Positions 1 through 64,000 of a stretch of DNA of 64,000 bases are shown piece after piece. The stretch lies in the NCBI GenBank assembly GCA_965198875.1, contig CBDAPU010000001.1:643146-707145 (forward strand), given 5' to 3'. The stretch comes from Gammaproteobacteria bacterium. Lineage in GTDB: Bacteria > Pseudomonadota > Gammaproteobacteria > Eutrophobiales > Eutrophobiaceae. A model generated the notes under the pieces. That model had not been told where the DNA came from, did no database searches, and saw only the letters and a program-made list of their open reading frames with translations. Both the position numbers and the translations under genes were made by a program. The stretch's first letter is position 1; each line of letters begins with the position of its first letter.

Positions 1-1199
1 GTGAGCGAGAAATTTCCACCACCATGGCCTTCGTCCGCATCCTCAATGCCCTGATCAAAGATAAACACATCGGCAAGCACATCGTCCCCATCGTGCCCGA
101 TGAGGCGCGTACATTTGGTATGGAGGGCATGTTCAGACAATTAGGCATTTACTCATCGGTCGGGCAGTTGTATGAGCCTGTGGACAGCGATCAGGTGATG
201 TTTTATCGAGAAGATAAAAAAGGACAGATCCTCGAAGAGGGGATCACCGAGGCCGGGGCTTTCTCCTCCTGGATGGCCGCTGCAAGCGCCTATAAATATC
301 ATGGCGTGCAGATGATCCCGTTCTATATTTATTACTCTATGTTTGGTTTTCAGCGCATCGGCGATCTGGCCTGGGCGGCGGGCGATATGCGTTGCCGCGG
401 ATTCTTGCTGGGCGGCACGGCAGGCAGAACCACGCTTGCCGGTGAAGGGCTGCAACACCAGGACGGTCACAGCCATGTGTTATCTTCTACCATTCCAAAT
501 TGTGTTTCCTACGACCCGACCTATGCCTATGAACTGGCGGTCATTATCCATGCCGGACTAAAACGCATGTACGAAGATAACGAGGACGTCTACTACTACA
601 TCACCGTCATGAATGAAAATTACGCACACTCGCCCATGCCGGAAAATGTTGAAGAGGGGATCTTAAAAGGGCTGTATTTATTGCAAGGGGGCGGGGGAGA
701 AAAACGGCCAGTGCAGTTGTTGGGATCGGGGACCATTTTAAGGGAAGCGCTCGCCGCCGCTGATCTACTCAAAGATGATTTCGGCGTTGATGCGGCCGTC
801 TGGAGCGCCACCAGCTTCAATGAGCTGCGTCGGGACGGGCTGGATATTGAACGCTGGAACAGGCTGCATCCAGAAGCAAAACCAAAAACACCTTATGTGA
901 GCCAATGTCTGCAAAGCGGCAAAGGGCCGGTGATTGCGGCAACGGATTACATGAAGATCCATGCCGATCAGATCCGGGATTTTATACCAAACCGCTATGT
1001 CGTCCTCGGCACGGATGGTTTTGGCAGAAGCGATACCCGTGCCCAGTTGAGAAAGTTCTTTGAAGTAAACCGTTATTACATCGTTATCGCCGCCCTCAAA
1101 GCATTGGCCGATGAGGGTGATATACCGGTAGAGGTCGTCACGAAGGCGATTAAGAAATATCACATCGATACGGAAAAACCCAATCCGGTTAGCGTCTAG
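1..1199 (+). CDS. aceE: pyruvate dehydrogenase E1 component, C-terminal part; 5' end lies outside the window
   Basis: ORF 24..1199 is open to the window edge and reads as the AceE C-terminal region. It is followed directly by a lipoyl-domain E2 gene. Confidence 0.9.
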   Translation, partial: EREISTTMAFVRILNALIKDKHIGKHIVPIVPDEARTFGMEGMFRQLGIYSSVGQLYEPVDSDQVMFYREDKKGQILEEGITEAGAFSSWMAAASAYKYHGVQMIPFYIYYSMFGFQRIGDLAWAAGDMRCRGFLLGGTAGRTTLAGEGLQHQDGHSHVLSSTIPNCVSYDPTYAYELAVIIHAGLKRMYEDNEDVYYYITVMNENYAHSPMPENVEEGILKGLYLLQGGGGEKRPVQLLGSGTILREALAAADLLKDDFGVDAAVWSATSFNELRRDGLDIERWNRLHPEAKPKTPYVSQCLQSGKGPVIAATDYMKIHADQIRDFIPNRYVVLGTDGFGRSDTRAQLRKFFEVNRYYIVIAALKALADEGDIPVEVVTKAIKKYHIDTEKPNPVSV

Positions 1200-1201
1200 C
1201 T

Positions 1202-2575
1202 ATGGCCGATCTGGTTGACATCCTGGTTCCCGACATTGGCGATTTTGATGCGGTGGAGATCATAGAGATTGCAGTACAGACCGGTGATCAGGTCAATTTG
1301 GAAGACACCTTGATCACATTGGAGTCGGACAAGGCGACCATGGAGATCCCCGCTACCGCCACAGGTACGGTCAAAGAGGTCATGGTCAACATCGGCGATA
1401 CCGTCTCTCAGGGTACGCTGATCTTGAAGCTGGAACCCGCTGAAAGCGCCATTGCCTCCGCTCCTGAGGGCGAAGAGAAGCCAGAGATAAAAGAACCGGA
1501 ACCCGCCCTCATCGTTACTGATGAAGACTCACAAAGTGGCGACTCGCCGCTGCCGATAGAGCCGGAACCTGCTGTGGTGATCACGGATGAAGACTTATCG
1601 CCACAAAGCGGCCCAAGACCCGCGCCGCCGGCGCCGATCAGTACGCAGACTATCGGCGCAAGCGACTCATCGAAGGCTCACGCCAGCCCTTCGGTAAGAA
1701 AATTTGCGAGAGAGCTGGGCGTCGATCTTGGCCTGGTGAGAGGTAGCGCTCGTAAAGGCCGTATATCGAAAGATGATGTCAAGGCATTTACCAAAGCCGT
1801 CATGTCGGACAACCGCATCTTCGATCGATCCGGCGGGTTTTCCCTGCCCAAGATCCCGCCAGTCGACTTCTCCAAATTCGGCCCCATACAAACCAGACCG
1901 TTATCGCGCTTAAAACGGTTGGGTGGGCAGAACCTGCACCGAAGCTGGATCAATGTGCCCCATGTGACCCAGTTTGATGAAACAGACATCACCGAACTTG
2001 ACGCATTTCGTCAATCGAAAAAAACCGAGGCGGAGCAGCACGGGACAAAACTCACCTTGCTCAGCTTTCTTATTAAGGCCGTGGTGGTGACGTTAAAAAA
2101 ATACCCCGAGTTTAATGCCTCTTTAAGCCCAAATGGTGAAGAGCTGATCTATAAAAACTATTTTCATATTGGTATTGCTGTTAATACCGAGCAGGGGTTG
2201 ATGGTGCCGGTGGTTAAAGACGCCGATAAAAAAGGCATGTTCGATCTGGCCACGGAGCTTGCCGAGCTGGCGCAAAAAGCCAGGGATAAAAAACTGAAAC
2301 CCGCCGACATGCAGGGCGGTTGCTTTACCATATCGAGCCTCGGGCATATTGGCGGTACTGGTTTCACGCCGATTGTGAATACGCCGGAGGTCGCCATTCT
2401 TGGTGTGTCGAAATCAACCATCCAGCCGGTTTATATGGATGGCAAATTTGCGCCCCGGCTAATCCTGCCTTATTCCTTGTCTTATGATCATCGCATCATA
2501 GACGGTGTCGCCGCTGCCGAGTTCACCCGCACCTTAGGGAAAATTCTAACCGACATTCGCGACATCCTCCTGTGA
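1202..2575 (+). CDS. aceF: dihydrolipoamide acetyltransferase (pyruvate dehydrogenase E2)
   Basis: N-terminal lipoyl domain (LESDKATMEIPA), an Ala/Pro-rich linker, and the C-terminal catalytic DHRIIDG motif. Confidence 0.9.
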   Translation: MADLVDILVPDIGDFDAVEIIEIAVQTGDQVNLEDTLITLESDKATMEIPATATGTVKEVMVNIGDTVSQGTLILKLEPAESAIASAPEGEEKPEIKEPEPALIVTDEDSQSGDSPLPIEPEPAVVITDEDLSPQSGPRPAPPAPISTQTIGASDSSKAHASPSVRKFARELGVDLGLVRGSARKGRISKDDVKAFTKAVMSDNRIFDRSGGFSLPKIPPVDFSKFGPIQTRPLSRLKRLGGQNLHRSWINVPHVTQFDETDITELDAFRQSKKTEAEQHGTKLTLLSFLIKAVVVTLKKYPEFNASLSPNGEELIYKNYFHIGIAVNTEQGLMVPVVKDADKKGMFDLATELAELAQKARDKKLKPADMQGGCFTISSLGHIGGTGFTPIVNTPEVAILGVSKSTIQPVYMDGKFAPRLILPYSLSYDHRIIDGVAAAEFTRTLGKILTDIRDILL

Positions 2576-3027
2576 ATGAAGATCCCCTCCCGCCGGTTAA
2601 AGGCCGGTTTTCGATTAGTGTCATCGAAAACGACAACGGTGAAATACTGCTTTTAAGAAGAAGTGTTAAGCGCCAATACGGCCCGGGGCTATGGGGATTT
2701 CCCGCCGGTCACTTTGAGGGAAATGAAAGCGCCGAGCAATGCGCCAGGAGAGAGCGGGAAGAGGAAATGGGGCCTGATATATCACTGCAACCCGTCAAAC
2801 ATCTGCGGCCAGTGCGTGGACGGCACAACGGCGGTTGTGGTGAGTTTTATCTTTTTCATCTTCGCTGGCTGGGCGGGAAAATCGCACTCAACCATGAACA
2901 CACCGACTTTGCCTGGGTGAGTAAGGAGAACTACAAACGCTACGATGTGATGCAGGGCGTAGATGAAGATCTCCTGTATTTACAGGTGTGGCCACGGGAT
3001 TATTTGAACCGGGAAAACCTGCCCTGA
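2572..3027 (+). CDS. NUDIX hydrolase
   Basis: Nudix box GFPAGHFEGNESAEQCARREREEEMG. Its start overlaps the aceF stop. Confidence 0.75.
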   Translation: MNEDPLPPVKGRFSISVIENDNGEILLLRRSVKRQYGPGLWGFPAGHFEGNESAEQCARREREEEMGPDISLQPVKHLRPVRGRHNGGCGEFYLFHLRWLGGKIALNHEHTDFAWVSKENYKRYDVMQGVDEDLLYLQVWPRDYLNRENLP

Positions 3028-3226
3028 TTAAATTAAGTCTATATGTAAAAATCAAAGGATTAAACGGGCAAGGAAAGAAATACCAATAATTATAAGGCCA
3101 CTAAAAACCACACCCTCATGATACTGGACTTGGCAACAAGTTGCTCGCCTTTTATGGAGGCGTTAGCATCAAGGAATAGATATTGAGCAAATACCCACAA
3201 TTCTTGAAGCCGTTACTTGGGAGCAT

Positions 3227-3823
3227 ATGGTATTTGTATTTTCAATAGTGTTCATCTTTGTCTTCAGAGCACCCATTTCCTCGTTAATACCAAAGATTCG
3301 TAAGATTTCTAAAGATGGGCTAAGCGCAGAAGGCAACACTCCAGAAATACAGCTAGAAGAGAATAATTCTGAATCTGTTCAGCAACTATTGGACATGATT
3401 GAAAGTACTATTGTAATAGCGGGATTGGAAGACCGTATACGTGCAGACCTTGGAGCTAGGGGACTTATCCCGTCTGATGACGCCTCTAAAGTATTAGTGC
3501 GGCATCTTGCAGGCACCCAATTACTTCTACATCTAGAGCAGGTACATCATTTAATATTTGGTAGCCAAATTATCCTCTTAAAGAAATTAAATGAGGTTGC
3601 AGGCCGGGGCCGTAGTATGGACTACGTGACCACACATATTGATCATGTAAAGAAGATGTACTCAGATTCCCTTGGCGAGTGGAGCATAGAACAATACCTG
3701 GAATTTTTATTTGATCGGAATTTGGTAATTCAACATGATGATCAATTACACATTACTGACCTTGGCGTTGAGTACTTGGTATGGGTCGCTCGGAGCGGAA
3801 AACGTGAAGACAATCCTCTGTAA
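3227..3823 (+). CDS. hypothetical protein in a low-GC island; the start codon is uncertain
   Basis: 198-aa ORF in an AT-rich region, with no motif I recognise. Confidence 0.35.
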   Translation: MVFVFSIVFIFVFRAPISSLIPKIRKISKDGLSAEGNTPEIQLEENNSESVQQLLDMIESTIVIAGLEDRIRADLGARGLIPSDDASKVLVRHLAGTQLLLHLEQVHHLIFGSQIILLKKLNEVAGRGRSMDYVTTHIDHVKKMYSDSLGEWSIEQYLEFLFDRNLVIQHDDQLHITDLGVEYLVWVARSGKREDNPL

Positions 3824-3877
3824 TAGTACTAACAAGTGAATTAACTACACGCTTTCGTTACGCCTTCATTGCCAGAC

Positions 3878-3893
3878 GTGCGTTAAAACGCAC
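3878..3893. promoter_or_regulatory. perfect 7-2-7 palindrome GTGCGTTAAAACGCAC, a candidate operator (C-box-like) upstream of the C-protein gene
   Basis: Inverted repeat read directly from the sequence, about 95 bp upstream of the HTH gene. AGCGTTA(C/G)G-like motifs also recur at 3856-3935. Confidence 0.25.
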
Positions 3894-3988
3894 CGATTAT
3901 CGAAGCGTTAGGTCTCTGGAATTAACCAAACCGAGCGTTACGCATAGTCTGTAGATATATAGTATTCAATTAAATACGATCATGCTCC

Positions 3989-4207
3989 ATGAACGTAATT
4001 CATTCATTCGGGGCAAGACTCCAGAAAATTAGAAAAGAAAAAGGGCTTTCGCAAGAAAAACTTGCGGAACTTTCAGGCCTTCATAGAACTTATATAAGCT
4101 CTTTAGAGCGAGGCTCAAGAAATCCTACTCTTACTACTATGCACGCAATTGCTGATGCCTTGAATGTTGAAATTTCATTTTTGGTTACTGGCATTGCAAA
4201 TGAGTAA
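3989..4207 (+). CDS. XRE-family HTH protein, likely R-M controller (C) protein
   Basis: 72-aa protein. The helix-turn-helix LSQEKLAELSGLHRTYISSLERG is typical of C proteins. It sits immediately upstream of the nuclease candidate and next to a C5-methyltransferase gene. Confidence 0.6.
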   Translation: MNVIHSFGARLQKIRKEKGLSQEKLAELSGLHRTYISSLERGSRNPTLTTMHAIADALNVEISFLVTGIANE

Positions 4208-4268
4208 TATTTTTTCTAACAAGAAGTAGCTTTCAAACATATCAAATATTTTAATTGGCTACCTAAAA

Positions 4269-4937
4269 TTGCCATTTTCTGGCGACACTGTTCCCGGTTC
4301 CTTGATGGAGTCGGTTATTGCTTCGGTACGAAATGGCGAGATATTAAATACATATGACTTTGTTGATGTAATTAATCGCAATCAGAAAGCTGGATGGCAA
4401 GTAAAGTCCACGAAAGATTCAACTCCAGTAACATGGAAGAGGGCAAAAATTCCGAATTCACTTCAGCTAATAGAAGATTCGAGAAAAAGTGAAAAAGGAT
4501 TACAGAACCTTGGGGACTCGATTATTAAATTTTGCAACGACCATGCGATTGAGAGCTTTGATACGTATGGACTGAATGAAATTGGTTTTTCTAGATTGAT
4601 TATTCACAAAAATGGAAACCTAACTTATTTTGAAAAAATCCTTTGCACCAAAGAATCTCCTAAAATCTTCAGCGAAGAAGAATTTCAATGGAAATGGTCA
4701 GTACCGAAAAAAATTAAAAAGAAAGAACAACTACCTGCGCTACATGGTATTCATAAGAAGAGTCAAAAAAAGTGGTTTGCATGGCATGGATTAGGGGAAA
4801 ATCAGTTGCATTTTAGTGGTGAAAAAGAGTGGTGGCCCAACGATTCAAAAAACAAAATTGAATTTGCTTTTCCAGGTAAAAGGTTGAGTCAGCCTGAATT
4901 GATGAAACTTTTGAATCAAATCTCTTCAATCACTTAA
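4269..4937 (+). CDS. candidate type II restriction endonuclease (positional inference); the start may be Met at 4305
   Basis: 222-aa ORF between the C gene and the convergent methyltransferase gene, overlapping its 3' end by 12 bp. No fold is recognisable. Confidence 0.4.
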   Translation: MPFSGDTVPGSLMESVIASVRNGEILNTYDFVDVINRNQKAGWQVKSTKDSTPVTWKRAKIPNSLQLIEDSRKSEKGLQNLGDSIIKFCNDHAIESFDTYGLNEIGFSRLIIHKNGNLTYFEKILCTKESPKIFSEEEFQWKWSVPKKIKKKEQLPALHGIHKKSQKKWFAWHGLGENQLHFSGEKEWWPNDSKNKIEFAFPGKRLSQPELMKLLNQISSIT

Positions 4938-6053
4938 AAAGACTTCACCCATAATTTTACCCAGTAAGGGCGGGACAGAATTTCCTAGTTGCCCCGCTTG
5001 CTGGACATAACTGCCAACAAACTTAAAACAATCCTTAAAACTATGCAACCTAGCTGCTTCTCTAATGGTTATCAGTCTTAAATCTAAAGGGTGTCCCCAC
5101 CTTCCAGAACCTGCATGAAAGACCCATCTAGTGATGGTTGGCATAACCATCTCTTTGGTTAATCGACCGTATGCACCGCTATATCCGCCTTTGGGTTTTA
5201 AATGAGCAGGCAGGTCTTTAATCCCTTGTCCTGGCTGTAATGAAGAAATCCTTTCATATTGAGTAGGGTTTAGCGTTTTTGCCACATGGTTGTAAGTTTG
5301 TGTGCAGCCATTTCTGATGAACTCCTGATATTCATTTTGTGGGTCGGTATAATAGCGATCAGGGCTTGTGCCTTCTCCGTGTTTTAAGGGCCTTAGGTCA
5401 CTAATTGCATCCCATACATTGATATGAGATTTCTTCAAGCTGAACGAGTCATTTGAATTCCCTTTAGCATGTGTTTCGTTAGGCTCCTTGGGGGGAATTC
5501 CATCCCTGCGTGCCATAAAAAATGCACGACACCTTCTTTGTGGTACCCCATAATCAGCAGCATTATAAACACCATGAATTACCTGATAGCCAGCATTAGT
5601 GAGTCGCCAAACGATTTTATCCGTATAATGTTGCCCGAATCCATTTCTCATTTCCGCTACATTTTCCATCAGCACCCACTTGGGTAATATCGCCTCGCAA
5701 TGTTCCAGAAATGTTTTTACCAATGTATTGTTTTCACTATCTAACTGCCTTTGTGAGCGTGGCACATTCTTTGAAAACCCTTGGCAAGGCGGCCCGCCGA
5801 CTAGCAAGTCGAGTTCGCCAACTTTTAAATTAAATTTCGAGAGAAGTTCCAAAGAGTCTACTTTTGAGACATCGGTACAAAGTGGAAGAGTGTCCGGGAA
5901 ATTTTCAGTGAACGTTTGTATGTAATTTGGCTCAACATCTATGCCTGCCAATATGTCAAATCCGGCATCTCTAAGTCCAGCGGAAAGTCCGCCGCAACCG
6001 CAAAATAAATCAATAGTCTTCAAAACAGAAACCAAGGTTGAATTAAGTAACAA
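4926..6053 (-). CDS. DNA (cytosine-5)-methyltransferase
   Basis: Motif I FCGCGG, motif IV GGPPCQGFS, motif VI ENV, motif VIII QRRCRAF, and a C-terminal GNSV motif. Confidence 0.9.
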   Translation of the reverse strand: MLLNSTLVSVLKTIDLFCGCGGLSAGLRDAGFDILAGIDVEPNYIQTFTENFPDTLPLCTDVSKVDSLELLSKFNLKVGELDLLVGGPPCQGFSKNVPRSQRQLDSENNTLVKTFLEHCEAILPKWVLMENVAEMRNGFGQHYTDKIVWRLTNAGYQVIHGVYNAADYGVPQRRCRAFFMARRDGIPPKEPNETHAKGNSNDSFSLKKSHINVWDAISDLRPLKHGEGTSPDRYYTDPQNEYQEFIRNGCTQTYNHVAKTLNPTQYERISSLQPGQGIKDLPAHLKPKGGYSGAYGRLTKEMVMPTITRWVFHAGSGRWGHPLDLRLITIREAARLHSFKDCFKFVGSYVQQAGQLGNSVPPLLGKIMGEVFLSD

Positions 6054-6186
6054 TGTTACGTATAGTCTTCATTTTATTAGTCGTGTCAAGCCTTAACAAG
6101 CACATTCTGCCAGACAAATTTTCTGCAGAGCAGGGCTACAGCGTTTAGATACAGGATTAATAATCAAACTGGTTTATGGAATTATA

Positions 6187-6993
6187 TTGGTATTGCTAAA
6201 CGTATTTGTAGAAATTTATTCAGTGACAGTTAAACTCCACTATGAAATGCTAGGGACAGGCGCCCCCGTCATGATTCTTCATGGACTGTTTGGCTCTGGT
6301 CGTAACTGGTTCAGTATCGCAAAAAAACTGGCGGGCGCACGGCAACTCATTCTTGTGGATCTCAGAAACCACGGCCAGAGCGCTCATACCGCCGACATGT
6401 CTTTTCAGCACATGGCAGATGATATTAAAGCGCTTGTCGATACGCTTGATCTGCAAAAAGTGGATGTTATCGGCCACAGCATGGGTGGCAAGGTCGCCAT
6501 GATGTTTGCATTGAATTACCCGGATAACTTAAAACGTCTGCTGATCATGGATGTGGCCCCCAAGACTTATCACACCGATTTTGCTGAGTTGATCGAGCAC
6601 ATGGACAGTCTTCCACTAACTGCGATCAGATCAAGAAAAGAAGCGGATACACACCTGGCGAGGGCGATACCACAGGAGGGCTTAAGGTCATTTCTACTCC
6701 ATAACCTGGCCCGGGAAGCGGGCAGGTTCATCTGGCGCATCAACCTCGCCGCCATCAGGAATAATCTGGCCACACTGTGTGCATTTCCGAACTCCTTTAA
6801 GCATACCCACAGCTTAGCCCCCGCATTGTTCCTGGCAGGTGCAACCTCTAACTATCTGGCTGAGGAAGATCATGAATACATAAAAGCGCTGTTTCCCAAC
6901 GCCACTTTTATCAACATCGAGCATGCCGGTCACTGGTTACATGCCGATCAGCCCGAGGCCGTGCTGGCGGAGATCAATCGTTTTTTAATCTAG
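6187..6993 (+). CDS. alpha/beta-fold hydrolase (YbfF-like esterase); the real start is probably a few codons downstream
   Basis: [10 protein letters not shown] oxyanion region and the GHSMGG nucleophile elbow. Confidence 0.75.
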
Positions 6994-7027
6994 CGGGAAC
7001 CTGTCTTATCCTGTACACATCAATGCC

Positions 7028-8284
7028 TTGCCATTAGAATTGGCGCTCTTTTCTAACTTCTTATCCATGATAGATAAATCCATTAGCAAAGTCGTGCTCG
7101 CATACTCCGGCGGGCTGGACACATCGGTGATCCTGAAGTGGCTACAGGATACCTACGGCTGTGAAGTGGTGACGTTTACCGCAGATATCGGCCAGGGTGA
7201 AGAGGTGTCGACGGCGAGAAGCAAGGCCGAAGCGCTGGGTGTTAAGGAGATTTATATTGAAGACTTGGTGGAAGAGTATGTGCGTGATTTTGTCTTTCCG
7301 ATGTTCAGGGCCAATACCGTTTATGAGGGTGAGTATTTATTGGGCACTTCCATTGCCCGGCCCCTGGTAGCAAAACGCCTGGTGGAAATCGCAGAAGAGA
7401 CCGGTGCGGACGCTATCGCCCACGGCGCCACAGGTAAAGGCAATGACCAGGTGCGGTTCGAGTTAGGCGCTTATGCCTTAAAACCGGATATAAACGTGAT
7501 CGCCCCCTGGCGTGAATGGGACCTGAATGCCAGGGAAAAATTACTCGCCTACGCCGAGCGACATCACATCCCCATTGAGGCAAAACGTGAAGGCGCCTCA
7601 CCTTATTCCATGGACGCCAATCTACTGCATATTTCCTTCGAAGGTGGCGAGCTGGAAGACCCCTGGCAAGAGGCGGACGAGACTATGTGGCGCTGGTCGG
7701 TCGCACCTGAACACGCCCCTGATCAGGCCGAGATCATTGAGATGGATTTCAGTCACGGTGATGCAACGGCGTTAAATGGAATCACTATGTCCCCCGGTCA
7801 TCTGTTAAAGACCCTGAACGAGATGGGTGGTAAACATGGTATAGGTCGAGCGGATATTGTGGAGAACCGCTATGTGGGGATGAAATCTCGCGGCTGTTAT
7901 GAAACACCCGGCGGCACGATATTGCTCAAAGCCCACCGTGCCATGGAGTCCCTGACCCTGGACCGCGAACTGGCGCATCTAAAAGATGAGCTCATGCCAC
8001 GCTATGCAAACATGATCTATAACGGCTATTGGTGGAGCCCGGAGCGTCTGGCATTACAGAGACTCATTGATGCGACGCAAACAACAGTTAATGGCACAGT
8101 CAGATTAAAACTGTATAAAGGCAATGTTATCGTCAGCGGTCGAAGATCGGACACGGACAGCCTGTTCGATGAGAGCATCGCCACCTTTGAAGACGATGCC
8201 GGCAGTTATGATCAAAAAGATGCGGCAGGCTTCATCAAGCTCAATGCGTTAAGGTTAAAACTGCAAAAATTAGGACAGGCGTGA
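7028..8284 (+). CDS. argG: argininosuccinate synthase (likely start at 7067, MIDKS...)
   Basis: [11 protein letters not shown]-loop and full-length similarity to ArgG. Confidence 0.9.
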
Positions 8285-8909
8285 AGTGATGAGCAGTCAT
8301 CCGTGCCTGTCGACCAGCGAACATCTATGGGATGGGCTGACGCTGTCCGGTCATGGCGACCTCGCCAAGCCCAGGCCGCTCATCTCGCTTTGCCCTGCAT
8401 GCGCTGATGGCGTCTACCTGGCACGGGCCCTTAACCAGGCATCCCGACATCTGCCTGTGCGATGCGCCTGTCTGCAAGATTTTTCCATGCTGATTATGAA
8501 ACTTGTTGAGCGAGTCCAAAAAATCGGTGGCAGATAAAAAATCTATCATTATTTATCCTCATAACTGTTATTTGTCCGCGATCTGTCAGTTGTCTTAATC
8601 CCGGGAACATACTTTAGATAACCTAATCTTGCCTCTTTTTATTCATTCTTACTGGTTCATCGCCCATAAAACACCTCTGCTAGTCCATACCATTTTTAAC
8701 ACCTTCGTTTATTCTCGCAAACCGCCTTGTATCAATCCTGGCTCTCTCTTTCCATGATCGTATTTTGAAGTTTCATTTTATGCGCCTGGCGATCTATCGC
8801 ACTCATCAGGAGCTGAATGGGAGCGCAATGTCACTATGCCGACTACGGGGTTAAAGGCTTTTATCGCATCGGGACTATACGATAAAAGTGGATGTGGCAA
8901 TAAATCCCG

Positions 8910-10592
8910 CTACATATTGGGGTAATTAGGGCCGCCGCCTTCAGGTGTTACCCAGATGATATTCTGGGTTGGGTCTTTGATATCGCAGGTTTTACAATGC
9001 ACGCAATTCTGTGCGTTGATTTGTAATCTCGCATGAGCGCCTTGTTCAACAATTTCATACACGCCCGCCGGGCAATAGCGCCGCTCAGGTGCGTCATAGG
9101 TCTTTAGGTTGATGTTGATGGGTACCGCATCATCTTTTAAGAGCAGGTGGCAGGGTTGGTCTTCTTCATGGTTAGTATTGGAGATAAAGACGGAGGATAG
9201 CCTGTCAAAACTCAATACACCATCGGGTTTCGGATACTGAATTGCTTCACACTCGGCGGCCGGTTTTAGGCATTCATGATCGGGCTGTGTGTCCTTGAGA
9301 TGCACTGGTAACCTTCCGTAGCACAGGTTCTGTTCAATAAAATTAAAGACGCCCCCCAGATACACGCCAAATTTATGCAGGGCGGCGCCAAAATTACGTG
9401 CACGGTACATCTCATCATAAGCCCAGGAGCGATGGAAATGCGCGTGATATACATCCAGGTCTTTACCTGCCCCATCTGCATTTTGCAGCTCGGAGAATAA
9501 CGTCTCGGCAGCCACCATGCCGGACTTCATCGCTGTGTGCGTGCCTTTGATCTTGGCAAAGTTCAGGGTGCCGGCATCACAACCGATCAACAGGGCGCCG
9601 GGCATGGACAGCTTTGGCAGAGAGTGCAAACCACCCTTAGTGATGGCCCTGGCGCCATAGGCGATCCGGCGAGCGCCGCCCAGTGTTTTCGCGATAAGCG
9701 GATGGTGTTTGAGTCGCTGAAACTCATCAAATGGACTGACATAGGGATTGGGATAATTTAAATCTATAATTAAACCCACAACGACCTGATTATCTTCCAG
9801 GTGGTAGAGAAAAAAACCGCCACAAGTCCCCTTTGATAAGGGCCAGCCCGTACCATGAACCACCAGCCCTGGTTGACACTTCTCGGGCTCTATTTCCCAA
9901 AGCTCTTTCATCCCCAGCCCGTAGTGCTGTGGCTCGCTGTCCTTGTCCAGGTTGAATTTTTCAATCACCTGTCTTCCCAAATGCCCGCGACTACCTTCTG
10001 CAAACACGGTGTACTTTGCGTGCAATTCCAGCCCCGGCACATAGGTATCTTTGCGCTCGCCATGGGCGGTTCTTCCCATATCGCCTGTCGCCACGCCCCT
10101 GATAGCGCCAGCCTCGTTGTAGAGGATCTCAGCGGCCGCAAACCCAGGGTAAATTTCCACTTCAAGCGCTTCGGCCTGCTCCGCCAACCAGCGACACACA
10201 TTGCCCAGGCTAACCACATAATTGCCCTGATTATGCATGCTACGTGGCACCAGGAAGTGAGGCACCTTGATGGCGGAGTTCGCATGGGTAAAAAAATAGA
10301 CCGCATCCTCACTGACGGGTGTGTTCAAAGGGGCGCCCCTGTCCCGCCAGTCGGGGAGCAGCTCATTTAACGCCCGTGGTTCCAGCACAGCGCCTGAGAG
10401 AATATGCGCCCCCACCTCGGAGCCTTTTTCCAGGACACAGACGGACAATTCCATCTTCTTTTCAGCCGCCAGTTGTTTTAAGCGAATGGCCGATGACAGG
10501 CCGGCAGGGCCAGCGCCCACGATGACGACATCATATTCCATGCACTCACGTCCCATTGCATTACCTCTGATCGGACATAAAGATATGGGCAA
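8910..10592 (-). CDS. electron-transfer flavoprotein-ubiquinone oxidoreductase (likely start at 10541 or 10556)
   Basis: FAD-binding VVIVGAGPAGLSSA motif and a C-terminal 4Fe-4S motif CVHCKTCDIKDP. Confidence 0.85.
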   Translation of the reverse strand: MPISLCPIRGNAMGRECMEYDVVIVGAGPAGLSSAIRLKQLAAEKKMELSVCVLEKGSEVGAHILSGAVLEPRALNELLPDWRDRGAPLNTPVSEDAVYFFTHANSAIKVPHFLVPRSMHNQGNYVVSLGNVCRWLAEQAEALEVEIYPGFAAAEILYNEAGAIRGVATGDMGRTAHGERKDTYVPGLELHAKYTVFAEGSRGHLGRQVIEKFNLDKDSEPQHYGLGMKELWEIEPEKCQPGLVVHGTGWPLSKGTCGGFFLYHLEDNQVVVGLIIDLNYPNPYVSPFDEFQRLKHHPLIAKTLGGARRIAYGARAITKGGLHSLPKLSMPGALLIGCDAGTLNFAKIKGTHTAMKSGMVAAETLFSELQNADGAGKDLDVYHAHFHRSWAYDEMYRARNFGAALHKFGVYLGGVFNFIEQNLCYGRLPVHLKDTQPDHECLKPAAECEAIQYPKPDGVLSFDRLSSVFISNTNHEEDQPCHLLLKDDAVPININLKTYDAPERRYCPAGVYEIVEQGAHARLQINAQNCVHCKTCDIKDPTQNIIWVTPEGGGPNYPNM

Positions 10593-10841
10593 GTATACAG
10601 GAACGTCTTATACAAGTGAGCCGCCCGATTGCCGGGAAACGGGGAGCTATTCCTTAACGAGACAACTTATCCGCCCCGTCCCTGTGGGCGCTATTCAGGC
10701 TCGCCAGGCTCGAGCCTTTGAGGTCACGCCCGGTGATGTGCCCGTTCACATAGGGGCAGGTTCTGCATGGACGTGTTTATGTTACGCCAGGCAGATGGAT
10801 GGATGGATGCACAGGGGTGATCAAGCAGGTGTTTGCCGTGT

Positions 10842-12188
10842 TCATGAGGATACGCCGCTCCTTTGGGATAATGCCTCTTCCAATGTCTTCTTGCGACTCA
10901 TTTCGCTTCTTATAAACTCAATCCATTGCTCAGCGGATTTTCGACTGCGTTTATCTCTGGATGCATTCTGCATGGATTGTAGCGCTGAGTTATATTGTTG
11001 CAATTCAATCTGTGCCGAGCCCAGCATCAGATAAGCCTGGTCTTTACGTTTAATGCCTCCCTTTTCCAAACCGCGGTTAATGGCGTCCACCGCATTTTTA
11101 TATTGATTCAGATTGAGATACGCCTGACCAAGACGCACTTCCAGGTCGCCGTCTTTGGCCTTGCTGGCGGCCTGTTTCAATGGCGATATGGATCGCTTGC
11201 TGTGACCCGCCTGGATCCAGGCTTGGGATAACAGACGCAAGTTTTTCACCTTCTTCTCTATCTTGCCTTCCTTGATCCCTTTTTCCAGTACCAGCGCCGC
11301 TTTGTAGGGTACATCGTGCAACAGATAAAGATTCGCCAGGTTTAATTGCTGATTACCTTTTTGAAGGTTACCACTTTCATACATCATCTCCATGATGGCC
11401 ATCTGTTTGTCATAGCGTTTCAATTCTGAATAGGAACCCGCCATCGTCAACCAGTATTCCGGCTTTGGATACAGTGCGACCATCTCTTTGAGCACCTCGA
11501 TCATGTTCTTATAATCACCAAGATTAAAATAATTCACACGCATTAAGAGCAGTAGATTCTCTTTCGGCTGATCCCCCCTGGCCTTCACCAGAGAATAGGC
11601 CTTCTTCAGTGGCGCCAGTGATTGTTTGTATTGCTCTAGCTGGTAGTAAGCCTGCCCCAACAACATATAGGCGTTTTCAGTGGGCCTCTCCGTGCGCGCA
11701 AACCACTTATTGATGATCTGGATGGCTTTTTTGTAGTCTTCAATAATGAAATACAACTGCGCCAGCGTATAAAGTGAATTGATCTCCAGGGCCTCGGGCA
11801 ATTCCGGTTGTTGTAGCACCTTCTCATAGGAGCGGATAGCGTCCCTGTACTGCTCCAGGGTAAAATACGTGTAAGCGAAATAATTGTATAACTGTGCTTT
11901 TTCATAAGGCGTCAGTTTCGGCTGTTTCTCCAGATCACCTAACACCGAAAGCCCCTGTTTATAATTTTTCGCCTCTATCAACTCTTGCGCCTCGGTGAGT
12001 TTTTTATAGACCTTCTCACCCATGGAAGCGGCCTTTCTGGTTTTACGTTTCTCGCCTGATCCGCCCTCATCCGCCCAGATCACCGGCCCATAGGCGCTCA
12101 TTAAAGTGGATGTGATAAACAGCGCAACCACGAGCATTACGCTGTGTTGAAATGACTTGAACACCGTAGCATGCTGGATATGTTTCAT
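10842..12188 (-). CDS. TPR-repeat periplasmic protein (TtpD-like) of the TonB2 cluster
   Basis: N-terminal signal peptide, multiple TPR-like repeats, and a position downstream of tonB. Confidence 0.7.
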   Translation of the reverse strand: MKHIQHATVFKSFQHSVMLVVALFITSTLMSAYGPVIWADEGGSGEKRKTRKAASMGEKVYKKLTEAQELIEAKNYKQGLSVLGDLEKQPKLTPYEKAQLYNYFAYTYFTLEQYRDAIRSYEKVLQQPELPEALEINSLYTLAQLYFIIEDYKKAIQIINKWFARTERPTENAYMLLGQAYYQLEQYKQSLAPLKKAYSLVKARGDQPKENLLLLMRVNYFNLGDYKNMIEVLKEMVALYPKPEYWLTMAGSYSELKRYDKQMAIMEMMYESGNLQKGNQQLNLANLYLLHDVPYKAALVLEKGIKEGKIEKKVKNLRLLSQAWIQAGHSKRSISPLKQAASKAKDGDLEVRLGQAYLNLNQYKNAVDAINRGLEKGGIKRKDQAYLMLGSAQIELQQYNSALQSMQNASRDKRSRKSAEQWIEFIRSEMSRKKTLEEALSQRSGVSS

Positions 12189-12200
12189 CTTCGCCCCCCG

Positions 12201-12821
12201 TCAGTCTTCAATTTCAAACGTGATCTTGTTTTGCACCCCGGGCACCTCGATGGGTTCGCCGTCCACCACCCGGGGTTTGTACTTAAACTTCGCCGCCGCC
12301 TGTATGGCCGCTTTGTTAAAGATGTTACTGGGTTTCGCCTCAACCACCTGTATATCCCGTGTCGCCCCCTGTTTTGTTACCGTGAATTGCACAATCACAT
12401 AACCTTCAATGCCTCTGGATAGGGCCCGTCTTGGGTAGATAGGCTGAACCTTGACAATCGGCAGATATTCACCATCACTGGGGGCAAGGCCAAAACCACT
12501 GGCGTTTAATTTAATACTGGTCGTCACCGGGCCGGCGGTGACCGCCATGGTCCCGGTTTCCGGGGTGATATCATCCATGGAGGGTGGCGGTGGCTCAGGG
12601 GGCGGCTCATCGGGTTGCGGCGGTTTCTCCGGTGGTGGTTCCCGGCGATTGACCGTCTCACTTTGCTTGATGCGAACGAAATCCGGCAGGCGAAGGGATT
12701 TGGTTTTATCCAGATCCATGGTCGCTGACTGGATCAAATACTGCATCAGCCAGAACAAACCAAATACGACAAAAAAGGTCGCCACTACCGCAACGCCACA
12801 TCTTGCATATATATTCGTCAA
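12201..12821 (-). CDS. tonB: TonB energy transducer
   Basis: N-terminal TM anchor, a Pro-rich spacer (EPPPEKPPQPDEPPPEPPPP), and a C-terminal TonB domain. Confidence 0.8.
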   Translation of the reverse strand: MTNIYARCGVAVVATFFVVFGLFWLMQYLIQSATMDLDKTKSLRLPDFVRIKQSETVNRREPPPEKPPQPDEPPPEPPPPSMDDITPETGTMAVTAGPVTTSIKLNASGFGLAPSDGEYLPIVKVQPIYPRRALSRGIEGYVIVQFTVTKQGATRDIQVVEAKPSNIFNKAAIQAAAKFKYKPRVVDGEPIEVPGVQNKITFEIED

Positions 12822-12833
12822 ACCACGAGCCTC

Positions 12834-13241
12834 TTATTTATTCGCTGATAAGGCGATTTCCTCATCCGTAATACCGGCAAGATGCAAAGCGTCAATGACG
12901 CCGACCAGCATCTTGTTTTTCGACTCCTCATCCGCCTGGATCACGATGGAGCCTTCCGGGTTCTCCGAGCGCAGTCTTTTAACGTTCGGTATGACGGAGC
13001 GTATATCGATCTTCCGTTTCTCAATCCAGATATTATTCTTCGCATCGATGGCGATCAAAATATTGGCCTTGTCCTGGACTGTGGCGGTTTGCGCCTCAGG
13101 CTTGTTCACATGCACACCCGCCTCTTTAATAAAATTGGCGGTGACAATGAAAAAGATCAACATAATAAATACGATATCGATCAGGGGGGTGATATCAACA
13201 TCGGACTCTTCCTGCTGGCTGGCTTGTGAGATTCTACGCAT
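12834..13241 (-). CDS. exbD: ExbD/TolR biopolymer transport protein
   Basis: 135-aa protein with a single TM helix and the ExbD fold pattern. Confidence 0.85.
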   Translation of the reverse strand: MRRISQASQQEESDVDITPLIDIVFIMLIFFIVTANFIKEAGVHVNKPEAQTATVQDKANILIAIDAKNNIWIEKRKIDIRSVIPNVKRLRSENPEGSIVIQADEESKNKMLVGVIDALHLAGITDEEIALSANK

Positions 13242-13286
13242 CGTTTCACCTCAGTATTGACATTGGTTATCTCTTAAACACATGCA

Positions 13287-13868
13287 CTAATGATCCATCG
13301 TCATTTGCTCTGAGAGCTTTTCTATTTCCACCGTTGCCTTACTGCTTAACCACACACTGATAAAATAGCCTGACAGGGCGGCCACCAAACCGGACATGGT
13401 GGGAATCGTCGCCTGGGTGACGCCGGCGGCCATGGCACGGGCATTACTGGAGCCCAAAAAAGCCATCACTTCAAATACAGTGATCATGCCGGTTACGGTG
13501 CCTAACAGGCCGACAAGCGGGCACAGGGCGACACACACTTTGATGAGGCTCAGAAACTCATTGGTCTTTAACCTGACCTCGGAGATTAAACCTTCCCGTA
13601 CACGGTGGGCATGCCATGATTTTCGCTCTGCACGCCCCTCCCACTCATCCATGGCGTTTTGAGCGATCCCTTCATGGACAAAATAGAAATAAAAAAAACG
13701 CTCCAGAATGAAGATCCACATGATCACCAGCACCACGGCGACGATGGGGATGACGGGGCCGCCAATTTCAAAGAAATCCTGCACCGCCTCCCAGGCATTC
13801 ACCACCACCTGCTCAAGGCCAATAACCGAGGCGATAGCGCGAAAAATGTAATAGATAAAATCTAGCAC
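13287..13868 (-). CDS. exbB: ExbB/MotA/TolQ proton channel
   Basis: Three-TM MotA/TolQ/ExbB signature (LGLLGTVTGMI). Confidence 0.8.
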   Translation of the reverse strand: MLDFIYYIFRAIASVIGLEQVVVNAWEAVQDFFEIGGPVIPIVAVVLVIMWIFILERFFYFYFVHEGIAQNAMDEWEGRAERKSWHAHRVREGLISEVRLKTNEFLSLIKVCVALCPLVGLLGTVTGMITVFEVMAFLGSSNARAMAAGVTQATIPTMSGLVAALSGYFISVWLSSKATVEIEKLSEQMTMDH

Positions 13869-13874
13869 AACGGA

Positions 13875-15269
13875 TTACGCTGACTGGCGCTTCTTCTCAG
13901 AGGACTGGGCGACAAATCCGGTGGCCTGCTCTTCGAGCACCTCGATCAGTTTTCTGCTCTGCCCCGCCATAATGCTATGCAGAAACACCGTCGGGATGGC
14001 AACGCACAGTCCCAACATGGTGGTGATCAGCGCCTGGGATATACCACCGGCCATCATTCTGGGGTCGCCGGCGCCATGCAGGGTAATGGCCTGGAAGGTG
14101 AGGATCATACCTATCACCGTACCTAGCAGACCGAGCAGCGGCGCAACCACGGAGATCACTTTCACCAGTGTATTAAAACGGCTCAGCTTGGGTACTTCCC
14201 GTAGCACCGCCTCACCCAGTTTTAATTCCAGCGATTCGATATCAAGCCCCCTGTTTTGTTGATAAATCGCCAACACCCGCCCTAATGGATTGCCGGGACT
14301 GGGCGCATCGGGATTACGTTTTTGTGCGGAGACTTTCATGTCTACGAAGAGCATCCATATTATTCTCACCAGGGCAACCACAAAGCCGATGGCGCCCAAG
14401 AGGATGATGATCATGCCAACCGTGCCGCCTTGTGTTGTTGCCCGCTCCCTCCAGGTGGGCAGATCGGCTAATTGCCCGAGCAAACTCCCCTTGCTGGGGT
14501 CCAGCGCAAACGCCACCACTGCACCAGTTGGCGCCACCGTTAAGTCCTCGGCGGTGCTCAAAATCCTGTCCTCCGGTTGCTTGGGTAGCTCGGAGACGGC
14601 GCCCGTTTTATTGTCATACCTCAGGAACTTACCATCGGCGACGATGTTAAACGTGCCGATGCGGATGACGTCTTTCTGCACCAGATCGCCACCTTGCACG
14701 AGAACATCGCCTTTGAACTTTTTCACTTTGCCTGTTTCGGTCATCTCCCGCTGGATCTCATACCAGAGACGTTCAATTTCCGCCATGCTGGGTAGCTCAT
14801 CGCCCGTGGCCATTTTCGCCGCCAGGCCATTTAGAAACTCACCTCTTTCGGGGTATTCAATCTGGGTTAGGGAATTGTCAAATGTGGCTCGGATATCGGT
14901 TGAGGCGGTTTGTATGACGCCGAAGAGTTCTTTTAATTCACCCAGACTTTTTTCCAGCTCCACCTTGAGCACATCCAGTTCGTCCTGATTGGCTTCAAAG
15001 CGAACCTCCAGTTGCTCGCTGATCTGCTCCAGGCGGGCACGTTCGGCTTTCGCCTCTGTGATCAGCTGCGCCTGGCGCGCCTTGTTTTTCATGAACTCGG
15101 CCTCACGGGTCTTGTTCTCCCGGGTATCCTTGACGGCGCCTTCTTCTACCTGCCTCAGCAACGCATCCAGGCTCACAGGGTCTGCGGCCACCGAGCCGCC
15201 AGTCAAGCCCAGGGCGCCGATCATAAACGATGAGATAAGTACTGTTTTTATTGTTTTCATGATCTTCAC
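13875..15269 (-). CDS. long MotA/TolQ/ExbB-family protein with an N-terminal periplasmic coiled-coil domain (TtpC-like)
   Basis: Signal peptide, coiled-coil region, and a C-terminal ExbB-like channel (LGLLGTVIGMI). Confidence 0.75.
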   Translation of the reverse strand: MKIMKTIKTVLISSFMIGALGLTGGSVAADPVSLDALLRQVEEGAVKDTRENKTREAEFMKNKARQAQLITEAKAERARLEQISEQLEVRFEANQDELDVLKVELEKSLGELKELFGVIQTASTDIRATFDNSLTQIEYPERGEFLNGLAAKMATGDELPSMAEIERLWYEIQREMTETGKVKKFKGDVLVQGGDLVQKDVIRIGTFNIVADGKFLRYDNKTGAVSELPKQPEDRILSTAEDLTVAPTGAVVAFALDPSKGSLLGQLADLPTWRERATTQGGTVGMIIILLGAIGFVVALVRIIWMLFVDMKVSAQKRNPDAPSPGNPLGRVLAIYQQNRGLDIESLELKLGEAVLREVPKLSRFNTLVKVISVVAPLLGLLGTVIGMILTFQAITLHGAGDPRMMAGGISQALITTMLGLCVAIPTVFLHSIMAGQSRKLIEVLEEQATGFVAQSSEKKRQSA

Positions 15270-16045
15270 TCCGGCGCGCTGACAGGCAAAATGAATAGTT
15301 CAGGGGCAATCTGTTTTTTCGCAATTTGTATTCCTTTCTTGATGTAGTTGCGGTACTCGGCCGCATCGATGGGAACCCATGAACGTGACGCCTTATCCCA
15401 AACCGCATTGTGTTTGCCATCTTCGGACTGATACACCATGGACACACGACCGAACCTCAGCACATTCGTATTCAGTTGTTTGCCATCAACATCCAGCACC
15501 TCGGTGTACGCATCCAGATTGCCGCCGAAGTCGGTCTCAATCTGATAGGCCTCAAACACCTTGCGTAATTTCTCCGCACCGATGACCTGTGCATCGCCAA
15601 TCACTTCTCTTAGCCTGGCTATCCGCTCTCGCCGTTCTTCTAAGTGGAAGGGCATATCCAGCTCGATGAATTGCTCCAGCGCATCGACCATGGAAAGCAT
15701 GAGTGGAAAGATCTGTCGCTCAACGATAGCATTTTCGGCGATGGCGTTTCTCAGTTGCGCTTTCCTGTCCTCCTGGGCCTGGATCTGTTGGCGAAACAAC
15801 TGATTGTAGACCTTTAGCCCCTCGATCACTTTCAGCTCCCGTTTGTACTGGGCGATTAGCTTATCGGTAGACTCAACGATTTTACCAACGCGCTTCTGGG
15901 AGGCCTTGTTCCCATCGGCCCGCTTGATACTGCTATCCACCGCCGAGTCCACCTTATCCGCCGAGAAGGCCACAGCATTCATGCCGACAACAAGGCACAG
16001 CATCAAGAGCTGTCGATATTTTATTGATCTGTATATTTTTTCCAT
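15266..16045 (-). CDS. DUF3450-like periplasmic protein (TtpB-like), first gene of the TonB2 operon
   Basis: Signal peptide and coiled-coil region. The ORF overlaps the downstream gene by 4 bp. Confidence 0.55.
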   Translation of the reverse strand: MEKIYRSIKYRQLLMLCLVVGMNAVAFSADKVDSAVDSSIKRADGNKASQKRVGKIVESTDKLIAQYKRELKVIEGLKVYNQLFRQQIQAQEDRKAQLRNAIAENAIVERQIFPLMLSMVDALEQFIELDMPFHLEERRERIARLREVIGDAQVIGAEKLRKVFEAYQIETDFGGNLDAYTEVLDVDGKQLNTNVLRFGRVSMVYQSEDGKHNAVWDKASRSWVPIDAAEYRNYIKKGIQIAKKQIAPELFILPVSAPE

Positions 16046-16084
16046 AAGCGCATAACCCCTCCACCCTTGCGGTGATTTTTCTAC

Positions 16085-16103
16085 GGTATAACGATAAACT
16101 CTT
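16085..16103. promoter_or_regulatory. candidate Fur box upstream of the TonB2 operon
   Basis: GTATAACGATAAACTCTTT matches the GATAATGATAATCATTATC consensus at about 13 of 19 positions. It lies 40 bp upstream of the first operon gene. Confidence 0.2.
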
Positions 16104-16612
16104 TTTTCACAGACTTAAACCTGAAAAGGGAACACAGATCCCATCAAAGTCTCCTTAGAGACAGGCTCGGTCTTTGGCGGCTCTTGCATCGTTTTTATTG
16201 TTTTAATTTTATTGCTCTGGCCTGATCTGATTTGAGAGGATACAACAGTATGTGAAACAGGGATACAATGTGATGTGATCACAGGCCCTGAGAAGCCGAC
16301 ATTAGCCATTTGCTCATTTTTAACTTCGCCCCCACATCCCCGTCAGACTCAAACAGCAACTGGATGAAATAGTATCAATTTACACCTATTAAAGATAAAG
16401 GAAATTCTACTTTGGCCTGTAAACAAGTGCAAATTTCAAGTTCATGCTACATGATCGGGCGAGAACCCCGATATTGGTGGCGGATCACATCGGCGCCCGG
16501 GATAATTCGCTGGCGGCGGCTCGTCAATGACTGCCCGGGCGGTTATCCACTTGCCAGGTTCAGGCGTTCTCGGTAGTTTGCCAAGGCTGAAGGACAACCA
16601 CATCCGGTTATC

Positions 16613-17662
16613 ATGATGCACCCCCAGGCTGAAACCACCGATGAGGTGTTACGGGCCTATGGCATTAAGGCCATTGAGACCCAGATCATCGATGCGGGTT
16701 TGATCAATACCACCTATCGCATCAAAGGCGACAAGGCATCGTGTTATATCCTGCAATCAGTCAATGCGAGGTTCCCTGCCGAGATAAACCATGACATTGA
16801 TATCGTCACCCGGCATCTACAGAGATCGGGCCTTATCACCCCCAGGCTGGTGTTGACCCGGGAAGGCGAGGTATTTCATCGGCGCAACAACCGGATCTGG
16901 CGCATGTTTGATTATATTGAAGGGAAGGTATTTCACCGGCTAAACGAGGCCAGGCAGGCACGGGCCGCAGGTGAGATGCTGGCGAAGGTGCATGTTGCTT
17001 TGGACCGGCTCGATGATGGGTTTGCAGCTCGCCACTCCCATGTTCATGACACACCCCGCCATCTCGCACACCTACGCGATACGCTCCTTAATAAAAGCGC
17101 TCACAGGCGATATGAGACTATCAAAGGATTGGGGGAGGCCATCTTGCAGCTCTCAAAGGGGCTTCCTCAACTGCCCGCTGTCCGGGAGAGAATGGTGCAC
17201 GGCGATCCGAAAATATCGAACTTTATTTTCTCCAGTGAGAATAACACGGCTATCTGCATGGTGGATTTCGACACACTCGGCAAAATGCCGATCTACATGG
17301 AAATAGCCGACGCCTTGCGTTCATGGTGCAACCCCTCAGGCGAAGACAGGGCTAGGGGATATTTTTCACTTAAACATTGCCATGGGGCACTGGAGGGATA
17401 CGCTAATTATGCCGCATCGCTACTGACTACTGATGAGTGGTGCGCTATTTTACCGGCCACATTAACGGTATTTATCGAGTTGGCCGCACGCTTTTGCGCC
17501 GATGCACTGAACGAGAATTACTTCTCCTGGGATGCAGAAAAATTCAGCAGCCACAGTGAACACAGTGAAATCAGGGCGCGCGGGCAACTCAATGCCGCCC
17601 ATTCGTTATTGAGTCAGTACGATGAAATCAACGGCTTAATGGCCGATCTATTCAGCCGCTAA
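16613..17662 (+). CDS. phosphotransferase-family (APH/homoserine kinase II-like) kinase
   Basis: Brenner motif HGDPKISNF and the DFDTLG Mg-binding motif. Confidence 0.6.
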   Translation: MMHPQAETTDEVLRAYGIKAIETQIIDAGLINTTYRIKGDKASCYILQSVNARFPAEINHDIDIVTRHLQRSGLITPRLVLTREGEVFHRRNNRIWRMFDYIEGKVFHRLNEARQARAAGEMLAKVHVALDRLDDGFAARHSHVHDTPRHLAHLRDTLLNKSAHRRYETIKGLGEAILQLSKGLPQLPAVRERMVHGDPKISNFIFSSENNTAICMVDFDTLGKMPIYMEIADALRSWCNPSGEDRARGYFSLKHCHGALEGYANYAASLLTTDEWCAILPATLTVFIELAARFCADALNENYFSWDAEKFSSHSEHSEIRARGQLNAAHSLLSQYDEINGLMADLFSR

Positions 17663-17707
17663 TGCGTCATGGCATTTAACAAGCTGGTGTTGTTGCAGTG
17701 AAGGAGG

Positions 17708-18373
17708 ATGACAACACTGATGACAAGGTATGAAATCAATATAGAGATTGAAGGCACTCTGGCCATGTGGTCGCGGCCAGATACGGGGTCCAGCCCGACT
17801 TCTTACCCGATACCCACCTGGTCAGCCGCCAAAGGGCTGTTTGAATCCATCGCTTTTTTCAGGGATGGACGTGCCTGGATAAACCCGACCCGTGTTGAGG
17901 TATGCAAGGCGCGTGCTTCGGCAAGCAACGGCGGCATTCATTTTCAAAAATACATGACCAACTATCGCGGGCCACTTCGTGAACCCAGCCTGATCAAGAA
18001 AAAAGCAAATTATCAACAGGCGGCCCAGGTGGTTGCCAACCCCTGCTATCGGCTCTATGCCAATATCGAAAACGGTTCGGGCAAGCCGCCGCGCTCAGGG
18101 GATAATCCAGGCCATGCACTGCAAGCCATGTTTGCGCGGCGGCTTAAAAAAGGCCAGTGCCATCACACGCCATGCCTGGGCTGGAGCGAGTTTGTGCCCC
18201 GCTACTGGGGGCAAATACGAGAGTCCACAGAAGTGGACACAGGCGTGAATGTGAATCTGGTCTCTGTATTAAAAGGCGTGTTTGATACACCCCTTCAGGG
18301 GCAATTCAAGCCGACATTTCAGCACGGAGACAATGCCTGGATTAAAGAGGGAGTGTTCCACTATGCTCAATGA
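17708..18373 (+). CDS. cas5: orphan Cas5c (type I-C Cas5d-like pre-crRNA endonuclease)
   Basis: Alignable with the two other Cas5c paralogs in this window, both in the N-terminal region (SYPIPTWSAAKGLFESI) and the C-terminal region (KKGQCHHTPCLGWSEF). AAGGAGG lies directly upstream. Confidence 0.7.
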   Translation: MTTLMTRYEINIEIEGTLAMWSRPDTGSSPTSYPIPTWSAAKGLFESIAFFRDGRAWINPTRVEVCKARASASNGGIHFQKYMTNYRGPLREPSLIKKKANYQQAAQVVANPCYRLYANIENGSGKPPRSGDNPGHALQAMFARRLKKGQCHHTPCLGWSEFVPRYWGQIRESTEVDTGVNVNLVSVLKGVFDTPLQGQFKPTFQHGDNAWIKEGVFHYAQ

Positions 18374-18547
18374 ACTTATTCTGGTTCGCAATGGTTTGGC
18401 AGCGATTGATCCTGACCGACCGAGCCCCATCCACAAGGATCTTTCCGATCCGGGATGGTTGCCTTGGGACAATCTGAATAGCGCCTTTCTCAATGCACGC
18501 TCAGGGCGATATGATCAGATGAGTATTTATGTGGATTGCCAATGCTA
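18362..18547 (+). pseudogene. possible remnant of a cas8c N-terminus (speculative)
   Basis: 61-codon ORF MLNELILVRNGL... sits immediately after the orphan cas5c, where cas8c would lie. It has weak resemblance to the M-I/L-L-x-L-x-x-Y pattern at Cas8c N-termini. Confidence 0.15.
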
Positions 18548-18604
18548 AGGTGGCGGCATTTCTATCAATACCTGTCGCTTCAAACAGCTTTCAAAGGCTG
18601 AACT

Positions 18605-21061
18605 ATGAAAAACGGGTTTATTGCCCATAAAAGAAAAAACACGGATACAGACCAGTTGCTCTCTACCCACTTGACCGAAGTGGCTGAGCTGGCCGCTGGT
18701 TTTGCAGAAAAGCTCGGCCTGACCGATGCCGGACGTTTGCTGGGTTTACTGCATGACTTTGGTAAATACAGCCATGAATTTCAGAATTACATCCAGGCAG
18801 CCACTGGCGGTATGGATCAGGATGATGAAAACTGGGTGGATGCGGATTTATTAAAGGGTAAAATCGATCACTCCAGTGCCGGTGCACAATTTATATGGAA
18901 TCGATTTAGCGGTGCTGGCGCACATAATCAAGGTGATCTGGTTGGCCAGGTTTTGGCGCTGTGCATCGCCTCTCACCATAGCGGCCTGATTGATTGTTTT
19001 GACATCAACAACAAACCAAAATTTAAGCAGCGAATGGATAAGGCGGATGACCGAACCCATCTCAAAGAGTGCAAGCAAAATGCCGATAAAGTCCTATTCA
19101 ACCGCATTGAACACCTTGCAAGCGCTCAGTTATGCAGCGACACCTTTAAGCGTATGCGGTCGGTTTCTCAGGATAACCCCGCGAAATGGTCGAAAATCGA
19201 CTGGTTTCATTTAGGCTTTTTTACCCGCTTTCTGTTCAGCACACTGATTGACGCCGACCGGCTAAACAGCGCTGAATTCGAAACGCCGAGCCGTAAACAA
19301 GACCGTTGTGAACGTGAACGCTACTTTGATTGGAGCATCGCCCAGAGCAGAGTTGAAGGCTTTATCGGCGCACTCAAACCCAGCCATCCTATCGATGGAC
19401 TAAGGCGGGATATTTCTGATCAATGCCGCCAAAAAGCACAAGGCAGGCAAGGCATCTATACGCTGACCATACCCACCGGCGGCGGCAAGACCTATGCCAG
19501 CCTTCGTTATGCGCTGCATCATGCGGCACAGCACGGGCTCGATCGGATTATTTACATCCTGCCTTACACTTCGATTATTGAGCAGAATGCAAAAGAGGTC
19601 CGCAAGGCCATTGAACGAGAAGGCGATCGATTCCCCTGGGTGCTGGAACAACACTCCAACCTGGAGCCGGACCAGCAAACCTGGCAAAGCAAGCTAATTG
19701 CCGAGAACTGGGACAGCCCCATTGTGCTCACCACCATGGTGCAGTTTCTTGAAACCTGCTTTGCGGGCGGCACGCGCAGCGTTCGGCGATTGCACCAACT
19801 GGCAAATAGCATCATTATCTTTGATGATATTCAGACCCTGCCCATTAACTGCGTACACCTGTTTTGCAATGCACTGAATTTTTTATCCGCTCACTGTAGT
19901 ACAACCGCCCTGCTCTGCACGGCGACACAGCCACTGCTCAACGAGTTAAAAAATAAAGCCAAGGGAGCGCTCGAAATACCCGCTGAAAATGAGATTGCAA
20001 GCGACGTTGCCGACCTGTTCGAGAAGTTGCACAGGGTTGATGTTGACCCCCGGATAAAAACCAAAGGCTGGCAAGTGGAGGACGTGGGGGAGTTGGCACT
20101 TGAACAGTTTACAGAAACCCAAAGCTGTCTGGTGATTGTCAACACCAAAAGCTGGGCACAGGATTTATACCAAGCCTGCCAGGATGCTTTGCCGAAAGAC
20201 GCCCTGTTTCACCTCAGCACCCACCAGTGCCCGGCACACCGCAAACAATGGCTGGATAAAATCCGCCGGCGTCTACAACAAAAACAACCGGTGTTGTGTT
20301 TCAGCACCCAGTTGATCGAAGCCGGTGTGGATATCTCCTTTGCGCGAGTGATTCGCTTTCTGGCCGGGCTGGACTCCATCGCTCAGGCGGCAGGGCGATG
20401 TAACCGTCACGGTGAAGCCGAAAAAGGGCAGGTGTTGGTGATCAACCCGGCGGAAGAGACAACCGGACTGCTGAAAGAGATTGAAGCCGGGAAAGATGCG
20501 GCCCGGCGTGTATTGGATGAGGGCTTTGACAATCTGGTGGCGCCAGCGGCGATGCGCCAGTATTTTAAGTATTACTTCCACGAACGGGCGGACGACATGG
20601 ACTACCGGCTGGATACTGCAAAACTTGGCCGCTCTGACTCCTTACTGAACCTGCTTTCAGATAACCCAAAGTCACAAGCAACTTATGCGGATCGCTGGCA
20701 GCAACAAGGAAAAATCCCTCTATTGAGCCAATCCTTTATGGAAGCCGGCAAACAATTCAAGGCCATTGAGGCCCCTACTGAAGCCGTTATTGTGCCCTTT
20801 GGTGAGGGTAAAAACATCATCGCAGAATTATGTGCTGTGGATGCTGAGTTTGACGCTGAAAAATATTATGAGCTCCTTCGGCAGGCGCAAAGTTACAGCG
20901 TCAATGTGTTTCCCAATGTATGGAAAAAGCTGCGAGAAAATAATGCAACACATGAAATCCAGCCCGGTTTGGGCATTTACCATTTGAATGAACGTTATTA
21001 CAGCGCTGACTTCGGCCTGAGCGATCAGCCCGTTGCTTTGATGGAGAATTACAACCTATGA
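18605..21061 (+). CDS. cas3: Cas3 HD nuclease-helicase (module 1)
   Basis: HD motifs (LHDFGK, ASHHSGL), helicase motif I TIPTGGGKT, and motif VI QAAGRCNRHG. Confidence 0.9.
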   Translation: MKNGFIAHKRKNTDTDQLLSTHLTEVAELAAGFAEKLGLTDAGRLLGLLHDFGKYSHEFQNYIQAATGGMDQDDENWVDADLLKGKIDHSSAGAQFIWNRFSGAGAHNQGDLVGQVLALCIASHHSGLIDCFDINNKPKFKQRMDKADDRTHLKECKQNADKVLFNRIEHLASAQLCSDTFKRMRSVSQDNPAKWSKIDWFHLGFFTRFLFSTLIDADRLNSAEFETPSRKQDRCERERYFDWSIAQSRVEGFIGALKPSHPIDGLRRDISDQCRQKAQGRQGIYTLTIPTGGGKTYASLRYALHHAAQHGLDRIIYILPYTSIIEQNAKEVRKAIEREGDRFPWVLEQHSNLEPDQQTWQSKLIAENWDSPIVLTTMVQFLETCFAGGTRSVRRLHQLANSIIIFDDIQTLPINCVHLFCNALNFLSAHCSTTALLCTATQPLLNELKNKAKGALEIPAENEIASDVADLFEKLHRVDVDPRIKTKGWQVEDVGELALEQFTETQSCLVIVNTKSWAQDLYQACQDALPKDALFHLSTHQCPAHRKQWLDKIRRRLQQKQPVLCFSTQLIEAGVDISFARVIRFLAGLDSIAQAAGRCNRHGEAEKGQVLVINPAEETTGLLKEIEAGKDAARRVLDEGFDNLVAPAAMRQYFKYYFHERADDMDYRLDTAKLGRSDSLLNLLSDNPKSQATYADRWQQQGKIPLLSQSFMEAGKQFKAIEAPTEAVIVPFGEGKNIIAELCAVDAEFDAEKYYELLRQAQSYSVNVFPNVWKKLRENNATHEIQPGLGIYHLNERYYSADFGLSDQPVALMENYNL

Positions 21062-21777
21062 ATGATCTCACACCTAAAAACACCATCAGCTTCAAACTAT
21101 CGGGGCGCTATGCCTTGTTCACTGACCCCGTCACCCGAATTGGCGGCGAGAAATGCAGCTACCATCTCCCCACCTATGAAGCCTTAAAGGGCATTCTTAA
21201 ATCCATTTACTGGAAGCCGACGCTGATCTGGGTGGTCGACAAAGTGCGGGTGATAAAACCGATTCGCACCCAGACCAAAGGCACCAAGCCTCTGGTTTGG
21301 CAAGGCGGTAACAGCCTCGCCATTTACACCTTTCTGCATGAAGTGGAATACCAGGTGCAGGCGCATTTTGTCTGGAATGAACATCGTCCTGAACTGGCAG
21401 CAGACCGCATCGACGGCAAACATTACAACATTGCCAAACGTATGTTGGAGAAAGGCGGCAGGCAGGATATTTTTCTCGGCACCCGTGATTGTCAGGGCTA
21501 TGTTGAACCCTGCCAGTTCGACGAGGGTACAGGTGCCTACGATGATCTGGGTGAACTGAGTTTTGGTTTGATGTTTCACAGCTTCGACTACCCCGATGAA
21601 ACCGGCGTGAATGAACTGCACAGTAATTTCTGGCGGGCACGCATGTGCAAGGGGACTGTCGATTTTCCACTGCCGGCGGACTGCGACCACAAGCGACCTG
21701 TCCGCAAGATGGAACCGAAACCCTTTGCATTAAACAAAAACCTGAAAAATGTTGCACAGCAGGAGACTGAATTATGA
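21058..21777 (+). CDS. cas5: Cas5c (module 1)
   Basis: Cas5d-family N-terminus (YHLPTYEALKGILKSIYWKP). Its start overlaps the cas3 stop (ATGA). Confidence 0.85.
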   Translation: MNDLTPKNTISFKLSGRYALFTDPVTRIGGEKCSYHLPTYEALKGILKSIYWKPTLIWVVDKVRVIKPIRTQTKGTKPLVWQGGNSLAIYTFLHEVEYQVQAHFVWNEHRPELAADRIDGKHYNIAKRMLEKGGRQDIFLGTRDCQGYVEPCQFDEGTGAYDDLGELSFGLMFHSFDYPDETGVNELHSNFWRARMCKGTVDFPLPADCDHKRPVRKMEPKPFALNKNLKNVAQQETEL

Positions 21778-23822
21778 GTTGGATGGCAACGCTGTATAAA
21801 ACCTATGAGCAGGCGCTGGAGCTGGACTTGCCGGAAGATGAAAAATTGATGCCAATCAGCCACACCAGGCAAAATGCTCATATTAACGTTGTGCTAGATC
21901 AGAGCGCAAGTTTTGTTAGGGCAAAAGTATTGTTCAAACACCCTGTTGTGGTTCCCGCAACCGAAGACTCTGCAAGTCGAACAGGAAAGAAGCCACCTCC
22001 GCACCCTCTTCACGACAAAATTCAATATATTGCTGGTGATTACGCAGCATTTGGGGGTAAGAAACCGCCATTTTACGATGACTATATAGAGTTGCTTAGA
22101 AACTGGTGTAATTCGGATTATAGTGATGAACTAATAGAGATTGTTCTTAATTATGTTGAAAAAGGTCGGCTGGTTTTTGATTTAATAGACGTAGGAATTT
22201 TGGCTTGCGATGAAAAAGGCAAGTTGATTACACCTGAAAAAATCGATCAGGTTAAAGAAAAATATCCTATCTTTAAATCAATACCGAAAGACCAACAAAA
22301 AGGCTACTTTGATCAGGGGGTTGCTGTTGTTTGCTGGTCAGTTGAAATTCCTGGTCGCCCTGGGAGTGACATTTGGAAAGAGCGCGTTATATCTAAAAAG
22401 TGGGTTGAGTATGACGCTTCCACTGCTGGTTTAGAAGGGGTCTGTTCAATAACTGGCGATTTCGGACCGATCAGTTTAAAGCACCCCTCAAAAATAATTC
22501 CTTCAGTACCAGGAGCAAAGCTTTTGTCGAGTGATGACATTAATGGTTTCACTTATAGGGGAAGATTTACCGATACAAAAATATCAAAAAAAGAAACTGG
22601 ACTTCAAGCATGTAATGTTGGCTTTTTAACCAGTCAAAAAGCGCACAACGCCCTGCGTTGGCTCATTGGTGAGCGCAAGCAGGTTTATCGCAATGGTGAT
22701 CAGGTTGTTGTGATCTGGGCCATTTCAGGCAAGGAAACACCCTCAGCATTTGCCGAGCTTCCCTTATCCTTTGATGAACCCTTTGAACTGAATGATGCAG
22801 GCATCACCGACAACACGAACCTGGACGCCAAGCCCGATATCTCGGTTGGGCTGGGTCAGCAGCACGGCATTGCCTTACAGCGCTATATGAAAGGCTACTA
22901 CCAGGATTTTAAAGACACGCCGACCGAAAGCATCGTCGTCATGGGCCTCGATTCCGCCACACCCGGACGCATGGCGATTACCTACTATCGGGATTTTATG
23001 GCGATGGATTATCTCGATATGACCAACCGCTGGTATCAACACCTTGTCTGGTTCCAGCGGGTTGTTAAAGAATATATCAACTCAAAAGGGAAAAAATATA
23101 CAAAGGTACGCTGGTGGCCGGGAACGCCCACACCCTGGGCTATCATGAATTGTTGTTATGGCGACATTATTAAAAGCAATGAATCACTCAAGAAACAAGT
23201 CACCGAGCGACTGCTGCCCTGTATCGTTGAGAACAAACCCATCCCTGAAGACCTGCTGCGCCTGGCCGCTCGCCGTGCCAGCAACCCGAACAGTGGGGAA
23301 CAATGGGAATGGGAAAGAAACCTGGGCGTGGCCTGTGCGCTTTACCGAGGCTTTCACCACCCCGACAGACAACCCAACCCAACTCAACAGAGGAACTACG
23401 ATATGGCCCTGGATTTAGAAAACACCTCAAGAGACTACCTGTTTGGCCGCCTGCTGGCCATTGCCGATAAAATTGAACGGGTTGCGCTAAGTTTGCGCGA
23501 TGAAAACAGACCCACGGCGTCGCAGCGGCTGATGCAGCGCTTTGCCGACCGGCCAAGCTCCACTTGGGAGAATATCGATAAACAACTGACACCCTACAGG
23601 CTACAGTTGCAAGTGTCTCGAACGGGCTTTTTAGTCAATAGAGAGAAAGAACTGGATGCGGTAACCGACTTATTTCGACCCGATGACTTTACCCGTGACG
23701 CCCCCCTAAGCGCTGAATACCTGCTGGGCTTTCACAGCCAACGTCTCGCGTTACGACCATCCGAGCAACAAGACGACAAACCAACTGACCAATCCACCGA
23801 CTCATCAACCCAGGAGGACTAA
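21774..23822 (+). CDS. cas8c: Cas8c large subunit (module 1)
   Basis: 682-aa protein between cas5c and cas7. Its C-terminal MALDLENT...GRLLAIADKIE helical region is shared with the second paralog. Confidence 0.8.
   Translation: MSWMATLYKTYEQALELDLPEDEKLMPISHTRQNAHINVVLDQSASFVRAKVLFKHPVVVPATEDSASRTGKKPPPHPLHDKIQYIAGDYAAFGGKKPPFYDDYIELLRNWCNSDYSDELIEIVLNYVEKGRLVFDLIDVGILACDEKGKLITPEKIDQVKEKYPIFKSIPKDQQKGYFDQGVAVVCWSVEIPGRPGSDIWKERVISKKWVEYDASTAGLEGVCSITGDFGPISLKHPSKIIPSVPGAKLLSSDDINGFTYRGRFTDTKISKKETGLQACNVGFLTSQKAHNALRWLIGERKQVYRNGDQVVVIWAISGKETPSAFAELPLSFDEPFELNDAGITDNTNLDAKPDISVGLGQQHGIALQRYMKGYYQDFKDTPTESIVVMGLDSATPGRMAITYYRDFMAMDYLDMTNRWYQHLVWFQRVVKEYINSKGKKYTKVRWWPGTPTPWAIMNCCYGDIIKSNESLKKQVTERLLPCIVENKPIPEDLLRLAARRASNPNSGEQWEWERNLGVACALYRGFHHPDRQPNPTQQRNYDMALDLENTSRDYLFGRLLAIADKIERVALSLRDENRPTASQRLMQRFADRPSSTWENIDKQLTPYRLQLQVSRTGFLVNREKELDAVTDLFRPDDFTRDAPLSAEYLLGFHSQRLALRPSEQQDDKPTDQSTDSSTQED
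23403..23822 (+). CDS. cas11: candidate nested cas11c (small subunit), translated from an internal in-frame start of cas8c
   Basis: Internal ATG with a GAGGA sequence 8 nt upstream. The MALDL(E/N)NT start is conserved in both cas8c paralogs. This is inferred from published type I-C biology. Confidence 0.35.
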   Translation: MALDLENTSRDYLFGRLLAIADKIERVALSLRDENRPTASQRLMQRFADRPSSTWENIDKQLTPYRLQLQVSRTGFLVNREKELDAVTDLFRPDDFTRDAPLSAEYLLGFHSQRLALRPSEQQDDKPTDQSTDSSTQED

Positions 23823-23825
23823 ACC

Positions 23826-24749
23826 ATGAGCCTGAACCATAAAATAGACTTTGCCATTATCTTAAACGTGACTAATGCCAACCCCAATGGCGACCCGCTG
23901 AGCGACAATCGCCCCAGAACCGACTACGACGGTTACGGCGAAATATCCGATGTCTGCCTGAAGCGCAAACTGCGCGACCGACTGCAAGAGCAGGGGCAGG
24001 CAATATTCGTGCAATCGGATGAAAAGAAAACGGACGGCATGACCAGCCTGCAAAATCGTGCCTACTCAGATGAATTTGGTTTGGGTAAAGACACCTTTAA
24101 TTCGAGGAAAACCAGCCCGGATGACACAGCGCGAAAAGCCTGTGATAAATGGTTCGATGTCAGAGCCTTTGGGCAATTATTTGCGTGGGGTAAGGAAAAA
24201 GGCAACTCAGCTTCAGGTGTCTCAATACCCATTAGAGGGCCAGTGACCATTCAATCGGCATTCAGCACTGTGCCAATTAGTATCACCAGTTCTCAGATTA
24301 CAAAAAGTGTCAATGCACAAGAGCCCAAGAATAAAAAAAGCGCAAATACAGAAGAGTCCGATGAAAATGGAAACAGTGATATGAGCTCAGATCGAATGGG
24401 TATGAAACACCGGGTTGATAAGGCCGTTTATGTCGCCTATGGCGCAATGACGCCGCAACTGGCGAAAAAAACCCACTTTAGCGATACCGATGCAGACCGC
24501 ATCAAGGCGTTATTACCCAGACTATTTGAAGGCGATGCCTCCTCGGCCCGACCTGAAGGCTCCATGAGCGTGGACAAGCTGATCTGGTGGCAACACAACT
24601 GCAAATCCGGCCAGTACTCATCCGCAAAGGTACATAATACCTTGAAGGAACACATCAAAGCCAAAGGACGGTTAGACACATCCAGCCTGAAACAGGCACT
24701 CAGCGACAAGTTCAGTGATTTATCCCCTGAAATCATAGAAGGCTTTTGA
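23826..24749 (+). CDS. cas7: Cas7c (Csd2) backbone protein (module 1)
   Basis: N-terminus NANPNGDP...DVCLKRKLRD is typical of Csd2. Confidence 0.85.
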   Translation: MSLNHKIDFAIILNVTNANPNGDPLSDNRPRTDYDGYGEISDVCLKRKLRDRLQEQGQAIFVQSDEKKTDGMTSLQNRAYSDEFGLGKDTFNSRKTSPDDTARKACDKWFDVRAFGQLFAWGKEKGNSASGVSIPIRGPVTIQSAFSTVPISITSSQITKSVNAQEPKNKKSANTEESDENGNSDMSSDRMGMKHRVDKAVYVAYGAMTPQLAKKTHFSDTDADRIKALLPRLFEGDASSARPEGSMSVDKLIWWQHNCKSGQYSSAKVHNTLKEHIKAKGRLDTSSLKQALSDKFSDLSPEIIEGF

Positions 24750-24897
24750 TCTATAGTGTGATACCAGTCCTTTCCGGATAAATGAGCAGGGCTAAATCGC
24801 CTGATAGAATCGATAAACACAATGGTCAAGGCAGCAAACAGGATGGGGTAATGAATGCGATGAGGCGTCAACCTATAATGCCGCTTATGCACAGATT

Positions 24898-27207
24898 ATG
24901 ATGTCACTGGAAGGCAATTTAAGGACCCAATGCAACATGAAGATTGCACATGCAAAAAAAGACCATGCTGGAAAATGGTGTGAGCATGAATTAAGCCAGC
25001 ATCTGCAAAAAGTGGGTATTCTGTCTTCCACGTTTTCCAGCCATTTTGACAGCGGCGATTGGGCAAAAGCGGCAGGCGATTGGCACGACCTCGGTAAATA
25101 CCGCCCCCGGTTCCAAAATTATATACGCGATAAGTCCGGCTATGAGCGAGAAAATGCCCATGTAGAAACCACAGATCGCCCACGGCATTCTACCGCTGGC
25201 GCAATCCACGCCGTAGATCAATGGGGAGATTTTTATGGGCATATCATCGCCTACCTGATCGCCGGCCACCATGCCGGTTTGCCCGACTGGGCAGGCGGCC
25301 GGGGCGGGCTGTCCCACCGCCTGGAGGATACTGAAAGTCAGGATGAATATGAGGAGAGCCTTGAAGCTGCCGACGATTTTCCACTGCTCCATGCCAATAA
25401 GCCCGCATTGCCCGACTTTATTGATTCGCCTTATAAGTTCGCGTTATGGATGCGAATGATGTTTTCTTCGCTGGTGGATGCCGATTTTCTTGATACCGAG
25501 CAATTTATGGATCCATCAAGAACATTACAGCGAGGTGGCCGGGCGTCGTTCAATGAATTGCAGCAGCGCTTTGATGTCAAGATGGCGGAGTTAAAGACTG
25601 GCGCGGCGTCTTCACCCATGGCGATCATACGCAATGAGATACAACAGCAATGTCTCAAGGCGGCGGACTGGCGCCCCGGTCTCTTCAGCCTGACGGTACC
25701 GACGGGCGGCGGCAAAACACTGTCCAGTTTGGCGTTTGCGTTAAAACATGCCCGTATCTTCAATAAGCAAAGAATTATCTACGCTATCCCCTTTACCAGC
25801 ATTATCGAGCAGAACGCCGATGTTTTTCGTGATTTTCTTGGCGGCGATGATGCCGTACTGGAGCACCACAGCAATCTGGATGTGAGCGAGCAAAAAGAAA
25901 ACAGCCGCTCCAGGCTGGCCTCAGAAAACTGGGATGCACCAGTTGTCGTCACCACTAATGTCCAGTTGTTTGAGTCACTGCATGCAACGCGAACCAGCCG
26001 CTGCCGCAAGTTACACAACCTTGCCAACAGCATTATTATTCTGGATGAAGCACAGCAATTACCACGGGATTTTCATGCGCCCATTACGAAGGTCATGCAG
26101 CAGTTGGCGGATCATTACGGCGTGACCTGGGTCTTATGTACGGCCACTCAGCCCGTATTAACCGAGCAGCGCAGTGCTTTTAACCAGCTTCTCATGCAGG
26201 GGCTTAACCATGTCCGCGAGATTATCCAGCAGCCGGAAAGACTGGCGAAAAAACTGAACGCAAGAGTGCATGTGCAACTACCCGACCTCGGTGAACCGCC
26301 GCTATCCTGGACGGATTTGGCGGAAAAGCTGAGCGATGAAGAAGCCGTCTTGTGCATTGTCAATACCCGCCCGCAGGCACGGGAGTTATATGGACTCCTG
26401 CAAGATAAAGAGAATAGCGTACATCTTTCCGCGCAAATGTGCGCCGAGCATCGCTCCACATTGATCGAGCAGATGAAACAGCGCCTGCAAGCGAGAGTGG
26501 CCGGTGACAAGCGCCCGATACGGGTGATCAGTACGCAACTCATCGAAGCCGGTGTGGATGTCGATTTTCCGCTTGTCTACCGCGCCACGGCCGGGCTGGA
26601 TTCCATTGCCCAATCAGCAGGCCGCTGTAATCGGGAAAGTAACCTTGACGAACCGGGCAAGGTGATTGTTTTCAAGCCGGAAAAATCCAGCTTTGGGTTT
26701 TTGAGGCAGGCGGAAGATGCAACGCTTGAATTGTTGGCATGTGGACAACTGGATGAACCGCTATCACCTACGAGTTTTACCCGCTTTTTTAGACTGCTTA
26801 ACAGCAAAGGCAAACCAGACAAGCACGGCATTCTGGAATTGCTGCGTGCAAAGTGCTCTCGCGATGCACCCCTGGAAATTTATTTCAGAGAAGCTGCGGC
26901 CAAATTTCGCTTAATTGACGATAACGGCGTGTCGATTATCGTGCCCTATGTCCCTTTTGAGAAAAAAGCAAGTCCGATTCATGCGTGGTTGGCGCTGTTG
27001 GAAGAGGATGCGTCCAGAAAATGGGTTTATCGCAAGTTGCAACGCTATACGGTCACTCTGCCAGAATGGCAAGCAAACCAATTAGCTGAGTCGGGTTGTA
27101 TCGATACGGTAGCGGGGCTGCGGGTATTGCAGGACGGTTTCTATCATCCAGACCTAGGCATTTATACGCCTGATCTACAATTGTCGGGGCAGGAGTCCGT
27201 GCTATGA
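24898..27207 (+). CDS. cas3: Cas3 HD nuclease-helicase (module 2); probable start at 24937
   Basis: HD motifs (HDLGKY, AGHHAGL), TVPTGGGKT, DEAQ, and QSAGRCNR. Confidence 0.9.
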   Translation: MMSLEGNLRTQCNMKIAHAKKDHAGKWCEHELSQHLQKVGILSSTFSSHFDSGDWAKAAGDWHDLGKYRPRFQNYIRDKSGYERENAHVETTDRPRHSTAGAIHAVDQWGDFYGHIIAYLIAGHHAGLPDWAGGRGGLSHRLEDTESQDEYEESLEAADDFPLLHANKPALPDFIDSPYKFALWMRMMFSSLVDADFLDTEQFMDPSRTLQRGGRASFNELQQRFDVKMAELKTGAASSPMAIIRNEIQQQCLKAADWRPGLFSLTVPTGGGKTLSSLAFALKHARIFNKQRIIYAIPFTSIIEQNADVFRDFLGGDDAVLEHHSNLDVSEQKENSRSRLASENWDAPVVVTTNVQLFESLHATRTSRCRKLHNLANSIIILDEAQQLPRDFHAPITKVMQQLADHYGVTWVLCTATQPVLTEQRSAFNQLLMQGLNHVREIIQQPERLAKKLNARVHVQLPDLGEPPLSWTDLAEKLSDEEAVLCIVNTRPQARELYGLLQDKENSVHLSAQMCAEHRSTLIEQMKQRLQARVAGDKRPIRVISTQLIEAGVDVDFPLVYRATAGLDSIAQSAGRCNRESNLDEPGKVIVFKPEKSSFGFLRQAEDATLELLACGQLDEPLSPTSFTRFFRLLNSKGKPDKHGILELLRAKCSRDAPLEIYFREAAAKFRLIDDNGVSIIVPYVPFEKKASPIHAWLALLEEDASRKWVYRKLQRYTVTLPEWQANQLAESGCIDTVAGLRVLQDGFYHPDLGIYTPDLQLSGQESVL

Positions 27208-27428
27208 AAAACCATTGTTTCAATCCACATTCTGATGAACGAATTATTGATATTAACAATCCATTGAAATCGGATTCTATTGTGTAACCCATATCGCAAT
27301 GTTCATTTTCGAAAAATCTGTTTTGAAATGGTTCGCCTTTGTATTGAGAAAATGATGGCGCTGTTGATATCGATCCTGCGACACTTTACGCCTATGCCCA
27401 ACATCATCAAGAAAGGAAATAACACAAC

Positions 27429-28166
27429 ATGCCCAGCGAAGAACAATTTTGCCTGGAAGTCAGCGGCGACTTCGCCTGTTTTACCCGCCCGGAAATGAAG
27501 GTGGAGCGGGTGTCCTATGACGTGATAACGCCATCGGCGGCGCGGGGCATTTTTGAGGCCATTCTCTGGAAGCCCGCCATCCGCTGGCAGGTCGAGAAAA
27601 TTGAGGTGCTGAAACCCATCAAATGGGTCAGCATACGGCGCAATGAAATCGATTCGGTTTTAGCTGAGAGTAATATCAAAAAAGCGATGAAGGGCGGCGC
27701 TATGCCCGCCTTGTATATCGACGAAATTAAGCCAGATGGAAAACTGAAACATAGACAGCAACGCGCCGGTTTGTTTTTGCGCGACTTGGCCTATCGGCTT
27801 TATGCCCGTTTTCAGCTTCAGGATGACAGCGCTCATCAGCATCGTTTTCCACACCTGCACTGTGACGATGCGCCTTGTGAAAACAGCTATCCCAAGTTTG
27901 CCGACATGTTCAAGCGCCGTGCCCGCAAGGGTCAGTGTTTTAACCAGCCCTACCTGGGCACCCGGGAGTTTTCCGCCAGCTTCCGCTATATCGAGCCAGG
28001 CCATACAACGGAGGCACCTATCAAAGAAGACCGCGACCTGAGCTGGATGCTGTATGACATGGATTACAACAAGCCCGAAGACCCGCAACCCCTGTTTTTC
28101 AATGCCGTAATGGAAAATGGCATCGTCCGGGTTCCCGACAGAGAAAGCGGCGAGGTACGGGGATGA
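27429..28166 (+). CDS. cas5: Cas5c (module 2)
   Basis: YDVITPSAARGIFEAILWKP and KGQCFNQPYLGTREF are Cas5d-family motifs. Confidence 0.85.
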   Translation: MPSEEQFCLEVSGDFACFTRPEMKVERVSYDVITPSAARGIFEAILWKPAIRWQVEKIEVLKPIKWVSIRRNEIDSVLAESNIKKAMKGGAMPALYIDEIKPDGKLKHRQQRAGLFLRDLAYRLYARFQLQDDSAHQHRFPHLHCDDAPCENSYPKFADMFKRRARKGQCFNQPYLGTREFSASFRYIEPGHTTEAPIKEDRDLSWMLYDMDYNKPEDPQPLFFNAVMENGIVRVPDRESGEVRG

Positions 28167-29947
28167 TTTTACAATCACTGGTGGAATACTATGAGCGCAA
28201 CAAAACAAATCTTCCCAAGTTTGGGTTTTCGGATGTAGAAATTCCGTATTTAATTGTAATTGATCAGAACGGAAAGTTTATTGCCTTGCAAAGCACCAAG
28301 GAAAAGCAAGGCAAAAAAGAAAAAGCTCAAACTTATACGGTTCCCAGCCTGCCAAAAACGAGGAAAGCCAGTGTTGATATTGTGTCTCAAGGAAAAACGG
28401 CCGGAGTTTGCTGGGATCATTTTGGCTACCTTACCGGTCAGGCTAAACTGGACAAGAAATCTAATTCATACCTTCCAAAAGATATTGAATTAGCCGAAGC
28501 GCAAATGCAGGGTTTTAAATGCAAAATCGCAATGCTAAAAGAAGCACTGCCGAGTGTGGTTGAGCTAGAGGCGATACAGAAGTTTTATCTAAACGATGAG
28601 AACATGGAACAGTTGCGCGCTTCTGAAGAGTGGCCAAATTTAATAAAAAAAGATGGGCAATCCGTAGCATTTCGGTTAGCGGGCTCTGACCGATTGGCAT
28701 GTCAATCTGAAGAAGTTATTAACTATCTGCTTTCAAATATGGAGGAAGAAGAGGATGGTTTCTGCTTGGTAAAGGGCATTGAGTCTGAAATAGCCAGAAC
28801 ACATGAAGCAATCAAGTATATTGGCGGAACTAACCCTAAACTTGTTTCGTTTAATGAAAAGGCGTTCGAGTCCTATGGAAAAAAACAAAGTTTCAACTCA
28901 CCAATAAGTGCGCGCGCATCGTTTGAATACAGTACGGCACTAAACCATATGCTCAAGGACACCTCTCAAAACAAATTTAAAGTAGCGAGCAACGAATTTG
29001 TCTGCTGGTCGGAGCGTGGTTCAGCGTTGGAAGAATGGATGCCCGTCTTTATGAGTACAGATGACACCGAAGCAGGTATCAATGCCGTGGAAGGCTTGTT
29101 TGACAGCATCCACAATGGAGCCTATCAAAAGCCCGATGGCAAGGACCGCTTTTACTTGCTGGGGCTGGCCCCCAATTCTGCCCGCATCATGGTGCGCTTC
29201 TGGCAGGTGGGAACCGTTGCCCAGTTCTCTGAAAATATCGCCAAATGGTTTAAAGATATTGAGATTGATGGCGTGGAAAAATTTGGTTATCCACCACTCA
29301 AAGAATTGCTCAGCTCAACAGCACTGCAAGGCGAGGACGACAAAGTGCCGCCCAACCTGCCTGGCGCGGTAGTAACGGCCATCCTCAACGGCACACCTTT
29401 GCCTGATAGCTTAATGCAAGGGGTTATTCGTCGCATAAAAGCCGAGGCCGCCGTAAAGAAAGACAAAAAGACCAATAAACCGGTAGAGAATGTTTCACCC
29501 AACCGCGCCGCCTTGATCAAGGCGTGTTTGAACCGCCAGATTCGTCAATCACAACTATCATTAACGGAGCTTGCTATGGCACTTGATTTGAACAACACCG
29601 ATACCTCCTATGTGCTCGGCCGATGGTTCGCCACCCTGGAAAAAATACAGGAAGAATCACACCCGGGCATCAATGCAACCATTAAAGACCGCTATTACGG
29701 CGCGATCAGCAGCAATCCGGTCAACGTGTTTGGCATTCTTGATCGGCTCAAGAATCATCATTTAGCCAAACTTGAAAAAGGTCAACGCATCAACAAGGAA
29801 AGGCTGCTGGGCGAGATTGTCGGCAAGCTGCCTGCCCGGCTGCCCAATCGGCTGTCGTTATCGGAACAAGGCAGTTTTGCGGTTGGCTACTACCACCAGC
29901 GCCAGCACCTCTACCCCCAAGAAAAATCTGACCAGCCAACTTCTTAA
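28163..29947 (+). CDS. cas8c: Cas8c large subunit (module 2)
   Basis: 594-aa protein in the canonical position, with a C-terminal MALDLNNT...GRWFATLEKIQ region. Confidence 0.8.
   Translation: MILQSLVEYYERNKTNLPKFGFSDVEIPYLIVIDQNGKFIALQSTKEKQGKKEKAQTYTVPSLPKTRKASVDIVSQGKTAGVCWDHFGYLTGQAKLDKKSNSYLPKDIELAEAQMQGFKCKIAMLKEALPSVVELEAIQKFYLNDENMEQLRASEEWPNLIKKDGQSVAFRLAGSDRLACQSEEVINYLLSNMEEEEDGFCLVKGIESEIARTHEAIKYIGGTNPKLVSFNEKAFESYGKKQSFNSPISARASFEYSTALNHMLKDTSQNKFKVASNEFVCWSERGSALEEWMPVFMSTDDTEAGINAVEGLFDSIHNGAYQKPDGKDRFYLLGLAPNSARIMVRFWQVGTVAQFSENIAKWFKDIEIDGVEKFGYPPLKELLSSTALQGEDDKVPPNLPGAVVTAILNGTPLPDSLMQGVIRRIKAEAAVKKDKKTNKPVENVSPNRAALIKACLNRQIRQSQLSLTELAMALDLNNTDTSYVLGRWFATLEKIQEESHPGINATIKDRYYGAISSNPVNVFGILDRLKNHHLAKLEKGQRINKERLLGEIVGKLPARLPNRLSLSEQGSFAVGYYHQRQHLYPQEKSDQPTS
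29576..29947 (+). CDS. cas11: candidate nested cas11c (module 2)
   Basis: Internal in-frame ATG at 29576 with GGAG 8 nt upstream, encoding a 123-aa C-terminal helical domain. Confidence 0.35.
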   Translation: MALDLNNTDTSYVLGRWFATLEKIQEESHPGINATIKDRYYGAISSNPVNVFGILDRLKNHHLAKLEKGQRINKERLLGEIVGKLPARLPNRLSLSEQGSFAVGYYHQRQHLYPQEKSDQPTS

Positions 29948-29960
29948 ATCACCTACCTGA

Positions 29961-30833
29961 ATGAGGAGAAAAAACATGAGCCTGAATAACCGCTACGATT
30001 TTGTGTATCTGTTTGATGTCAAAGACGGCAACCCCAACGGCGACCCGGATGCGGGCAATATGCCGCGTGTCGACCCGGAAACCGGGCAGGGGTTAGTAAC
30101 TGATGTCTGCCTGAAACGCAAGGTGCGTAACTTTGTGGAAATGACCCAGGCGGACACGCCGAGACACAATATTTTTATTCGGGAGAAAGCCGTTCTTAAT
30201 AATCTGATTGCGGAGGCACACGAGCAGGAAGACGTTAAAGACAAGGAAAAAGGCGCGAGAACTGCCGCTGCGAGAGACTGGATGTGCGAGCAGTATTATG
30301 ACATTCGAGCCTTTGGCGCGGTCATGAGTACGGGAGTGAATGCCGGGCAGGTGCGCGGCCCCATCCAAATCACCTTCTCGCGCTCCATTGATCCCATCTT
30401 TGCCCAGGAGCATTCCATCACCCGCATGGCCGTTGCAACTGAGGCGGAAGCAGAAAAACAATCCGGGGACAATCGCACCATGGGACGCAAGGCAACCGTG
30501 CCCTATGGCCTGTATCGCTGCCACGGGTTTATTTCAGCACACCTGGCCGCCCAAACTGGCTTTGACGATGATGATTTAACATTATTCTGGCAGGCGTTAG
30601 GCAATATGTTTGATCACGACCGCTCCGCCGCACGCGGCGAAATGACCGCTCGCGGTCTCTATGTTTTCAAGCACGACAGCAAGCTGGGCAATGCCCAGGC
30701 CCACGCCCTTTTTGACCGCATCACAGTTTCCAGAGTAGCAGACGAAGCGCCCCGAGCGTTTACCGACTACCGGATTTCCGTCAACGAAGATGATATGCCC
30801 GCAGGCGTCCAACTGATCACTGAGTTCGCATAG
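29961..30833 (+). CDS. cas7: Cas7c (Csd2) (module 2); probable start at 29976
   Basis: MSLNNRYDF...GNPNGDP...[10 protein letters not shown]. Confidence 0.85.
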
Positions 30834-30983
30834 CCTAGGGAGCCTCTGATTAATGTCTGCGAGGCAGTTAGTGCAAGGCAAAAATCAGCGAAAAAGCGCA
30901 GTTTATAGGCCATAAATGAGCATTTTGAGCTGATTTTTAACGCAGCAATAACAACGTAGGTAATTAATCAGAGGTTCCCTAGG
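30834..30983. repeat. MITE-like element: 21-bp inverted repeats (20 of 21 match) at 30834-30854 and 30963-30983 flanking a 108-bp core, between cas7 and cas4
   Basis: CCTAGGGAGCCTCTGATTAAT on one side and ATTAATCAGAGGTTCCCTAGG on the other, read directly from the sequence. Confidence 0.5.
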
Positions 30984-31003
30984 TTAAGTATTGATCACCC
31001 GAA

Positions 31004-31666
31004 ATGCCGCCCGCCTCAGGGAAAAACAACCGCTGGTTTAGCGATAAGGATGATATGGACGACTACCTGCCCCTCTCCGCCCTGCAACACTGCGCCTATT
31101 GCCCGCGCCAGTTTGCGCTGATCCATGTTGAACGGGCCTGGGCGGAAAACCGCTTCACCGCCGAGGGACGTATTCTGCACGAGCGGGTGGATTCGGGCGG
31201 GCGGGAACAGCGCGGCACCTTGCGTTACGAGCGCAGTGTCCAGTTGGTTTCCGAGCGCTATCGCATCCAGGGCAAAATGGACTTGCTGGAAATCGAGTGC
31301 ACCGAGCCGCCGCGTTATTTCCCCGTTGAATACAAACGCGGCAAGCCCAAGCTGGAAGACTGGGACAAAATACAACTCTGCGCCCAGGCGCTCTGTATTG
31401 AGGAGATGAAAAACACGCAGGTGACGGAAGGCGCTATCTGGTACTGGCAGGTGCGGCGGCGCGAGGCCGTGGCGCTGGACGACAGCCTTCGACAGGCCAC
31501 GCTCAGCACCATCGAACAAGCCGCCAAGATCCTCGCCAGTGGCCGCACCCCGCCACCCATCAACAACAAGAAACTGTGTCGCGCCTGCTCCCTGGTCGAC
31601 CTCTGCCAGCCACACGCCTTCCGGCAGGACTGGTCGGCGCGCTATATGGCGCAGTTGGGCGAATGA
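31004..31666 (+). CDS. cas4: Cas4 RecB-like nuclease with Fe-S cluster (possible start at 31055)
   Basis: N-terminal Cys (HCAYCPRQF) and the C-terminal CRACSLVDLC cluster cysteines. Confidence 0.85.
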   Translation: MPPASGKNNRWFSDKDDMDDYLPLSALQHCAYCPRQFALIHVERAWAENRFTAEGRILHERVDSGGREQRGTLRYERSVQLVSERYRIQGKMDLLEIECTEPPRYFPVEYKRGKPKLEDWDKIQLCAQALCIEEMKNTQVTEGAIWYWQVRRREAVALDDSLRQATLSTIEQAAKILASGRTPPPINNKKLCRACSLVDLCQPHAFRQDWSARYMAQLGE

Positions 31667-32679
31667 AAAAACTGCTCAATACCCTCTACATCACCCGCCA
31701 GGAAAGCTATCTGCACAAGGAGCGGGAAACCATCGTCATCAAACAGGGCGATGAAAAACTGGGACAGTTTCCGGCGATCAATATCGCCAATATTCTCTGC
31801 TTTGGCCAGGTCTCGGTATCGCCGTTTTTAATGGGCTACTGTGCCGAAAACAACATCGGCCTGAGCTTTTATACCGAATATGGCCGTTATCTGGCCCGCG
31901 TGGCAGGCAAACCGGTGGGCAATGTGTTGTTGCGAAGAGCGCAGTATCGCTGGGCGGATAATGAGGCGCAGTGCAATGCCATTGCCCGCCTGATGGTTGC
32001 GGCAAAAATCGCCAACAGTCGCCAGGTGCTGCAACGGGAAATACGCAACCACGGACAGAACCCGAGCCTGACCGAGGCCATCGACAAACTTTCCGTCAGT
32101 TGCCGCTGGGCCAAACAGGCCGGACGTGTCGACGAAGCCCGAGGTATGGAAGGCGAAGCGGCGGCGGTGTATTTCGGCGTCTTTCACGAACTGGTGCGCA
32201 GGCCGGAATTTACCTTTGCCGGTCGGGTTCGTCGCCCGCCGACGGACCCGGTCAATGCCCTGCTGTCGTTCACTTACTCACTGATCACGCAAGAATGCAT
32301 CTCCGCACTGGTCGGTGTCGGGCTCGACCCCTACGTCGGCTTTCTCCACAAAGACCGCCCCGGGCGGGCCAGCCTGGCGCTGGATTTACTGGAGGAGTTC
32401 AGAGCACCCTGGGCGGATCGTTTTGTACTGACGCTGATCAACCGCAACCAACTGGCTTTACAGGATTTTGTCACCGAAGCGGGCGGCGCGGTGCGTCTCG
32501 CTGATGAGGCCAGAAAGCAATTTCTCGCCGCCTACCAGGAGCGCAAGCAGGTGGAGATCATGCACCCTTACTTAAAAGAGTCGATTGCCGTCGGCTTGTT
32601 GCCGCATTGTCAGGCGATGCTGTTAGCGCGACACATTCGCGGCGATACAGCATACTACCCACCCTTTCTGGCCAAATGA
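31663..32679 (+). CDS. cas1: Cas1 integrase (the ORF-track start at 31576 is probably too long)
   Basis: MKKLLNTLYITRQESYL is a typical Cas1 N-terminus. ATGA overlap with the cas4 stop. Confidence 0.9.
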   Translation: MKKLLNTLYITRQESYLHKERETIVIKQGDEKLGQFPAINIANILCFGQVSVSPFLMGYCAENNIGLSFYTEYGRYLARVAGKPVGNVLLRRAQYRWADNEAQCNAIARLMVAAKIANSRQVLQREIRNHGQNPSLTEAIDKLSVSCRWAKQAGRVDEARGMEGEAAAVYFGVFHELVRRPEFTFAGRVRRPPTDPVNALLSFTYSLITQECISALVGVGLDPYVGFLHKDRPGRASLALDLLEEFRAPWADRFVLTLINRNQLALQDFVTEAGGAVRLADEARKQFLAAYQERKQVEIMHPYLKESIAVGLLPHCQAMLLARHIRGDTAYYPPFLAK

Positions 32680-32972
32680 TGCTGGTTCTGGTCACCTATG
32701 ACGTCAGTGTGATTTCTGCAGGCGGGCAGCGGCGCCTTCGGAACATTGCCAAAGTATGCCTTGACTATGGCGTGCGCGTGCAGAACTCCGTCTTCGAATG
32801 CGAAGTGGAACCGGCGCAGTTCACCGCCTTCAAAGCTGAACTGGAAGCGCTGTATAATCCGGCGGAGGACAGCCTGCGCTTTTATTTTTTGGGCAAAAAC
32901 GGCAGACAACGAGTCGAACACCTGGGCGCCAAAGCCGTCGCTGATCCCCTGCGGGACAAACTGATTCTGTAA
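32676..32972 (+). CDS. cas2: Cas2
   Basis: MMLVLVTYDVS is a typical Cas2 start. ATGA overlap with the cas1 stop. Confidence 0.85.
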   Translation: MMLVLVTYDVSVISAGGQRRLRNIAKVCLDYGVRVQNSVFECEVEPAQFTAFKAELEALYNPAEDSLRFYFLGKNGRQRVEHLGAKAVADPLRDKLIL

Positions 32973-33149
32973 GCGCTAACCTGTGGTGCTCAAGGGTTAA
33001 TAGGGTGGTTAGCGGAGCTGTAAGTATCTGTTCTTTAAAAAAATATTTGCATGACGGCTGAGTAGCGTCTCTTTCTAGTCGACGTTGGCCATCATGTTAG
33101 CGGACAAGTTGGAATTTGCTTAAAGAAATTATTGTGTTATGTTCACGCG
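32973..33149 (+). promoter_or_regulatory. CRISPR leader (AT-rich)
   Basis: AT-rich 177-bp region between cas2 and the first repeat. Repeat orientation, with GAAAC at the 3' end, fits + strand transcription. Confidence 0.5.
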
Positions 33150-34667
33150 GTCGCGCCCCTCGCGGGCGCGTGGATTGAAACGGATTGATTAAAGAATGGT
33201 GGGGGGGCATAGACTGTCGCGCCCCTCGCGGGCGCGTGGATTGAAACTTAGACAAGATCACAAACCCAACACCAATCGGCGGTCGCGCCCCTCGCGGGCG
33301 CGTGGATTGAAACCCCATCCACCTGCACCACCAGAATTGCCTAAATGAGTCGCGCCCCTCGCGGGCGCGTGGATTGAAACCCCCAGTCAAGGCTATTTGC
33401 ATGACTGGATAACCGTCGCGCCCCTCGCGGGCGCGTGGATTGAAACAGATTAAAAGTTTCGGCGACAGATCCGGGCTGGAGTCGCGCCCCTCGCGGGCGC
33501 GTGGATTGAAACTGATCGTGAGCAAAAGGATATGCCTGAAATCATCGTCGCGCCCCTCGCGGGCGCGTGGATTGAAACCTGCAAAACATTTAATGGCTTA
33601 TATGCTGATAGGCTGTCGCGCCCCTCGCGGGCGCGTGGATTGAAACTTATCTCCTCTTGGTTAATGTTTATTTTCTTCGGTCGCGCCCCTCGCGGGCGCG
33701 TGGATTGAAACATCCTTGTTTATGATTTCAGGAACCCATTCTGAAAGTCGCGCCCCTCGCGGGCGCGTGGATTGAAACAATAAGAGTTATGGCGCAGTCT
33801 GGCATCGGTTTAAGTCGCGCCCCTCGCGGGCGCGTGGATTGAAACCGTCACTACAGGCGTTAATGACTTTCTGCAACTAGTCGCGCCCCTCGCGGGCGCG
33901 TGGATTGAAACAATCGTGCGCTTCATGGACGGCCATAATCTCGACGGTCGCGCCCCTCGCGGGCGCGTGGATTGAAACCCCCAGTCAAGGCTATTTGCAT
34001 GACTGGATAACCGTCGCGCCCCTCGCGGGCGCGTGGATTGAAACCATCAAGGCAACTGGGAGTTATTGCGGGCAACGGGTCGCGCCCCTCGCGGGCGCGT
34101 GGATTGAAACGCTATCCGAGCAGGCCATAAATCCTAAGAGCAAAGTCGCGCCCCTCGCGGGCGCGTGGATTGAAACAATCCAGTTGTCAATCGACCTGTC
34201 GCAGAAAACCGTCGCGCCCCTCGCGGGCGCGTGGATTGAAACAGGGAAGGATCGCTGGCTAAACACTTGAAGAGAAGTCGCGCCCCTCGCGGGCGCGTGG
34301 ATTGAAACACTTTTGATCAGTTTTAAAACAAAAAAAAGCAGTGTCGCGCCCCTCGCGGGCGCGTGGATTGAAACAATCGTGCGCTTCATGGACGGCCATA
34401 ATCTCGACGGTCGCGCCCCTCGCGGGCGCGTGGATTGAAACCCTCGCGGGCGCGTGGATTGAAACAATCGCCCTTAATTCAACTGTTCTCAACATATCTA
34501 TAGGTCGCGCCCCTCGCGGGCGCGTGGATTGAAACTTAACACTAACCTTATGAGCAGGTCGCCGCAGTCGTCGCGCCCCTCGCGGGCGCGTGGATTGAAA
34601 CTGCTCTCGGACTCTCAATCTGTCAACATCCTCCTGTCGCGCCCCTCGCGGGCGCGTGGATTGAAAC
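33150..34667 (+). CRISPR. Type I-C CRISPR array: 23 copies of the 32-bp repeat GTCGCGCCCCTCGCGGGCGCGTGGATTGAAAC plus one 24-nt truncated repeat
   Basis: Repeats begin at 33150, 33216, 33282, 33349, 33415, 33481, 33547, 33615, 33680, 33747, 33814, 33880, 33947, 34013, 34079, 34145, 34211, 34277, 34343, 34410, 34504, 34570 and 34636. The partial repeat is at 34442-34465. Spacers are 33-38 bp. Spacer 4 equals spacer 13, and spacer 12 equals spacer 19. Confidence 0.97.
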
Positions 34668-37536
34668 TTGAACCGGCAACAGCGCCCCGGCGGCTACCTG
34701 TACCGGTCGGGCGGTGCGGCGACCGCCACCGCCACCGGGCACTGAGCCGGACAGACGTTGATTGACCACGGTGTTGACCGTAGTGGACAGCGCCCCCACT
34801 GAGGCCTCCTGGGCGGCCGGGCCGGTGGGGTCGACAAAGAGATAGGCGTTCACCTCGGCCGGGGCGTCGCCTGCGGCATTCAGTGGCGTTATCTCACCCC
34901 CATAGGTGCGGGAGAGCTCGGCGGCTATCTGCACGTTATCGGCCGGTGGGGGTGGGGTCGGGGTGGCTGTGTCGGTGTCCGTATCTGTACCACCTGCACC
35001 TGCACTGCTGTCGGGTTGTCCGCCGCCCATCATATCAGCGTCACCGTCGGCGCCGTCCGTGCCATCGGCGCCGCCCATAGCGTCAGGGTCGGGCATGCCT
35101 TGTGATGGGTCATCCACATAGGCGATGAGGGTTCTCATCGCCCCCGTTGTCTCGATCTCTTCCATCCGGATCACCGGCAGGTTGGCCAGGAGCGCATCCT
35201 CTCCATTGACTACCTCAAAGTTGGTGTAGCGGAAGATTGTCGTGGCGGAGGGGTCGGTGAAGATATTCAAGCCATCCAGGGTGTCCATGCCCGCCCCGCC
35301 ATCGGCCAGACCCATGAAGCGCACATCGGCGCTGGCGAAGGTGAGAGTATCATCGCCTTCACCCAAGTTAATATCGCCGGTGATGCTGGCGTTGCCCTCC
35401 AGGGTGATCTCATCATTCCCCGCCCCGGTGTCGATGTCGCCCATGACAGAACCGCCCATGTTGATGTTGATGGCGTCATCACCGCCACCGCCGTCAAGGT
35501 TGCCGTTAAAGGCGGTGGCGATGGTGAAGGCGTCCGTTAAGTCGCCGCCGATGAGGTTCTCAATGCCGGTGAAGCCGCCGCCGATGAGGGTGTTGCCCGC
35601 ACCGTCCGCTAACTGCCCGCTGTTATTGCCCGTGAGGGTGAAGGTGTTGCCGTCATTATCACCTTGCAGGGTGTCATCTCCCATCCCGCCCTCAAGGTTG
35701 CCGGTGATCTCGCCCGCATCCTCAAAGGTGAAGGTATCATCACCCTCTCCGCCTGAGATCGAGTCCATTTGTGCATTGATGATGAAGGCGTCATCGCCGG
35801 CCTCGCCTTCGGCTGATCTGACCTCGGCATTGATGTTGAAGACGTCATTGCCTGCGCCGCCGGCAGCAAACAAATTAATGTTCGCCACGTTGATGTTGAA
35901 GGTATCCACCCCACTGCCGCCGATGAGGTCATCAAAGCCGCTGAAGGTGAGGGTATCGGCCTGCCCGGCGCGCATCACCGCGTAGGTGTTGTTTGCGTCC
36001 AGGGTCCAGGTGGCGGTGGTGTTATCGCCTCGAAGTTGATTGACGTTGTTTGCATCGGCCGTGAGCCGATCGATGTCGAAAAAGCCACCGGTGATCCCCG
36101 TTGCCAGGCCACTGAAACCATCCGCATCATTGCCGGTCACGGTGATGATGATCTCCTCTGTGCTGGCGCTGTAGATAAGGTGATCAGCGCCCGCCCCGCC
36201 GATGATGTCGCCGGTGATGCTGGCGGTATCCGCTAAGGTGAAGGTATCCGCATCATCGCCGCCACCGCCAAGAACATCGCCCGTTACAGCACCGCCCATG
36301 TTGATGTTGATGCGGTCGTTGCCGTCTCCGCCAGCAACATTGCCCATGAGTGTTTCGGCAATATTGAAGGTGTCCGCCCCATCGCCGCCAACAACATTGC
36401 CCATGAGGGTGGCATTGATGGTGAAGGTATCCATCCCGCCACCGCCGTCAAGATCCCCGCTGTGGTCGGCAGTGATGGTGAAGGTGTCCATCATGTTGCC
36501 GCCACTCAAGTTCTCAATGCCAGTGAAGGCGCCGCCGATTTTGTCCATCAGCGTACCCTCGCCATTGCCCGTGAGGGTGAAGGTGTTGCCGTCATCATCG
36601 CCTTGCAGGGTATCCGTGCCCATCCCGCCGTCCAGGTTGCCGGTGAGACTGCCGGCATCTTCAAAGGTGAAGGTATCCGCTCCGGCCCCGCCGGTGAGGT
36701 TTTCGATGCCAGTGAAGCCGGGGATGTTGGGGTCGGTCAGGGGGCCGACCACGGGGTTACCCAGGCGGTCCGTCAACTGCCCCTCGTTCATGCCGGTGAG
36801 GGTAAACCGGCCGCCCGTGTCGGCGGCAATCAGGGCGTCATTGCCCGCACCGCCTATCAGTACGCTAAGTACGGAAGCGGCTGCCATAGTACCGAACTTG
36901 CCATCCGGGCCCAGGGTGAAGGCGTCATCACCATCGCCGCCTACGACCAAGAAGGCTTCGGCATTGATGTTGATCTCATCATTACCGCCGCCGCCATTAA
37001 CAGTAGACCGCATAGTTTGAGCGTTGATGTTGATGGTGTCGACTCCATCGCCGCCGGTGAATTGTCCAAAGGTAGCGAACGCCAGGCTGTGCCCGCCCGC
37101 CACGTAGGTGTTACCCGCCATCTCCAGGCTCCAGGTGGCGGCGGTGTTGTAGCCCATCAATATGGCGCTAATTCTGCCAGTTAGCTGATCGACGCCGGTA
37201 AAGCCGCCGGTGATGGCCGTTGCCGTGCCGCTAAAGCCGTCCGCATCGCCGGCGGTTAAGTTGATGTTGATAAAGCCTGTCCTCGCGCTGTAGTCGAGGT
37301 GGTCATTGCCTGCGCCGCCGTTGAGGCTGCCGGTGATCTCGCCGCCGTCTTCAAAGGTGAAGGTATCATCACCGGCGGCACCGGCAACATCGCCGTTGAT
37401 CGGGGTGTCGATGGTGCGGTTTACGGCTTGCGCCTGCTGCGCCTGCAGGCCCGGGCTACTCAGGGCGGTGATGAGCGCGAGGCAGAGGCAAAGCAGGGGT
37501 TGACATGGTTGGCGAATTATGCGGGGGGGGGGGCAT
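34623..37536 (-). CDS. large RTX-like (GGxGxD Ca-binding repeat) secreted protein. The open frame 34623..37160 continues upstream to an ATG at 37536 only if the G11 tract changes length, so the gene is either phase-variable or a pseudogene.
   Basis: Dozens of GGAGxD(T/A)(F/L) repeats. In the same frame upstream of 37160 a signal-peptide-like segment (PLLCLCLALITALSSPGLQAQQAQA) is encoded, with no start codon. ATGs at 37536 and 37557 are out of frame by +1, across a homopolymer. Confidence 0.6.
37523..37533. repeat. homopolymeric G11 tract (C11 on the coding strand) immediately after the ATG of the RTX-like gene
   Basis: Read directly from the sequence. With 10 G (or 13 G) the ATG at 37536 joins the long ORF. 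With 11 G it does not. Confidence 0.9.
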
Positions 37537-38214
37537 ATTACCGGCGGTGTTCGTCATGGTGCTGATCCTCCTGTTGCGTGCAAGTGAGATGGACATGCTG
37601 TGTTACTGCTCTTCGCTGGTTTTGGGGCGGGCATGGGCTCGGCATTTGCCTGCGCTTGTCCGGCCTGATTATTCGCCCTGTTAGCGGCGCACAGTGTAGC
37701 AGAAGTGAAGGCGGGCTAAAACCTTTCATCCGAGAGGGCGGACGGCGCCTTTATCGCCCCACTTCCTCAGGGGTTCCCCGGCGATGGCATGGTGTTATCT
37801 GTGCCGATATGGGCGGCTTCCTGAGACATCTCAACGGCGGGCACAGGCCATAAAGCAACGGCAAAGCGGCGCGCCGCACTCGCTGAGAGGCCGACATTGG
37901 CGCTACCGAGGCGAGCGCATCGCCACCGCCCGTTTATCTTTGATGAAGAGGGCGTTTTCAGGGCGATGGGGGCGGTTGGTTAAAGAGCAGCGAACAGGGC
38001 GCCATTCGCCCGTTATCGTCACCCGGATCCGCATATTTTTGACCAATCCACCGCCGATCATGACGGATTATTTTATCTAACAGCTTGTTTTATAAGGCTA
38101 ATTACATTTTTTTCGTGTTTTAATAAAAAAAATAGCAAATATTTGTTGCATCGCACAATCGTCCAGGTTATGATGCGCCGCAACATAAACAAACCAACAG
38201 GAGAGCGACAGATC

Positions 38215-38559
38215 ATGAACGCACAAGTGGAGAAGTATTTTGAACCGGTGAAGCAGTTGAACGCCCTGGCTATCGAGAACGTTGAGAAGTTCATCGACGT
38301 GCAGCTAAAGGCGTTAAAAGACAACACCAAGATCGGCGTTGAGCAATTAAAATCAGCCAGCGAGATCAAAGATGTTGAAGGCTTGAAGACCTATCTCACC
38401 AACCAGGCCGAGATCGCCAAAACGGTGAGCGAGCGTTTCGTGAAAGACGCCCAAACCGCCATTGAGCTGGGCACAAGCTACAGCAATGAGGTGCAAAACG
38501 TCATCAACGACGCCATCAACACTTCAACCACGAAGACGGCGACGCAAAAGAAAGGGTAA
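38215..38559 (+). CDS. phasin-family protein (PHA granule-associated)
   Basis: Sequence MNAQVEKYFEPVKQLNALAIENVEKFIDVQLKAL is typical of phasins. phaC lies elsewhere in the window. Confidence 0.7.
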   Translation: MNAQVEKYFEPVKQLNALAIENVEKFIDVQLKALKDNTKIGVEQLKSASEIKDVEGLKTYLTNQAEIAKTVSERFVKDAQTAIELGTSYSNEVQNVINDAINTSTTKTATQKKG

Positions 38560-38639
38560 GGCTGGAAACCTTATTCATCTGCATCAGTCATCCTTCCCCC
38601 TCACCGCCTGAGACCTGTTTCAGGATCAGGCGGTACTTG

Positions 38640-38666
38640 GCCGCCCCACAAGGGGCGGCTTTTTTT
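38640..38666 (+). terminator. rho-independent terminator after the phasin gene
   Basis: GCCGCCCC-ACAA-GGGGCGGC hairpin followed by T7. Confidence 0.6.
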
Positions 38667-39147
38667 ATGCCTGGATGTCGCAAGCCGTCCTCGGTGCTTG
38701 CCTCGTCAGTCTTCTATAACCTATCAAACCACCTCTCCACGGGTAGGCGAACAGGACGGTGAGGGTGTTGTTGTCGGCGCCGACCCGCCTCGCATCTCAC
38801 CATCATGGCCTGACGGCATACTCTCCCCCGCCCCGTCGGCGGTATGAAACAAGGGGCGGATAAAAACCCGCCGGTAGCCCCAGGGGATCTTATCAAGGCG
38901 CACTGGATTGGCCATCCTCCGATCAACATCAAAGGTAGGATTGAAAACACAGGCAAGCGGATCCCGGCTACAGGGGCAAACCGGATCTCGCCGGCGGATA
39001 AAGACTGGCGGCCACCCCGTAGCCAGGGGATTTCAGCTACCCGTTTCATGGGCTTTAATCGGTCAATCTCTGATCCGATATGTGATACATTATTTCCCCG
39101 AGAATGATCCGACATTCCCCGGCAAACAATCGCATGAACCTGATCGA

Positions 39148-39984
39148 ATGAACTCCGCTATCTCGCAACTGATTGATTTCCTCGAGCGCAATCAACCGCT
39201 ATGCGTCTTAACCGGTGCGGGATGCAGCACGGCGTCCGGGATCCCGGATTACCGTGATAGCGATGGGCGCTGGAAACAGACGAAGCCCGTCTACTTTAAC
39301 GATTTCCTGCGCCATGAATCGGCAAGACGGCGCTACTGGATGCGTAGCATGAATGGCTGGCCGGTCATTGACCAGGCCGCACCCAGCGTCACACACCGGG
39401 CTTTAACCACACTTGAGGCGGGTGGCTATGTGAGCCACATCATCACGCAGAATGTCGATGGCCTGCACCAAAAAGCAGGCAGCCGCCAGGTCATCGATCT
39501 ACACGGGAATCTAAAAGACATATTCTGCTTCTCATGCCATGAGCGCAGCTCACGCAGGTGCATGCAGGAAAGGTTGCTGTCCCATAACCCGGATTTTGTC
39601 TCGCCCAATAACGGCCTCGCACCGGATGGGGATATGATCATGGACGATATGAAACACCGTCAATTTAGCATACCGGCATGTCTGTCCTGTGGCGGGATGT
39701 TAAAACCGGACATCGTCTTCTTTGGGGAGTCGGTGCCCAAAGCGCGCGTTGAAACCATCAAGCGGCTGTTAAGCAAGGCCAACGCCATGCTCATTATCGG
39801 CTCATCACTCATGGTCTACTCCGGTTATCGTTTCTGTCGTCTGGCGAGACGTCTTGGCATACCCATGGCCGCCGTCAACAAAGGCAAAACACGGGCCGAT
39901 AGCGAGCTGCTATTTAAGATAGAGCAGGATTGCTGCACGATTTTCGCCGAGATGATCGCAGCGATGGATCGGCAATCCGGTTAG
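39148..39984 (+). CDS. NAD-dependent protein deacylase (Sir2/CobB-family sirtuin)
   Basis: VLTGAGCSTASGIPDYR, QNVDGLH, and the zinc ribbon CFSCH...CLSCGG. Confidence 0.8.
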   Translation: MNSAISQLIDFLERNQPLCVLTGAGCSTASGIPDYRDSDGRWKQTKPVYFNDFLRHESARRRYWMRSMNGWPVIDQAAPSVTHRALTTLEAGGYVSHIITQNVDGLHQKAGSRQVIDLHGNLKDIFCFSCHERSSRRCMQERLLSHNPDFVSPNNGLAPDGDMIMDDMKHRQFSIPACLSCGGMLKPDIVFFGESVPKARVETIKRLLSKANAMLIIGSSLMVYSGYRFCRLARRLGIPMAAVNKGKTRADSELLFKIEQDCCTIFAEMIAAMDRQSG

Positions 39985-40219
39985 TTGAAGGCAACCCCGC
40001 ATCATCCATCCGGGCATTCACCGGGTTTTGCTGATCTCTCATTTTCGATGACTTAAGGCGCCCTGAGACGCTCGTACACCGCACCCTGAGAAGGGGCGCT
40101 GGGGGCGTATAAAATCGGGGCTTTGTTAATGAAATAGTCCGCTATTTTCTTGTAAACTGTTGAAAAAAGAACATTTCTATGCAAAAGCGCGGTTTTATTT
40201 TTAGCCGGAAGATAACAGC

Positions 40220-43200
40220 ATGGGCACAGAAAAAGCAGGGCTAAGGCGGATCCTCATCCTGGATGATGAGGCTGATCTACGCAAACTGCTGCTTGCCTAT
40301 CTGGGCAGGCTGTTCAGTGGTGTTGACCTGGTTGAATATGATCCAATAGCCCTCGATATTCCCGGCAAGGATTTCGCCTGGTCCGAATATGATGTGCTGA
40401 TCCTCGATTATTACCTGCGTGTTGATGGCGTAACCGGCCTCGACCTCATCCATGCCAATCGCAAGAATACGTCTTTCCCCGCCACCATCATGCTCACCGG
40501 TGCGGGCAATGAAGACATCGCCGTGCGCGCCCTGAAAGAAGGCGTCTACGCTTATCTACGCAAGCAGACCCTGGATAAGGAAGCGCTACGCAACGCCATC
40601 CTCAACGCCTATGAAAAACACCGGGCTGCAAAAGAGAAGCTGAGTGCGCGCAGCAATCAACGTCATGCCTTTAACAAGGCGTCGTTTTACAAAGAGCTGG
40701 AGCAAACAGGCGCAACAGATGCAAAGCCGCGGCTGTTTTTACTGATCGAGCTGGATAACCATCAGGCGCTGGAGGAACAACTGGGGGTCATACGGCGCGA
40801 TAATATCGTCCGGCACCTCGCCAAAGAGAGCTTCAATGTTTTCCAGATGGTGGGCTCTCACCCCAGCATCACGCGCTTTAGTGACGTCTCGGTTGCACTG
40901 TTGATCGATGCGCCGGACTCTGAGAAAAAGCTGGGTCTCAGCATGGATGGCATGTGTATGCACCTGAAAAAAAACCCCTGCGAATTTGATGGCAAACCCT
41001 CTGCTTTCACGGTCAGCATGGGCGTCGTACCCCTGGCGGGAAACCGCCGAAATGCCGATCATATCATCAAGCTGGCGCAGCTTGGCATTGAGGATGCCAG
41101 TAAAGTCGAAGGCAATTCCTATTTTATTCATCCTGCCGAGCCCATCGTGCCGGCGCCGCCCAAAGAACAGGCTACCGATCCCATCGTGTCAGCACCGCCC
41201 AAAGAACTCGCTACTGATCCCATCGTGCCGGCACCGCCCAAAGAACTCGCTACTGATCCCAAAGCGCAGACAACAAAACCGGCGGATGTGAAGGTGGAAG
41301 ACATGGCGGTCGAAGAGATTGAGATCCAGGACATTGAAAGACCGCAAAAAGTAGCCTACTTAAAAGCCGCCAGGGAAGCCAGATTAAAGGCCAAAGCCGA
41401 AGCCCGATTAAGGGCGAAGGCAAAGGCCAAATTAAGGGCGGAGGCGAAGGCCAAAGCCGAGGCGAAAGCCCGGGCGGAGGCAGAGAGAAAAGCCGCCCTT
41501 GAGGCCAAAGCCAGAGAAAAAGCCAAAGCCAAAGCGGAGGCCAAATTAAAGGCCGAGGCAGAAGCCCGGGCGGAAGCTGAGGCCCGGGTAGCCGCCGAGG
41601 CGAAATTACGGGCGGAGGCAGAAGCGAAGGCGGAGGCAGAGGCCAAAGCCGCCCTTGAGGCGAAATTACGGGCGGAGGCGGAGGCCAAATTACGGGCCGA
41701 AGCCGAGGCCCGGGCGCAAGCGGCGGCAAAAGCCCGGGCGGAGGCGGAGGCCAAAGCCGCCGCCGAGGCGAAATTAAGGGCGGAAGCCGAGGCCCGGGCA
41801 GAGGCCGAGGCCCGGGCGCAAGCCGAGGCGAAATTAAGGGCGGAGGCCGAAGCCAAGGCAGAGGCGGAAGCCAAAGCCGCCCTTGAGGCGAAATTACGGG
41901 CGGAGGCGGAGGCCAAATTACGGGCCGAAGCCGAGGCCCGGGCGCAAGCGGCGGCAAAAGCCCGTGCGGAGGCCAAAGCCAAAGCCGAAGCGGAGGCGAA
42001 AGCCAGGGCGGAGGCCAAACTAAGGGCGAGGGCAAAGGCTGAGGCCACTGCAAGAGCGGTGAAAGAAGCGAGGTTAAGGGCGGAAGCCGAGGCCCGGGAA
42101 AAAGCCGCCGCCAGGGCGAGAGAAGAGGCCGAGGCCCGGGAACAGGCCGCCGCCGAGGCCAGAGAAAAAGCCGATGAAGAGGCGAAAGCGGCTTTTGAGG
42201 CCAAGGCCAGGGCCGATGAAGAGGCGAAAGCGGCTTTTGAGGCCAAAGCCAGGGCGGATGAAGAGACCAAAGCCGCCGTTGAGGCCAAAGCCGAAGTGCA
42301 GACCGAGACAAGATCGGAAGCAGCGCCGGCCCCCTGGGAAGTCGGCGCTTTCAATGATGAGGCGGAAGAGAGTGCAGAGGAGGGTACAGAGGAAAGAGCG
42401 GGGGAAGCTGTGGCGATAAGAACCACCTCGCCCGATAAAAAAGCCGCCGATCTAAAAGATAATCAGATCTCCCGCACTCAGCGAAAGATCAAAAATGCGT
42501 TTGATGAGAAACGAGTCGTGCCACTGTTCCAGCCCGTCGTCACGTTGACGAATAAAGAAGACGCCGCCAAAGCGATCTACACGGTATCTTTTCAGTTGAT
42601 CGATGCCGATGGCAGTATTATGGATCCAGAGCAGGTCCGCCATGAAACGGACTTTCCCGCATTTCGCCGATTTATTGATCGCTGGATGATAAGAGAGATC
42701 ATGAGCCGCATTGTTGCGAACAAGCACTGTCCATACCTATTTTGGCTGGGATTGAGTGACGCCTCCCTGGCGGACGCCACATTGTTTAACTGGTTGAGAA
42801 AAATACTCACCGGACTTAACTCACGCAACCCGGGGCACTCCCTCGGACTCATTTTACAGGCCAGTGATTTCGCCCGACTACCGAAACAAACCAGTGCGTT
42901 GATCAATTATTTAGGCGGCTCCCACGGTTTTAGTTTTATCCTTTCAGGGTTCACGGGCCCCGATCAGGCCAGGGAGCTGGTGGACATGGAGAACTTTAAC
43001 GCCATTAAAGTGGATTTTGACATGATCCTGGATCAGGTGGAACTTGCGGGCGATGACGATGACGCCGACATCTCCCTGTTTCAGCATGTGCGCTCAAAAG
43101 AGATCAGCATCATCGCCGAGAATATAGAAGACTCAACCACATTGACGAAGGCCATTAGCGCCGGCGCCACCCATGCAATGGGGCTGTTTTTAGGTGAGCC

Positions 43201-43252
43201 CACGGATCAACTCGATGACATAAACAATATCGAGTCCTTTGACATTATCTGA
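40220..43252 (+). CDS. response-regulator receiver protein with degenerate GGDEF-like and EAL-like domains, separated by a ~300-aa Ala/Glu/Lys/Arg-rich low-complexity region
   Basis: REC domain (ILILDDEADLRKLL...DVLILDYYL). The C-terminal region carries FQPVV...DRWM...ENIEDSTTL...GEP, which looks EAL-like but lacks the EAL triad. A central GGDEF-like fold lacks GG(D/E)EF. Confidence 0.7.
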   Translation: MGTEKAGLRRILILDDEADLRKLLLAYLGRLFSGVDLVEYDPIALDIPGKDFAWSEYDVLILDYYLRVDGVTGLDLIHANRKNTSFPATIMLTGAGNEDIAVRALKEGVYAYLRKQTLDKEALRNAILNAYEKHRAAKEKLSARSNQRHAFNKASFYKELEQTGATDAKPRLFLLIELDNHQALEEQLGVIRRDNIVRHLAKESFNVFQMVGSHPSITRFSDVSVALLIDAPDSEKKLGLSMDGMCMHLKKNPCEFDGKPSAFTVSMGVVPLAGNRRNADHIIKLAQLGIEDASKVEGNSYFIHPAEPIVPAPPKEQATDPIVSAPPKELATDPIVPAPPKELATDPKAQTTKPADVKVEDMAVEEIEIQDIERPQKVAYLKAAREARLKAKAEARLRAKAKAKLRAEAKAKAEAKARAEAERKAALEAKAREKAKAKAEAKLKAEAEARAEAEARVAAEAKLRAEAEAKAEAEAKAALEAKLRAEAEAKLRAEAEARAQAAAKARAEAEAKAAAEAKLRAEAEARAEAEARAQAEAKLRAEAEAKAEAEAKAALEAKLRAEAEAKLRAEAEARAQAAAKARAEAKAKAEAEAKARAEAKLRARAKAEATARAVKEARLRAEAEAREKAAARAREEAEAREQAAAEAREKADEEAKAAFEAKARADEEAKAAFEAKARADEETKAAVEAKAEVQTETRSEAAPAPWEVGAFNDEAEESAEEGTEERAGEAVAIRTTSPDKKAADLKDNQISRTQRKIKNAFDEKRVVPLFQPVVTLTNKEDAAKAIYTVSFQLIDADGSIMDPEQVRHETDFPAFRRFIDRWMIREIMSRIVANKHCPYLFWLGLSDASLADATLFNWLRKILTGLNSRNPGHSLGLILQASDFARLPKQTSALINYLGGSHGFSFILSGFTGPDQARELVDMENFNAIKVDFDMILDQVELAGDDDDADISLFQHVRSKEISIIAENIEDSTTLTKAISAGATHAMGLFLGEPTDQLDDINNIESFDII
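41594..42049 (+). repeat. ~228-bp (76-aa) near-perfect tandem duplication inside the EAKAR-type region; three 42-bp PIVPAPPKEQATD repeats also lie at 41141-41266
   Basis: The block AEAKLRAEAEAKAEAEAKAALEAKLRAEAEAKLRAEAEARAQAAAKARAEA occurs twice, encoded by almost identical DNA. Confidence 0.7.
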
Positions 43253-44009
43253 GCCTGAAGGGATCCGTCAGTATCGGGTAACTTGCGCGGTAAGAGGTGA
43301 TACGTGAAGAAAACAGCATTTTAACGACTCGGCGTTCAGGCGGCTATATCGCCCGCTCCGCCTGCCTTGAAAAGGTGTCTCTCGTTGCCCGTGCTTTCAT
43401 GATCACAGCCGATGATAGAGGTAAAACAACAGAGCAGATCGTGGGGGAGAGTACATTCTTATGCCTCTACAACACCGCCACATTTCCTTTATGCTTCAAG
43501 GACACCATCTATCGCCGCTTTATATTTCTACCTGATAACGTAACGATCTCGGCAGTAGCGCCCATTCCATGCACTCAAACAACCCCGGCATCAGTAACGC
43601 CAATAGGGTAGCCGGGATCGCACCTTGCCGGATCACACCAACATCATCTAAACGGCTCCCGGTTAATATCGGCTGATCATACCGAACGGCTGGATGCTAT
43701 CTTGCCTTGTCAGATAATCTGTTTGGTTGTTTTCTTTTAGTTTGTCAGACATCCACACCGCCGTGGCTAATGGTCGCAACTCCACCAGATCAGAGGCGTA
43801 CTTTGCACACATATTCCCGGCCCTGAAAGCGGATCGGGGACTATTGCCGCCGGATGGCCTGGCCGAGTATTGATATTTCCGATAGATGCAGTTGAAAAGG
43901 GTTCGGCGTGTTCGTCTAGCCATTTCCCGACCAGCCAGATTGATGCAGGAAAACCGCGATCCATCGAAAAGGCCAGTGCTCTCCCGGGGCGCCTGCCGAA
44001 AACTGCCGA

Positions 44010-45545
44010 TCAGGTCTCTTCCGCCGGGCTGTCCGCGCCGGCCTGGTTGTATTTTCGGATCTCTCCTGACTTGATGCGTGCCAGATAGTCGTTCATCTCG
44101 CGCTTGACCACCGGCGCCAGCAAATAGAGCGCCAGAATGTTCGGCACACAGATCAGGAAGACAAGGGCGTCCGAAATGTCGAGGATTGGCCCCAGTTGCA
44201 CCATGCATCCCAGCACAACAAAGGCACAGAAAATAACCTTGTAGAGCGCCTGGGAGCCTTCCCCGAAAAGATAGGTCCAGCCCTTCAGGCCATAGTAGGA
44301 CCAGGAAATCATGGTCGAGAAGGCAAAAAGCAGGGCCGCAATCGCCAGGGGAAGCGGGAACCAACTGAACTGGCGTTCAAAGGCTGCGGATGTCATGGCA
44401 ACACCTGTTGCGCCCCCTGCGAAGTTCGGATCGGCAACCTGTGTTGTGCCGATCACAAGTGCTGTGATGGTACAGATGACAATCGTGTCGATAAACGGTT
44501 CCAGCAGGGAAACATAGCCCTCGGTGACCGGCTCGTTGGTTTTCACGGCCGAGTGGGCAATGGCGGCGGAACCGATCCCGGCCTCGTTGGAGAAAACAGC
44601 GCGCTGAAAACCGATGATCAGGGCCCCGAGAGCACCCCCAGTGACACCCTCTGCAGAGAAGGCCCCAACAAAGATGTTGCTGATGGCTTGCGGGATGTAG
44701 GTGGCATTGAGCAGGATCACGATAAGGGCAAAGGTGCAGTAGAGCACCGCCATGAAGGGGACGATTTTCTCCGTGACGGAGGCGATGGACTTGATGCCAC
44801 CCAGGATCACCAGAAAGACCAGCCCGGCAAGGGCCAGACCCACCAGCCAGCCGAGACCATCCAGTGCGCCACCCGCCACCGTGTTGAGCTGAACATAGGC
44901 CTGATTGGACTGGAATATGTTGCCGATACCCAGTGCGCCGATGAAGATACCGATGGCATAGAAGGCGCCCATGAACTTGCCGAGACCTTCGCGGCCCTGT
45001 GCCGCCAGACCGTTTTGCATGTAGTACATCGGGCCGCCGGAGACCGAGCCGTCCGGGTTTTCCTGACGGTATTTGACGCCGAGGGTACACTCGACAAACT
45101 TGGTCGACATGCCCAGGAACCCGGCCAGAATCATCCAGAAGGTTGCACCTGCGCCGCCAACGGTAACCGCAACAGCAACACCACCGATGTTACCGATGCC
45201 GACTGTACCGGAAACCGCCGTTGCGAGGGCCTGGAAATGGGATACTTCACCGGAATCCTTGGGGTTTGCATAGTCACCGCGAACCAGTTCGATGGCATGC
45301 TTGAAGCCACGCAGGTTCACAAACCCCATATAGAGGGTGAAGAAAACGGCACCGACGACCAGCCAGAGAACGACCAGGGGCAGTTGTGCGCCGAAAAGCG
45401 GGACCTTGAAGAAGACAACCTGTCCGATAAAGGAGGCGATGGGGGCTGTCAGTTCGTTGATGGTTTCATCAATCCCGGCTGCATGGGCAGATGGGCTTGA
45501 AAGCCATGCTCCAGGCATAGCCAGCATAGAAGCGATCGTTTTCAC
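44010..45545 (-). CDS. alanine/glycine:cation symporter (AGCS family)
   Basis: Multi-TM protein with the AGCS N-terminal signature (FKVPLFGAQLPLVVLWLVVGAVFFTLYMGFVNLRGFKHAIELVRG). Confidence 0.85.
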   Translation of the reverse strand: MKTIASMLAMPGAWLSSPSAHAAGIDETINELTAPIASFIGQVVFFKVPLFGAQLPLVVLWLVVGAVFFTLYMGFVNLRGFKHAIELVRGDYANPKDSGEVSHFQALATAVSGTVGIGNIGGVAVAVTVGGAGATFWMILAGFLGMSTKFVECTLGVKYRQENPDGSVSGGPMYYMQNGLAAQGREGLGKFMGAFYAIGIFIGALGIGNIFQSNQAYVQLNTVAGGALDGLGWLVGLALAGLVFLVILGGIKSIASVTEKIVPFMAVLYCTFALIVILLNATYIPQAISNIFVGAFSAEGVTGGALGALIIGFQRAVFSNEAGIGSAAIAHSAVKTNEPVTEGYVSLLEPFIDTIVICTITALVIGTTQVADPNFAGGATGVAMTSAAFERQFSWFPLPLAIAALLFAFSTMISWSYYGLKGWTYLFGEGSQALYKVIFCAFVVLGCMVQLGPILDISDALVFLICVPNILALYLLAPVVKREMNDYLARIKSGEIRKYNQAGADSPAEET

Positions 45546-46142
45546 GGAGAATCTCCCTGTCAGGATATCTTTGGATTTATTAGTGTACCCCTTTGCAGAT
45601 CCCCACAGGCCAGATCCTGATCCGGGCCACGCACATTCTGCTGTGACAGTGAATAGAGGCTAAGCAAGCCCGACCAACCATTCCCTCGATTGATAAACCC
45701 ATTGCAAAAACCAACGCGAAGCTCGGGATGCTTGTGCAGATCGGAAATAATTTTCTCTGTTTTGGGCAACACACCCAGAACAGAGGCATGATCAACCCCC
45801 CGCCCTGTTATCGCAAACAGGCTTCTGAACCTCTCAGATCAGCCATATTTCCATCCACCACTGCCTCCTTAAACATTGAGAAAACCGGGGGGTTCATCCA
45901 GCAAACGCAGGCTTGTGCCTGGCCTTCAAACCCGATTATGTTTTCTCTTCACCCCATTAAATAACGCTTGGCAGCACATTGTTTCGCTATATTTTTGCGT
46001 ATCAACATTCAGCTAAAGACATGAACCGGCGGGCGAAAAATAAACTCCATCGCCGAGCGAGGAAATGCCCTGACACAGGGCAGTGATCAGTGGTGTTAAG
46101 GCATGACCCCGGATGTTTCATTGACAGGTTAAAGTCACTGTT

Positions 46143-46772
46143 TCACTGATCGGGGATGATCGCTAGTGCCTTTTGCCATGGATCAGAGCGTAGGAGATCT
46201 GCCGACCAGCGTGCAATCTCGCCGTAGTCGCCCACCGGGATCTGTGCATCTTTCGCATGCACCAGCCAGGAGACGATGCCGTGATCGGCGACTGTAGGCC
46301 TATCCCCGATCAGGGTATCGCGCCCCTTGAGATGATCGTTGAGCACCGCCGCAAACTGGCCAAACTGCTCTTTCCCCTTTTCAAGGGCGGCCGCATCAGG
46401 CTCTCCCATAGCAAACATTCTCTTCACCAGGTTCTCAAAGGTAAAAATAGCGCAGGCAGGGCCCCAGTGGGCGCTATTCCAAAACAGCCATTGCGCGCAC
46501 AGGGCACGTTCCCTCTCATCCCCGGGGAGCAAACCGCTATCTGGTTTTTTAGCGGCCAGATACAACATGATGGCGGCCGACTCCCACAAGATAAAATCAC
46601 CATCCATTAAAACCGGTATCTTGTGGTTGGGATTAAGAGCGATAAACTCATCCCTCATTTGCTCGCCGGCATGAAGGTCGATGCTGATCAGTTCCAGATC
46701 AATACCGGCCTGATCAGCCACCGCCTGACAACGCAACGAATTGGGGGACGGGGGGAACACATATAATTTCAT
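46143..46772 (-). CDS. glutathione S-transferase
   Basis: N-terminal thioredoxin-like GST domain (LYVFPPSPNSLRCQAV...IPVL) and a C-terminal helical domain. Confidence 0.75.
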   Translation of the reverse strand: MKLYVFPPSPNSLRCQAVADQAGIDLELISIDLHAGEQMRDEFIALNPNHKIPVLMDGDFILWESAAIMLYLAAKKPDSGLLPGDERERALCAQWLFWNSAHWGPACAIFTFENLVKRMFAMGEPDAAALEKGKEQFGQFAAVLNDHLKGRDTLIGDRPTVADHGIVSWLVHAKDAQIPVGDYGEIARWSADLLRSDPWQKALAIIPDQ

Positions 46773-46925
46773 TATCTACTGCCTCCTTAATGGTTGATTG
46801 TTATAGCACACCTTAACGTATTTTAAGGTGTTGTTGTATCAATGCTATGTGAGCTCAACATTAAAATGAGGACAGCTCATCTCAAGTTAAGTCATAACAG
46901 ACGGAGAAGAACCAGTTTGAGATGA

Positions 46926-47573
46926 TCAGTCCACGTGATCGCCCACGAAGGGATTGGTCTTCCTCTCATGAGCGAAGGTGGACGCCGGGCCATGCCCGGG
47001 CACAAACCTGACGTCATCACCCAACGGCCAGAGCCGGTTGCGAATGGAATGCACTAGTGTGGCGTGATCGCCGAGGGGAAAATCGGTGCGCCCTATTGAA
47101 CCCTGAAACAGCACGTCACCCACGATCGCAATAGCGGATTCGGCGTCAAAAAAGATCACATGGCCTGGTGTGTGCCCGGGACAATGTCGCACGGTAAGCC
47201 TGATATTACCCACGGTGACGACATCCTCATCCTTGAGCCATCTGTCAGGTGAAAACGGACTTGAGTTCGGCATACCAAACAGGTCGCCCTGCTCGGTGAG
47301 CCTGTCTATCCAGAACTGATCGTCTCTATGGGGCCCCTCAACGGGCAGTCCCGTTTGTCTCGCCAGATCATCAACACCACCTGCATGGTCGATATGGGCA
47401 TGGGTCACCAGTATTTTCTCAAGGCTCACGCCCAGGGCGTCAACCTCGTTCATGAGCCGTTCCAGCTCGCCGCCGGGGTCCACAATAGCCGCCCTGTTGG
47501 TCCGCTCACATTGAAGAATAGAGGCGTTCTGCTGGAAGGGCGTGACCGGGATAGTGGTGACTTTCATGCTCAT
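46926..47573 (-). CDS. MBL-fold metallo-hydrolase (glyoxalase II-like)
   Basis: THAHIDHAGG metal-binding motif. Confidence 0.75.
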   Translation of the reverse strand: MSMKVTTIPVTPFQQNASILQCERTNRAAIVDPGGELERLMNEVDALGVSLEKILVTHAHIDHAGGVDDLARQTGLPVEGPHRDDQFWIDRLTEQGDLFGMPNSSPFSPDRWLKDEDVVTVGNIRLTVRHCPGHTPGHVIFFDAESAIAIVGDVLFQGSIGRTDFPLGDHATLVHSIRNRLWPLGDDVRFVPGHGPASTFAHERKTNPFVGDHVD

Positions 47574-47958
47574 TTTATTTGCCGTGATGTGATAACGTGG
47601 TTTTTCCTGCTCAGCGCTTCCTGGCCGTGGTTCGGATCACCGCCTCTTCAAGGCAGGGCGTTGTAGGTGTGAGATCGCTAAAAACACCCATGGGCTTGCC
47701 AGCCCCCATGCAGTTAGCCGATTACGCATTCTCTCCTGTTGCGCCCGATCAAAACTTGCCGCAACAATACCGCTTTCAGTCAATTGTTTTAACGGCGACT
47801 TTGCCCATTGCCTGTTTGCGCCAACAGGGCTGATCGCTATGCTCCTCTGGCGGCTATATCAATGAGCGATTATCATAACAAACTTGGGGGCGCATCTGAA
47901 CATATCCTGATATTGCACCCATTATCTCAGGATTAACGGGCAAGATAGAAAATAAAGC

Positions 47959-48666
47959 ATGAAGTTCGAGCAACCATTGATCCCGGGCACATTGATCAAA
48001 CGTTATCAACGCTTCCTCGTTGATGTTGAGCTCGATGACGGGAAAATGATCACCGCCCATACGCCCAATACCGGCTCTATGAAAGGTTGCTGTGAACCGG
48101 GGAGTCGGATCTGGCTATCGGCTTCGGCCAACCCCAAGCGCAAATACCCTCTTAGCTGGGAATTGATTGAAGTCTCACCCGGTGTGCTCACCGGGATCAA
48201 CACCGGGCTACCCAATACATTGATCAGGGAAGGCATTGAGTCCGGGATCATCCGGCCATTACAGGGTTATGAAACCATTCGTCAAGAAGTCCGCTACGGC
48301 AAGGAGAGGAGCCGTATTGATTTGTTGTTGGAAGATAAGCACAAACCGGCCTGTTATGTGGAGATCAAAAACGTCACCCTGGCCGAGCAGGGGATCGGTT
48401 ATTTTCCCGATGCCGTAAGTGAACGTGGCCGCAAACACCTAAGGGAATTACGTGCGGTCGTCGCTACAGGATATCGGGGCGTGATCTGTTTTTGTGTGCA
48501 GCGTGAAGATGTAGAAGAGTTCCGCCCCGCCGATGACATTGACGGGAAATACGGCGAGACCTTGAGAGAGGTGTTAGCTAACGGGGTAGAGGCCATCGCT
48601 TACCGGGCCGAGGTCTCTGAAGAAGCGGTGATGATCAAGACCAGCTTACCGGTGGTTTGCCCATAG
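47959..48666 (+). CDS. sfsA: sugar fermentation stimulation protein SfsA
   Basis: GTLIKRYQRFLVDVELDDGKMITAHTPNTGSM is typical of SfsA. Confidence 0.8.
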   Translation: MKFEQPLIPGTLIKRYQRFLVDVELDDGKMITAHTPNTGSMKGCCEPGSRIWLSASANPKRKYPLSWELIEVSPGVLTGINTGLPNTLIREGIESGIIRPLQGYETIRQEVRYGKERSRIDLLLEDKHKPACYVEIKNVTLAEQGIGYFPDAVSERGRKHLRELRAVVATGYRGVICFCVQREDVEEFRPADDIDGKYGETLREVLANGVEAIAYRAEVSEEAVMIKTSLPVVCP

Positions 48667-48714
48667 TATGGGCGAAGTGGACCCAGTGAGAGGCGTCACG
48701 CACTTTTCAGTGAA

Positions 48715-50508
48715 CTACACTCTGACTTTGACATAGGAGCCCGGGGCGTCTTCTATGACGGCCTGCCCATGATCACCGGGCCACCGTGCCGTCACCTGCT
48801 CGCCGGCATAGGGCTCCAGCCATTCCTGCCAGTCGGGCCACCAGGAACCTTCATGACTTTCGCACTGCTCGCGCCATTCACCGGCAGAGAGATGCGCTAT
48901 ATCCGGCCCGGTAAAATAACCGTATTTACTGGATTGCGGTGAATTGATAATACCGGCGATGTGTCCGGATCTGCCCAGCACAAACCTCACCGGAGCGCAC
49001 AGCAGTCGGGCGCCCAGATACGTGCTCTCCCAGGGCGCAATATGATCATCTTCCGTGGAGATAAAATAGGCGGGCGTTCGGATAGTGGACACATCAATGG
49101 GCACGCCATTCACCACCAACCCACCCGGTTCCTTAAACGTATTTTGCAGATACATGGTGCGTAAATACGTGCTGTGCATTTTTGCCGGCATGCGGGTTGC
49201 ATCGGCATTCCAGTACAACAGGTCAAAGGCAAAGGGTTCTTTGCCTAATAAATAGTTATGTACATAAAAAGACCAGATCAAATCGTTGGCGCGCAGCATA
49301 TTAAACGTGGCCGCCATCTCCTTGCCATCATGATAGCCCTTATCGCTCATGTCTTTTTCGAGCTTCTCCAGTTGTTGCTCATCAATAAAGACGCCCAGAT
49401 CGCCCGGGATAGAGAAATCGATTAGTGAAACAAAAAAAGTGGCCGATGCAATACGCGCATCGCCCATCTCCTGCATGTACGCCAAAGTGGCGGCCAGTAA
49501 CGTACCGCCAATGCAGTAACCCACGATGTTCATTTTGTCCTCACCCGTGGCGGCCTCTACCACATCAATAGCCGCCAGCGCACCTTCCGTCACATAATGT
49601 TCAAAATCCTTATGGGCAAGCCGCTCATCCGGGTTCACCCAGGAGATCACGAAAACAGTGTGGCCCTGATCCACCAGCCATTTGATCAGCGAGTTTTTCG
49701 GTTGCAGATCGAGGATGTAGTATTTATTGATCCAGGGCGGCATGATGAGTACCGGTCGCCTGAACACACCCTCTGTGGATGGCGCATATTGAATCAGTTG
49801 CAGCAAGTCATTCTGGAATATGACTTTACCCACACTCACCGCAATATTTTTCCCTAGCTGAAATGCCTCGGGATCGGTCATGGTGATCCGTAATTGGCCG
49901 GATTCGGCGTCAAAATCGTGGATGAAATTTTGCAGGCCCTGCAACAGGTTCTCGCCGTTGGAGTCCAGTGTCGCACCTAATATCTCCGGGTTAGTCAGCA
50001 AAAAGTTCGAAGGCGACATGGCGTCAACGAATTGCCGGGTATAAAACTGCGCCTTCTTGGCGGACTGCTGATCCAGCGCCTCGGCCTCAGCGACAACAGA
50101 CTGAATACTGCTGGCGGTGAGCAGATAGGATTGTTTGATAAAATTAAAAAACGGATTGCTATCCCAACCCTCATGTTGAAAACGGCGATCACCTTTGAGC
50201 GGTTTTATGTCATCGTTGACCTGCTCCCCCAGCATTTTCCTGGTCGTGTTAAGCCAAAGGTTGGTGTAGACGCCCCAGGCCTGCATCTGTGCCGCTATGA
50301 GTTTTTCCGGGTTTCGCATTAACGATCCCGTCAGTTGCAGAAAGGACTCACCGACACCCAAAGGATCGAGCTGCTGTTGTCTGCCTTCATCTTGTTGCGA
50401 CAGGAAGCCCGCCAGCAAGTCATGGTACTGACCGGCAATATGAGTGATCACCTCGGTCATTTTCTCAGGGCTGAATGCCTGCTCTTTATTGTGCTCCGAA
50501 TTGCTCAA
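48715..50508 (-). CDS. phaC: class I poly(3-hydroxyalkanoate) synthase
   Basis: Lipase box GYCIGG and about 600 aa with PhaC-wide similarity. Confidence 0.9.
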   Translation of the reverse strand: MSNSEHNKEQAFSPEKMTEVITHIAGQYHDLLAGFLSQQDEGRQQQLDPLGVGESFLQLTGSLMRNPEKLIAAQMQAWGVYTNLWLNTTRKMLGEQVNDDIKPLKGDRRFQHEGWDSNPFFNFIKQSYLLTASSIQSVVAEAEALDQQSAKKAQFYTRQFVDAMSPSNFLLTNPEILGATLDSNGENLLQGLQNFIHDFDAESGQLRITMTDPEAFQLGKNIAVSVGKVIFQNDLLQLIQYAPSTEGVFRRPVLIMPPWINKYYILDLQPKNSLIKWLVDQGHTVFVISWVNPDERLAHKDFEHYVTEGALAAIDVVEAATGEDKMNIVGYCIGGTLLAATLAYMQEMGDARIASATFFVSLIDFSIPGDLGVFIDEQQLEKLEKDMSDKGYHDGKEMAATFNMLRANDLIWSFYVHNYLLGKEPFAFDLLYWNADATRMPAKMHSTYLRTMYLQNTFKEPGGLVVNGVPIDVSTIRTPAYFISTEDDHIAPWESTYLGARLLCAPVRFVLGRSGHIAGIINSPQSSKYGYFTGPDIAHLSAGEWREQCESHEGSWWPDWQEWLEPYAGEQVTARWPGDHGQAVIEDAPGSYVKVRV

Positions 50509-50992
50509 AAATGGACTCCGTCTATGTGTGCGCTATGGTTGATAGATTTTGTGCAATGCAACATAACGGCAAACGATTGATTTGTCAAAAATTGTATAAG
50601 CACTTCACCTCTTACTCTTTTGATTTGGCGATGCTACCTTATCAGAATCTATAATGTGTTATCGGACAAAGTGCCCCCTGACGCTCGGTCAGGTTCATTA
50701 GAGTCATACCTTAATGAGAGGTGAATTATGGAAGTAAAGGCTTGCCGTGTTTCAAAAAAATCCGATGAGAAATCATTTTGCTCGCCCTCGGAAGGCTATG
50801 GACGAACGGTTACAGTGGACATAAAAAACTATACGCCAATAATTAAAAATTATGGAACTCTTGAAGAGTCTGATCAGCAATTCCCTTTGGGAGCACCCAT
50901 CGACTGTTATGTCTTTTACGAAGGTTCATTATATGAGCTTAAATGAATCTCAAATGCCGAAATGATGTACTCACTTAGCCAATAAAGTTTTT

Positions 50993-51331
50993 ATGAAAAT
51001 TGTTCTTTACTCTACGCTAGCCATATTGATTTCTGGTTGTGCTACAAGCCAGTGGGAAGGTGACACTATCAGTTTATGTGATTCTCAAATGACTCAACTA
51101 GGCCCAGATACTTATATGTCGTCAGCAGTATATGGAAACGGTTGTGGCAACGAATATAAAGTACGACACGCTGGTATATTTTGTAGCCGCATGGGGAAAC
51201 AGGTTTTAGTTACAAATATCGACAATAGTATCGATGGTAATGTCATTTTCCAGTGCTTGTCATCGGGCGACTCCGACCTTCAGCGTCCTTCCTATGGGAA
51301 AGAACCAGATATCGTAATTGAGCAACGATAA
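50993..51331 (+). CDS. small lipoprotein (hypothetical) in AT-rich cargo
   Basis: Lipobox LISGC at residues 13-17. Low-GC context. Confidence 0.4.
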   Translation: MKIVLYSTLAILISGCATSQWEGDTISLCDSQMTQLGPDTYMSSAVYGNGCGNEYKVRHAGIFCSRMGKQVLVTNIDNSIDGNVIFQCLSSGDSDLQRPSYGKEPDIVIEQR

Positions 51332-51536
51332 TAATCCAACAAGGGTGGGCAACAGGAGCGCCAAACCACCGCTTTGCTTTGGTTTGTCGTCCCTCAACCT
51401 CGTTTACCTCTCCTCTGTCCAGCGAAATCACGCTCATCCATTTCGACTTCACCTTCAAGGAAACCCGCCTCATCGCTGTGTGCATAAATGAAATGCCTTA
51501 AACGAAGAGAATCATCACTCGCCATGTAGCCTGACG

Positions 51537-51552
51537 TTCATTTTGCGACAAA
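51537..51552. repeat. left copy of a 16-bp inverted repeat, TTCATTTTGCGACAAA, with adjacent iteron-like (G)TCATTTT(G)CGACA motifs
   Basis: Perfect reverse-complement match to 61475-61490. Further TCATTTTGCGACA and CATTTTGAGACA copies lie at 51559-51610. Confidence 0.6.
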
Positions 51553-51694
51553 GTGACAGTCATTTTGCGACAGGAATTTATGGTCATTTTACACTCATTT
51601 TGAGACAGCGTTTTATGGGTGATTTAATGGTACTTAAATTATCCCTTTAATGGCGGTTAAATTCACCTTCAATGAGCGGTGAATCACCGCCTCT

Positions 51695-52666
51695 TTATCG
51701 CTTCGGTGTCTCGGCCATCACGCGGGTGCTATAGCCGCTGTTGCTGAGTTGATGGTCAACCTCGGTGGCCACCCACTCGCCATTGATGCCGTCTCGAAAG
51801 CCGCTCAGGGTGAGTTTGGTCTCGGCGGCCATCTGCGGATTGCCGGGGGTGAGGGTCAGGCGGGCGCTCGACTGGCCTCGGTTTAGGGCCTCCAGTTTGG
51901 CCTTGGCCGCAGCGATGGCGGTATCGGCGTCCGGGCAGGTGTGGCGCAGGGTGTAGCTGGGCTGACCTTCTCCCACCTTGGCCTCAAGATGCTCGCCGGT
52001 GTCGGTGTTATGCCACTTGGCCACCACCGCCTGATACCTGCCCCTGTCGGCCAGGGTCACTCGATAGTCGCTGAGCTGCTGGGGGTTGATGCTGATGTCC
52101 GGCAGGGTCTTGCCGGTGGCGCTCTTCGCCTCGCCCCTGGGCACGAATAAGAGATAGCCCCCGGCAGGTTTGGCCAGGGCGTCGTAGTGCTTCCCCAAGC
52201 GGGTTAAGAGGTGTAAGTCCGACTCTTCGGTCTGGTCGAGGTGGGTAAGACGGATGCGGGCCAGGGCATCGCCCACACGGGGCTCAAGCCCATGCTCGGC
52301 GGCGATGACAGCGACCAGCTTCCCCAGCGTCATCTCATCAAAGGCGCGGGTCTTGTGTGCTTTTAAGCTGCTTCTCATGTTGGCGGCTTTGGCGCGGATG
52401 GTCAGGGTGGCCGGTGGTGCGCTGAGTTCCAGCTCATCGACGATGTACAGGCCCATCTTGACCGGTTTCCGCTCATAGCCTAAGGAGACGCTGAGTTCCG
52501 CCCCTTTGCGGGGCAGTTCAATCTGTCCATCGCGGTCATCGAGGCGCAGTGTCAGGGTATCGCTTTTCATACCGGCCCGGTCGGCCAGCGTTAAGGACAG
52601 CAATCTGTCAGTAATAGCGGCCGTGACGTCAGTGCTATCGGCAATCAGCGAGAAGGCGGGGGTCAT
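51695..52666 (-). CDS. P2 gpD-like phage late control/tail protein D
   Basis: 323-aa protein with gpD-like sequence, positioned after gpX and gpU. Confidence 0.8.
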   Translation of the reverse strand: MTPAFSLIADSTDVTAAITDRLLSLTLADRAGMKSDTLTLRLDDRDGQIELPRKGAELSVSLGYERKPVKMGLYIVDELELSAPPATLTIRAKAANMRSSLKAHKTRAFDEMTLGKLVAVIAAEHGLEPRVGDALARIRLTHLDQTEESDLHLLTRLGKHYDALAKPAGGYLLFVPRGEAKSATGKTLPDISINPQQLSDYRVTLADRGRYQAVVAKWHNTDTGEHLEAKVGEGQPSYTLRHTCPDADTAIAAAKAKLEALNRGQSSARLTLTPGNPQMAAETKLTLSGFRDGINGEWVATEVDHQLSNSGYSTRVMAETPKR

Positions 52667-52688
52667 GGTTCGACCGGCTCACTCACCC

Positions 52689-52895
52689 TTAGTCCCAGAG
52701 TCTCACGGGTTGACGGTGCGGCACAGGCTCGGGCAAGTCCGGCAGGATAATCAGCAGGCCAGCGGGCAGGATGGGGCCTTGATCCGCCAGCCCCGGGTTG
52801 GCGGTGAGCACTGCTTCCAGGGCGCCTGTCTCTCGCCCGTAGTGCTTATGACAGAGGGCGTCCAGCACATCGCCGTCTTTGGTTCGATAGTGCAT
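52689..52895 (-). CDS. phage tail protein X (gpX-like)
   Basis: 68-aa protein with the gpX pattern (DALCHKHYG...NPGLAD). ATGA overlap with gpU. Confidence 0.7.
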   Translation of the reverse strand: MHYRTKDGDVLDALCHKHYGRETGALEAVLTANPGLADQGPILPAGLLIILPDLPEPVPHRQPVRLWD

Positions 52896-53308
52896 CAGAG
52901 ACCTTCGGCACGGCGCGTATCCTCGCCATAGCGGGCGAGGTGCAGGCGGAAGGCGATCTTGCGGGGTGTGCCGTCCTCAAAGAGTACCGTATGGGTTTCG
53001 TTCACCTGCGTGATGACCCAGTGTTGCCAGATGTGGCCAGTGCCATCGGTGAGCATCAGGGGTTGGCCTTTGCCTGCTTCCCGGCGCATGGCCTCAAGCT
53101 GTTTCAGGCCGCCCTTAAAATGGGGATAGAAGGCGCCTTCCAGGCTCAACGTCTCCTCGCCCGGGCCTAAGTATTGTTGGGCGGGCAGACGGCCAAGACG
53201 GGCCTGTCCCGGCCAGCGGTAAGCGCTGCTGCGCTGTAACTGCTGGTAGGCGGCCTGGTTCAGGGCGAAGGTGTACGCCCCCAGCCTCATCAGGACACTA
53301 GAGGCCAT
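52895..53308 (-). CDS. phage tail protein gpU
   Basis: 137-aa protein with typical P2 gpU sequence (RLGAYTFALNQAAYQQLQRSSAYRW). Confidence 0.8.
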   Translation of the reverse strand: MASSVLMRLGAYTFALNQAAYQQLQRSSAYRWPGQARLGRLPAQQYLGPGEETLSLEGAFYPHFKGGLKQLEAMRREAGKGQPLMLTDGTGHIWQHWVITQVNETHTVLFEDGTPRKIAFRLHLARYGEDTRRAEGL

Positions 53309-55519
53309 CGTGCAGTCCTTCGCGTTGGCTTTGCTGCTGGCGCTGTTCCAGCTCGGCCAGAATGCGCTCAGTTAAGGCTTGTGCATCCTCGCCGGGTTGC
53401 TGATTGATGGTCAGTTGGTAACTGTGGGTGCTGTTGTCGGTGTTCTGTACCGTGGCTGCGGCGGGCAAGGGTGCGGCGGCCATTGTCGCCGCCAGGGCAA
53501 CCTCGGCGGCACTGGGTGCTGTGCCGGCCTCGGTTTTCTCATTCTCCTTACCAGCATCCCCTTTGAAAAAATTGATCGCCGTACCGATGGCCTTGAGCGG
53601 CAATAATGCGGCCTGCAAGGGAAGTAACAAGGCACTGCCTATCAGCTTGCCAATGCCGATGATGACTTGGCCCAAACCGGCCACCCCCCGCCAGAGCAGG
53701 CCGATAATCCTGCCAATCACGCTGAAAGCCCCACCTATGATCTGTCCTGTCAGGCGACCGGCATTCGAGAAGTCACCCAGGCGACCGGTTAAGGCTGTCA
53801 TCCTGCCCATCAGGCTGCCCAGCCAGAGATATTGCCGAATGCAGCAAGGACGGGCGCAATACCATCCATGAAGCCCGCCCACATACCGCCGAAGAAGGTT
53901 CTGATAGGTTCGGCTTTGCTGAACAGGGCATACAAGACAGCACCAAGTCCCACAACGCCGGCAATGACCAGGCCAATGGGGTTGGCCAGCATGGCGGCAT
54001 TGAAGGCCCAGGCACCCGCCGTTACGACGGTCATCGCGATGCCCACGGAGGCAAAGGCCACACCAATCGTGCCGATGGCATGACCAATGACAGGAAAGCG
54101 CTCGACCACCCTCGCCATCCACCCGGCTGCTGTGGCCAGGTGAGATGACAACCCTCCCACAGCAGGCAATAGGGTATTGGCAAAGACGACGCCCACCTGA
54201 GCCAGGTTCTGTTTCAGTGTTGTCCATTGCCCTGAGGCACTTTTAATAAAGCGCGCATATTCCTCATCCACAAGGTTGGCTTGTCCTGCCCGTGAGACGT
54301 CTGCGTGCGCCGCTTTCAATGCCTTGAGCTTGTCGATTAACGGCACAATTGCCCGTTTGCCCTCGGTGTCGAATACATCCTGGAGAAGCATGTCACGCTC
54401 ATCGGTCGTAAGACCATCCAGTTGTGCTTTGAGTCCTTCCAGGGTAGCGAGCATATCCAGCTCACCCGTTTCATCACGCACTATGTCAAAGCCGATTTCA
54501 TCGGCGGCCTTGTTCAGGTTTTTCAGTACCGACTCAAAGGCCGTGCCGGCCTGGCTGCCCTTCAAGCTGGAATTGTTCAGGTGGCCGATAACCGAGGCGG
54601 TTTGCTCTAAGGGGAGTTTCATGCTGGCGGCACTGGCGGCGATGTACTTCATGCCCTCACCCAATTGCCCGAAGTCGCGGATAGCGAATTTGAACTGGGT
54701 CTTGGCCAGCACATTGCCAATCACCTGAATCTTCTCATCCACACTGCCTGCAAGGCTGCCGCTCATGTTGTTAAACACATCGCCGAATATCTCGCCCACC
54801 TGTGCGGGTATGCCACGGGTCACCTTGGCCAGCTTATGCACCATTTGGCCACCGACACGGGCGGTCTCTTCTTCCAGACCGGCGGAGTTCAGGGCGTATT
54901 CAATCTCCAGTATCTCCGCCTCACTGGCCAGGCTGTCACGGGCAAAGGCACGGGCCTGGGTGCGGGCCCGCTGGGCGGCGGCATGCTTATCCCCGTCTTT
55001 GGCATTGATGACGGTGCGTAAATAAAGCCCTTGTTCTTCTCTGGCCATGGCTTGCCCGACCAGGCGGCTGCCGCCATAGGCCGCTCCAGCCATGCCCAGC
55101 ATCTTGCCGCGTAACTCCCGAAGGCGGCCAGCGGCGTCCTGCTTCCTGGTCAGACGTTTCTGTATGGCCTCGGTCTGTTTTAATTCCCTTTGCAGCCTGT
55201 CATGTTCACGCACCACCTGGCCTATTTGTATGCCATAGCCCTTGGCCGCCCGTTTGGCGTTTTTATAGCGCCGCTCAACCTCCTCAATGCCCCGTGCAAG
55301 ACGCTTGCTGGAACCGCCCAAAGCCGCCTGTTTGGCTTTTAACTCGCCCAGCAACTTTTTGTATTTAATGACATCACCGCTGGCCTTGAGCTTTTTGTTG
55401 GTGGTCTCCCATTGTTTGCCTAAACGGGCAGCGCGTTGTCCCACCGTTTCGACCGTGCGAAAGAATCCTTTGCCGAGGGCGGCACCAATGACTATACTGA
55501 GACCTAAGGTCTTATCCAT
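53298..55519 (-). pseudogene. phage tail tape measure protein, interrupted by a frameshift near 53800-53830 (ORFs 53810..55519 and 53298..53801)
   Basis: Coiled-coil tape-measure N-terminal part ends ...FGNISGWAA*. Another frame continues ...LMGRMTALTGRLGDFSNAGRL... to a typical tape-measure C-terminus. Confidence 0.7.
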
Positions 55520-55859
55520 GAATGTACCTGCTCCGGTCGTTGAACCTATTGCTATGAGTGACCACCTTATACCTGATGATCGCCTTGATGATCGTATCTA
55601 CAACTTTGTCGGTGACTATGGCGCGCATGTTATTTTCTGTGGCTTATGGGTGTTCTGGACAGTTGTCACTGTTCTCGTCAGCCCTGCTCCGACCTCAACG
55701 ATGGAATGGGTCGGGATGCTCTTCGTCGGTTTAATCATGGCCCTGATCACCACAGTTCCTATGGCCTTTATTGTCGGCTTGATCGTTAACGTTGCCTTCA
55801 CCATCTATTGGGCGATCAGGGATGGAATTGACGAGGGACGCTATCGTCAAGGGCTGTAA
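55518..55859 (+). CDS. small membrane protein (hypothetical), encoded antisense within the E'-T interval of the tail cluster
   Basis: 113-aa ORF with two or three strongly hydrophobic helices. Its ATG is interleaved with the tape-measure ATG on the other strand (CCATGAATG). Confidence 0.3.
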   Translation: MNVPAPVVEPIAMSDHLIPDDRLDDRIYNFVGDYGAHVIFCGLWVFWTVVTVLVSPAPTSTMEWVGMLFVGLIMALITTVPMAFIVGLIVNVAFTIYWAIRDGIDEGRYRQGL

Positions 55860-55975
55860 GCCAGGCCAGCAACGCATCCCCGTCCATCGCCATCAGCTCC
55901 GCCAGCGCCCAACCGGTATGTGAGGCCAGGGTGATCACCGCCCGTCTTGCATCCTGGGGTCTTAGGACAAAAAAC
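55816..55975 (-). CDS. gpE' extension reached by a programmed -1 frameshift (E+E' tail assembly chaperone)
   Basis: Slippery GGTTTTTTG (heptamer T-TTT-TTG) lies two codons before the E stop. The -1 frame stays open for about 52 codons, to a TGA at 55816. Confidence 0.55.
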
Positions 55976-56204
55976 CGGCATAGCGCTCCTGCAAGGCTTG
56001 ATAGTCGGCTATATCCAGTTCCTCAATGACCGTCGGTGCCACTTCACAGAGGTGGGCGAACACCCGCACTTCCTTCTCGGCATCGCTGCCGCTGGCTTTA
56101 TCGGCGGCCAGCATGTCGCGCACCTTTGGGCGGCGCAGGCACAGGTGCTGCAGATCCTCGCCATTGAGGGTGATGGGGTGTTTGAGTTCAATGGTCTCGC
56201 TCAT
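55962..56204 (-). CDS. phage tail assembly chaperone gpE
   Basis: 80-aa protein MSETIELKHPITLNGEDL... in the canonical position between the tube and tape-measure genes. Confidence 0.7.
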   Translation of the reverse strand: MSETIELKHPITLNGEDLQHLCLRRPKVRDMLAADKASGSDAEKEVRVFAHLCEVAPTVIEELDIADYQALQERYAGFLS

Positions 56205-56403
56205 GGTCTCGTCTCCTTGGGCTGGTACCTTTGCGGGTTGTTTTAGCGGGGGGCGCTGTGGTCTGCGCTTTCTCAATCACCCCGGTGGTTAAGAGAAACA
56301 CCGCCTGGCGGGGGTGCAGTTCCACGCTCTCACCGGCCTGCACGGCGCCCTGTCCGGCCAGGTGTACGGGTTGTAATACCTGATAGCTTTGTTGTTTGCT
56401 CAT
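56188..56403 (-). CDS. small hypothetical phage protein
   Basis: 71-codon ORF between the tube gene and gpE. It has no similarity I recognise. Confidence 0.25.
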   Translation of the reverse strand: MSKQQSYQVLQPVHLAGQGAVQAGESVELHPRQAVFLLTTGVIEKAQTTAPPAKTTRKGTSPRRRDHERDH

Positions 56404-56415
56404 GGTCTTGCCTCC

Positions 56416-56925
56416 TCACAATCCCAGGTGGGCGCGGGTTTGCTGGAGCTGATCCTGCCCATCGATGATGCGTACCAGGTTGGTCGGGTCGATCTCAATC
56501 ATCACCTGGCCGGAATGGGTCAGCTTGTAGTAGGACAGCGCCATCATCACTTTCAGCGTGCCTTTATCGCCCGGCTTCCAGTTGCCCATATCCACTTCTC
56601 TTAACATGCCTCTGAGGTTGATCTGGATGGGTCGCTCGGTGCCGTCTTCGGAGAGCAGACTGCCCTTTATGGTTAAGGGTTTGTGGTTGCCGGGGGCCAG
56701 GCCAAACAGGGAGAGGACGTCCTTGTTATAGCCGTTCAAGGTGAAGGCGCATTCCAGCTTCTCCATGCCCATCTCCACCTCGATGGGGGCGTCCATGCCA
56801 CCGGCACGGAACTCTTCGGTCTTCAGGGTGAGCTTGGGCAGTTCGATCTCCTCCACCTGACCGGCATAGCCTCTGCCATCCACAAACAGGTTGAGGTTCT
56901 TGAGTACGTCTTGTATGTTCGCCAT
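56416..56925 (-). CDS. phage major tail tube protein (P2 FII-like)
   Basis: MANIQDVLKNLNLFVDGRGYAGQVEEIELPKL is typical of FII-family tube proteins. Confidence 0.8.
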   Translation of the reverse strand: MANIQDVLKNLNLFVDGRGYAGQVEEIELPKLTLKTEEFRAGGMDAPIEVEMGMEKLECAFTLNGYNKDVLSLFGLAPGNHKPLTIKGSLLSEDGTERPIQINLRGMLREVDMGNWKPGDKGTLKVMMALSYYKLTHSGQVMIEIDPTNLVRIIDGQDQLQQTRAHLGL

Positions 56926-57145
56926 GATGGTGTTCTCGCCCCAGGGGGCCAAGCACTTCTGGGTGGCCCCGCGAGGCGAGTGCAAGAGCTCGCTGCTGGG
57001 CAAGATCGGTGTGGTCTATGTGCATGTGATTGCCTTATTGCAACACGCGGCCATCCGCAGGGAAGTGGGCTGGCGCGGCAAGCCACCGGTCTTTATCGAT
57101 TACATCAACCTCCTGGGGGCCGAGACCCGCCTGCCCACCAAGCTG

Positions 57146-58432
57146 ATGGAGGTCTCCAAGGTAGAGCTCAGCGTCAATGCGGCGCTGGCCATGGACTTCC
57201 CCGACGTCACCGGCCGTGGGTCGGTGTGGAAGGTGGGTGAGTATGTGGGACGCACTGGGGTGAAGGTGGAACCCTTCGGGGCCGAGCAGGCCATCCGTGG
57301 CACCTTCTCCGGGGCCTCCCGGCCGAAGCTCCTTATCCCCGATGACCTGATCACCGATAGAGAGGCCAAGTCCCCCACCGAACGGGATAACCGCTGGCAC
57401 TGGCTGGAAGCGGCTGTCGATTATCTCGGCCCGCCCGATGGCTCCGTCAAGCTCTGCGGGGCCGGCACCATCCTGAACGCAGACGATCCCATCTCGCGGG
57501 CCAAACACACCATCGGCTACCAGGTGCATCACTTCAAGGCCATTGAACGCCTGCCCACCCACATGGACGTGTGGGAGCAGTGCGAGCAACTCATTCGTAA
57601 CGAGGACAAGCGGGTGGAGAACCAGCTCACCGGCAAGGGCCAGGATGTCACCGACAAGCACCTGCCCTCCTGGCAGTTCTACCTCAAACATAAGAAAAAG
57701 ATGGACAAGGGCGCGGTCACCTCCTGGCCGGCGGTGCGCTCGCTGTACTGGCTGATGAAGCAACGCGCCAAGAACCCGCGCTCCTTCGGTACCGAGATGC
57801 AGGGCGAGGCGCGCAATGACGAAGACCGGGTGTTCACGGATATCCAGTTCTGGGTCTCCAGACTGAAACACTGGGTGTATCTGGCCGGGTGCGATCCCTC
57901 GATGGGCAAGAGTGAAAGCGCTGATCCCTCGGCGATGGTCGTGGGTGGACTGGATGTGGAGAGCAAGCGGCTACATGTGATTGCCGCGGACATCAAACGC
58001 CGCCTGCCCACCCAACTGTCGGCGGACATGCGCGCCATGCAGCGGGAATATCACATCCAGGGCTGGGGCTTTGAGAACAACTCGGCCTTCGAGTTTATGC
58101 GCACCCGCTTCATCCAGGACGCCCTTGACCACCAGGTGATCCTGCCGCTTATCCCGTTCACCGAGACCGTACCCCTTGACGTCCGTATCGAATCCCTGGA
58201 ACCCTTTATCAACGGTGCCGAGGCCAGCATCCTGTTCCATTCGGGCTTGAGCGGGCTTTTATCCGAGTTGCACGACTTCCCACTGCCGCAACCCGGCCAC
58301 CACTATGACGGCTTATCGGCCCTGTATCTGCTGTTCAAACTCGCCGCCACCCGCCGCTATGCGGCGCCGGTTATCAAGACCGCCAGCAGGGCCTCACTCC
58401 GCAGAGAACACACCAACTACCGAGGTTACTGA
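57146..58432 (+). CDS. phage terminase large subunit, nuclease-domain-containing; possibly 5'-truncated (an alternative GTG start lies at 57011)
   Basis: C-terminal RNase-H-like terminase nuclease region (YLAGCDPSMGKSESADPSAMVVGG...LHVIAAD). No Walker A is recognisable in the N-terminal part. Confidence 0.65.
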   Translation: MEVSKVELSVNAALAMDFPDVTGRGSVWKVGEYVGRTGVKVEPFGAEQAIRGTFSGASRPKLLIPDDLITDREAKSPTERDNRWHWLEAAVDYLGPPDGSVKLCGAGTILNADDPISRAKHTIGYQVHHFKAIERLPTHMDVWEQCEQLIRNEDKRVENQLTGKGQDVTDKHLPSWQFYLKHKKKMDKGAVTSWPAVRSLYWLMKQRAKNPRSFGTEMQGEARNDEDRVFTDIQFWVSRLKHWVYLAGCDPSMGKSESADPSAMVVGGLDVESKRLHVIAADIKRRLPTQLSADMRAMQREYHIQGWGFENNSAFEFMRTRFIQDALDHQVILPLIPFTETVPLDVRIESLEPFINGAEASILFHSGLSGLLSELHDFPLPQPGHHYDGLSALYLLFKLAATRRYAAPVIKTASRASLRREHTNYRGY

Positions 58433-59973
58433 TGCCGGATCACACGATTAAACAGCTCACCAAGCGCCATCTGCACACCGAGATAGCCACCCGCAGCATT
58501 GACCCGCTGTTCACCTCGGCCTTACAGGTACTGCCCAATCCCGACAAGGTGTTACGCAAGCTGGGCAGGTCTTATGAGATTTATGAGGACATGTTCGGTG
58601 ACGCCCATATCCTGGGCGAGCTGCGGGCCGTGCGTGCCGCCTTGCTGGCCTTTGAATGGCAGCTTGTCCCGGGTGGGGACCGTGCGGCGGACCGACGGGC
58701 AGTCGAGCTCTGCGAGCAACTGATGGCAGGGCGGCCCGCCCCGGGGATGCACTGGACGGATACCCTCTGGAGCATGGGGCTGTCGGTGTTTTATGGCTTC
58801 GCCGTGCATGAGCTGGTCTGGGATCGCCAGGGCGATGTGTTGATGCCGGTCAAGCTCATCGACCGCCCACAGCGCCGCTTTGTGTTTGACCCGCACAATC
58901 AGCTACGGCTTAAAACCCGCAACGCCCCGGTGGCCGGTGAGGCGCTGGGTGCGTACAAATGGTTACTGACCTCGCACATGGCCAGCGCCGAGAACCCCTA
59001 CGGCATCGCCGTCCTCTCCGCCTGCTTCTGGCCCTATGTCTTCAAGCATGGCGGCTTTAAGTTCTTCAGCAGGTTCTGCGAGAAATACGGCAGCCCCTGG
59101 GCGATAGGCAAGTACCCCGAGGGCACACCGGACGAGGTACAGGACAAGCTGCTGGAGCAGTTAGCCGAGATGGTCGAGACCGCCTGTGCGGTCACCTCCA
59201 AAGACAGTGAGGTAGAGCTGCTGGAAACGAAACACAGCGGCCAGCCGGTGCAGGAGCGCCTGATTGACCTGTGCAATCGGGAACTCTCCAAAGCCCTGAC
59301 CTCGCAGACCCTGGCCACGGAAATACAGGGGACCGGCTCACGGGCCGCCAGTGAAACCCATCGGCAGCGGGAGATCACCGTCCATCAGTCCGACCGCCTA
59401 TGCCTTGAACAGACCTTCAATCAACTCTTTGCCTGGGTCACCGAGCTCAATGTGGCCGGCGCCAGGCCCCCTAAGTTCCGCTTTTTCGAGGAGGCCGAAG
59501 CCCGCAAGGACATGGCCAAGTATCTGCTTGACGCCCACAAACTCATTGATATGAAGCAAAGCGAGGTCTATGAGCGCCTGCAACTGACCGCCCCGCAGGG
59601 CGAGGATGAGGTGATACCACGCAGCCGAACGAGCGCAGGTGTGGCAGAGGGCGATACGGGGAGCGCCACAGCAGGGCAATTCAATCACTGCCCAAGCTGT
59701 GGAGAGAGCCACACCTTTGCCGAGGATCAGCCTGATCTTCTGGTAAGCCAGGCGACTCAGGCCGCCGATGCGGTCATGGAAACCCTGCCCGCCATTATCT
59801 ATGACAGGCTGATTGAGTTTGAGAGGCAAGGCAAGTCCCTCGATGAGTTCGAGGCCGCCTTGCCCGCACTACTGCCGGAGCTTGATGAGACGGCCTTAGC
59901 GCAAGTCATTCAGCTTAGCCTGTCTACCGCCTATCTTAGCGGCATGGATGAGTCCACCGATGCCAGACGTTAA
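58432..59973 (+). CDS. phage portal protein, Mu gp29-like (DUF935)
   Basis: 513-aa protein with the DUF935 portal pattern, translationally coupled to the terminase gene. Confidence 0.8.
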   Translation: MPDHTIKQLTKRHLHTEIATRSIDPLFTSALQVLPNPDKVLRKLGRSYEIYEDMFGDAHILGELRAVRAALLAFEWQLVPGGDRAADRRAVELCEQLMAGRPAPGMHWTDTLWSMGLSVFYGFAVHELVWDRQGDVLMPVKLIDRPQRRFVFDPHNQLRLKTRNAPVAGEALGAYKWLLTSHMASAENPYGIAVLSACFWPYVFKHGGFKFFSRFCEKYGSPWAIGKYPEGTPDEVQDKLLEQLAEMVETACAVTSKDSEVELLETKHSGQPVQERLIDLCNRELSKALTSQTLATEIQGTGSRAASETHRQREITVHQSDRLCLEQTFNQLFAWVTELNVAGARPPKFRFFEEAEARKDMAKYLLDAHKLIDMKQSEVYERLQLTAPQGEDEVIPRSRTSAGVAEGDTGSATAGQFNHCPSCGESHTFAEDQPDLLVSQATQAADAVMETLPAIIYDRLIEFERQGKSLDEFEAALPALLPELDETALAQVIQLSLSTAYLSGMDESTDARR

Positions 59974-61186
59974 GCTCGGCGCTGTCCCCTTTCCCGAGGC
60001 CATTGCCTATCTCAAGGACAAGGTCGATCTTCCCACCAGGCATTGGGATGACCTGCTGGGTGAGATCCGAGCCAAAGCCTTTGCGGTGGCCGGGGCGACC
60101 AAGGTGGCGATGGTGGGTGACTTCAGGGCAGCGCTGATAAAAACCCGAAAAGCCGGTGGCACCCTTACTGACTTTCGTAAAGACTTCGATCGTATCGTCA
60201 AGCGATACGGCTGGAGCTACAAGGGCAAACGCGGCTGGCGCACCCGCGTCATCTTCGACAACAACATGCGTAGCGCCTCCATGGCCGGTCGCTGGCAGCA
60301 GATGCAACGCACGAAAGAGACACGGCCTTATCTGGAATACTTGTCCGTGGGCGATCGCCGCGTCCGGCCAGAGCACCGAGCCTGGCATGGCCTCATCTTG
60401 CATATTGACGATCCCTTCTGGGATACCCACTACCCCCCGAATGGTTTCGGCTGTCGCTGCACGGTCAGAACCCTAAGCGACAGGCAGCTAGAACAGGAAG
60501 GCAGGCAGGTCGGTAAAGCGCCAGCCTTAAATAAAACTGAGCGCATCAATGCCCGCACCGGCGAGGTCTATGACGCTGTGCCCAAAGGCATCGGTGTGGG
60601 CTGGGACTACAACGTCGGCAAGGCATGGATTGCGCCGGAGAGCGTGTTCGGACAAAGGCTCGCCAGCTTGCCCAAGGCCCTGCGTGATGCCGCCCTGGAA
60701 CAGTTGCCTGGCTTCACCCGTCATCTGCATCGGCCGTATCAGCGCTGGGCAGAGCAGGTGTTGGCGGATGACTACCAGCCACAGAACCGGCAGAAGGTCG
60801 TGGGCTACCTGGATAAGGCCGTGGTGGAGGCCCTTGAGCAGCGGGGTATGACACCCAGAAACCTCACCATTACCCTGACGGATAAGGAATTACGGCATAT
60901 ATACAGAGACAAGAAGAGGAAACGGGGTACATCTGTTCCTAAAGCTGAACTCCTGAACCTGTCCAGGCATATCGAACACCCGCAGGCCGTGTTGTTTGAT
61001 AAAGTCGATCCAGCGTTACTGTATGTCTTTGATGCCGGGGAGAAGGATCGTCTCGGCAAAATTGTGATTCGGGTGAATTACGAGAAGAAGCTCCAATACA
61101 CAAATAGCGTCCGCTCAGGCGGCATGGTGTCGACAATTACTCTGCAAGATAGGAAAAAATATGATCTGGTAAGCGGGGAGTTGTGA
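59948..61186 (+). CDS. phage head morphogenesis protein, Mu F / SPP1 gp7 family
   Basis: RPEHRAWHGLILHIDDPFW...GFGCRCTV is the F-family core. Confidence 0.8.
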   Translation: MSPPMPDVKLGAVPFPEAIAYLKDKVDLPTRHWDDLLGEIRAKAFAVAGATKVAMVGDFRAALIKTRKAGGTLTDFRKDFDRIVKRYGWSYKGKRGWRTRVIFDNNMRSASMAGRWQQMQRTKETRPYLEYLSVGDRRVRPEHRAWHGLILHIDDPFWDTHYPPNGFGCRCTVRTLSDRQLEQEGRQVGKAPALNKTERINARTGEVYDAVPKGIGVGWDYNVGKAWIAPESVFGQRLASLPKALRDAALEQLPGFTRHLHRPYQRWAEQVLADDYQPQNRQKVVGYLDKAVVEALEQRGMTPRNLTITLTDKELRHIYRDKKRKRGTSVPKAELLNLSRHIEHPQAVLFDKVDPALLYVFDAGEKDRLGKIVIRVNYEKKLQYTNSVRSGGMVSTITLQDRKKYDLVSGEL

Positions 61187-61474
61187 TAGTACCATCATCC
61201 GCAAATAGAAATGGCCGCATGGCGGGACGCCATCCAGGTCACTATGCCTGGTTCCCCCGCATGGGCTTCACTATTGCTAGGATAGGACAGCCCGCTGACC
61301 CGGCGATTTTTCAGCCTCACGCGGCACAGTTTCAGTATAACCTTAAACCCGCTGTAAAACCGAATTAAATCCCCTTTAAGCGCCATTAAAATGATCATTT
61401 TCAGGGTATTTTTGGGCATAAAGTGATCATTTTTAGATGATTTTTTGCACATTTTTGTGACATAAAAGTGTATT

Positions 61475-61490
61475 TTTGTCGCAAAATGAA
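61475..61490. repeat. right copy of the 16-bp inverted repeat, TTTGTCGCAAAATGAA, with nearby GATCATTTT direct repeats
   Basis: Reverse complement is identical to 51537-51552. Additional TCATTTT motifs lie at 61390-61430. Confidence 0.6.
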
Positions 61491-61817
61491 TGATTCTTTA
61501 ATTTTCACCCTATATCCCTGAAACCCTTACCCACACTAGCTTTCCGCCCTTTTTTGTCCATTTCCCCCTGTCTCAAAATGATAGATACCCCCCACTACCA
61601 GCAGATCATCGTTCTGAATGAGACTGAAATGATGTAAATAGCACTAAAAGAGGCCACTATCCAGGCACTCACTGAAGGCGATGCAGGCAACCGAAGAAAG
61701 CGGCGTAGTCGATGATGGTGGCAGGCCGGATATACGCCCACTCCGGCAAAGGCAGTTCATCTACATAAGGCTGGCAACGGGATGCGAGGTCATATCGAAC
61801 CTTGATTTCCGTGATTT

Positions 61818-62366
61818 CTAAAGACGCGCATTTTTTCTGATCAGCACGTATAAAGCACCCGTGTCGCCATCGTATCGTTTTGCCGGGCAGTAGGCCAACA
61901 CATCCTGTCTTTGTTGTAGCCACCTGCCGATGTTATTTTTTATGACGGGCCTGCCATCTTTTGATCTTAATCCTTTCCCGTGAATGATTTTCACACAACA
62001 TCGATCGCATTTTGCACATCGACTGAGAAAATCCGCCAACGTATTTTTGGCCTCTTCCGCAGTTAGCCCATGCAGATCCAGCTCCGCTGTGATGGCGAAC
62101 TGGCCGCGTTTTAATTTTTGAAATACCCGGTTTTGGATCCCCGGTTTTTTGTACATCAGTCCATCCCCTGTTTCTCTGTCTTGCGTATCGGGAGAGCCAT
62201 AGGCCATCTCATGGATAACTTTTGCTTCATCGGCGAGCCTTTGGGCGGGTATGGGTGCAGGCTTGTCCCCTTGATGATAGATCGCATCCTGCTTGATGGG
62301 GTTGACCTTGCCAACGGTGTTTCTAAATAGTGCAACGTCATCTTTATCCGGCTTTGAAGAGCCCAT
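61818..62366 (-). CDS. Smr-domain protein
   Basis: C-terminal Smr motif LDLHG...VKIIHGKG. Confidence 0.7.
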   Translation of the reverse strand: MGSSKPDKDDVALFRNTVGKVNPIKQDAIYHQGDKPAPIPAQRLADEAKVIHEMAYGSPDTQDRETGDGLMYKKPGIQNRVFQKLKRGQFAITAELDLHGLTAEEAKNTLADFLSRCAKCDRCCVKIIHGKGLRSKDGRPVIKNNIGRWLQQRQDVLAYCPAKRYDGDTGALYVLIRKNARL

Positions 62367-62422
62367 CAGCAGCGCCCACAGTGAATGCCCATCATATAGA
62401 TTACTGTGTTTTGCCCGCCTTG

Positions 62423-63034
62423 TCAGGGGCGGAGCTGTGATGGGGCCAGCGGTGGCTTCTTGCGGATCTTGATTTTAGATGAACGCAACATCAATAACAG
62501 GGCTAAAATGGCAGCGTAGAGAAGTGGCGGCAGGAGATCGGCTTTTACCAGCCAGAGATAATGTAAAACGGCAAAGACCGCAATCGGGTAAACCAACCTG
62601 TGCAGCTTGCGCCAATTCGCCCCCAGTCTTTGCACCATCTTGTTGGTTGATGTAACCGCAAGGGGAATGAGCAGGATAAAGGCGGCAAATCCGACGGTGA
62701 TATAGGGTCTTCTCGTCACATCCAGCAGAATTTCCCGCCAGTCAAAGAACTGATCCAGCACCAAGTAGGTGGCGAAGTGCAAGCAGGCATAAAAAAAAGC
62801 ATACAAGCCCAGCATTCTTCTATAAGCGATCAGGGCATTTAGACCGGTGAGTTTTCTAAGCGGGGTGATCGCCAGCGTCAAGAGCAGAAAGTTTAGCGCC
62901 CACTCACCCGTGAAGTGGGTGATCTCCTTGATTGGATTGGCCGTTAAGTTATGCGTGAGGGCATTGAATACCAACAACATAAACGGTATCAAACACAGGA
63001 GGAATACGGCGGGTTTGCGGCAGGCAATCCTCAC
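62423..63034 (-). CDS. msrQ: methionine sulfoxide reductase heme-binding membrane subunit
   Basis: 203-aa protein with six TM helices of the ferric-reductase-like YedZ type. Overlaps msrP by one base. Confidence 0.7.
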   Translation of the reverse strand: MRIACRKPAVFLLCLIPFMLLVFNALTHNLTANPIKEITHFTGEWALNFLLLTLAITPLRKLTGLNALIAYRRMLGLYAFFYACLHFATYLVLDQFFDWREILLDVTRRPYITVGFAAFILLIPLAVTSTNKMVQRLGANWRKLHRLVYPIAVFAVLHYLWLVKADLLPPLLYAAILALLLMLRSSKIKIRKKPPLAPSQLRP

Positions 63035-63996
63035 TAATAATGTCTTCGCAGGTCCATGCCCCTGTAAAGCGATGCGACCTCGGCTTCATAGCCGTTAAAC
63101 TTTAATGTCTTGCGTTTAAGGAAATCGCCAATGCGTCTTTCTTTTCTCTGGCTCCAGCGCGGGTGATCAACATCCGGATTGACGTTTGAGTAAAAGCCAT
63201 ATTCATCCGGCGCAGAGATATTCCAGGATGTTTGCGGTCTTCTCTCGGTGAACTCAATCTTGATGACGGACTTGATGCTTTTAAAGCCATACTTCCAGGG
63301 CACAACCAAACGCACAGGCGCGCCATTTTGATTGGGCAATACCTCGCCATATAAACCAACAGCCAGGATAGTCAGGGGATGCATGGCCTCGTCAATACGC
63401 AGGCCCTCGCGATAGGGCCAACGTAATACGCCTCTCCTTAAACCCGGCATCTCTTCAGGGCGCATGACGGTGGTAAAAGCGACATATTTTGCATTGGCGG
63501 TGGGCGCAAACCGCTTCAAAACATCAGCCAGGGGGACGCCTACCCAGGGGATCACCATAGACCAGGCCTCAACGCAGCGCAGACGATAGATCCGCTCCTC
63601 TAACTGATGTTCTTTGATGATGTCTTCATAGTCATAGACGCCGGGCTTCATACATTCGCCTTCAATCGCAATAGACCAGGGCAGGGGTTTGAAATTGCCG
63701 GAGTAGCGTGCCGGGTCTCTTTTATCTGTGCCAAACTCGTAGAAATTGTTGTAGCTGGTCACGGCGTCATAGGGGGTTAACTCTTCATCGGTGGAGAAGG
63801 CATGGTTTTTGACTGTTGATAATGTCGTGGCGGCCTCTGCGCTATCCATGGGCAGTATTAAACCGGGCGCCGAAGCGGCCAAGGTGCCGGCGATACCCAG
63901 TTTTGTTGCATCCTGCATGAGCTTACGCCTGCTTAAATACACCTTTTTATCGGTGATGTTAGATGGTTTTATATCGTCAGGTTTTTTAATCAGCAC
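63034..63996 (-). CDS. msrP: molybdopterin-dependent methionine sulfoxide reductase catalytic subunit
   Basis: Tat-like signal ([15 protein letters not shown]) and a YedY/sulfite-oxidase-like Moco domain. A GTG start lies 4 bp from the window end, so the true start may be outside. Confidence 0.75.
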
Positions 63997-64000
63997 ATTA

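Follow-up and report, generated by a model that had tools for sequence, protein, structure and literature searches.

Type I-C systems and complex CRISPR-Cas loci

Type I-C CRISPR-Cas systems have 5'-TTC as their hallmark PAM and a 32-nt hairpin repeat that yields an 11-nt 5' handle. In the canonical version (Dvulg), as seen in D. vulgaris and N. lactamica, the genes are arranged in the order cas3-cas5c-cas8c-cas7-cas4-cas1-cas2 and are accompanied by an array. Previous studies have described the catalytic triad of Cas5, Y46/K116/H117 (PMC5965381), and the small subunit Cas11c, which is produced by internal initiation within cas8c (PMC7684278). Complex loci with several interference modules carry one cas1 in 86% of cases and identical repeats in 56%; the cases described bring together distinct subtypes, for the most part I-B and type III, and so different mechanisms, and most type I subtypes except I-B and I-A rarely co-locate with another system (Bernheim et al. 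2020, PMC7145637).

The locus considered here occupies positions 17708-34667 of a 64-kb stretch of gammaproteobacterial DNA (64,000 nucleotides, hereafter the window), where a lone cas5-like gene, cas5x, is followed on the + strand by two effector modules, M1 (cas3-cas5c-cas8c-cas7) and M2 (cas3-cas5c-cas8c-cas7-cas4-cas1-cas2), and then by a CRISPR array (Table 1). Like the complex loci of Bernheim et al. 2020, it combines two complete effector sets with one cas1, one cas2 and one array, all within 17 kb; unlike them, all its modules score as I-C and have the same mechanism. It is a real, unusual same-subtype composite locus and a rare variant of the known composite immune loci. The reading we favor, at a probability of roughly 0.6, is that a canonical system, M2, is preceded by an effector-only module, M1, that a further module, M0, stood first in the ancestor, and that the Cascades would share one array and one adaptation unit. 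The literature searched contains no description of tandem I-C modules, with a coverage that is incomplete and an earlier description being possible.

Organization and gene content of the locus

An earlier note made on this DNA had described the above gene order, with a second cas3-cas5c-cas8c-cas7 set upstream in the same orientation, having neither cas4-cas1-cas2 nor an array of its own, and with the canonical I-C operon occurring once only. The ORFs, all on the + strand, were located at the coordinates that it gave: M2 is complete, M1 comprises effector genes only, and the sizes proposed for Cas3 (818 and 769 aa) and Cas8c (682 and 594 aa) are right. Its count of one adaptation module and one array also stood, as the window contains a single cas4-cas1-cas2 and no further array was found in its 64 kb.

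Table 1. Coordinates of the features of the locus in the window
Feature	Position	Strand	Remarks
cas5x, intact 221-aa ORF	17708..18373	+	lone Cas5 of I-C-variant module M0
M0 cas8 stub, first ~31 codons	18363..18455	+	ends at deletion junction
cas3 (M1), 818 aa	18605..21061	+	HD nuclease and SF2 helicase
cas5c (M1), 239 aa	21058..21777	+	TIGR01876 245 bits; B. halodurans Cas5d-like pre-crRNA endoribonuclease
cas8c (M1), 682 aa	21774..23822	+	TIGR01863 309 bits
cas7 (M1), 307 aa	23826..24749	+	TIGR02589 (Cas7/Csd2) 296 bits
cas3 (M2), 769 aa	24898..27207	+	Cas3 HD and core models passed
cas5c (M2), 245 aa	27429..28166	+	TIGR01876 207 bits; D. vulgaris/N. lactamica-like
cas8c (M2), 594 aa	28163..29947	+	TIGR01863 468 bits
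cas7 (M2), 290 aa	29961..30833	+	TIGR02589 399 bits
MITE-like insertion	30831..30986		24-nt terminal inverted repeats; between cas7 (M2) and cas4
cas4, 203 aa	31055..31666	+	TIGR00372 134 bits; start picked from orthologs
cas1, 338 aa, I-C type	31663..32679	+	TIGR03640 (I-C Cas1c model) 497 bits
cas2, 97 aa	32679..32972	+	TIGR01573 62 bits
AT-rich leader	32973..33149	+	homologous to L085 leader
CRISPR array	33150..34667	+	23 identical 32-nt repeats and one truncated repeat

The M1 proteins are genuine Cas proteins, with Cas5c, Cas8c and Cas7 scoring above the NCBIfam type I-C cut-offs (85 bits for TIGR01876, 219 bits for TIGR01863 and 182 bits for TIGR02589) and Cas3 passing both the Cas3 HD model (103 bits) and the Cas3 core model (133 bits). 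Both modules encode the signature large subunit Cas8c/Csd1 (Pfam PF09709, 362 bits in M1 and 516 bits in M2), along with the Csd2-family Cas7 and the fused HD-helicase Cas3 by which type I-C is recognized. Type I-C is further marked by Cas5c (Cas5d) as its sole RAMP nuclease, in keeping with which the long + strand ORFs between 17.7 and 33.0 kb are all assigned to other cas families, leaving no candidate for cas6. The full order through cas2 with an adjacent array is seen in M2, whereas M1 stops at cas7 and would at best draw on the array and adaptation genes of M2. M2 thereby matches the canonical I-C order of D. vulgaris and N. lactamica, but differs from it in having other I-C effector modules upstream, in the 222 nt that separate cas3 from cas5 and in the MITE-like insertion between cas7 and cas4. 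The insertion is confined to the window, the same site being empty in the related loci L003, L004 and L085, whose cas4 orthologs are likewise 203 aa long; a related copy of the element lies elsewhere on the contig of a relative. An Rfam scan of the window at gathering thresholds gave no match and tRNA genes were not found in it; scans for promoters and terminators returned site counts no higher than in shuffled sequence and are uninformative on transcription units.

Two diverged effector lineages

Pairwise comparison of M1 and M2 gave protein identities of 33% for Cas3, 26% for Cas5 and 31% for Cas7, with BLASTP aligning just the C-terminal ~130 aa of the two Cas8c proteins (26% identity); at the DNA level, similarity is limited to two short patches of 72-84% identity. 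The earlier suggestion of two deeply diverged I-C effector sets, as opposed to a recent duplication, is upheld by these values, which come from the very alignment of paralogs that had been proposed as a check and are far from near-identity. They also bear on the alternative that the tandem is an artefact of assembly, whether through the collapse or duplication of a repeat or through the chimeric joining of two strains; all that speaks for it is the general possibility that attends metagenome-derived genomes. An assembly duplication is contradicted because the M1 and M2 proteins are only 26-33% identical; further, the same gene order is present on three independent contigs, with 93-97% DNA identity that runs unbroken across the module junctions. 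By these comparisons an artefact of either kind is effectively refuted, its probability being negligible.

Matches to proteins of known structure assign the modules to different I-C lineages. M1 belongs to the Bacillus halodurans-like lineage: its Cas5c matches PDB 4f3m (BH0337, the Cas5d of that type) at 298 bits and retains the Y46/K116/H117 triad within the conserved motifs SIYWKPT and GKH. A sequence search of the PDB with M1 Cas8c returned no match. Both its order, cas3-cas5-cas8c-cas7, and its protein families are those of 80 stand-alone loci of the B. halodurans lineage, unlike which it lacks its own cas4-cas1-cas2 and array. M2 in turn is of the D. vulgaris/N. lactamica-like lineage, with its Cas5c matching the Cas5c chains of PDB 7kha/8dex at 195 bits and its Cas8c that of N. 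lactamica (8g9u) at 405 bits; it also shares with these systems a C-terminal Cas11c region with an internal Met, residues 474-587 of its Cas8c matching separate Cas11 chains in the PDB. Additionally, the window repeat ends in ATTGAAAC, as in the canonical D. vulgaris and N. lactamica systems. Production of Cas11c is predicted for both cas8c genes, each of which keeps an in-frame Met (MALDL) behind a Shine-Dalgarno-like motif: in M1 at 23403 (139 aa, with the ATG preceded by AGAGGA) and in M2 at 29576 (123 aa, with the ATG preceded by GGAG). The adaptation module is closest to those of M2-type loci: Cas1 shares 85% identity with its counterpart in L088, a stand-alone M2-type locus, and no more than 77% with those of M1-type loci.

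Remnant of a third module

The earlier note had counted three Cas5c genes. The copies in M1 and M2 are confirmed as such; the first gene is not, since its product reaches 38 bits with the I-C Cas5c model (TIGR01876), under the cut-off of 85, and 65 bits with the PADLOC Cas5c model. The family to which it belongs has 411 members, and genes of this type head a cas5-cas8-cas7-cas3 operon in all four contexts examined. Its product is 63% identical to the Cas5 of Paraneptunicella aestuarii (CP074570), which represents an I-C variant with the order cas5-cas8-cas7-cas3-cas4-cas1-cas2, a Cas8 of the profile PDLC01562 and a repeat of the same family as that of the window. Unlike this variant, the window has just the cas5 and a 31-codon cas8 stub, while L002, a 95%-identical relative, has the module, i.e., M0 (cas5-cas8-cas7-cas3), still whole. 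The M0 Cas8 matches the catalogued I-C Cas8c profile PDLC01562 at 414 bits, and the translated stub in the window aligns with it by BLASTP over 31 aa at 80% identity.

Relative to L002, 5.4 kb are missing from the window, comprising the remainder of cas8 together with cas7 and cas3: window positions 17718-18455 align with L002 10119-10844, and 18451-21899 with L002 16262-19710. The deletion junction (18451-18455) consists of a 5-nt microhomology, CGGGA, and the same junction is found in L003. Comparison of these loci thus shows the lone cas5 to be a remnant of a third, I-C-variant module, M0, and not an extra Cas5c. Because the window and L089 each have an APH-family gene upstream, M0 was considered as the original resident of the chromosomal site; the idea was dropped, as no similarity could be detected between the two APH genes.

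Recurrence among relatives and rarity elsewhere

The M0-M1-M2 stack with its adaptation genes recurs on three related contigs of one metagenome, the array being seen in one of them. Four related loci show different states: a full triple stack, the deletion of M0, IS insertions and swapped sub-genic segments. L003 has both modules and cas4-cas1-cas2 but no array beside cas2.

To place the stack in a wider setting, 80 M1-type loci were collected with an alignment query over species-representative genomes, where a single M1 Cas8c protein query had found none. Of the 65 M1-type loci whose sequence continues beyond cas7, 64 have cas4 next, and one other effector-only case, L007, was seen. Another module upstream was found in none of the 47 M1-type loci with at least 6 kb of upstream sequence, nor was another module present in any of 80 M2-type loci. 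Two loci, L056 and L064, were considered as tandem candidates and set aside, their extra Cas3-like ORF being a ~230-aa piece that directly abuts cas3 and most likely stems from a cas3 that was split or frameshifted. The stack is lineage-specific within the samples and absent from the 80 M1-type and 80 M2-type loci surveyed elsewhere.

A single array

The array is built on the 32-nt repeat GTCGCGCCCCTCGCGGGCGCGTGGATTGAAAC, with the truncated repeat (24 nt) at 34442-34465; its spacers are 33-36 nt long and, with two being duplicated, the 22 spacer intervals hold 20 distinct sequences. The repeat is identical at 32/32 positions to those of four stand-alone M2-type loci and matches the repeats of stand-alone M1-type and M0-type loci at 31/32 and 30/32 positions, respectively, while the 11-nt handle UGGAUUGAAAC is identical in stand-alone loci of all three lineages. 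Sharing of crRNAs between the modules via one array is plausible because stand-alone systems of all three lineages use nearly the same repeat. The presumption of the earlier note that the two effectors draw on the same crRNAs is strengthened in this way, short of proof.

Although the leaders of the window and L085 are homologous, the two arrays have no spacer in common, which suggests that spacers may have turned over since these loci diverged. No protospacer was found for the 20 distinct spacers among 50,697 phage records, for three 24-nt spacer seeds in IMG/VR, or for the 22 array intervals in the window and the fetched loci.

Selection, segment exchange and a Walker-B substitution

Both modules are under purifying selection, with dN/dS of 0.21-0.35 in M1 and 0.22-0.37 in M2 (e.g., 0.29 for M1 cas3, 0.26 for M1 cas7 and 0.22 for M2 cas3), values which, for recombinant genes, partly reflect selection on alleles before their arrival at the locus. 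The deficit of nonsynonymous changes has a binomial P of ~1e-6 or smaller in the five M1 and M2 genes tested. Further, both modules are mosaic through recombination, with segments of saturated dS having been swapped in Cas8c, Cas7 and Cas3 of the two modules. The N-terminal part of M1 Cas8c (aa ~61-300) is hypervariable among the relatives, with dS saturated over aa 61-300 against L003 and L085 and the remaining gene 85-100% identical; the M2 Cas3 allele is just 42% identical to the allele in the same position of L085.

The HD and helicase motifs of M1 Cas3 are present, with one deviation at the catalytic Glu of Walker-B, where the codon at 19826-19828 (GAT) specifies E408D and turns motif II into FDDIQ. 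The form FDEIQ is found in every M1-type Cas3 ortholog displayed or tallied (66 aligned), close relatives included, and position 408 is Glu in all four sequences of the relatives; the substitution is private to the window genome. Motif II of M2 Cas3 reads LDEAQ, and all its other motifs are present. E408D may impair the M1 Cas3 helicase, and M1 could be non-functional in this strain.

This observation supports the possibility that M1 is a redundant passenger heading for loss like M0, with the stack having arisen neutrally through the insertion of cassettes at a defense locus prone to recombination and M2 alone providing immunity here. The lack of adaptation genes in M1 is in keeping with such a view, as is the deletion of M0, which fits a stochastic decay of redundant modules. 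Further, L004 has IS1595 insertions and split cas ORFs, M1 cas3 is split in L002 and L085, and, among 448 columns with a conservation of at least 97% in distant orthologs, the M1 proteins show 10 deviations, the median for those orthologs being 0 per protein. However, the split ORFs of the relatives may reflect sequencing errors, given that their assemblies are built from long reads at 7-12x, and in the conserved columns M2 Cas8c deviates as often as M1 Cas8c (4/105 versus 4/101). Moreover, the four M1 ORFs are all intact with overlapping start and stop codons, their nonsynonymous deficit is pronounced (P ~1e-6 to 1e-10), the Cas5 catalytic motifs and the internal start of Cas11c are retained, and M1 has taken part in allele swapping as M2 has. 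On balance, we regard the passenger scenario as rather improbable.

Likewise, the position of E408D in Cas3 helicase motif II could be taken to mean that M1 was re-purposed, as the earlier note had proposed, such that its Cascade with a crippled Cas3 would act as an RNA-guided repressor or priming sensor; alternatively or in addition, Cas5x would serve as an extra pre-crRNA processing enzyme. The former finds no specific support; the relatives lack the substitution, which is therefore not a feature of the architecture, and Cas3 has kept its HD nuclease motifs intact. In the M2 cas3-cas5 gap (27217-27228), 12 nt on the minus strand do replicate the 3' end of the repeat, and type I loci are known to encode regulatory cr-like RNAs; the regulatory mini-arrays among them are stand-alone repeat-like sequences conserved in close loci, usually as two repeats around a spacer (Shmakov et al. 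2023; PMC10120712). However, L003 matches the 12-mer at only 10/12 positions, a second repeat at the spacing of an array is lacking, and the 12-mer was rejected as a candidate of this kind. With respect to Cas5x, its gene is intact, retains all 49 family-invariant residues and, between the window and L003, the two genomes sharing the deletion, shows a dN/dS of 0.37 with a nonsynonymous deficit (P=0.013), but this is weak evidence drawn from 31 substitutions in total. We accordingly consider re-purposing of M1, Cas5x or both to be very unlikely.

Proposed functional model and implications

Under the favored reading of a composite locus with shared crRNAs, the single array would be transcribed from the leader beside cas2, and either Cas5c would cut the pre-crRNA at the base of the repeat hairpin to leave the common handle UGGAUUGAAAC. 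The resulting pool of crRNAs would then load two distinct Cascades, each consisting of Cas5c, Cas7, Cas8c and the internally translated Cas11c and each recruiting its own co-evolved Cas3, with new spacers being supplied by the one Cas4-Cas1-Cas2 unit; in this genome, M1 may be weakened by Cas3 E408D. The likely benefit would be redundancy against anti-CRISPR proteins, itself a hypothetical rationale, or a broader PAM tolerance.

In type I-C, the N-terminus of Cas8c is responsible for PAM recognition and is targeted by both AcrIC4 and AcrIF2 (bioRxiv 10.1101/2022.06.15.496202), and AcrIC8 and AcrIC9 also block PAM recognition. The M1 and M2 paralogs are probably too diverged to share the Cas8c PAM-recognition surfaces bound by known I-C anti-CRISPRs. 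One could speculate, as a tentative extension that we hold to be less probable than its negation, that two or three deeply diverged effector modules of a single subtype have been stacked on one array and one adaptation unit as a selected strategy against anti-CRISPRs, kept up by frequent sub-genic exchange in Cas8c (in the region binding PAM and Acr proteins), Cas11c, Cas7 and Cas3, such that one spacer repertoire would be read by effectors that no single I-C anti-CRISPR blocks; the orphaned Cas5x may then be kept as an extra crRNA-processing enzyme.

Composite loci have so far mostly paired different types, e.g., type I with type III, with two mechanisms reading one spacer memory, whereas here all partners are of type I-C and differ in lineage only. 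Taken together, the four related loci give an uncommon insight into the gain, shuffling and loss of effector modules. Provided that M1 and M2 are both active, the locus would be a natural test of whether intra-subtype redundancy confers protection from anti-CRISPRs or a wider PAM tolerance, and of the extent to which the Cas5c, Cascade and Cas3 of distant I-C lineages can share crRNAs without problems of cross-assembly, a question that bears on I-C systems as compact genome-editing tools.

Two divergent type I-C effector sets

ORF calling recovered, on the + strand of 17708-34667, every ORF listed in an earlier note on this DNA, with no non-cas gene in between. NCBIfam and Pfam models assigned two complete effector sets to type I-C at scores over the curated cut-offs: an upstream module, cas3-cas5c-cas8c-cas7 (M1), and a downstream one of the same gene order (M2), the cas7 of which is followed by cas4, cas1 (497 bits on the I-C Cas1c model) and cas2. 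The proteins of the two modules share 33% (Cas3), 26% (Cas5) and 31% (Cas7) identity, and Cas8c is alignable only over the C-terminal ~130 residues, at 26%. This pairwise alignment, which the earlier note had called for, bears out its claim of two strongly diverged I-C effector sets as opposed to a recent duplication; an assembly duplication is excluded by identities as low as 26-33%.

Features of the stacked I-C locus and blocks exchanged between it and its relatives
Feature	Position	Strand	Detail
cas3 M1	18605-21061	+	NCBIfam/Pfam
cas5c M1	21058-21777	+	245 bits, cut-off 85
cas8c M1	21774-23822	+	309 bits, cut-off 219
cas7 M1	23826-24749	+	296 bits, cut-off 182
cas3 M2	24898-27207	+	NCBIfam/Pfam
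cas5c M2	27429-28166	+	207 bits, cut-off 85
cas8c M2	28163-29947	+	468 bits, cut-off 219
cas7 M2	29961-30833	+	399 bits, cut-off 182
CRISPR array	33150-34667	+	23 identical 32-nt repeats GTCGCGCCCCTCGCGGGCGCGTGGATTGAAAC; one truncated repeat; two duplicated spacers
Swapped block, Cas8c-M1	aa ~61-300		window unlike all three relatives
Swapped block, Cas8c-M2	aa 1-420		window vs L085
Swapped block, Cas8c-M2	Cas11c region		window vs L003
Swapped block, both Cas7 proteins	parts
Swapped block, cas3-M2	entire		42% protein identity vs L085; similarly divergent allele in L004

Database matches place M2 in the structurally studied I-C lineage: its Cas8c matches the Neisseria lactamica Cas8 at 405 bits and the Desulfovibrio vulgaris Cas8c at 254 bits, with residues 474-587 aligning to separately deposited Cas11 chains, and its Cas5c scores 195 bits against that of D. 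vulgaris. M1 belongs to the Bacillus halodurans lineage: its Cas5c matches BH0337 (4f3m) at 298 bits and retains the SIYWKPT and GKH motifs, which carry the Y46/K116/H117 catalytic triad of Cas5c (PMC5965381); for Cas8c of M1, sequence search detected no PDB relative. Both cas8c genes contain an internal in-frame Met (MALDL...; 23403 in M1 and 29576 in M2) preceded by a Shine-Dalgarno-like motif, and translation of the I-C small subunit, Cas11c, begins at such an internal site within cas8c (PMC7684278). Since these starts are kept in both genes, each module encodes all the components that a minimal I-C Cascade is known to require, along with its own Cas3.

A lost third module and the related loci

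The stacked I-C locus is real, and was found on three related metagenome contigs (L002/L085, L003 and L004), all from one ENA sample; these were assembled from long reads at 7-12x, so that ORF splits in them may reflect errors. The layout of L003 matches that of the window. L002/L085 (~95% identity with the window) carries a further module, cas5-cas8-cas7-cas3 (M0), immediately 5' of M1, followed by M2, cas4-cas1-cas2 and a 37-repeat array, and L004 has M0, an IS1595 element, M1, and then M2 with a second IS1595 within cas8c. Homology between the window and its relatives begins at the start codon of the lone first cas5 (cas5x, 17708-18373) and stops with the array, the flanks being unlike on both sides.

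Alignment shows that positions 10844-16262 of L002 are missing from the window, where the deletion junction (18451-18455) lies in a 5-nt microhomology, CGGGA, and the M0 cas8 is cut down to 31 codons; the junction in L003 is identical. The stack is therefore ancestrally triple (M0-M1-M2). Hence, while the interpretation in the earlier note was essentially right, it missed the third module, of which the first cas5, scoring 38 bits against the I-C model for Cas5c (cut-off 85), is the stump. The cas5x family comprises 411 proteins and is the first gene of its operon in all four contexts examined; the stand-alone order cas5-cas8-cas7-cas3-cas4-cas1-cas2 occurs in three loci, namely that of Paraneptunicella aestuarii (L001), L089 and L090/L091, and the fourth context is the M0 of L002, which leads into M1. 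As the M0-lineage Cas8 matches the catalogued I-C Cas8c profile PDLC01562 over its full length (414 bits), M0 is a known, divergent I-C variant. The cas5x ORF is intact, keeps 49/49 family-invariant residues, and shows a dN/dS of 0.37 with a modest nonsynonymous deficit (P=0.013) between the window and L003, both of which bear the deletion. It is either recently orphaned or still useful, and the data fit both.

Immediately after the stop codon of the M2 cas7 sits a MITE-like element of 156 bp (30831-30986), bounded by 24-nt terminal inverted repeats; it is missing from the corresponding site in L003, L004 and L085, and L002 has a longer related copy at 3860-4070. In L003 (21107-22028), cas2 is the last gene of the dual-module locus, with no leader or array in the 22 kb fetched, and a large helicase-like gene lies on the opposite strand 110 nt past it.

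One array and one adaptation module

Repeat searches found no other array in the 64-kb window, which, together with the single cas4-cas1-cas2, agrees with the earlier claim of one adaptation module and one array. A 177-nt leader separates cas2 from the array. Two spacers are duplicated (33381-33414 = 33979-34012; 33912-33946 = 34375-34409), and a truncated repeat at 34442-34465, the last 24 nt of the repeat, lies flush against the preceding full repeat; together these point to rearrangement of the array by internal recombination. The leader is conserved between the window and L085 and no spacer is common to them, which suggests that spacers have turned over since the two diverged.

The repeat is identical (32/32) to that of four stand-alone M2-type loci. 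Three stand-alone M1-type loci have a repeat with one loop base changed, and the repeats of M0-type loci differ from it at two bases. The 11-nt handle TGGATTGAAAC is present in 36/47 M1-type, 24/36 M2-type and 4/4 M0-type arrays. The adaptation genes of the window are closest to those of a stand-alone M2-type locus (Cas1 85%, against at most 77% for M1-type and 55-73% for M0-type loci), which fits M2, cas4-cas1-cas2 and the array being the canonical unit, with M1 and M0 as effector-only additions.

In M2, cas3 and cas5c are 222 nt apart, and this gap contains, on the minus strand (27217-27228), an exact 12-nt copy of the repeat 3' end, GTGGATTGAAAC (the crRNA handle), for which chance alone predicts ~0.008 exact copies across the entire window (128,000 positions / 4^12). 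Only 10/12 positions match in L003, and no partner repeat accompanies the 12-mer, which may be left over from a former array end or may have arisen by chance. A small ORF occupies this gap in relatives whose cas3-M2 allele is different (L085 9075-9299, 74 aa, with a weak DUF2442 match; L004 15290-15481, 63 aa), and the window has none.

Beyond the array lie an 845-aa repeat protein (34623-37160, - strand) weakly matching a calcium-binding-repeat family, whose longest ORF overlaps the last CRISPR repeat, so that its real start must be further inside; a Sir2-family protein 4 kb away from the array (38908-39984, +; PF02146, E=6e-44); and a 1010-aa response-regulator/EAL protein (40220-43252, +) whose two domains are separated by a long region encoded by imperfect tandem repeats of 18-60 nt (41.1-42.3 kb), in which GCC, GAG and AAA codons abound.

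Rarity of the arrangement

Among 80 species-representative loci with an M1-type Cas8c, cas4 follows cas7 in 64 of the 65 that reach at least 1.5 kb beyond cas7, the exception being an effector-only locus (L007), and none of the 47 with at least 6 kb of upstream sequence has a second module upstream of cas3. Similarly, no second Cas7/Cas8 or any M0/M1 gene was found in 80 metagenomic M2-type loci, about 15 of which have 10 kb upstream. L007 (OX638335.1) carries cas3-cas5-cas8c-cas7 without cas4-cas1-cas2 for 10 kb downstream; in another effector-only I-C locus (L086, CP032507.1), transposase genes follow cas7, with no cas4-cas1-cas2 in the 10 kb fetched. Bernheim et al. described complex loci combining one adaptation module with several interference modules, chiefly I-B together with type III, and noted that for most of the remaining type I subtypes sharing a locus with another system is rare (PMC7145637). 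The present locus resembles these in being composite with shared adaptation; however, its modules are all I-C. No description of tandem I-C modules was found in the literature searched, the coverage of which is incomplete.

Mosaic exchange of effector segments

Loci that share 93-97% identity along most of their extent contain blocks of saturated synonymous divergence (see the table), which are replacements by divergent alleles rather than faster point change. In the D. vulgaris Cascade, the Cas8c N-terminus is the PAM reader and the site of AcrIC4 and AcrIF2 action (bioRxiv 10.1101/2022.06.15.496202), and in N. lactamica AcrIC8 and AcrIC9 also act by blocking PAM recognition. We infer that the exchanged N-terminal part of Cas8c-M1 would be the equivalent of the D. 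vulgaris PAM-reading domain.

Constraint and probable joint activity

When the window is compared with L003, the M1 genes have dN/dS values of 0.21-0.35 and the M2 genes values of 0.22-0.37, with a nonsynonymous deficit in 5/5 M1 and M2 genes tested (binomial test, P ~1e-6 or smaller), although for recombinant genes such values partly record the history of alleles before their arrival at this locus. Constraint was also checked at columns at least 97% conserved among distant orthologs, where M1 deviates at 3/157 (Cas3), 1/80 (Cas5), 4/105 (Cas8c) and 2/106 (Cas7) and Cas8c of M2 at 4/101. The two modules look equally constrained, with the exception of one Cas3-M1 residue: at 19826-19828 the window has GAT (Asp), as against GAG (Glu) in L002, L003, L004 and L085, at the Walker-B (motif II) catalytic position, where aligned distant orthologs give FDEIQ. 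In SF2 helicases, Asp in place of the Walker-B catalytic Glu may lower ATPase activity; the ATPase of Cas3-M1 may likewise be lower. The main rival explanation, under which M1 would be a passenger undergoing decay in this genome, is less probable. The best-supported reading of the sequence data, at a probability of roughly 0.6, is that M1 and M2 would be jointly active on one crRNA pool.

Follow-up and report, generated by a model that had tools for sequence, protein, structure and literature searches.

An intact cas5 gene and a truncated cas8c as the probable remains of a divergent type I-C module in a gammaproteobacterial CRISPR locus

Introduction

Cas5c (Cas5d) is the pre-crRNA endonuclease and the 5'-handle subunit of the type I-C Cascade, with reference proteins from B. 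halodurans (4F3M), X. oryzae (3VZI), S. mutans (SMU1763/4R0J) and D. vulgaris (7KHA), as well as 8G9S/8G9T. Its catalytic triad is given as Tyr46/Lys116/His117 in B. halodurans and Tyr50/Lys120/His121 in S. mutans (PMC8524198, PMC3973291), the Lys being reported as the sole invariant residue of the three (PMC8524198). The canonical gene order of the type is cas3-cas5-cas8c-cas7-cas4-cas1-cas2. Two type I-C effector clusters, cas3cas5cas8cas7 and cas3cas5cas8cas7cas4cas1cas2, are described in Vibrio anguillarum PF7 (PMC6360697). In the 2025 classification the only derivative of type I-C named in the main text is transposon-associated, and the supplementary or extended data of that work may list the variant treated here (PMC12669027). 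A literature search on orphan, solo or stand-alone cas5 genes and on unusual I-C gene arrangements returned nothing relevant.

The window, that is, the whole stretch of 64,000 nt analyzed here, belongs to a genome of 2.48 Mb in 2 contigs with a completeness of 97%. It carries two complete canonical I-C effector modules in tandem (a and b, table 1), which share 26-33% identity and have one cas4-cas1-cas2 set and one 23-repeat array in common. Upstream of them lie a further cas5 gene, hereafter cas5x, and a short ORF of 61 codons. In an earlier note, made from the sequence of the window, cas5x was considered a third Cas5c paralog and the short ORF a possible decayed 5' end of cas8c, and the pair was interpreted either as the remnant of a third module or as a stand-alone crRNA endonuclease. 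With the remnant of cas5x counted in, the single array of this locus has had three I-C lineages on it.

Table 1. Features of the cas5x region and of the neighboring CRISPR locus (coordinates of the window)
Feature	Coordinates	Strand	Basis or remark
APH-family phosphotransferase (kinase)	16613..17662		Pfam APH, 88.4 bits; upstream of cas5x
Shine-Dalgarno-like AAGGAGG	17701..17707	+	Read directly
cas5x, intact Cas5 gene of a divergent type I-C variant lineage	17708..18373	+	Profiles, homologues, hhalign, AF2/Foldseek
cas8c stub, matching codons 1-31 of the variant-type large subunit gene	18363..18455	+	BLASTP, tblastn, HMM
Deletion or recombination junction	18455..18456		Sister-strain contigs
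Tail of the stub ORF by read-through (codons 32-61 and the stop codon)	18456..18548	+	Matches nothing
Canonical type I-C effector module a (cas3, cas5c, cas8c, cas7c)	18605..24749	+	Profiles; context, outside the remnant
Canonical type I-C effector module b (cas3, cas5c, cas8c, cas7c)	24898..30833	+	Profiles; context
cas4-cas1-cas2	31004..32969	+	Adaptation genes at the right end of the old locus, colinear with their counterparts in variant-type loci
CRISPR array, 23 identical 32-nt repeats of I-C type	33150..34667	+	Repeat search

Results

The cas5x Gene and Its Protein

The frame of cas5x is open over 221 aa. The motif AAGGAGG, which had been regarded as a strong Shine-Dalgarno sequence, is real, but it touches the ATG at 17708 with zero spacer, whereas a second ATG, at 17720, is found 12 nt downstream of the motif. 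Since the DNA homology to L004, a variant I-C locus of a Woeseiaceae MAG, begins at 17720 and this ATG is also the start in most homologues, the true product may be of 217 aa.

The protein lies above the curated cut-offs of Pfam PF09704 Cas_Cas5d (34.9 bits; cut-off 23) and TIGR02593 (Cas5 N-terminal, 20.1 bits; cut-off 17.8), in agreement with the claim that this ORF encodes a Cas5. It remains under the cut-off of the Cas5c equivalog TIGR01876 (38 vs. 85 bits), of which only positions 1-136 of 203 were matched; the canonical Cas5a and Cas5b of the window reach 244.6 and 207.1 bits, respectively. Similarly, the PADLOC Cas5c profile (PDLC00948) gives 64.8 bits for Cas5x and 207-224 bits for the two canonical proteins. 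Cas5x shares 28% identity with Cas5a and Cas5b, and is a separate lineage rather than a close paralog of these two. In hhalign, the Cas5x profile was aligned with four canonical Cas5c over 203 columns (probability 99.4, E 2e-21), and its comparison with the PDB gave E values of 1e-14 to 1e-10.

The AlphaFold2 model of Cas5x (pLDDT 86.5, pTM 0.84) was compared with known structures by Foldseek. Ranks 1-11 are all type I-C Cas5 (Cas5c/Cas5d) chains, that is, 3VZI, 8DEJ, 3KG4, 7KHA, 4F3M, 8G9S/T, 3VZH and 4R0J (TMq 0.60-0.71, E 2.7e-13 to 7.9e-9, 215-232 columns), and the Cas5 chains of types I-B and I-E rank behind them (TMq 0.38-0.54). Cas5x is thus a member of the Cas5 superfamily by profile match, with a predicted Cas5/RRM-type fold across its full length.

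The database search returned 411 homologues at E<=0.001 out of 451 candidates, and cas5x is therefore not a chance ORF. Among the 120 homologues listed, identity ranges from 54 to 92% and the length is mostly 210-225 aa. When 54 homologues were aligned, Cas5x was found to have the consensus residue at all 65 of the 65 columns with at least 90% conservation. Its full-length similarity and these conserved positions place Cas5x in a variant lineage of type I-C.

The positions of the catalytic triad were read in three alignments, namely, the profile against 3VZI and 8G9T, a MAFFT alignment with the Cas5c of the window, and hhalign. The Tyr position is occupied by Ala49, which is nearly invariant in the lineage. 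Depending on the alignment, the Lys-His pair corresponds to His136-Ala137 or to Ala137-Leu138; the Lys is absent in both cases, and His136 is invariant in 55 out of 55 sequences. The canonical Tyr/Lys/His triad is accordingly not kept in the Cas5x lineage, and the conservation of the Cas5d catalytic residues, suggested for checking in the earlier note, was not found. By its TIGR01876 score and by its triad positions alike, Cas5x falls outside the canonical Cas5c/Cas5d equivalog.

The 61-Codon ORF

The short ORF (beginning with MLNELILVRNGL) overlaps the stop of cas5x by 11 nt and is present as it had been described, except that, with its stop codon included, it ends one base further, at 18548. 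As a whole it found no match in Pfam, NCBIfam or PADLOC, and its identity therefore came solely from the comparison with the neighbors of cas5x in other genomes. By BLASTP, its residues 1-31 are 61-65% identical to the proteins of 701-741 aa encoded downstream of cas5x. They align to residues 1-31 in L004 and L005 and to residues 28-58 in L007, where the ORF call is longer and starts further upstream, and identity is lower in L008-L010. When the Cas8c of L004 was compared by tblastn with the whole 2.48-Mb genome, the sole match was 18363-18455 (E 7.7e-5). An HMM of 60 Cas8c proteins matched these 31 residues, at positions 1-30, with 14.4 bits (E 5.8e-7 at Z=1, i.e., for one sequence). In a search for longer proteins containing the stub, one was returned, the 719-aa full-length Cas8c P0126, with 28 of 31 residues identical over the stub. 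Judged by this similarity, codons 1-31 represent the N-terminus of a variant-type Cas8c.

Codons 32-61 have no match to any family in the same three libraries. The possibility that they derive from the C-terminus of a variant Cas3 was rejected, since the best local score against the last 60 residues of 57 proteins was 32, with a shuffled-maximum mean of 30.3 (sd 4.9). Neither a variant-type cas7 nor a variant-type cas3 was found anywhere in the genome, and a complete variant module is thus not present.

Loci of the Cas5x Lineage

In a scan of one genome per species, 166 out of 171 pattern-matched stretches encode a Cas5x relative, and the best 80 loci were kept. According to gene maps labelled with the proteins of the window, their usual order is cas5x, a Cas8c of ~700 aa, Cas7 and Cas3, followed mostly by Cas4, Cas1 and Cas2. 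The large subunit of L004 matches the PADLOC profile PDLC01562 ("Cas8c, CAS-I-C") end to end with 397.9 bits and has no NCBIfam match; some relatives bear a precomputed Pfam label Cas_Csd1. The Cas7 and Cas3 of L004 show 25-27% identity to the canonical ones of the window.

The presence of cas8c could be judged in 70 of the 80 loci (at least 2200 nt downstream), the remaining 10 being too short. In 65 of them cas8c is a single full-length ORF directly after cas5x (63 passed the first filter, and L054 and L066 were added on inspection), in five it is in two pieces with 98-99% model coverage, and none is without it. Because the Cas8c HMM was built from 60 ORFs of the same loci that it counted, this count rests mainly on ORF lengths and positions. 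The five split cases (L009 8572-12366, L035, L053, L059 and L065) are an indication that the variant cas8c has been disrupted repeatedly. In L009, ORFs of 453 and 448 aa are located between the two pieces and may be an insertion.

No Cas6 was seen in the variant loci searched (gene maps and scanned extra genes), and Cas5x is therefore presumably their processing enzyme. The extra genes scanned between cas3 and cas4 encode RhuM, Bro-N, a 23S rRNA IVP-like protein and a DUF4143 ATPase. Upstream of cas5x, an ORF6N-domain protein is found in one cluster. On the same strand, a BLAST cluster of 11 ORFs also precedes cas5x, and both members scanned are HTH-WYL-WCX regulators. Another BLAST cluster consists of small ORFs that are likewise located upstream, in four loci, the scanned one (L005) being a HIRAN-domain protein. 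In L005, the upstream genes are at 6376-7371 and 7453-7905. In the window this spot is occupied by the APH-family kinase, which the earlier note had correctly named as a phosphotransferase-family gene. Since the kinase has no match to any ORF in the 80 cas5x loci (E<=1e-3), it was treated as an unrelated neighbor.

Seven of the 80 loci (L014 681-1229, L043 7454-7996, L025, L038, L059, L068 and L070) have, directly upstream of cas5x, a small ORF of 92-206 aa with homology to the HD-nuclease part at the N-terminus of Cas3. In those of the seven that are long enough to show it (counted as four, with L043, L059 and L070 named and L014 excepted), a full Cas3 is still present after cas7. Part of the variant lineage may thus have a split arrangement of the cas3'' type.

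A search of 40 related genomes with Cas5x matched one other genome (G036, 75% identity) and none of the 24 from the same family, and the metagenome scan gave only one, distant match (34% identity). The closest Cas5x among the 120 listed is P0001 (92% identity), on a contig of 212,913 nt. No Cas8c partner from this contig is among the 41 Cas8c matches, so some relatives may share the truncation.

Colinearity of the Locus Ends with Variant Loci

Two blocks of the window are colinear with L004 at the DNA level (blastn). The one, 17720-18416 (L004 8001-8697, 72.6%), spans cas5x and the start of cas8c. The other, 31056-33512 (L004 14167-16622, 73.3%), spans cas4, cas1, cas2 and the start of the array. 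The respective proteins of window and L004 share 73% (Cas4), 83.5% (Cas1) and 86.6% (Cas2) identity, and the repeat of the window has 2 differences in 32 positions to the repeats of L004 and L005. The Cas1 proteins located beside canonical I-C modules are only 53.5% (L006) and 60.5% (G041) identical to that of the window. As the flanks are colinear and the middle is not, both ends are parts of a single old locus of the variant type, the intervening 12.5 kb being of different descent.

Between the stop of cas7b and cas4, an element of 150 nt (30834-30983) is flanked at its ends by inverted repeats of 21 nt, with 1 mismatch. This element is a single copy in the genome, without similarity to the matching spacers of L004, L005 and G041, and may be a hairpin, a small mobile element or the scar of a junction. 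The whole cas7b-cas4 spacer (30834-31060) likewise showed no significant similarity to the corresponding spacers of these three loci. The scan of 16000-19000 for promoters and terminators gave three sites of each kind, not above the shuffled expectation (3.6 and 2.6, respectively). Further downstream, an ORF of 1010 aa (40220-43252) contains, at 41136-42292, a long run of degenerate tandem repeats, whose periods are 18-228 nt and in which GCC/GAG/AAA codons (Ala/Glu/Lys) abound.

The Junction and the Sister Strains

Parts of the window occur in five public sequencing runs, none of them recorded as RNA, and four of the runs were aligned over 16500-21500. Contigs from X1, X3 and X4 (three runs, two samples, one study) have 95.5-97% nucleotide identity to the window, with about 96.5-97% over cas5x, and diverge from it exactly after 18455, the last base of codon 31. 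Past this base the sister sequence reads in frame K-Q-N-L-L-R-V-V-L-A, which equals residues 32-41 of P0126 and fits the K-x-N-L-L-R-V-V-L of the family, and X4 record 20 reaches 589 nt beyond the junction. The decayed cas8c 5' end suspected in the earlier note is borne out by this continuation together with the match of codons 1-31. The truncation is a real strain difference, and a recent one, since sister contigs at 95-97% identity still continue into cas8c past 18455.

The window-type junction is bridged over 18398-18548 by X3 record 10 (151 nt, 2 other letters), from the second sample. The depth in X1 is about 66 (65.7) for the window-type contig and 140-230 for the sister pieces; at position 18449 the letter of the window accounts for a depth of 67.5 out of 299.2.

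A contig of 6649 nt with cas3a at ~95.5% identity is present in the same run as cas8c-carrying sister contigs. Sister contigs with cas3a can be aligned with the window only from about 18508 on, and this one leaves it upstream of that position. Its loose end before 18508 (30 letters, read by eye) has frames unlike the C-termini of variant Cas3, giving no support for a cas3x abutting cas3a. The depths of the sister cas8c and cas3a contigs are similar, if unequal (5.87 vs. 4.83 in X4; 19.5 vs. 22-25 in X3), and the two sets of contigs need not come from a single genome.

Discussion

Origin of the cas5x Remnant

The cas5 gene and the short ORF probably represent the left end of a third, divergent module of type I-C, the rest of which was lost by a recent deletion. 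The remnant of a third module, one of the two possibilities raised in the earlier note, is favored by the stub itself, by the cas8c that always follows the cas5 of this lineage and by the longer cas8c of the sister strains. In the ancestor, the variant module would have preceded the two canonical I-C effector modules, all three being stacked in tandem on one array. Some 5 kb, comprising the variant cas8c from codon 32 onward together with cas7 and cas3, would then have been deleted, leaving cas5x and a 61-codon fusion ORF in which cas8c reads into unrelated sequence up to a stop. Loss of a variant module in this manner is ordinary turnover of CRISPR loci. A simple deletion from a three-module ancestor is what we infer; a recombination of two different loci would give the same junction.

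An analogue of the proposed ancestor exists in G041. In this genome, cas5x-cas8c-cas7-cas3, a Cas4 fragment of 55 aa, the canonical cas3-cas5c-cas8c-cas7c-cas4-cas1 and an array of 116 repeats follow each other on one strand. The Cas4 fragment is apparently the scar of a lost adaptation module. The two loci registered there (L088, G041:C1:2376000-2392000, reverse strand, and L007) place a variant effector module directly upstream of a complete canonical I-C locus.

What speaks against a remnant is that cas5x shows no decay, with all 65 conserved columns kept, an open frame and a Shine-Dalgarno-like motif near. Under the deletion, the gene would be intact because the event is recent and not through a retained function of its own. 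Lacking its Cas8c and Cas7 partners, and with each canonical module supplying its own Cas5c, Cas5x would most likely have no role in interference.

Alternatively, a solo Cas5 could have been kept by selection, binding or cleaving the resident repeat and feeding crRNAs to the canonical Cascade(s), or regulating them. The same intactness and the Shine-Dalgarno-like motif fit such a role, as does the colinearity of the array, its leader side and the adaptation genes with the variant loci, by which the resident repeat is that of the old variant locus. Moreover, the variant loci share the repeat class and the 3' ATTGAAAC handle with canonical I-C, which makes the cross-use of the repeat chemically plausible. 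Nevertheless, strains that are 95-97% identical differ in the deletion, so an intact cas5x is the null expectation and uninformative on selection. A cas5x without cas8c occurs in none of the 70 judged loci, and both canonical modules have a full-scoring Cas5c of their own. With only 28% identity to Cas5a and Cas5b, Cas5x is not expected to fit into their Cascades. In addition, the triad positions read Ala49 and His136-Ala137/Leu138, that is, the Lys described as invariant (PMC8524198) is missing. The stand-alone crRNA endonuclease of the earlier note is therefore not upheld, and retention by selection in general seems unlikely. Somewhat more daring still is a picture of fast effector-module turnover on a single array, with lineages x, a and b (25-33% identity) stacked and different modules kept by different strains; in its boldest form, Cas5x would be retained as a processing and 5'-handle factor for the resident repeat, with an alternative active site around His136, and would hand crRNAs to foreign Cascades. 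This is quite unlikely in our judgment.

The order of events could also have been different, if a pure variant locus received the canonical modules by insertion or recombination and they replaced cas8c-cas7-cas3 in one step, without a three-module ancestor. Three observations would agree with such a swap. L004 and L005, both variant-only, are equally identical to the window on either flank; modules a and b are related neither to the variant module nor to one another (26-33%); and the sister cas3a contig leaves the window upstream of 18508. On the contrary, the longer cas8c and cas3a are present in the same runs with similar values of identity and depth, as would fit a single sister genome that has all three modules, and G041 shows that a tandem of variant and canonical modules exists. 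The swap is thus improbable, and it differs from the deletion only in the order of events, the gene being a remnant under both.

It is hardly credible that the junction is a chimera between strains of a metagenome, with no genome having cas5x beside cas3a. Several strains do coexist in the runs, and in X1 the window type has a depth of about 66 against 140-230 for the sister; however, the junction is bridged by X3 record 10 in a second sample, the X1 depth for the letter of the window at 18449 (67.5) agrees with that of the window-type contig (65.7), and the genome consists of 2 contigs at 97% completeness. The deletion from a tandem of three modules remains the preferred explanation.

As a gene, cas5x is ordinary, a leftover Cas5 of a variant which the profile libraries already assign to I-C. 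The locus, though, is a dated example of CRISPR effector turnover, with the junction mapped to the base and the longer cas8c found in sister strains of the same samples. Two unrelated effector modules of canonical I-C type now use the adaptation module and the array of the old locus. The analysis also flags a large Cas5 lineage (166 relatives in the scan of one genome per species) that lacks the canonical Cas5c triad. As no Cas6 was seen in the loci searched either, the way in which systems of this lineage produce crRNA becomes a testable question.

Comparison with Known Systems

Compared with Cas5c/Cas5d, Cas5x is alike in its full-length homology and its predicted fold, and the loci of the lineage resemble those of canonical Cas5c in their repeat class and in that no Cas6 was seen. 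It differs in falling below the TIGR01876 cut-off, in its low identity (28%) to the Cas5c of the window and in the changed triad. In the Cas5x lineage cas3 is placed after cas7 and not before cas5 as in the canonical order. Unlike the Cas5c of canonical I-C systems, the Cas5x of the window has lost its Cas8c and Cas7 partners.

The closest loci are those of the variant type, such as L004 and L005, with cas5x 74% and the stub 61-65% identical and with both DNA flanks colinear. In contrast to them, the window is without cas8c from codon 32, without the variant cas7 and cas3, and has two canonical effector modules instead.

Several divergent I-C interference modules with one adaptation module and array are a feature that the window shares with V. 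anguillarum PF7, as described in PMC6360697, and with G041. PF7 differs, according to the same source, in that its clusters are divergently transcribed and both canonical. G041 retains the whole variant module, and its scar is the Cas4 fragment, whereas the window retains two canonical modules and its scar is cas5x with the cas8c stub.

What the first reader, a model, noticed from the sequence alone, without database searches (positions are those of the whole stretch)
37160..37557. G11 homopolymer directly after the start codon puts the RTX-like protein gene out of frame: candidate phase-variation switch
The 845-aa open frame (34623..37160) continues upstream, without a start codon, through a signal-peptide-like segment (…PLLCLCLALITALSSPGLQAQQAQA…). 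The only ATGs, at 37536 and 37557, are in the +1 frame. They are separated from the long frame by a run of 11 G (37523-37533 on the + strand; C11 on the coding strand). With 10 G or 13 G the ATG would be in frame, giving a protein of about 970 aa (MPPPRIIRQPCQPLLCLCLALITAL…). Slipped-strand mispairing at homopolymers is the classic on/off mechanism for surface and secreted proteins. A sequencing error in the homopolymer is the alternative.
Basis: seen in the sequence. Interest (0 to 1): 0.65.

Follow-up and report, generated by a model that had tools for sequence, protein, structure and literature searches.

The report
Poly-C frameshift in truncated autotransporter gene
The 11-G run is real and does separate the start codon from the body of a surface-protein (autotransporter) gene, as a phase-variation switch would, but the gene has also lost its whole membrane-anchor domain to a deletion at a CRISPR array, so here the switch sits on a dead gene.

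Summary
Observation confirmed. G11 lies at 37523-37533 (C11 on the coding minus strand). It sits 21 nt after an AGGAGG-preceded ATG (37557) and directly before a signal-peptide-like segment. C10 or C13 would join the frames; C11 gives a 33-codon dead end. About 0.007 G/C runs this long are expected in the window.

Interpretation partly supported. The gene is not a Pfam-recognisable RTX protein. It is the passenger of a type Va autotransporter family whose closest relatives carry a PF03797 beta-barrel.

Those relatives carry sense-strand poly-C tracts at their 5' ends: C16, C13, C10, C10 and C10. One orthologous site reads C7, C10 and C13 in three related strains. The tract class therefore changes length, as a slipped-strand contingency repeat does.

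However, nucleotide homology to the nearest relative stops at about 34670, 3 nt from the terminal repeat of a type I-C CRISPR array. At least 840 nt encoding the barrel are missing from the window. Even at C10 the product could not export itself.

Best reading: a vestigial phase-variation tract on a recently truncated pseudogene. An assembly miscall (true C10) in what is probably a long-read MAG cannot be excluded. This is a new member of a known kind, of modest interest.

The parts
37523..37533 (-). Homopolymer: C11 on the coding strand (G11 on +). It encodes PPP(P) in the n-region of the signal peptide and is the frameshift point.
   Evidence: It is the only G/C run longer than 7 in 64 kb.
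37567..37572 (-). Shine-Dalgarno AGGAGG, 9 nt upstream of ATG 37557.
   Evidence: Read directly.
37555..37557 (-). Most likely start codon (ATG). ATG 37536-34 and ATG 37596-94 are in the same frame.
37456..37557 (-). 33-codon dead-end ORF produced at C11 (MTNTAGNMPPPPHNSPTMSTPALPLPRAHHRPE*).
37440..37522 (-). Signal-peptide-like segment in the passenger frame: (R)IIRQPCQ, then PLLCLCLALITAL, then SSPGLQA. There is no in-frame start codon.
   Evidence: The c-region CGCCCTGAGYAGCCCGGGC is significantly similar to the P0002 loci L007 and L021 (z 4.6-5.8).
34671..37439 (-). Autotransporter passenger domain with Gly/Asp-rich repeats (GGxGxD-type modules) and the linker up to '...AAGALLP'.
   Evidence: Homologues P0002-P0007 and P0010. 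86% nt identity to L001 overall, about 95% in the last 370 nt. dN/dS 0.33.
34623..34670 (-). Chimeric ORF tail (VQVSIHAPARGATGGC*). Translation runs through the terminal CRISPR repeat and into spacer 22. This is the breakpoint where the beta-barrel is lost.
33150..34667 (+). Type I-C CRISPR array with 23 identical 32-nt repeats (GTCGCGCCCCTCGCGGGCGCGTGGATTGAAAC) plus one partial repeat. The leader is at the cas2 side and the trailer end abuts the truncated gene.
24898..32972 (+). Type I-C cas operon feeding the array: cas3-cas5-cas8c-cas7-cas4-cas1-cas2.

Best explanation
The feature is a hypermutable poly-C tract of the kind that drives slipped-strand phase variation. It sits in the 5' coding region of an autotransporter-family gene, and in this genome that gene is a truncated remnant.

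How the switch would work. Translation would start at the SD-preceded ATG 37557, run through the tract as prolines, and continue into the signal peptide and passenger. That happens only when the tract is C10 or C13. At C11 it ends after 33 codons.

Why it is a family device. Relatives carry pure poly-C tracts of 7-16 at their 5' ends, and these differ in length between strains.

Why it is vestigial here. A deletion with one end at the trailer of the neighbouring type I-C CRISPR array removed at least 840 nt encoding the beta-barrel translocator. No tract length can restore a self-exporting protein. The frameshift is either the last 'off' state or simply a second lesion.

Shown: the tract and its rarity; the frame relations; the SD; loss of the barrel at the array junction; poly-C tracts in relatives; the C7/C10/C13 polymorphism.

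Inferred: slipped-strand switching as the mechanism; that the truncation was one deletion and is recent; that the remnant has no function.
For: - Tract, ATGs, SD and frames.
- Rarity: about 0.007 expected.
- No competing gene on the plus strand.
- Family identity: the closest homologues P0004, 5, 6, 7 and 10 carry PF03797. The barrel is at P0004 residues 866-1112.
- Truncation: the protein alignment loses homology after AAGALLP. Nucleotide identity to L001 ends at about 34670, while L001 continues for 840 nt. tblastn finds no barrel remnant in the window. The terminal CRISPR repeat is perfect and there is no trailer sequence.
- Family-wide 5' poly-C: L001 C16, L007 C13, L021 C10, L019 C10, L002 C10, L018 C7, L003 C7AC5, L005 C6AC3. 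All five runs >=10 in 140.7 kb lie on the sense strand at the 5' ends of the autotransporter genes, against none >=9 in 147 kb of control loci.
- Same-site polymorphism: C7, C10 and C13 with identical flanks.
- Recent function: the ORF stays open for about 950 codons, and dN/dS is 0.33 against L001.
- Precedents: nalP and mspA have poly-C tracts in their coding sequences, with nalP ON at 7, 10 or 13 C (PMC3723659). Campylobacter capC has a promoter tract and capD a coding tract, with lineage-specific decay (PMC7168839). In B. pertussis, tcfA and bapC were the most variable tracts assayed (PMC1891110).
Against: - No read-level or multi-strain data exist for this locus. The species is a singleton in the databases.
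- The window is probably from a long-read MAG, where an 11-mer can be miscalled by one base.
- The relatives' tract lengths come from contigs of 3x-12x coverage.
- Positional homology between the window's tract and the relatives' upstream tract is not demonstrable (z -0.7). In most relatives the tract lies upstream of the annotated start rather than inside the ORF.
- Only 64 kb was searched for the barrel. A periplasmic role for a barrel-less passenger cannot be formally excluded.
Confidence: 0.55

Rival explanations
1. Assembly or consensus error. The true tract is C10, so the 5' end is intact and in frame. The frameshift is an artefact of homopolymer calling in a long-read MAG. The gene would still be 3'-truncated.
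For: - The source contig is 2.41 Mb, and its proteins occur once in the database with no isolate names, which is typical of long-read MAGs.
- Related contigs at 3x-12x coverage each show one or more frameshifts in their autotransporter genes, whereas the 30x contig L008 has none.
- Only one base separates C11 from the in-frame C10.
Against: - Every other long ORF examined in the window is intact. A8 runs at 13691, 40967 and 62791 fall within uninterrupted long ORFs listed, so homopolymers up to 8 are called correctly.
- L018's C7 against L021's C10 and L007's C13 differ by far more than an error.
- If the population is phase-variable, no single 'true' length exists.
Confidence: 0.25
2. One reading: a functional, reversibly switched gene for a secreted or surface RTX-like protein, currently in the OFF phase.
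For: - Tract position and frame logic.
- The long ORF is open for about 950 codons.
- The family-level poly-C association and length polymorphism.
Against: - The beta-barrel present in all close homologues is absent, and the ORF ends inside a CRISPR repeat.
- No PF00353 RTX repeats are detected.
- No type I secretion genes are among the neighbours, which are cas genes, phasin, Sir2, an EAL response regulator and a Na/Ala symporter.
Confidence: 0.08
3. The tract acts on transcription or on the 5' leader rather than on the reading frame. In relatives it lies 20-380 nt upstream of the annotated start, so its length would tune promoter geometry or leader function. On this view the ATGs in front of it in the window are incidental.
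For: - In L001, L007/L018/L021, L002 and L003 the tract precedes the annotated start codon.
- Campylobacter capC offers a precedent for a promoter tract (PMC7168839).
Against: - In the window no ATG, GTG or TTG exists in the passenger frame downstream of the tract before 37160, well past the signal peptide.
- A perfect SD plus ATG lies upstream in a frame that C10 would join.
- No sigma-70-like promoter was found in 37300-38300.
- In four independent 5' regions an ATG-initiated ORF reads into the tract.
Confidence: 0.07
4. Recoding. C11 is the 'correct' genomic state, and the full-length frame is reached by +1 slippage of tRNA-Pro on CCC-C during a polyproline stall, or by RNA polymerase slippage on the C run.
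For: - Going from the ATG frame to the passenger frame needs exactly a +1 shift inside CCC CCC CCC CC.
- tRNA-Pro is the classic +1-prone tRNA on CCC-N, restrained by m1G37 and EF-P (PMC7577736 and PMC4519876, found).
- The window, L001 and the L007/L018/L021 group are all one C longer than the fused phase.
Against: - L019 is in the fused phase at its observed length.
- L001 and L021 have their own start codons after the tract, so they need no recoding.
- Three loci sharing a phase has a chance probability of only about 1/27 to 1/9.
- No stimulatory element was identified.
- The gene is truncated anyway.
Confidence: 0.05

Closest known systems
Neisseria meningitidis autotransporters NalP and MspA (poly-C tract in the coding sequence)
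   Same: An autotransporter gene with a poly-cytosine tract inside the coding sequence, whose length sets the frame. ON lengths are spaced by three (nalP is ON at 7, 10 or 13 C; PMC3723659). Here the ON lengths would be C10 or C13.
   Different: The passenger is unrelated: Gly/Asp-rich repeats rather than a subtilisin-like protease. The host is an uncultured gammaproteobacterium, with its nearest ArgG at 84-85% identity. No expression or switching data exist. The beta-barrel is deleted here.
Campylobacter capC/capD autotransporter families
   Same: Within one autotransporter family, some members carry the G/C tract upstream of the start (capC) and others inside the coding sequence (capD). Many copies are decaying independently of tract length (PMC7168839). 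The window's family shows the same mix.
   Different: The organisms and passengers differ. Here decay is by a deletion ending at a CRISPR array rather than by point frameshifts or stop codons.
Bordetella pertussis tcfA and bapC homopolymeric tracts
   Same: Autotransporter genes carried the most variable homopolymeric tracts among the loci assayed; for bapC the tract is stated to lie in the coding region (PMC1891110).
   Different: Variation there was measured experimentally in isolates. Here it is only inferred, from three related metagenomic strains at a paralogous locus.
Neisseria pilC (poly-G in the signal-peptide-coding region; recalled from my own knowledge, not checked here)
   Same: A homopolymer placed within the signal-peptide-coding part of the gene, so that frame changes abolish export and synthesis together.
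   Different: PilC is a pilus-associated protein, not an autotransporter. The strand and base differ.
RTX (repeats-in-toxin) type I secretion substrates
   Same: Gly/Asp-rich GGxGxD-like motifs. Many distant database hits carry PF00353.
   Different: The window protein has no PF00353 hit even at E<=5. The nearest relatives end in an autotransporter barrel rather than a T1SS signal. No T1SS genes are nearby.

Membership tests
Classical (type Va) autotransporter | N-terminal Sec signal peptide in frame with a start codon | tested here: not met
   A signal-peptide-like segment is present at 37440-37522. It has no in-frame ATG, GTG or TTG, and is joined to ATG 37557 only at C10 or C13.
Classical (type Va) autotransporter | Passenger domain homologous to passengers of bona fide autotransporters | tested here: met
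   E-values of 1e-162 to 1e-109 to P0004, P0005, P0006, P0007 and P0010, all of which carry PF03797. 86% nt identity to L001.
Classical (type Va) autotransporter | C-terminal beta-barrel translocator (PF03797) | tested here: not met
   There is no Pfam hit. Homology ends before P0004 residue 866, where the barrel starts. tblastn finds no barrel in the 64 kb.
Simple-sequence-repeat contingency (phase-variable) locus | Homopolymer well above the background length for the genome | tested here: met
   C11, against a next-longest G/C run of 7. About 0.007 are expected.
Simple-sequence-repeat contingency (phase-variable) locus | Repeat placed so that unit changes switch expression (5' coding region or promoter) | tested here: met
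   The tract lies 21 nt after the SD-preceded ATG. Simulated lengths alternate between a fused ORF and short ORFs.
Simple-sequence-repeat contingency (phase-variable) locus | Tract length varies between strains or within populations | tested here: inconclusive
   No second genome or reads exist for this locus. At a relative's orthologous site the lengths are C7, C10 and C13 with identical flanks.
Simple-sequence-repeat contingency (phase-variable) locus | The ON state yields a functional product | tested here: not met
   The ON-phase product would lack the translocator and would end in CRISPR-repeat-encoded residues.
Simple-sequence-repeat contingency (phase-variable) locus | High-frequency reversible switching | not testable with these tools
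   This needs single-colony amplicon sequencing or deep reads.
RTX / type I secretion substrate | PF00353 nonapeptide Ca-binding repeats | tested here: not met
   No hit at E<=5.
RTX / type I secretion substrate | Linked T1SS ABC transporter, MFP and TolC genes, and a C-terminal secretion signal | tested here: not met
   The neighbours are cas genes, phasin, Sir2, an EAL response regulator and a Na/Ala symporter. The C-terminus is chimeric with a CRISPR repeat.
Programmed +1 frameshift / transcriptional slippage gene | Out-of-frame arrangement conserved among homologues, with a slippery site | tested here: inconclusive
   The slippery CCC-C run is present. Three locus types sit at 'fused +1' but L019 is in frame, and relatives have their own starts.

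The most novel reading that the evidence does not exclude
In this family of autotransporters from uncultured environmental Gammaproteobacteria, the 5' poly-C tract may be translated as part of a short leader ORF. Tract length, and possibly +1 slippage of tRNA-Pro on the CCC run, would then set a three-way relation between leader and main gene:
- in-frame fusion;
- a leader stop codon overlapping the main start (ATGA in L021, TGATG in L001);
- a leader that over-runs and occludes the main start.

The C7, C10 and C13 lengths at one site, all in the same phase, would reflect selection on frame rather than on spacing. The window copy would be a derivative in which only the fusion state can express the gene.
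Probability: 0.12. Interest if true: 0.55.

Novelty: new member of a known kind. Interest (0 to 1): 0.3.

Why it matters
Taken as reported, this would be one more homopolymer-switched autotransporter. That class is well documented in Neisseria, Campylobacter and Bordetella, so it is not new in kind.

Two points add modest value. First, the tract is a trait of a whole, previously undescribed autotransporter family in uncultured Gammaproteobacteria, which suggests contingency loci outside the usual host-adapted pathogens. Second, the locus is a warning for annotation: a tidy 'phase-OFF' frameshift can sit on a gene that is already dead from an unrelated lesion, here a deletion ending exactly at a CRISPR array's terminal repeat. 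Tract-based phasome predictions should therefore check that the rest of the gene is intact.

Tried and rejected
- Barrel displaced by insertion of the CRISPR-cas island: tblastn of P0004 against the window finds only the passenger, so a deletion is more likely than a simple insertion.
- Self-targeting spacer causing a Cas3 deletion: no spacer matches the window or any family locus beyond 12-17-nt chance hits.
- Alternative in-frame starts after the tract: no ATG, GTG or TTG. Only ATA and ATT at 37520-37515, with no SD. Rejected as unlikely.
- A gene on the plus strand across the tract: the ORFs of 59-91 aa have no Pfam hits.
- Positional homology of the window tract with the relatives' upstream tract: MAFFT suggested collinearity. 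A local alignment against shuffles is not significant upstream of the LSSPG codons. The claim is dropped.
- Finding the source genome or other strains: exact-protein look-ups were empty, the cluster has one member, and the genome-contig scan returned only a related MAG.
- The metagenome-contig scan returned only 28-39%-identical generic repeat proteins.
- The Rfam scan of the window found nothing, and the sigma-70 promoter scan of 37300-38300 found none.
- Systematic +1 overcalling of poly-C as an explanation for the shared phase: L019 is in frame at its observed length, and L018's C7 is too short to be error-prone.
Full report
**1. The observation**

On the minus strand the sequence reads ...caacAGGAGGatcagcaccATGacgaacaccgccggtaatATG-C11-gcataattcgcc....

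- The run of eleven C occupies 37533-37523 (G11 on the plus strand).
- ATG 37557, ATG 37536 and a further ATG 37596 share one frame.
- The long ORF listed as 34623..37160 continues upstream in another frame as ...CPPPRIIRQPCQPLLCLCLALITALSSPGLQAQQAQAVNRT... It has no ATG, GTG or TTG.
- Rebuilding the region with different tract lengths shows that C10 and C13 join ATG 37557 to the long frame. C8, C11 and C14 give a 32-34-codon ORF ending at 37456. C9 and C12 give 12-13 codons.
- AGGAGG at 37572-37567, 9 nt before ATG 37557, marks that codon as the likeliest start.
- G/C runs in the window fall about 0.21-fold per added base: 13 runs of 6, one of 7, none of 8-10. About 0.007 runs of 11 or more are expected.
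- No plus-strand ORF over the tract has any Pfam match.

**2. What the gene is**

Pfam finds nothing in the 966-aa conceptual product, not even RTX repeats at E<=5. A database search returns the product annotated from this genome (P0001, an 832-aa fragment on a 2.41-Mb contig) and a small set of close relatives.

Five of these (P0004, P0005, P0006, P0007, P0010) carry the autotransporter beta-domain PF03797. In P0004 the barrel spans residues 866-1112.

The alignment shows the window protein collinear with them through the conserved block GDINLGEGDDTLTFASADVRF...LLANLPVIRM, the Pro/Thr/Asp-rich spacer and the linker ...NQRLSGSVPGG..RRTARPVQ.AAGALLP. The relatives then continue for about 275 residues of barrel. 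The window reads VQVSIHAPARGATGGC* instead.

The gene is therefore an autotransporter passenger. 'RTX-like' describes only its Gly/Asp-rich composition.

**3. The 3' end**

VSIHAPARGAT is the translation of a CRISPR repeat.

- The window holds a type I-C array at 33150-34667. It has 23 identical copies of GTCGCGCCCCTCGCGGGCGCGTGGATTGAAAC plus one partial copy.
- The array is fed by cas3-cas5-cas8c-cas7-cas4-cas1-cas2 at 24898-32972. The AT-rich leader is on the cas2 side.
- The trailer end therefore faces the autotransporter gene, in convergent orientation.
- Nucleotide identity to the nearest relative (L001, encoding P0004) is 86% over 731 nt and about 95% over the last 370 nt. It stops at window position about 34670, 3 nt from the last repeat. 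L001 continues for another 840 nt.
- tblastn with P0004 finds no barrel remnant anywhere in the 64 kb.
- The terminal repeat is perfect and no trailer sequence follows it.

I infer a deletion that removed the old end of the array together with the 3' end of the gene. A simple insertion of the island is less likely. No spacer matches the window or any family locus, so nothing points to self-targeting as the cause.

The ORF stays open for about 950 codons, and dN/dS against L001 is 0.33 over 235 codons. The gene was under purifying selection until fairly recently.

**4. Is the tract a switch?**

Ten family loci were recovered through exact-protein look-ups and one genome scan: L001-L005, L007, L008, L018, L019 and L021.

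- All five G/C runs of 10 or more in their 140.7 kb are poly-C on the sense strand at the 5' end of the autotransporter gene: L001 C16, L007 C13, L021 C10, L019 C10 and L002 C10. Eleven unrelated loci (147 kb) have no run of 9 or more.
- Paralogues in one MAG share the flank ..TATC(AA)TCTA followed by C10, C7AC5 or C6AC3.
- Most tellingly, three contigs from one metagenome carry the same site with identical flanks, AAATCAATAACTTA-Cn-GAAAAATCAACG...ATGAGTGCG. They read C13, C7 and C10. That difference is far beyond sequencing error, even at 3x-12x coverage.

The tract class is thus a family trait that changes length, as slipped-strand contingency repeats do.

There is direct precedent in other autotransporters:
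- nalP and mspA of N. meningitidis have poly-C tracts in the coding sequence, with nalP ON at 7, 10 or 13 C (PMC3723659).
- Campylobacter capC has its tract upstream of the start and capD inside the coding sequence, with widespread decay independent of tract length (PMC7168839).
- B. pertussis tcfA and bapC carried the most variable tracts among the loci assayed (PMC1891110).

**5. Limits**

- In most relatives the tract lies 20-380 nt upstream of the annotated start. In the window it lies after the only usable ATGs.
- MAFFT suggested the window's 5' region is collinear with L007. A local alignment against shuffled controls supports only the LSSPG codons (z 4.6-5.8) and nothing upstream (z -0.7). 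Whether the window's tract is the same tract is unresolved.
- The species is a singleton. ArgG's nearest non-self relative is 84-85% identical and comes from unnamed Gammaproteobacteria MAGs. No second genome or read set could be reached.
- The window is probably a long-read MAG, so a one-base miscall at an 11-mer is possible. Against that, every other long ORF examined in the window is intact, and several A8 runs fall within uninterrupted long ORFs.

**6. Mechanism and verdict**

Best explanation (0.55): a vestigial translational phase-variation tract on a recently truncated autotransporter pseudogene.

Rivals:
- Assembly error with a true C10; the gene would still be truncated (0.25).
- A transcription- or leader-level role for the tract (0.07).
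- +1 recoding at the polyproline CCC run (0.05). tRNA-Pro is the classic +1 shifter (PMC7577736, PMC4519876). L019 is in frame at its observed length, and the relatives have their own starts.

**7. A loose end worth recording**

In four independent 5' regions an ATG-initiated ORF reads into the tract (window, L001, L019 and the L007/L018/L021 group). In L001 and L021 the three tract phases give, respectively:
- fusion to the main ORF;
- a leader stop overlapping the main start (TGATG, ATGA);
- a leader that over-runs the start.

C7, C10 and C13 are all in the same phase. With so few loci this may be coincidence. It is the most novel reading that the data allow.

**8. Novelty and interest**

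This is a new member of a known kind. The on/off interpretation, however, is overtaken by the loss of the translocator domain. Interest 0.3.

Noticed in passing
window 33150-34667: All 23 full repeats of the CRISPR array are identical, including the terminal one. There is one partial repeat (34442-34465). Two spacers occur twice: 33381-33414 equals 33979-34012, and 33912-33946 equals 34375-34409. These are signs of internal recombination and of a lost trailer end.
   Followed up: partly
window 17708-32972: Two type I-C effector modules lie in tandem. The first is a Cas5-like fragment followed by cas3-cas5-cas8c-cas7 (17708-24749), with no adaptation genes or array of its own. The second is the complete cas3-cas5-cas8c-cas7-cas4-cas1-cas2 (24898-32972).
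   Followed up: no
L007 781-793, L018 5594-5600, L021 1853-1862: The same 5' site, with identical flanks, reads C13, C7 and C10 in three related strains from one metagenome (ERZ25067590). All three lengths are congruent mod 3.
   Followed up: partly
L021 1782-1906; L001 3266-3347: An upstream ATG-initiated leader ORF (MNIGIG... and MNIIEK...) reads through the poly-C tract. Depending on tract phase it fuses to the main ORF, stops overlapping the main start codon (ATGA, TGATG), or over-runs it.
   Followed up: partly
window 34671-35040 versus L001 5995-6359: The last ~370 nt of the passenger are about 95% identical to L001. The 5' halves of the two genes are unrelated, and the window's N-terminus instead resembles P0002 (L007/L021). 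This suggests mosaic recombination among family members.
   Followed up: no
L003, L005, L007, L018, L019, L021: Most family members on low-coverage contigs (3x-12x) are split into two or more ORFs by frameshifts at different positions. The 30x contig L008 and L002 are uninterrupted. The breaks are either sequencing errors in a repetitive gene or frequent decay.
   Followed up: no
L005 5008-5015; L002 2313-2320: There are further G8 runs: one inside an autotransporter passenger coding region (L005) and one about 2 kb upstream of the L002 gene.
   Followed up: no
window 53810-61186: Phage-like genes: a TP901-type tape measure protein and an SPP1 gp7-like minor capsid protein. This is probably a prophage or a remnant of one.
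   Followed up: no
window 38143-38559 and 48715-50508: A phasin gene lies divergent from the autotransporter gene, and a class I PHA synthase lies 10 kb away. The intergenic region at 38100-38135 is strikingly AT-rich (T7 and A8 runs).
   Followed up: no
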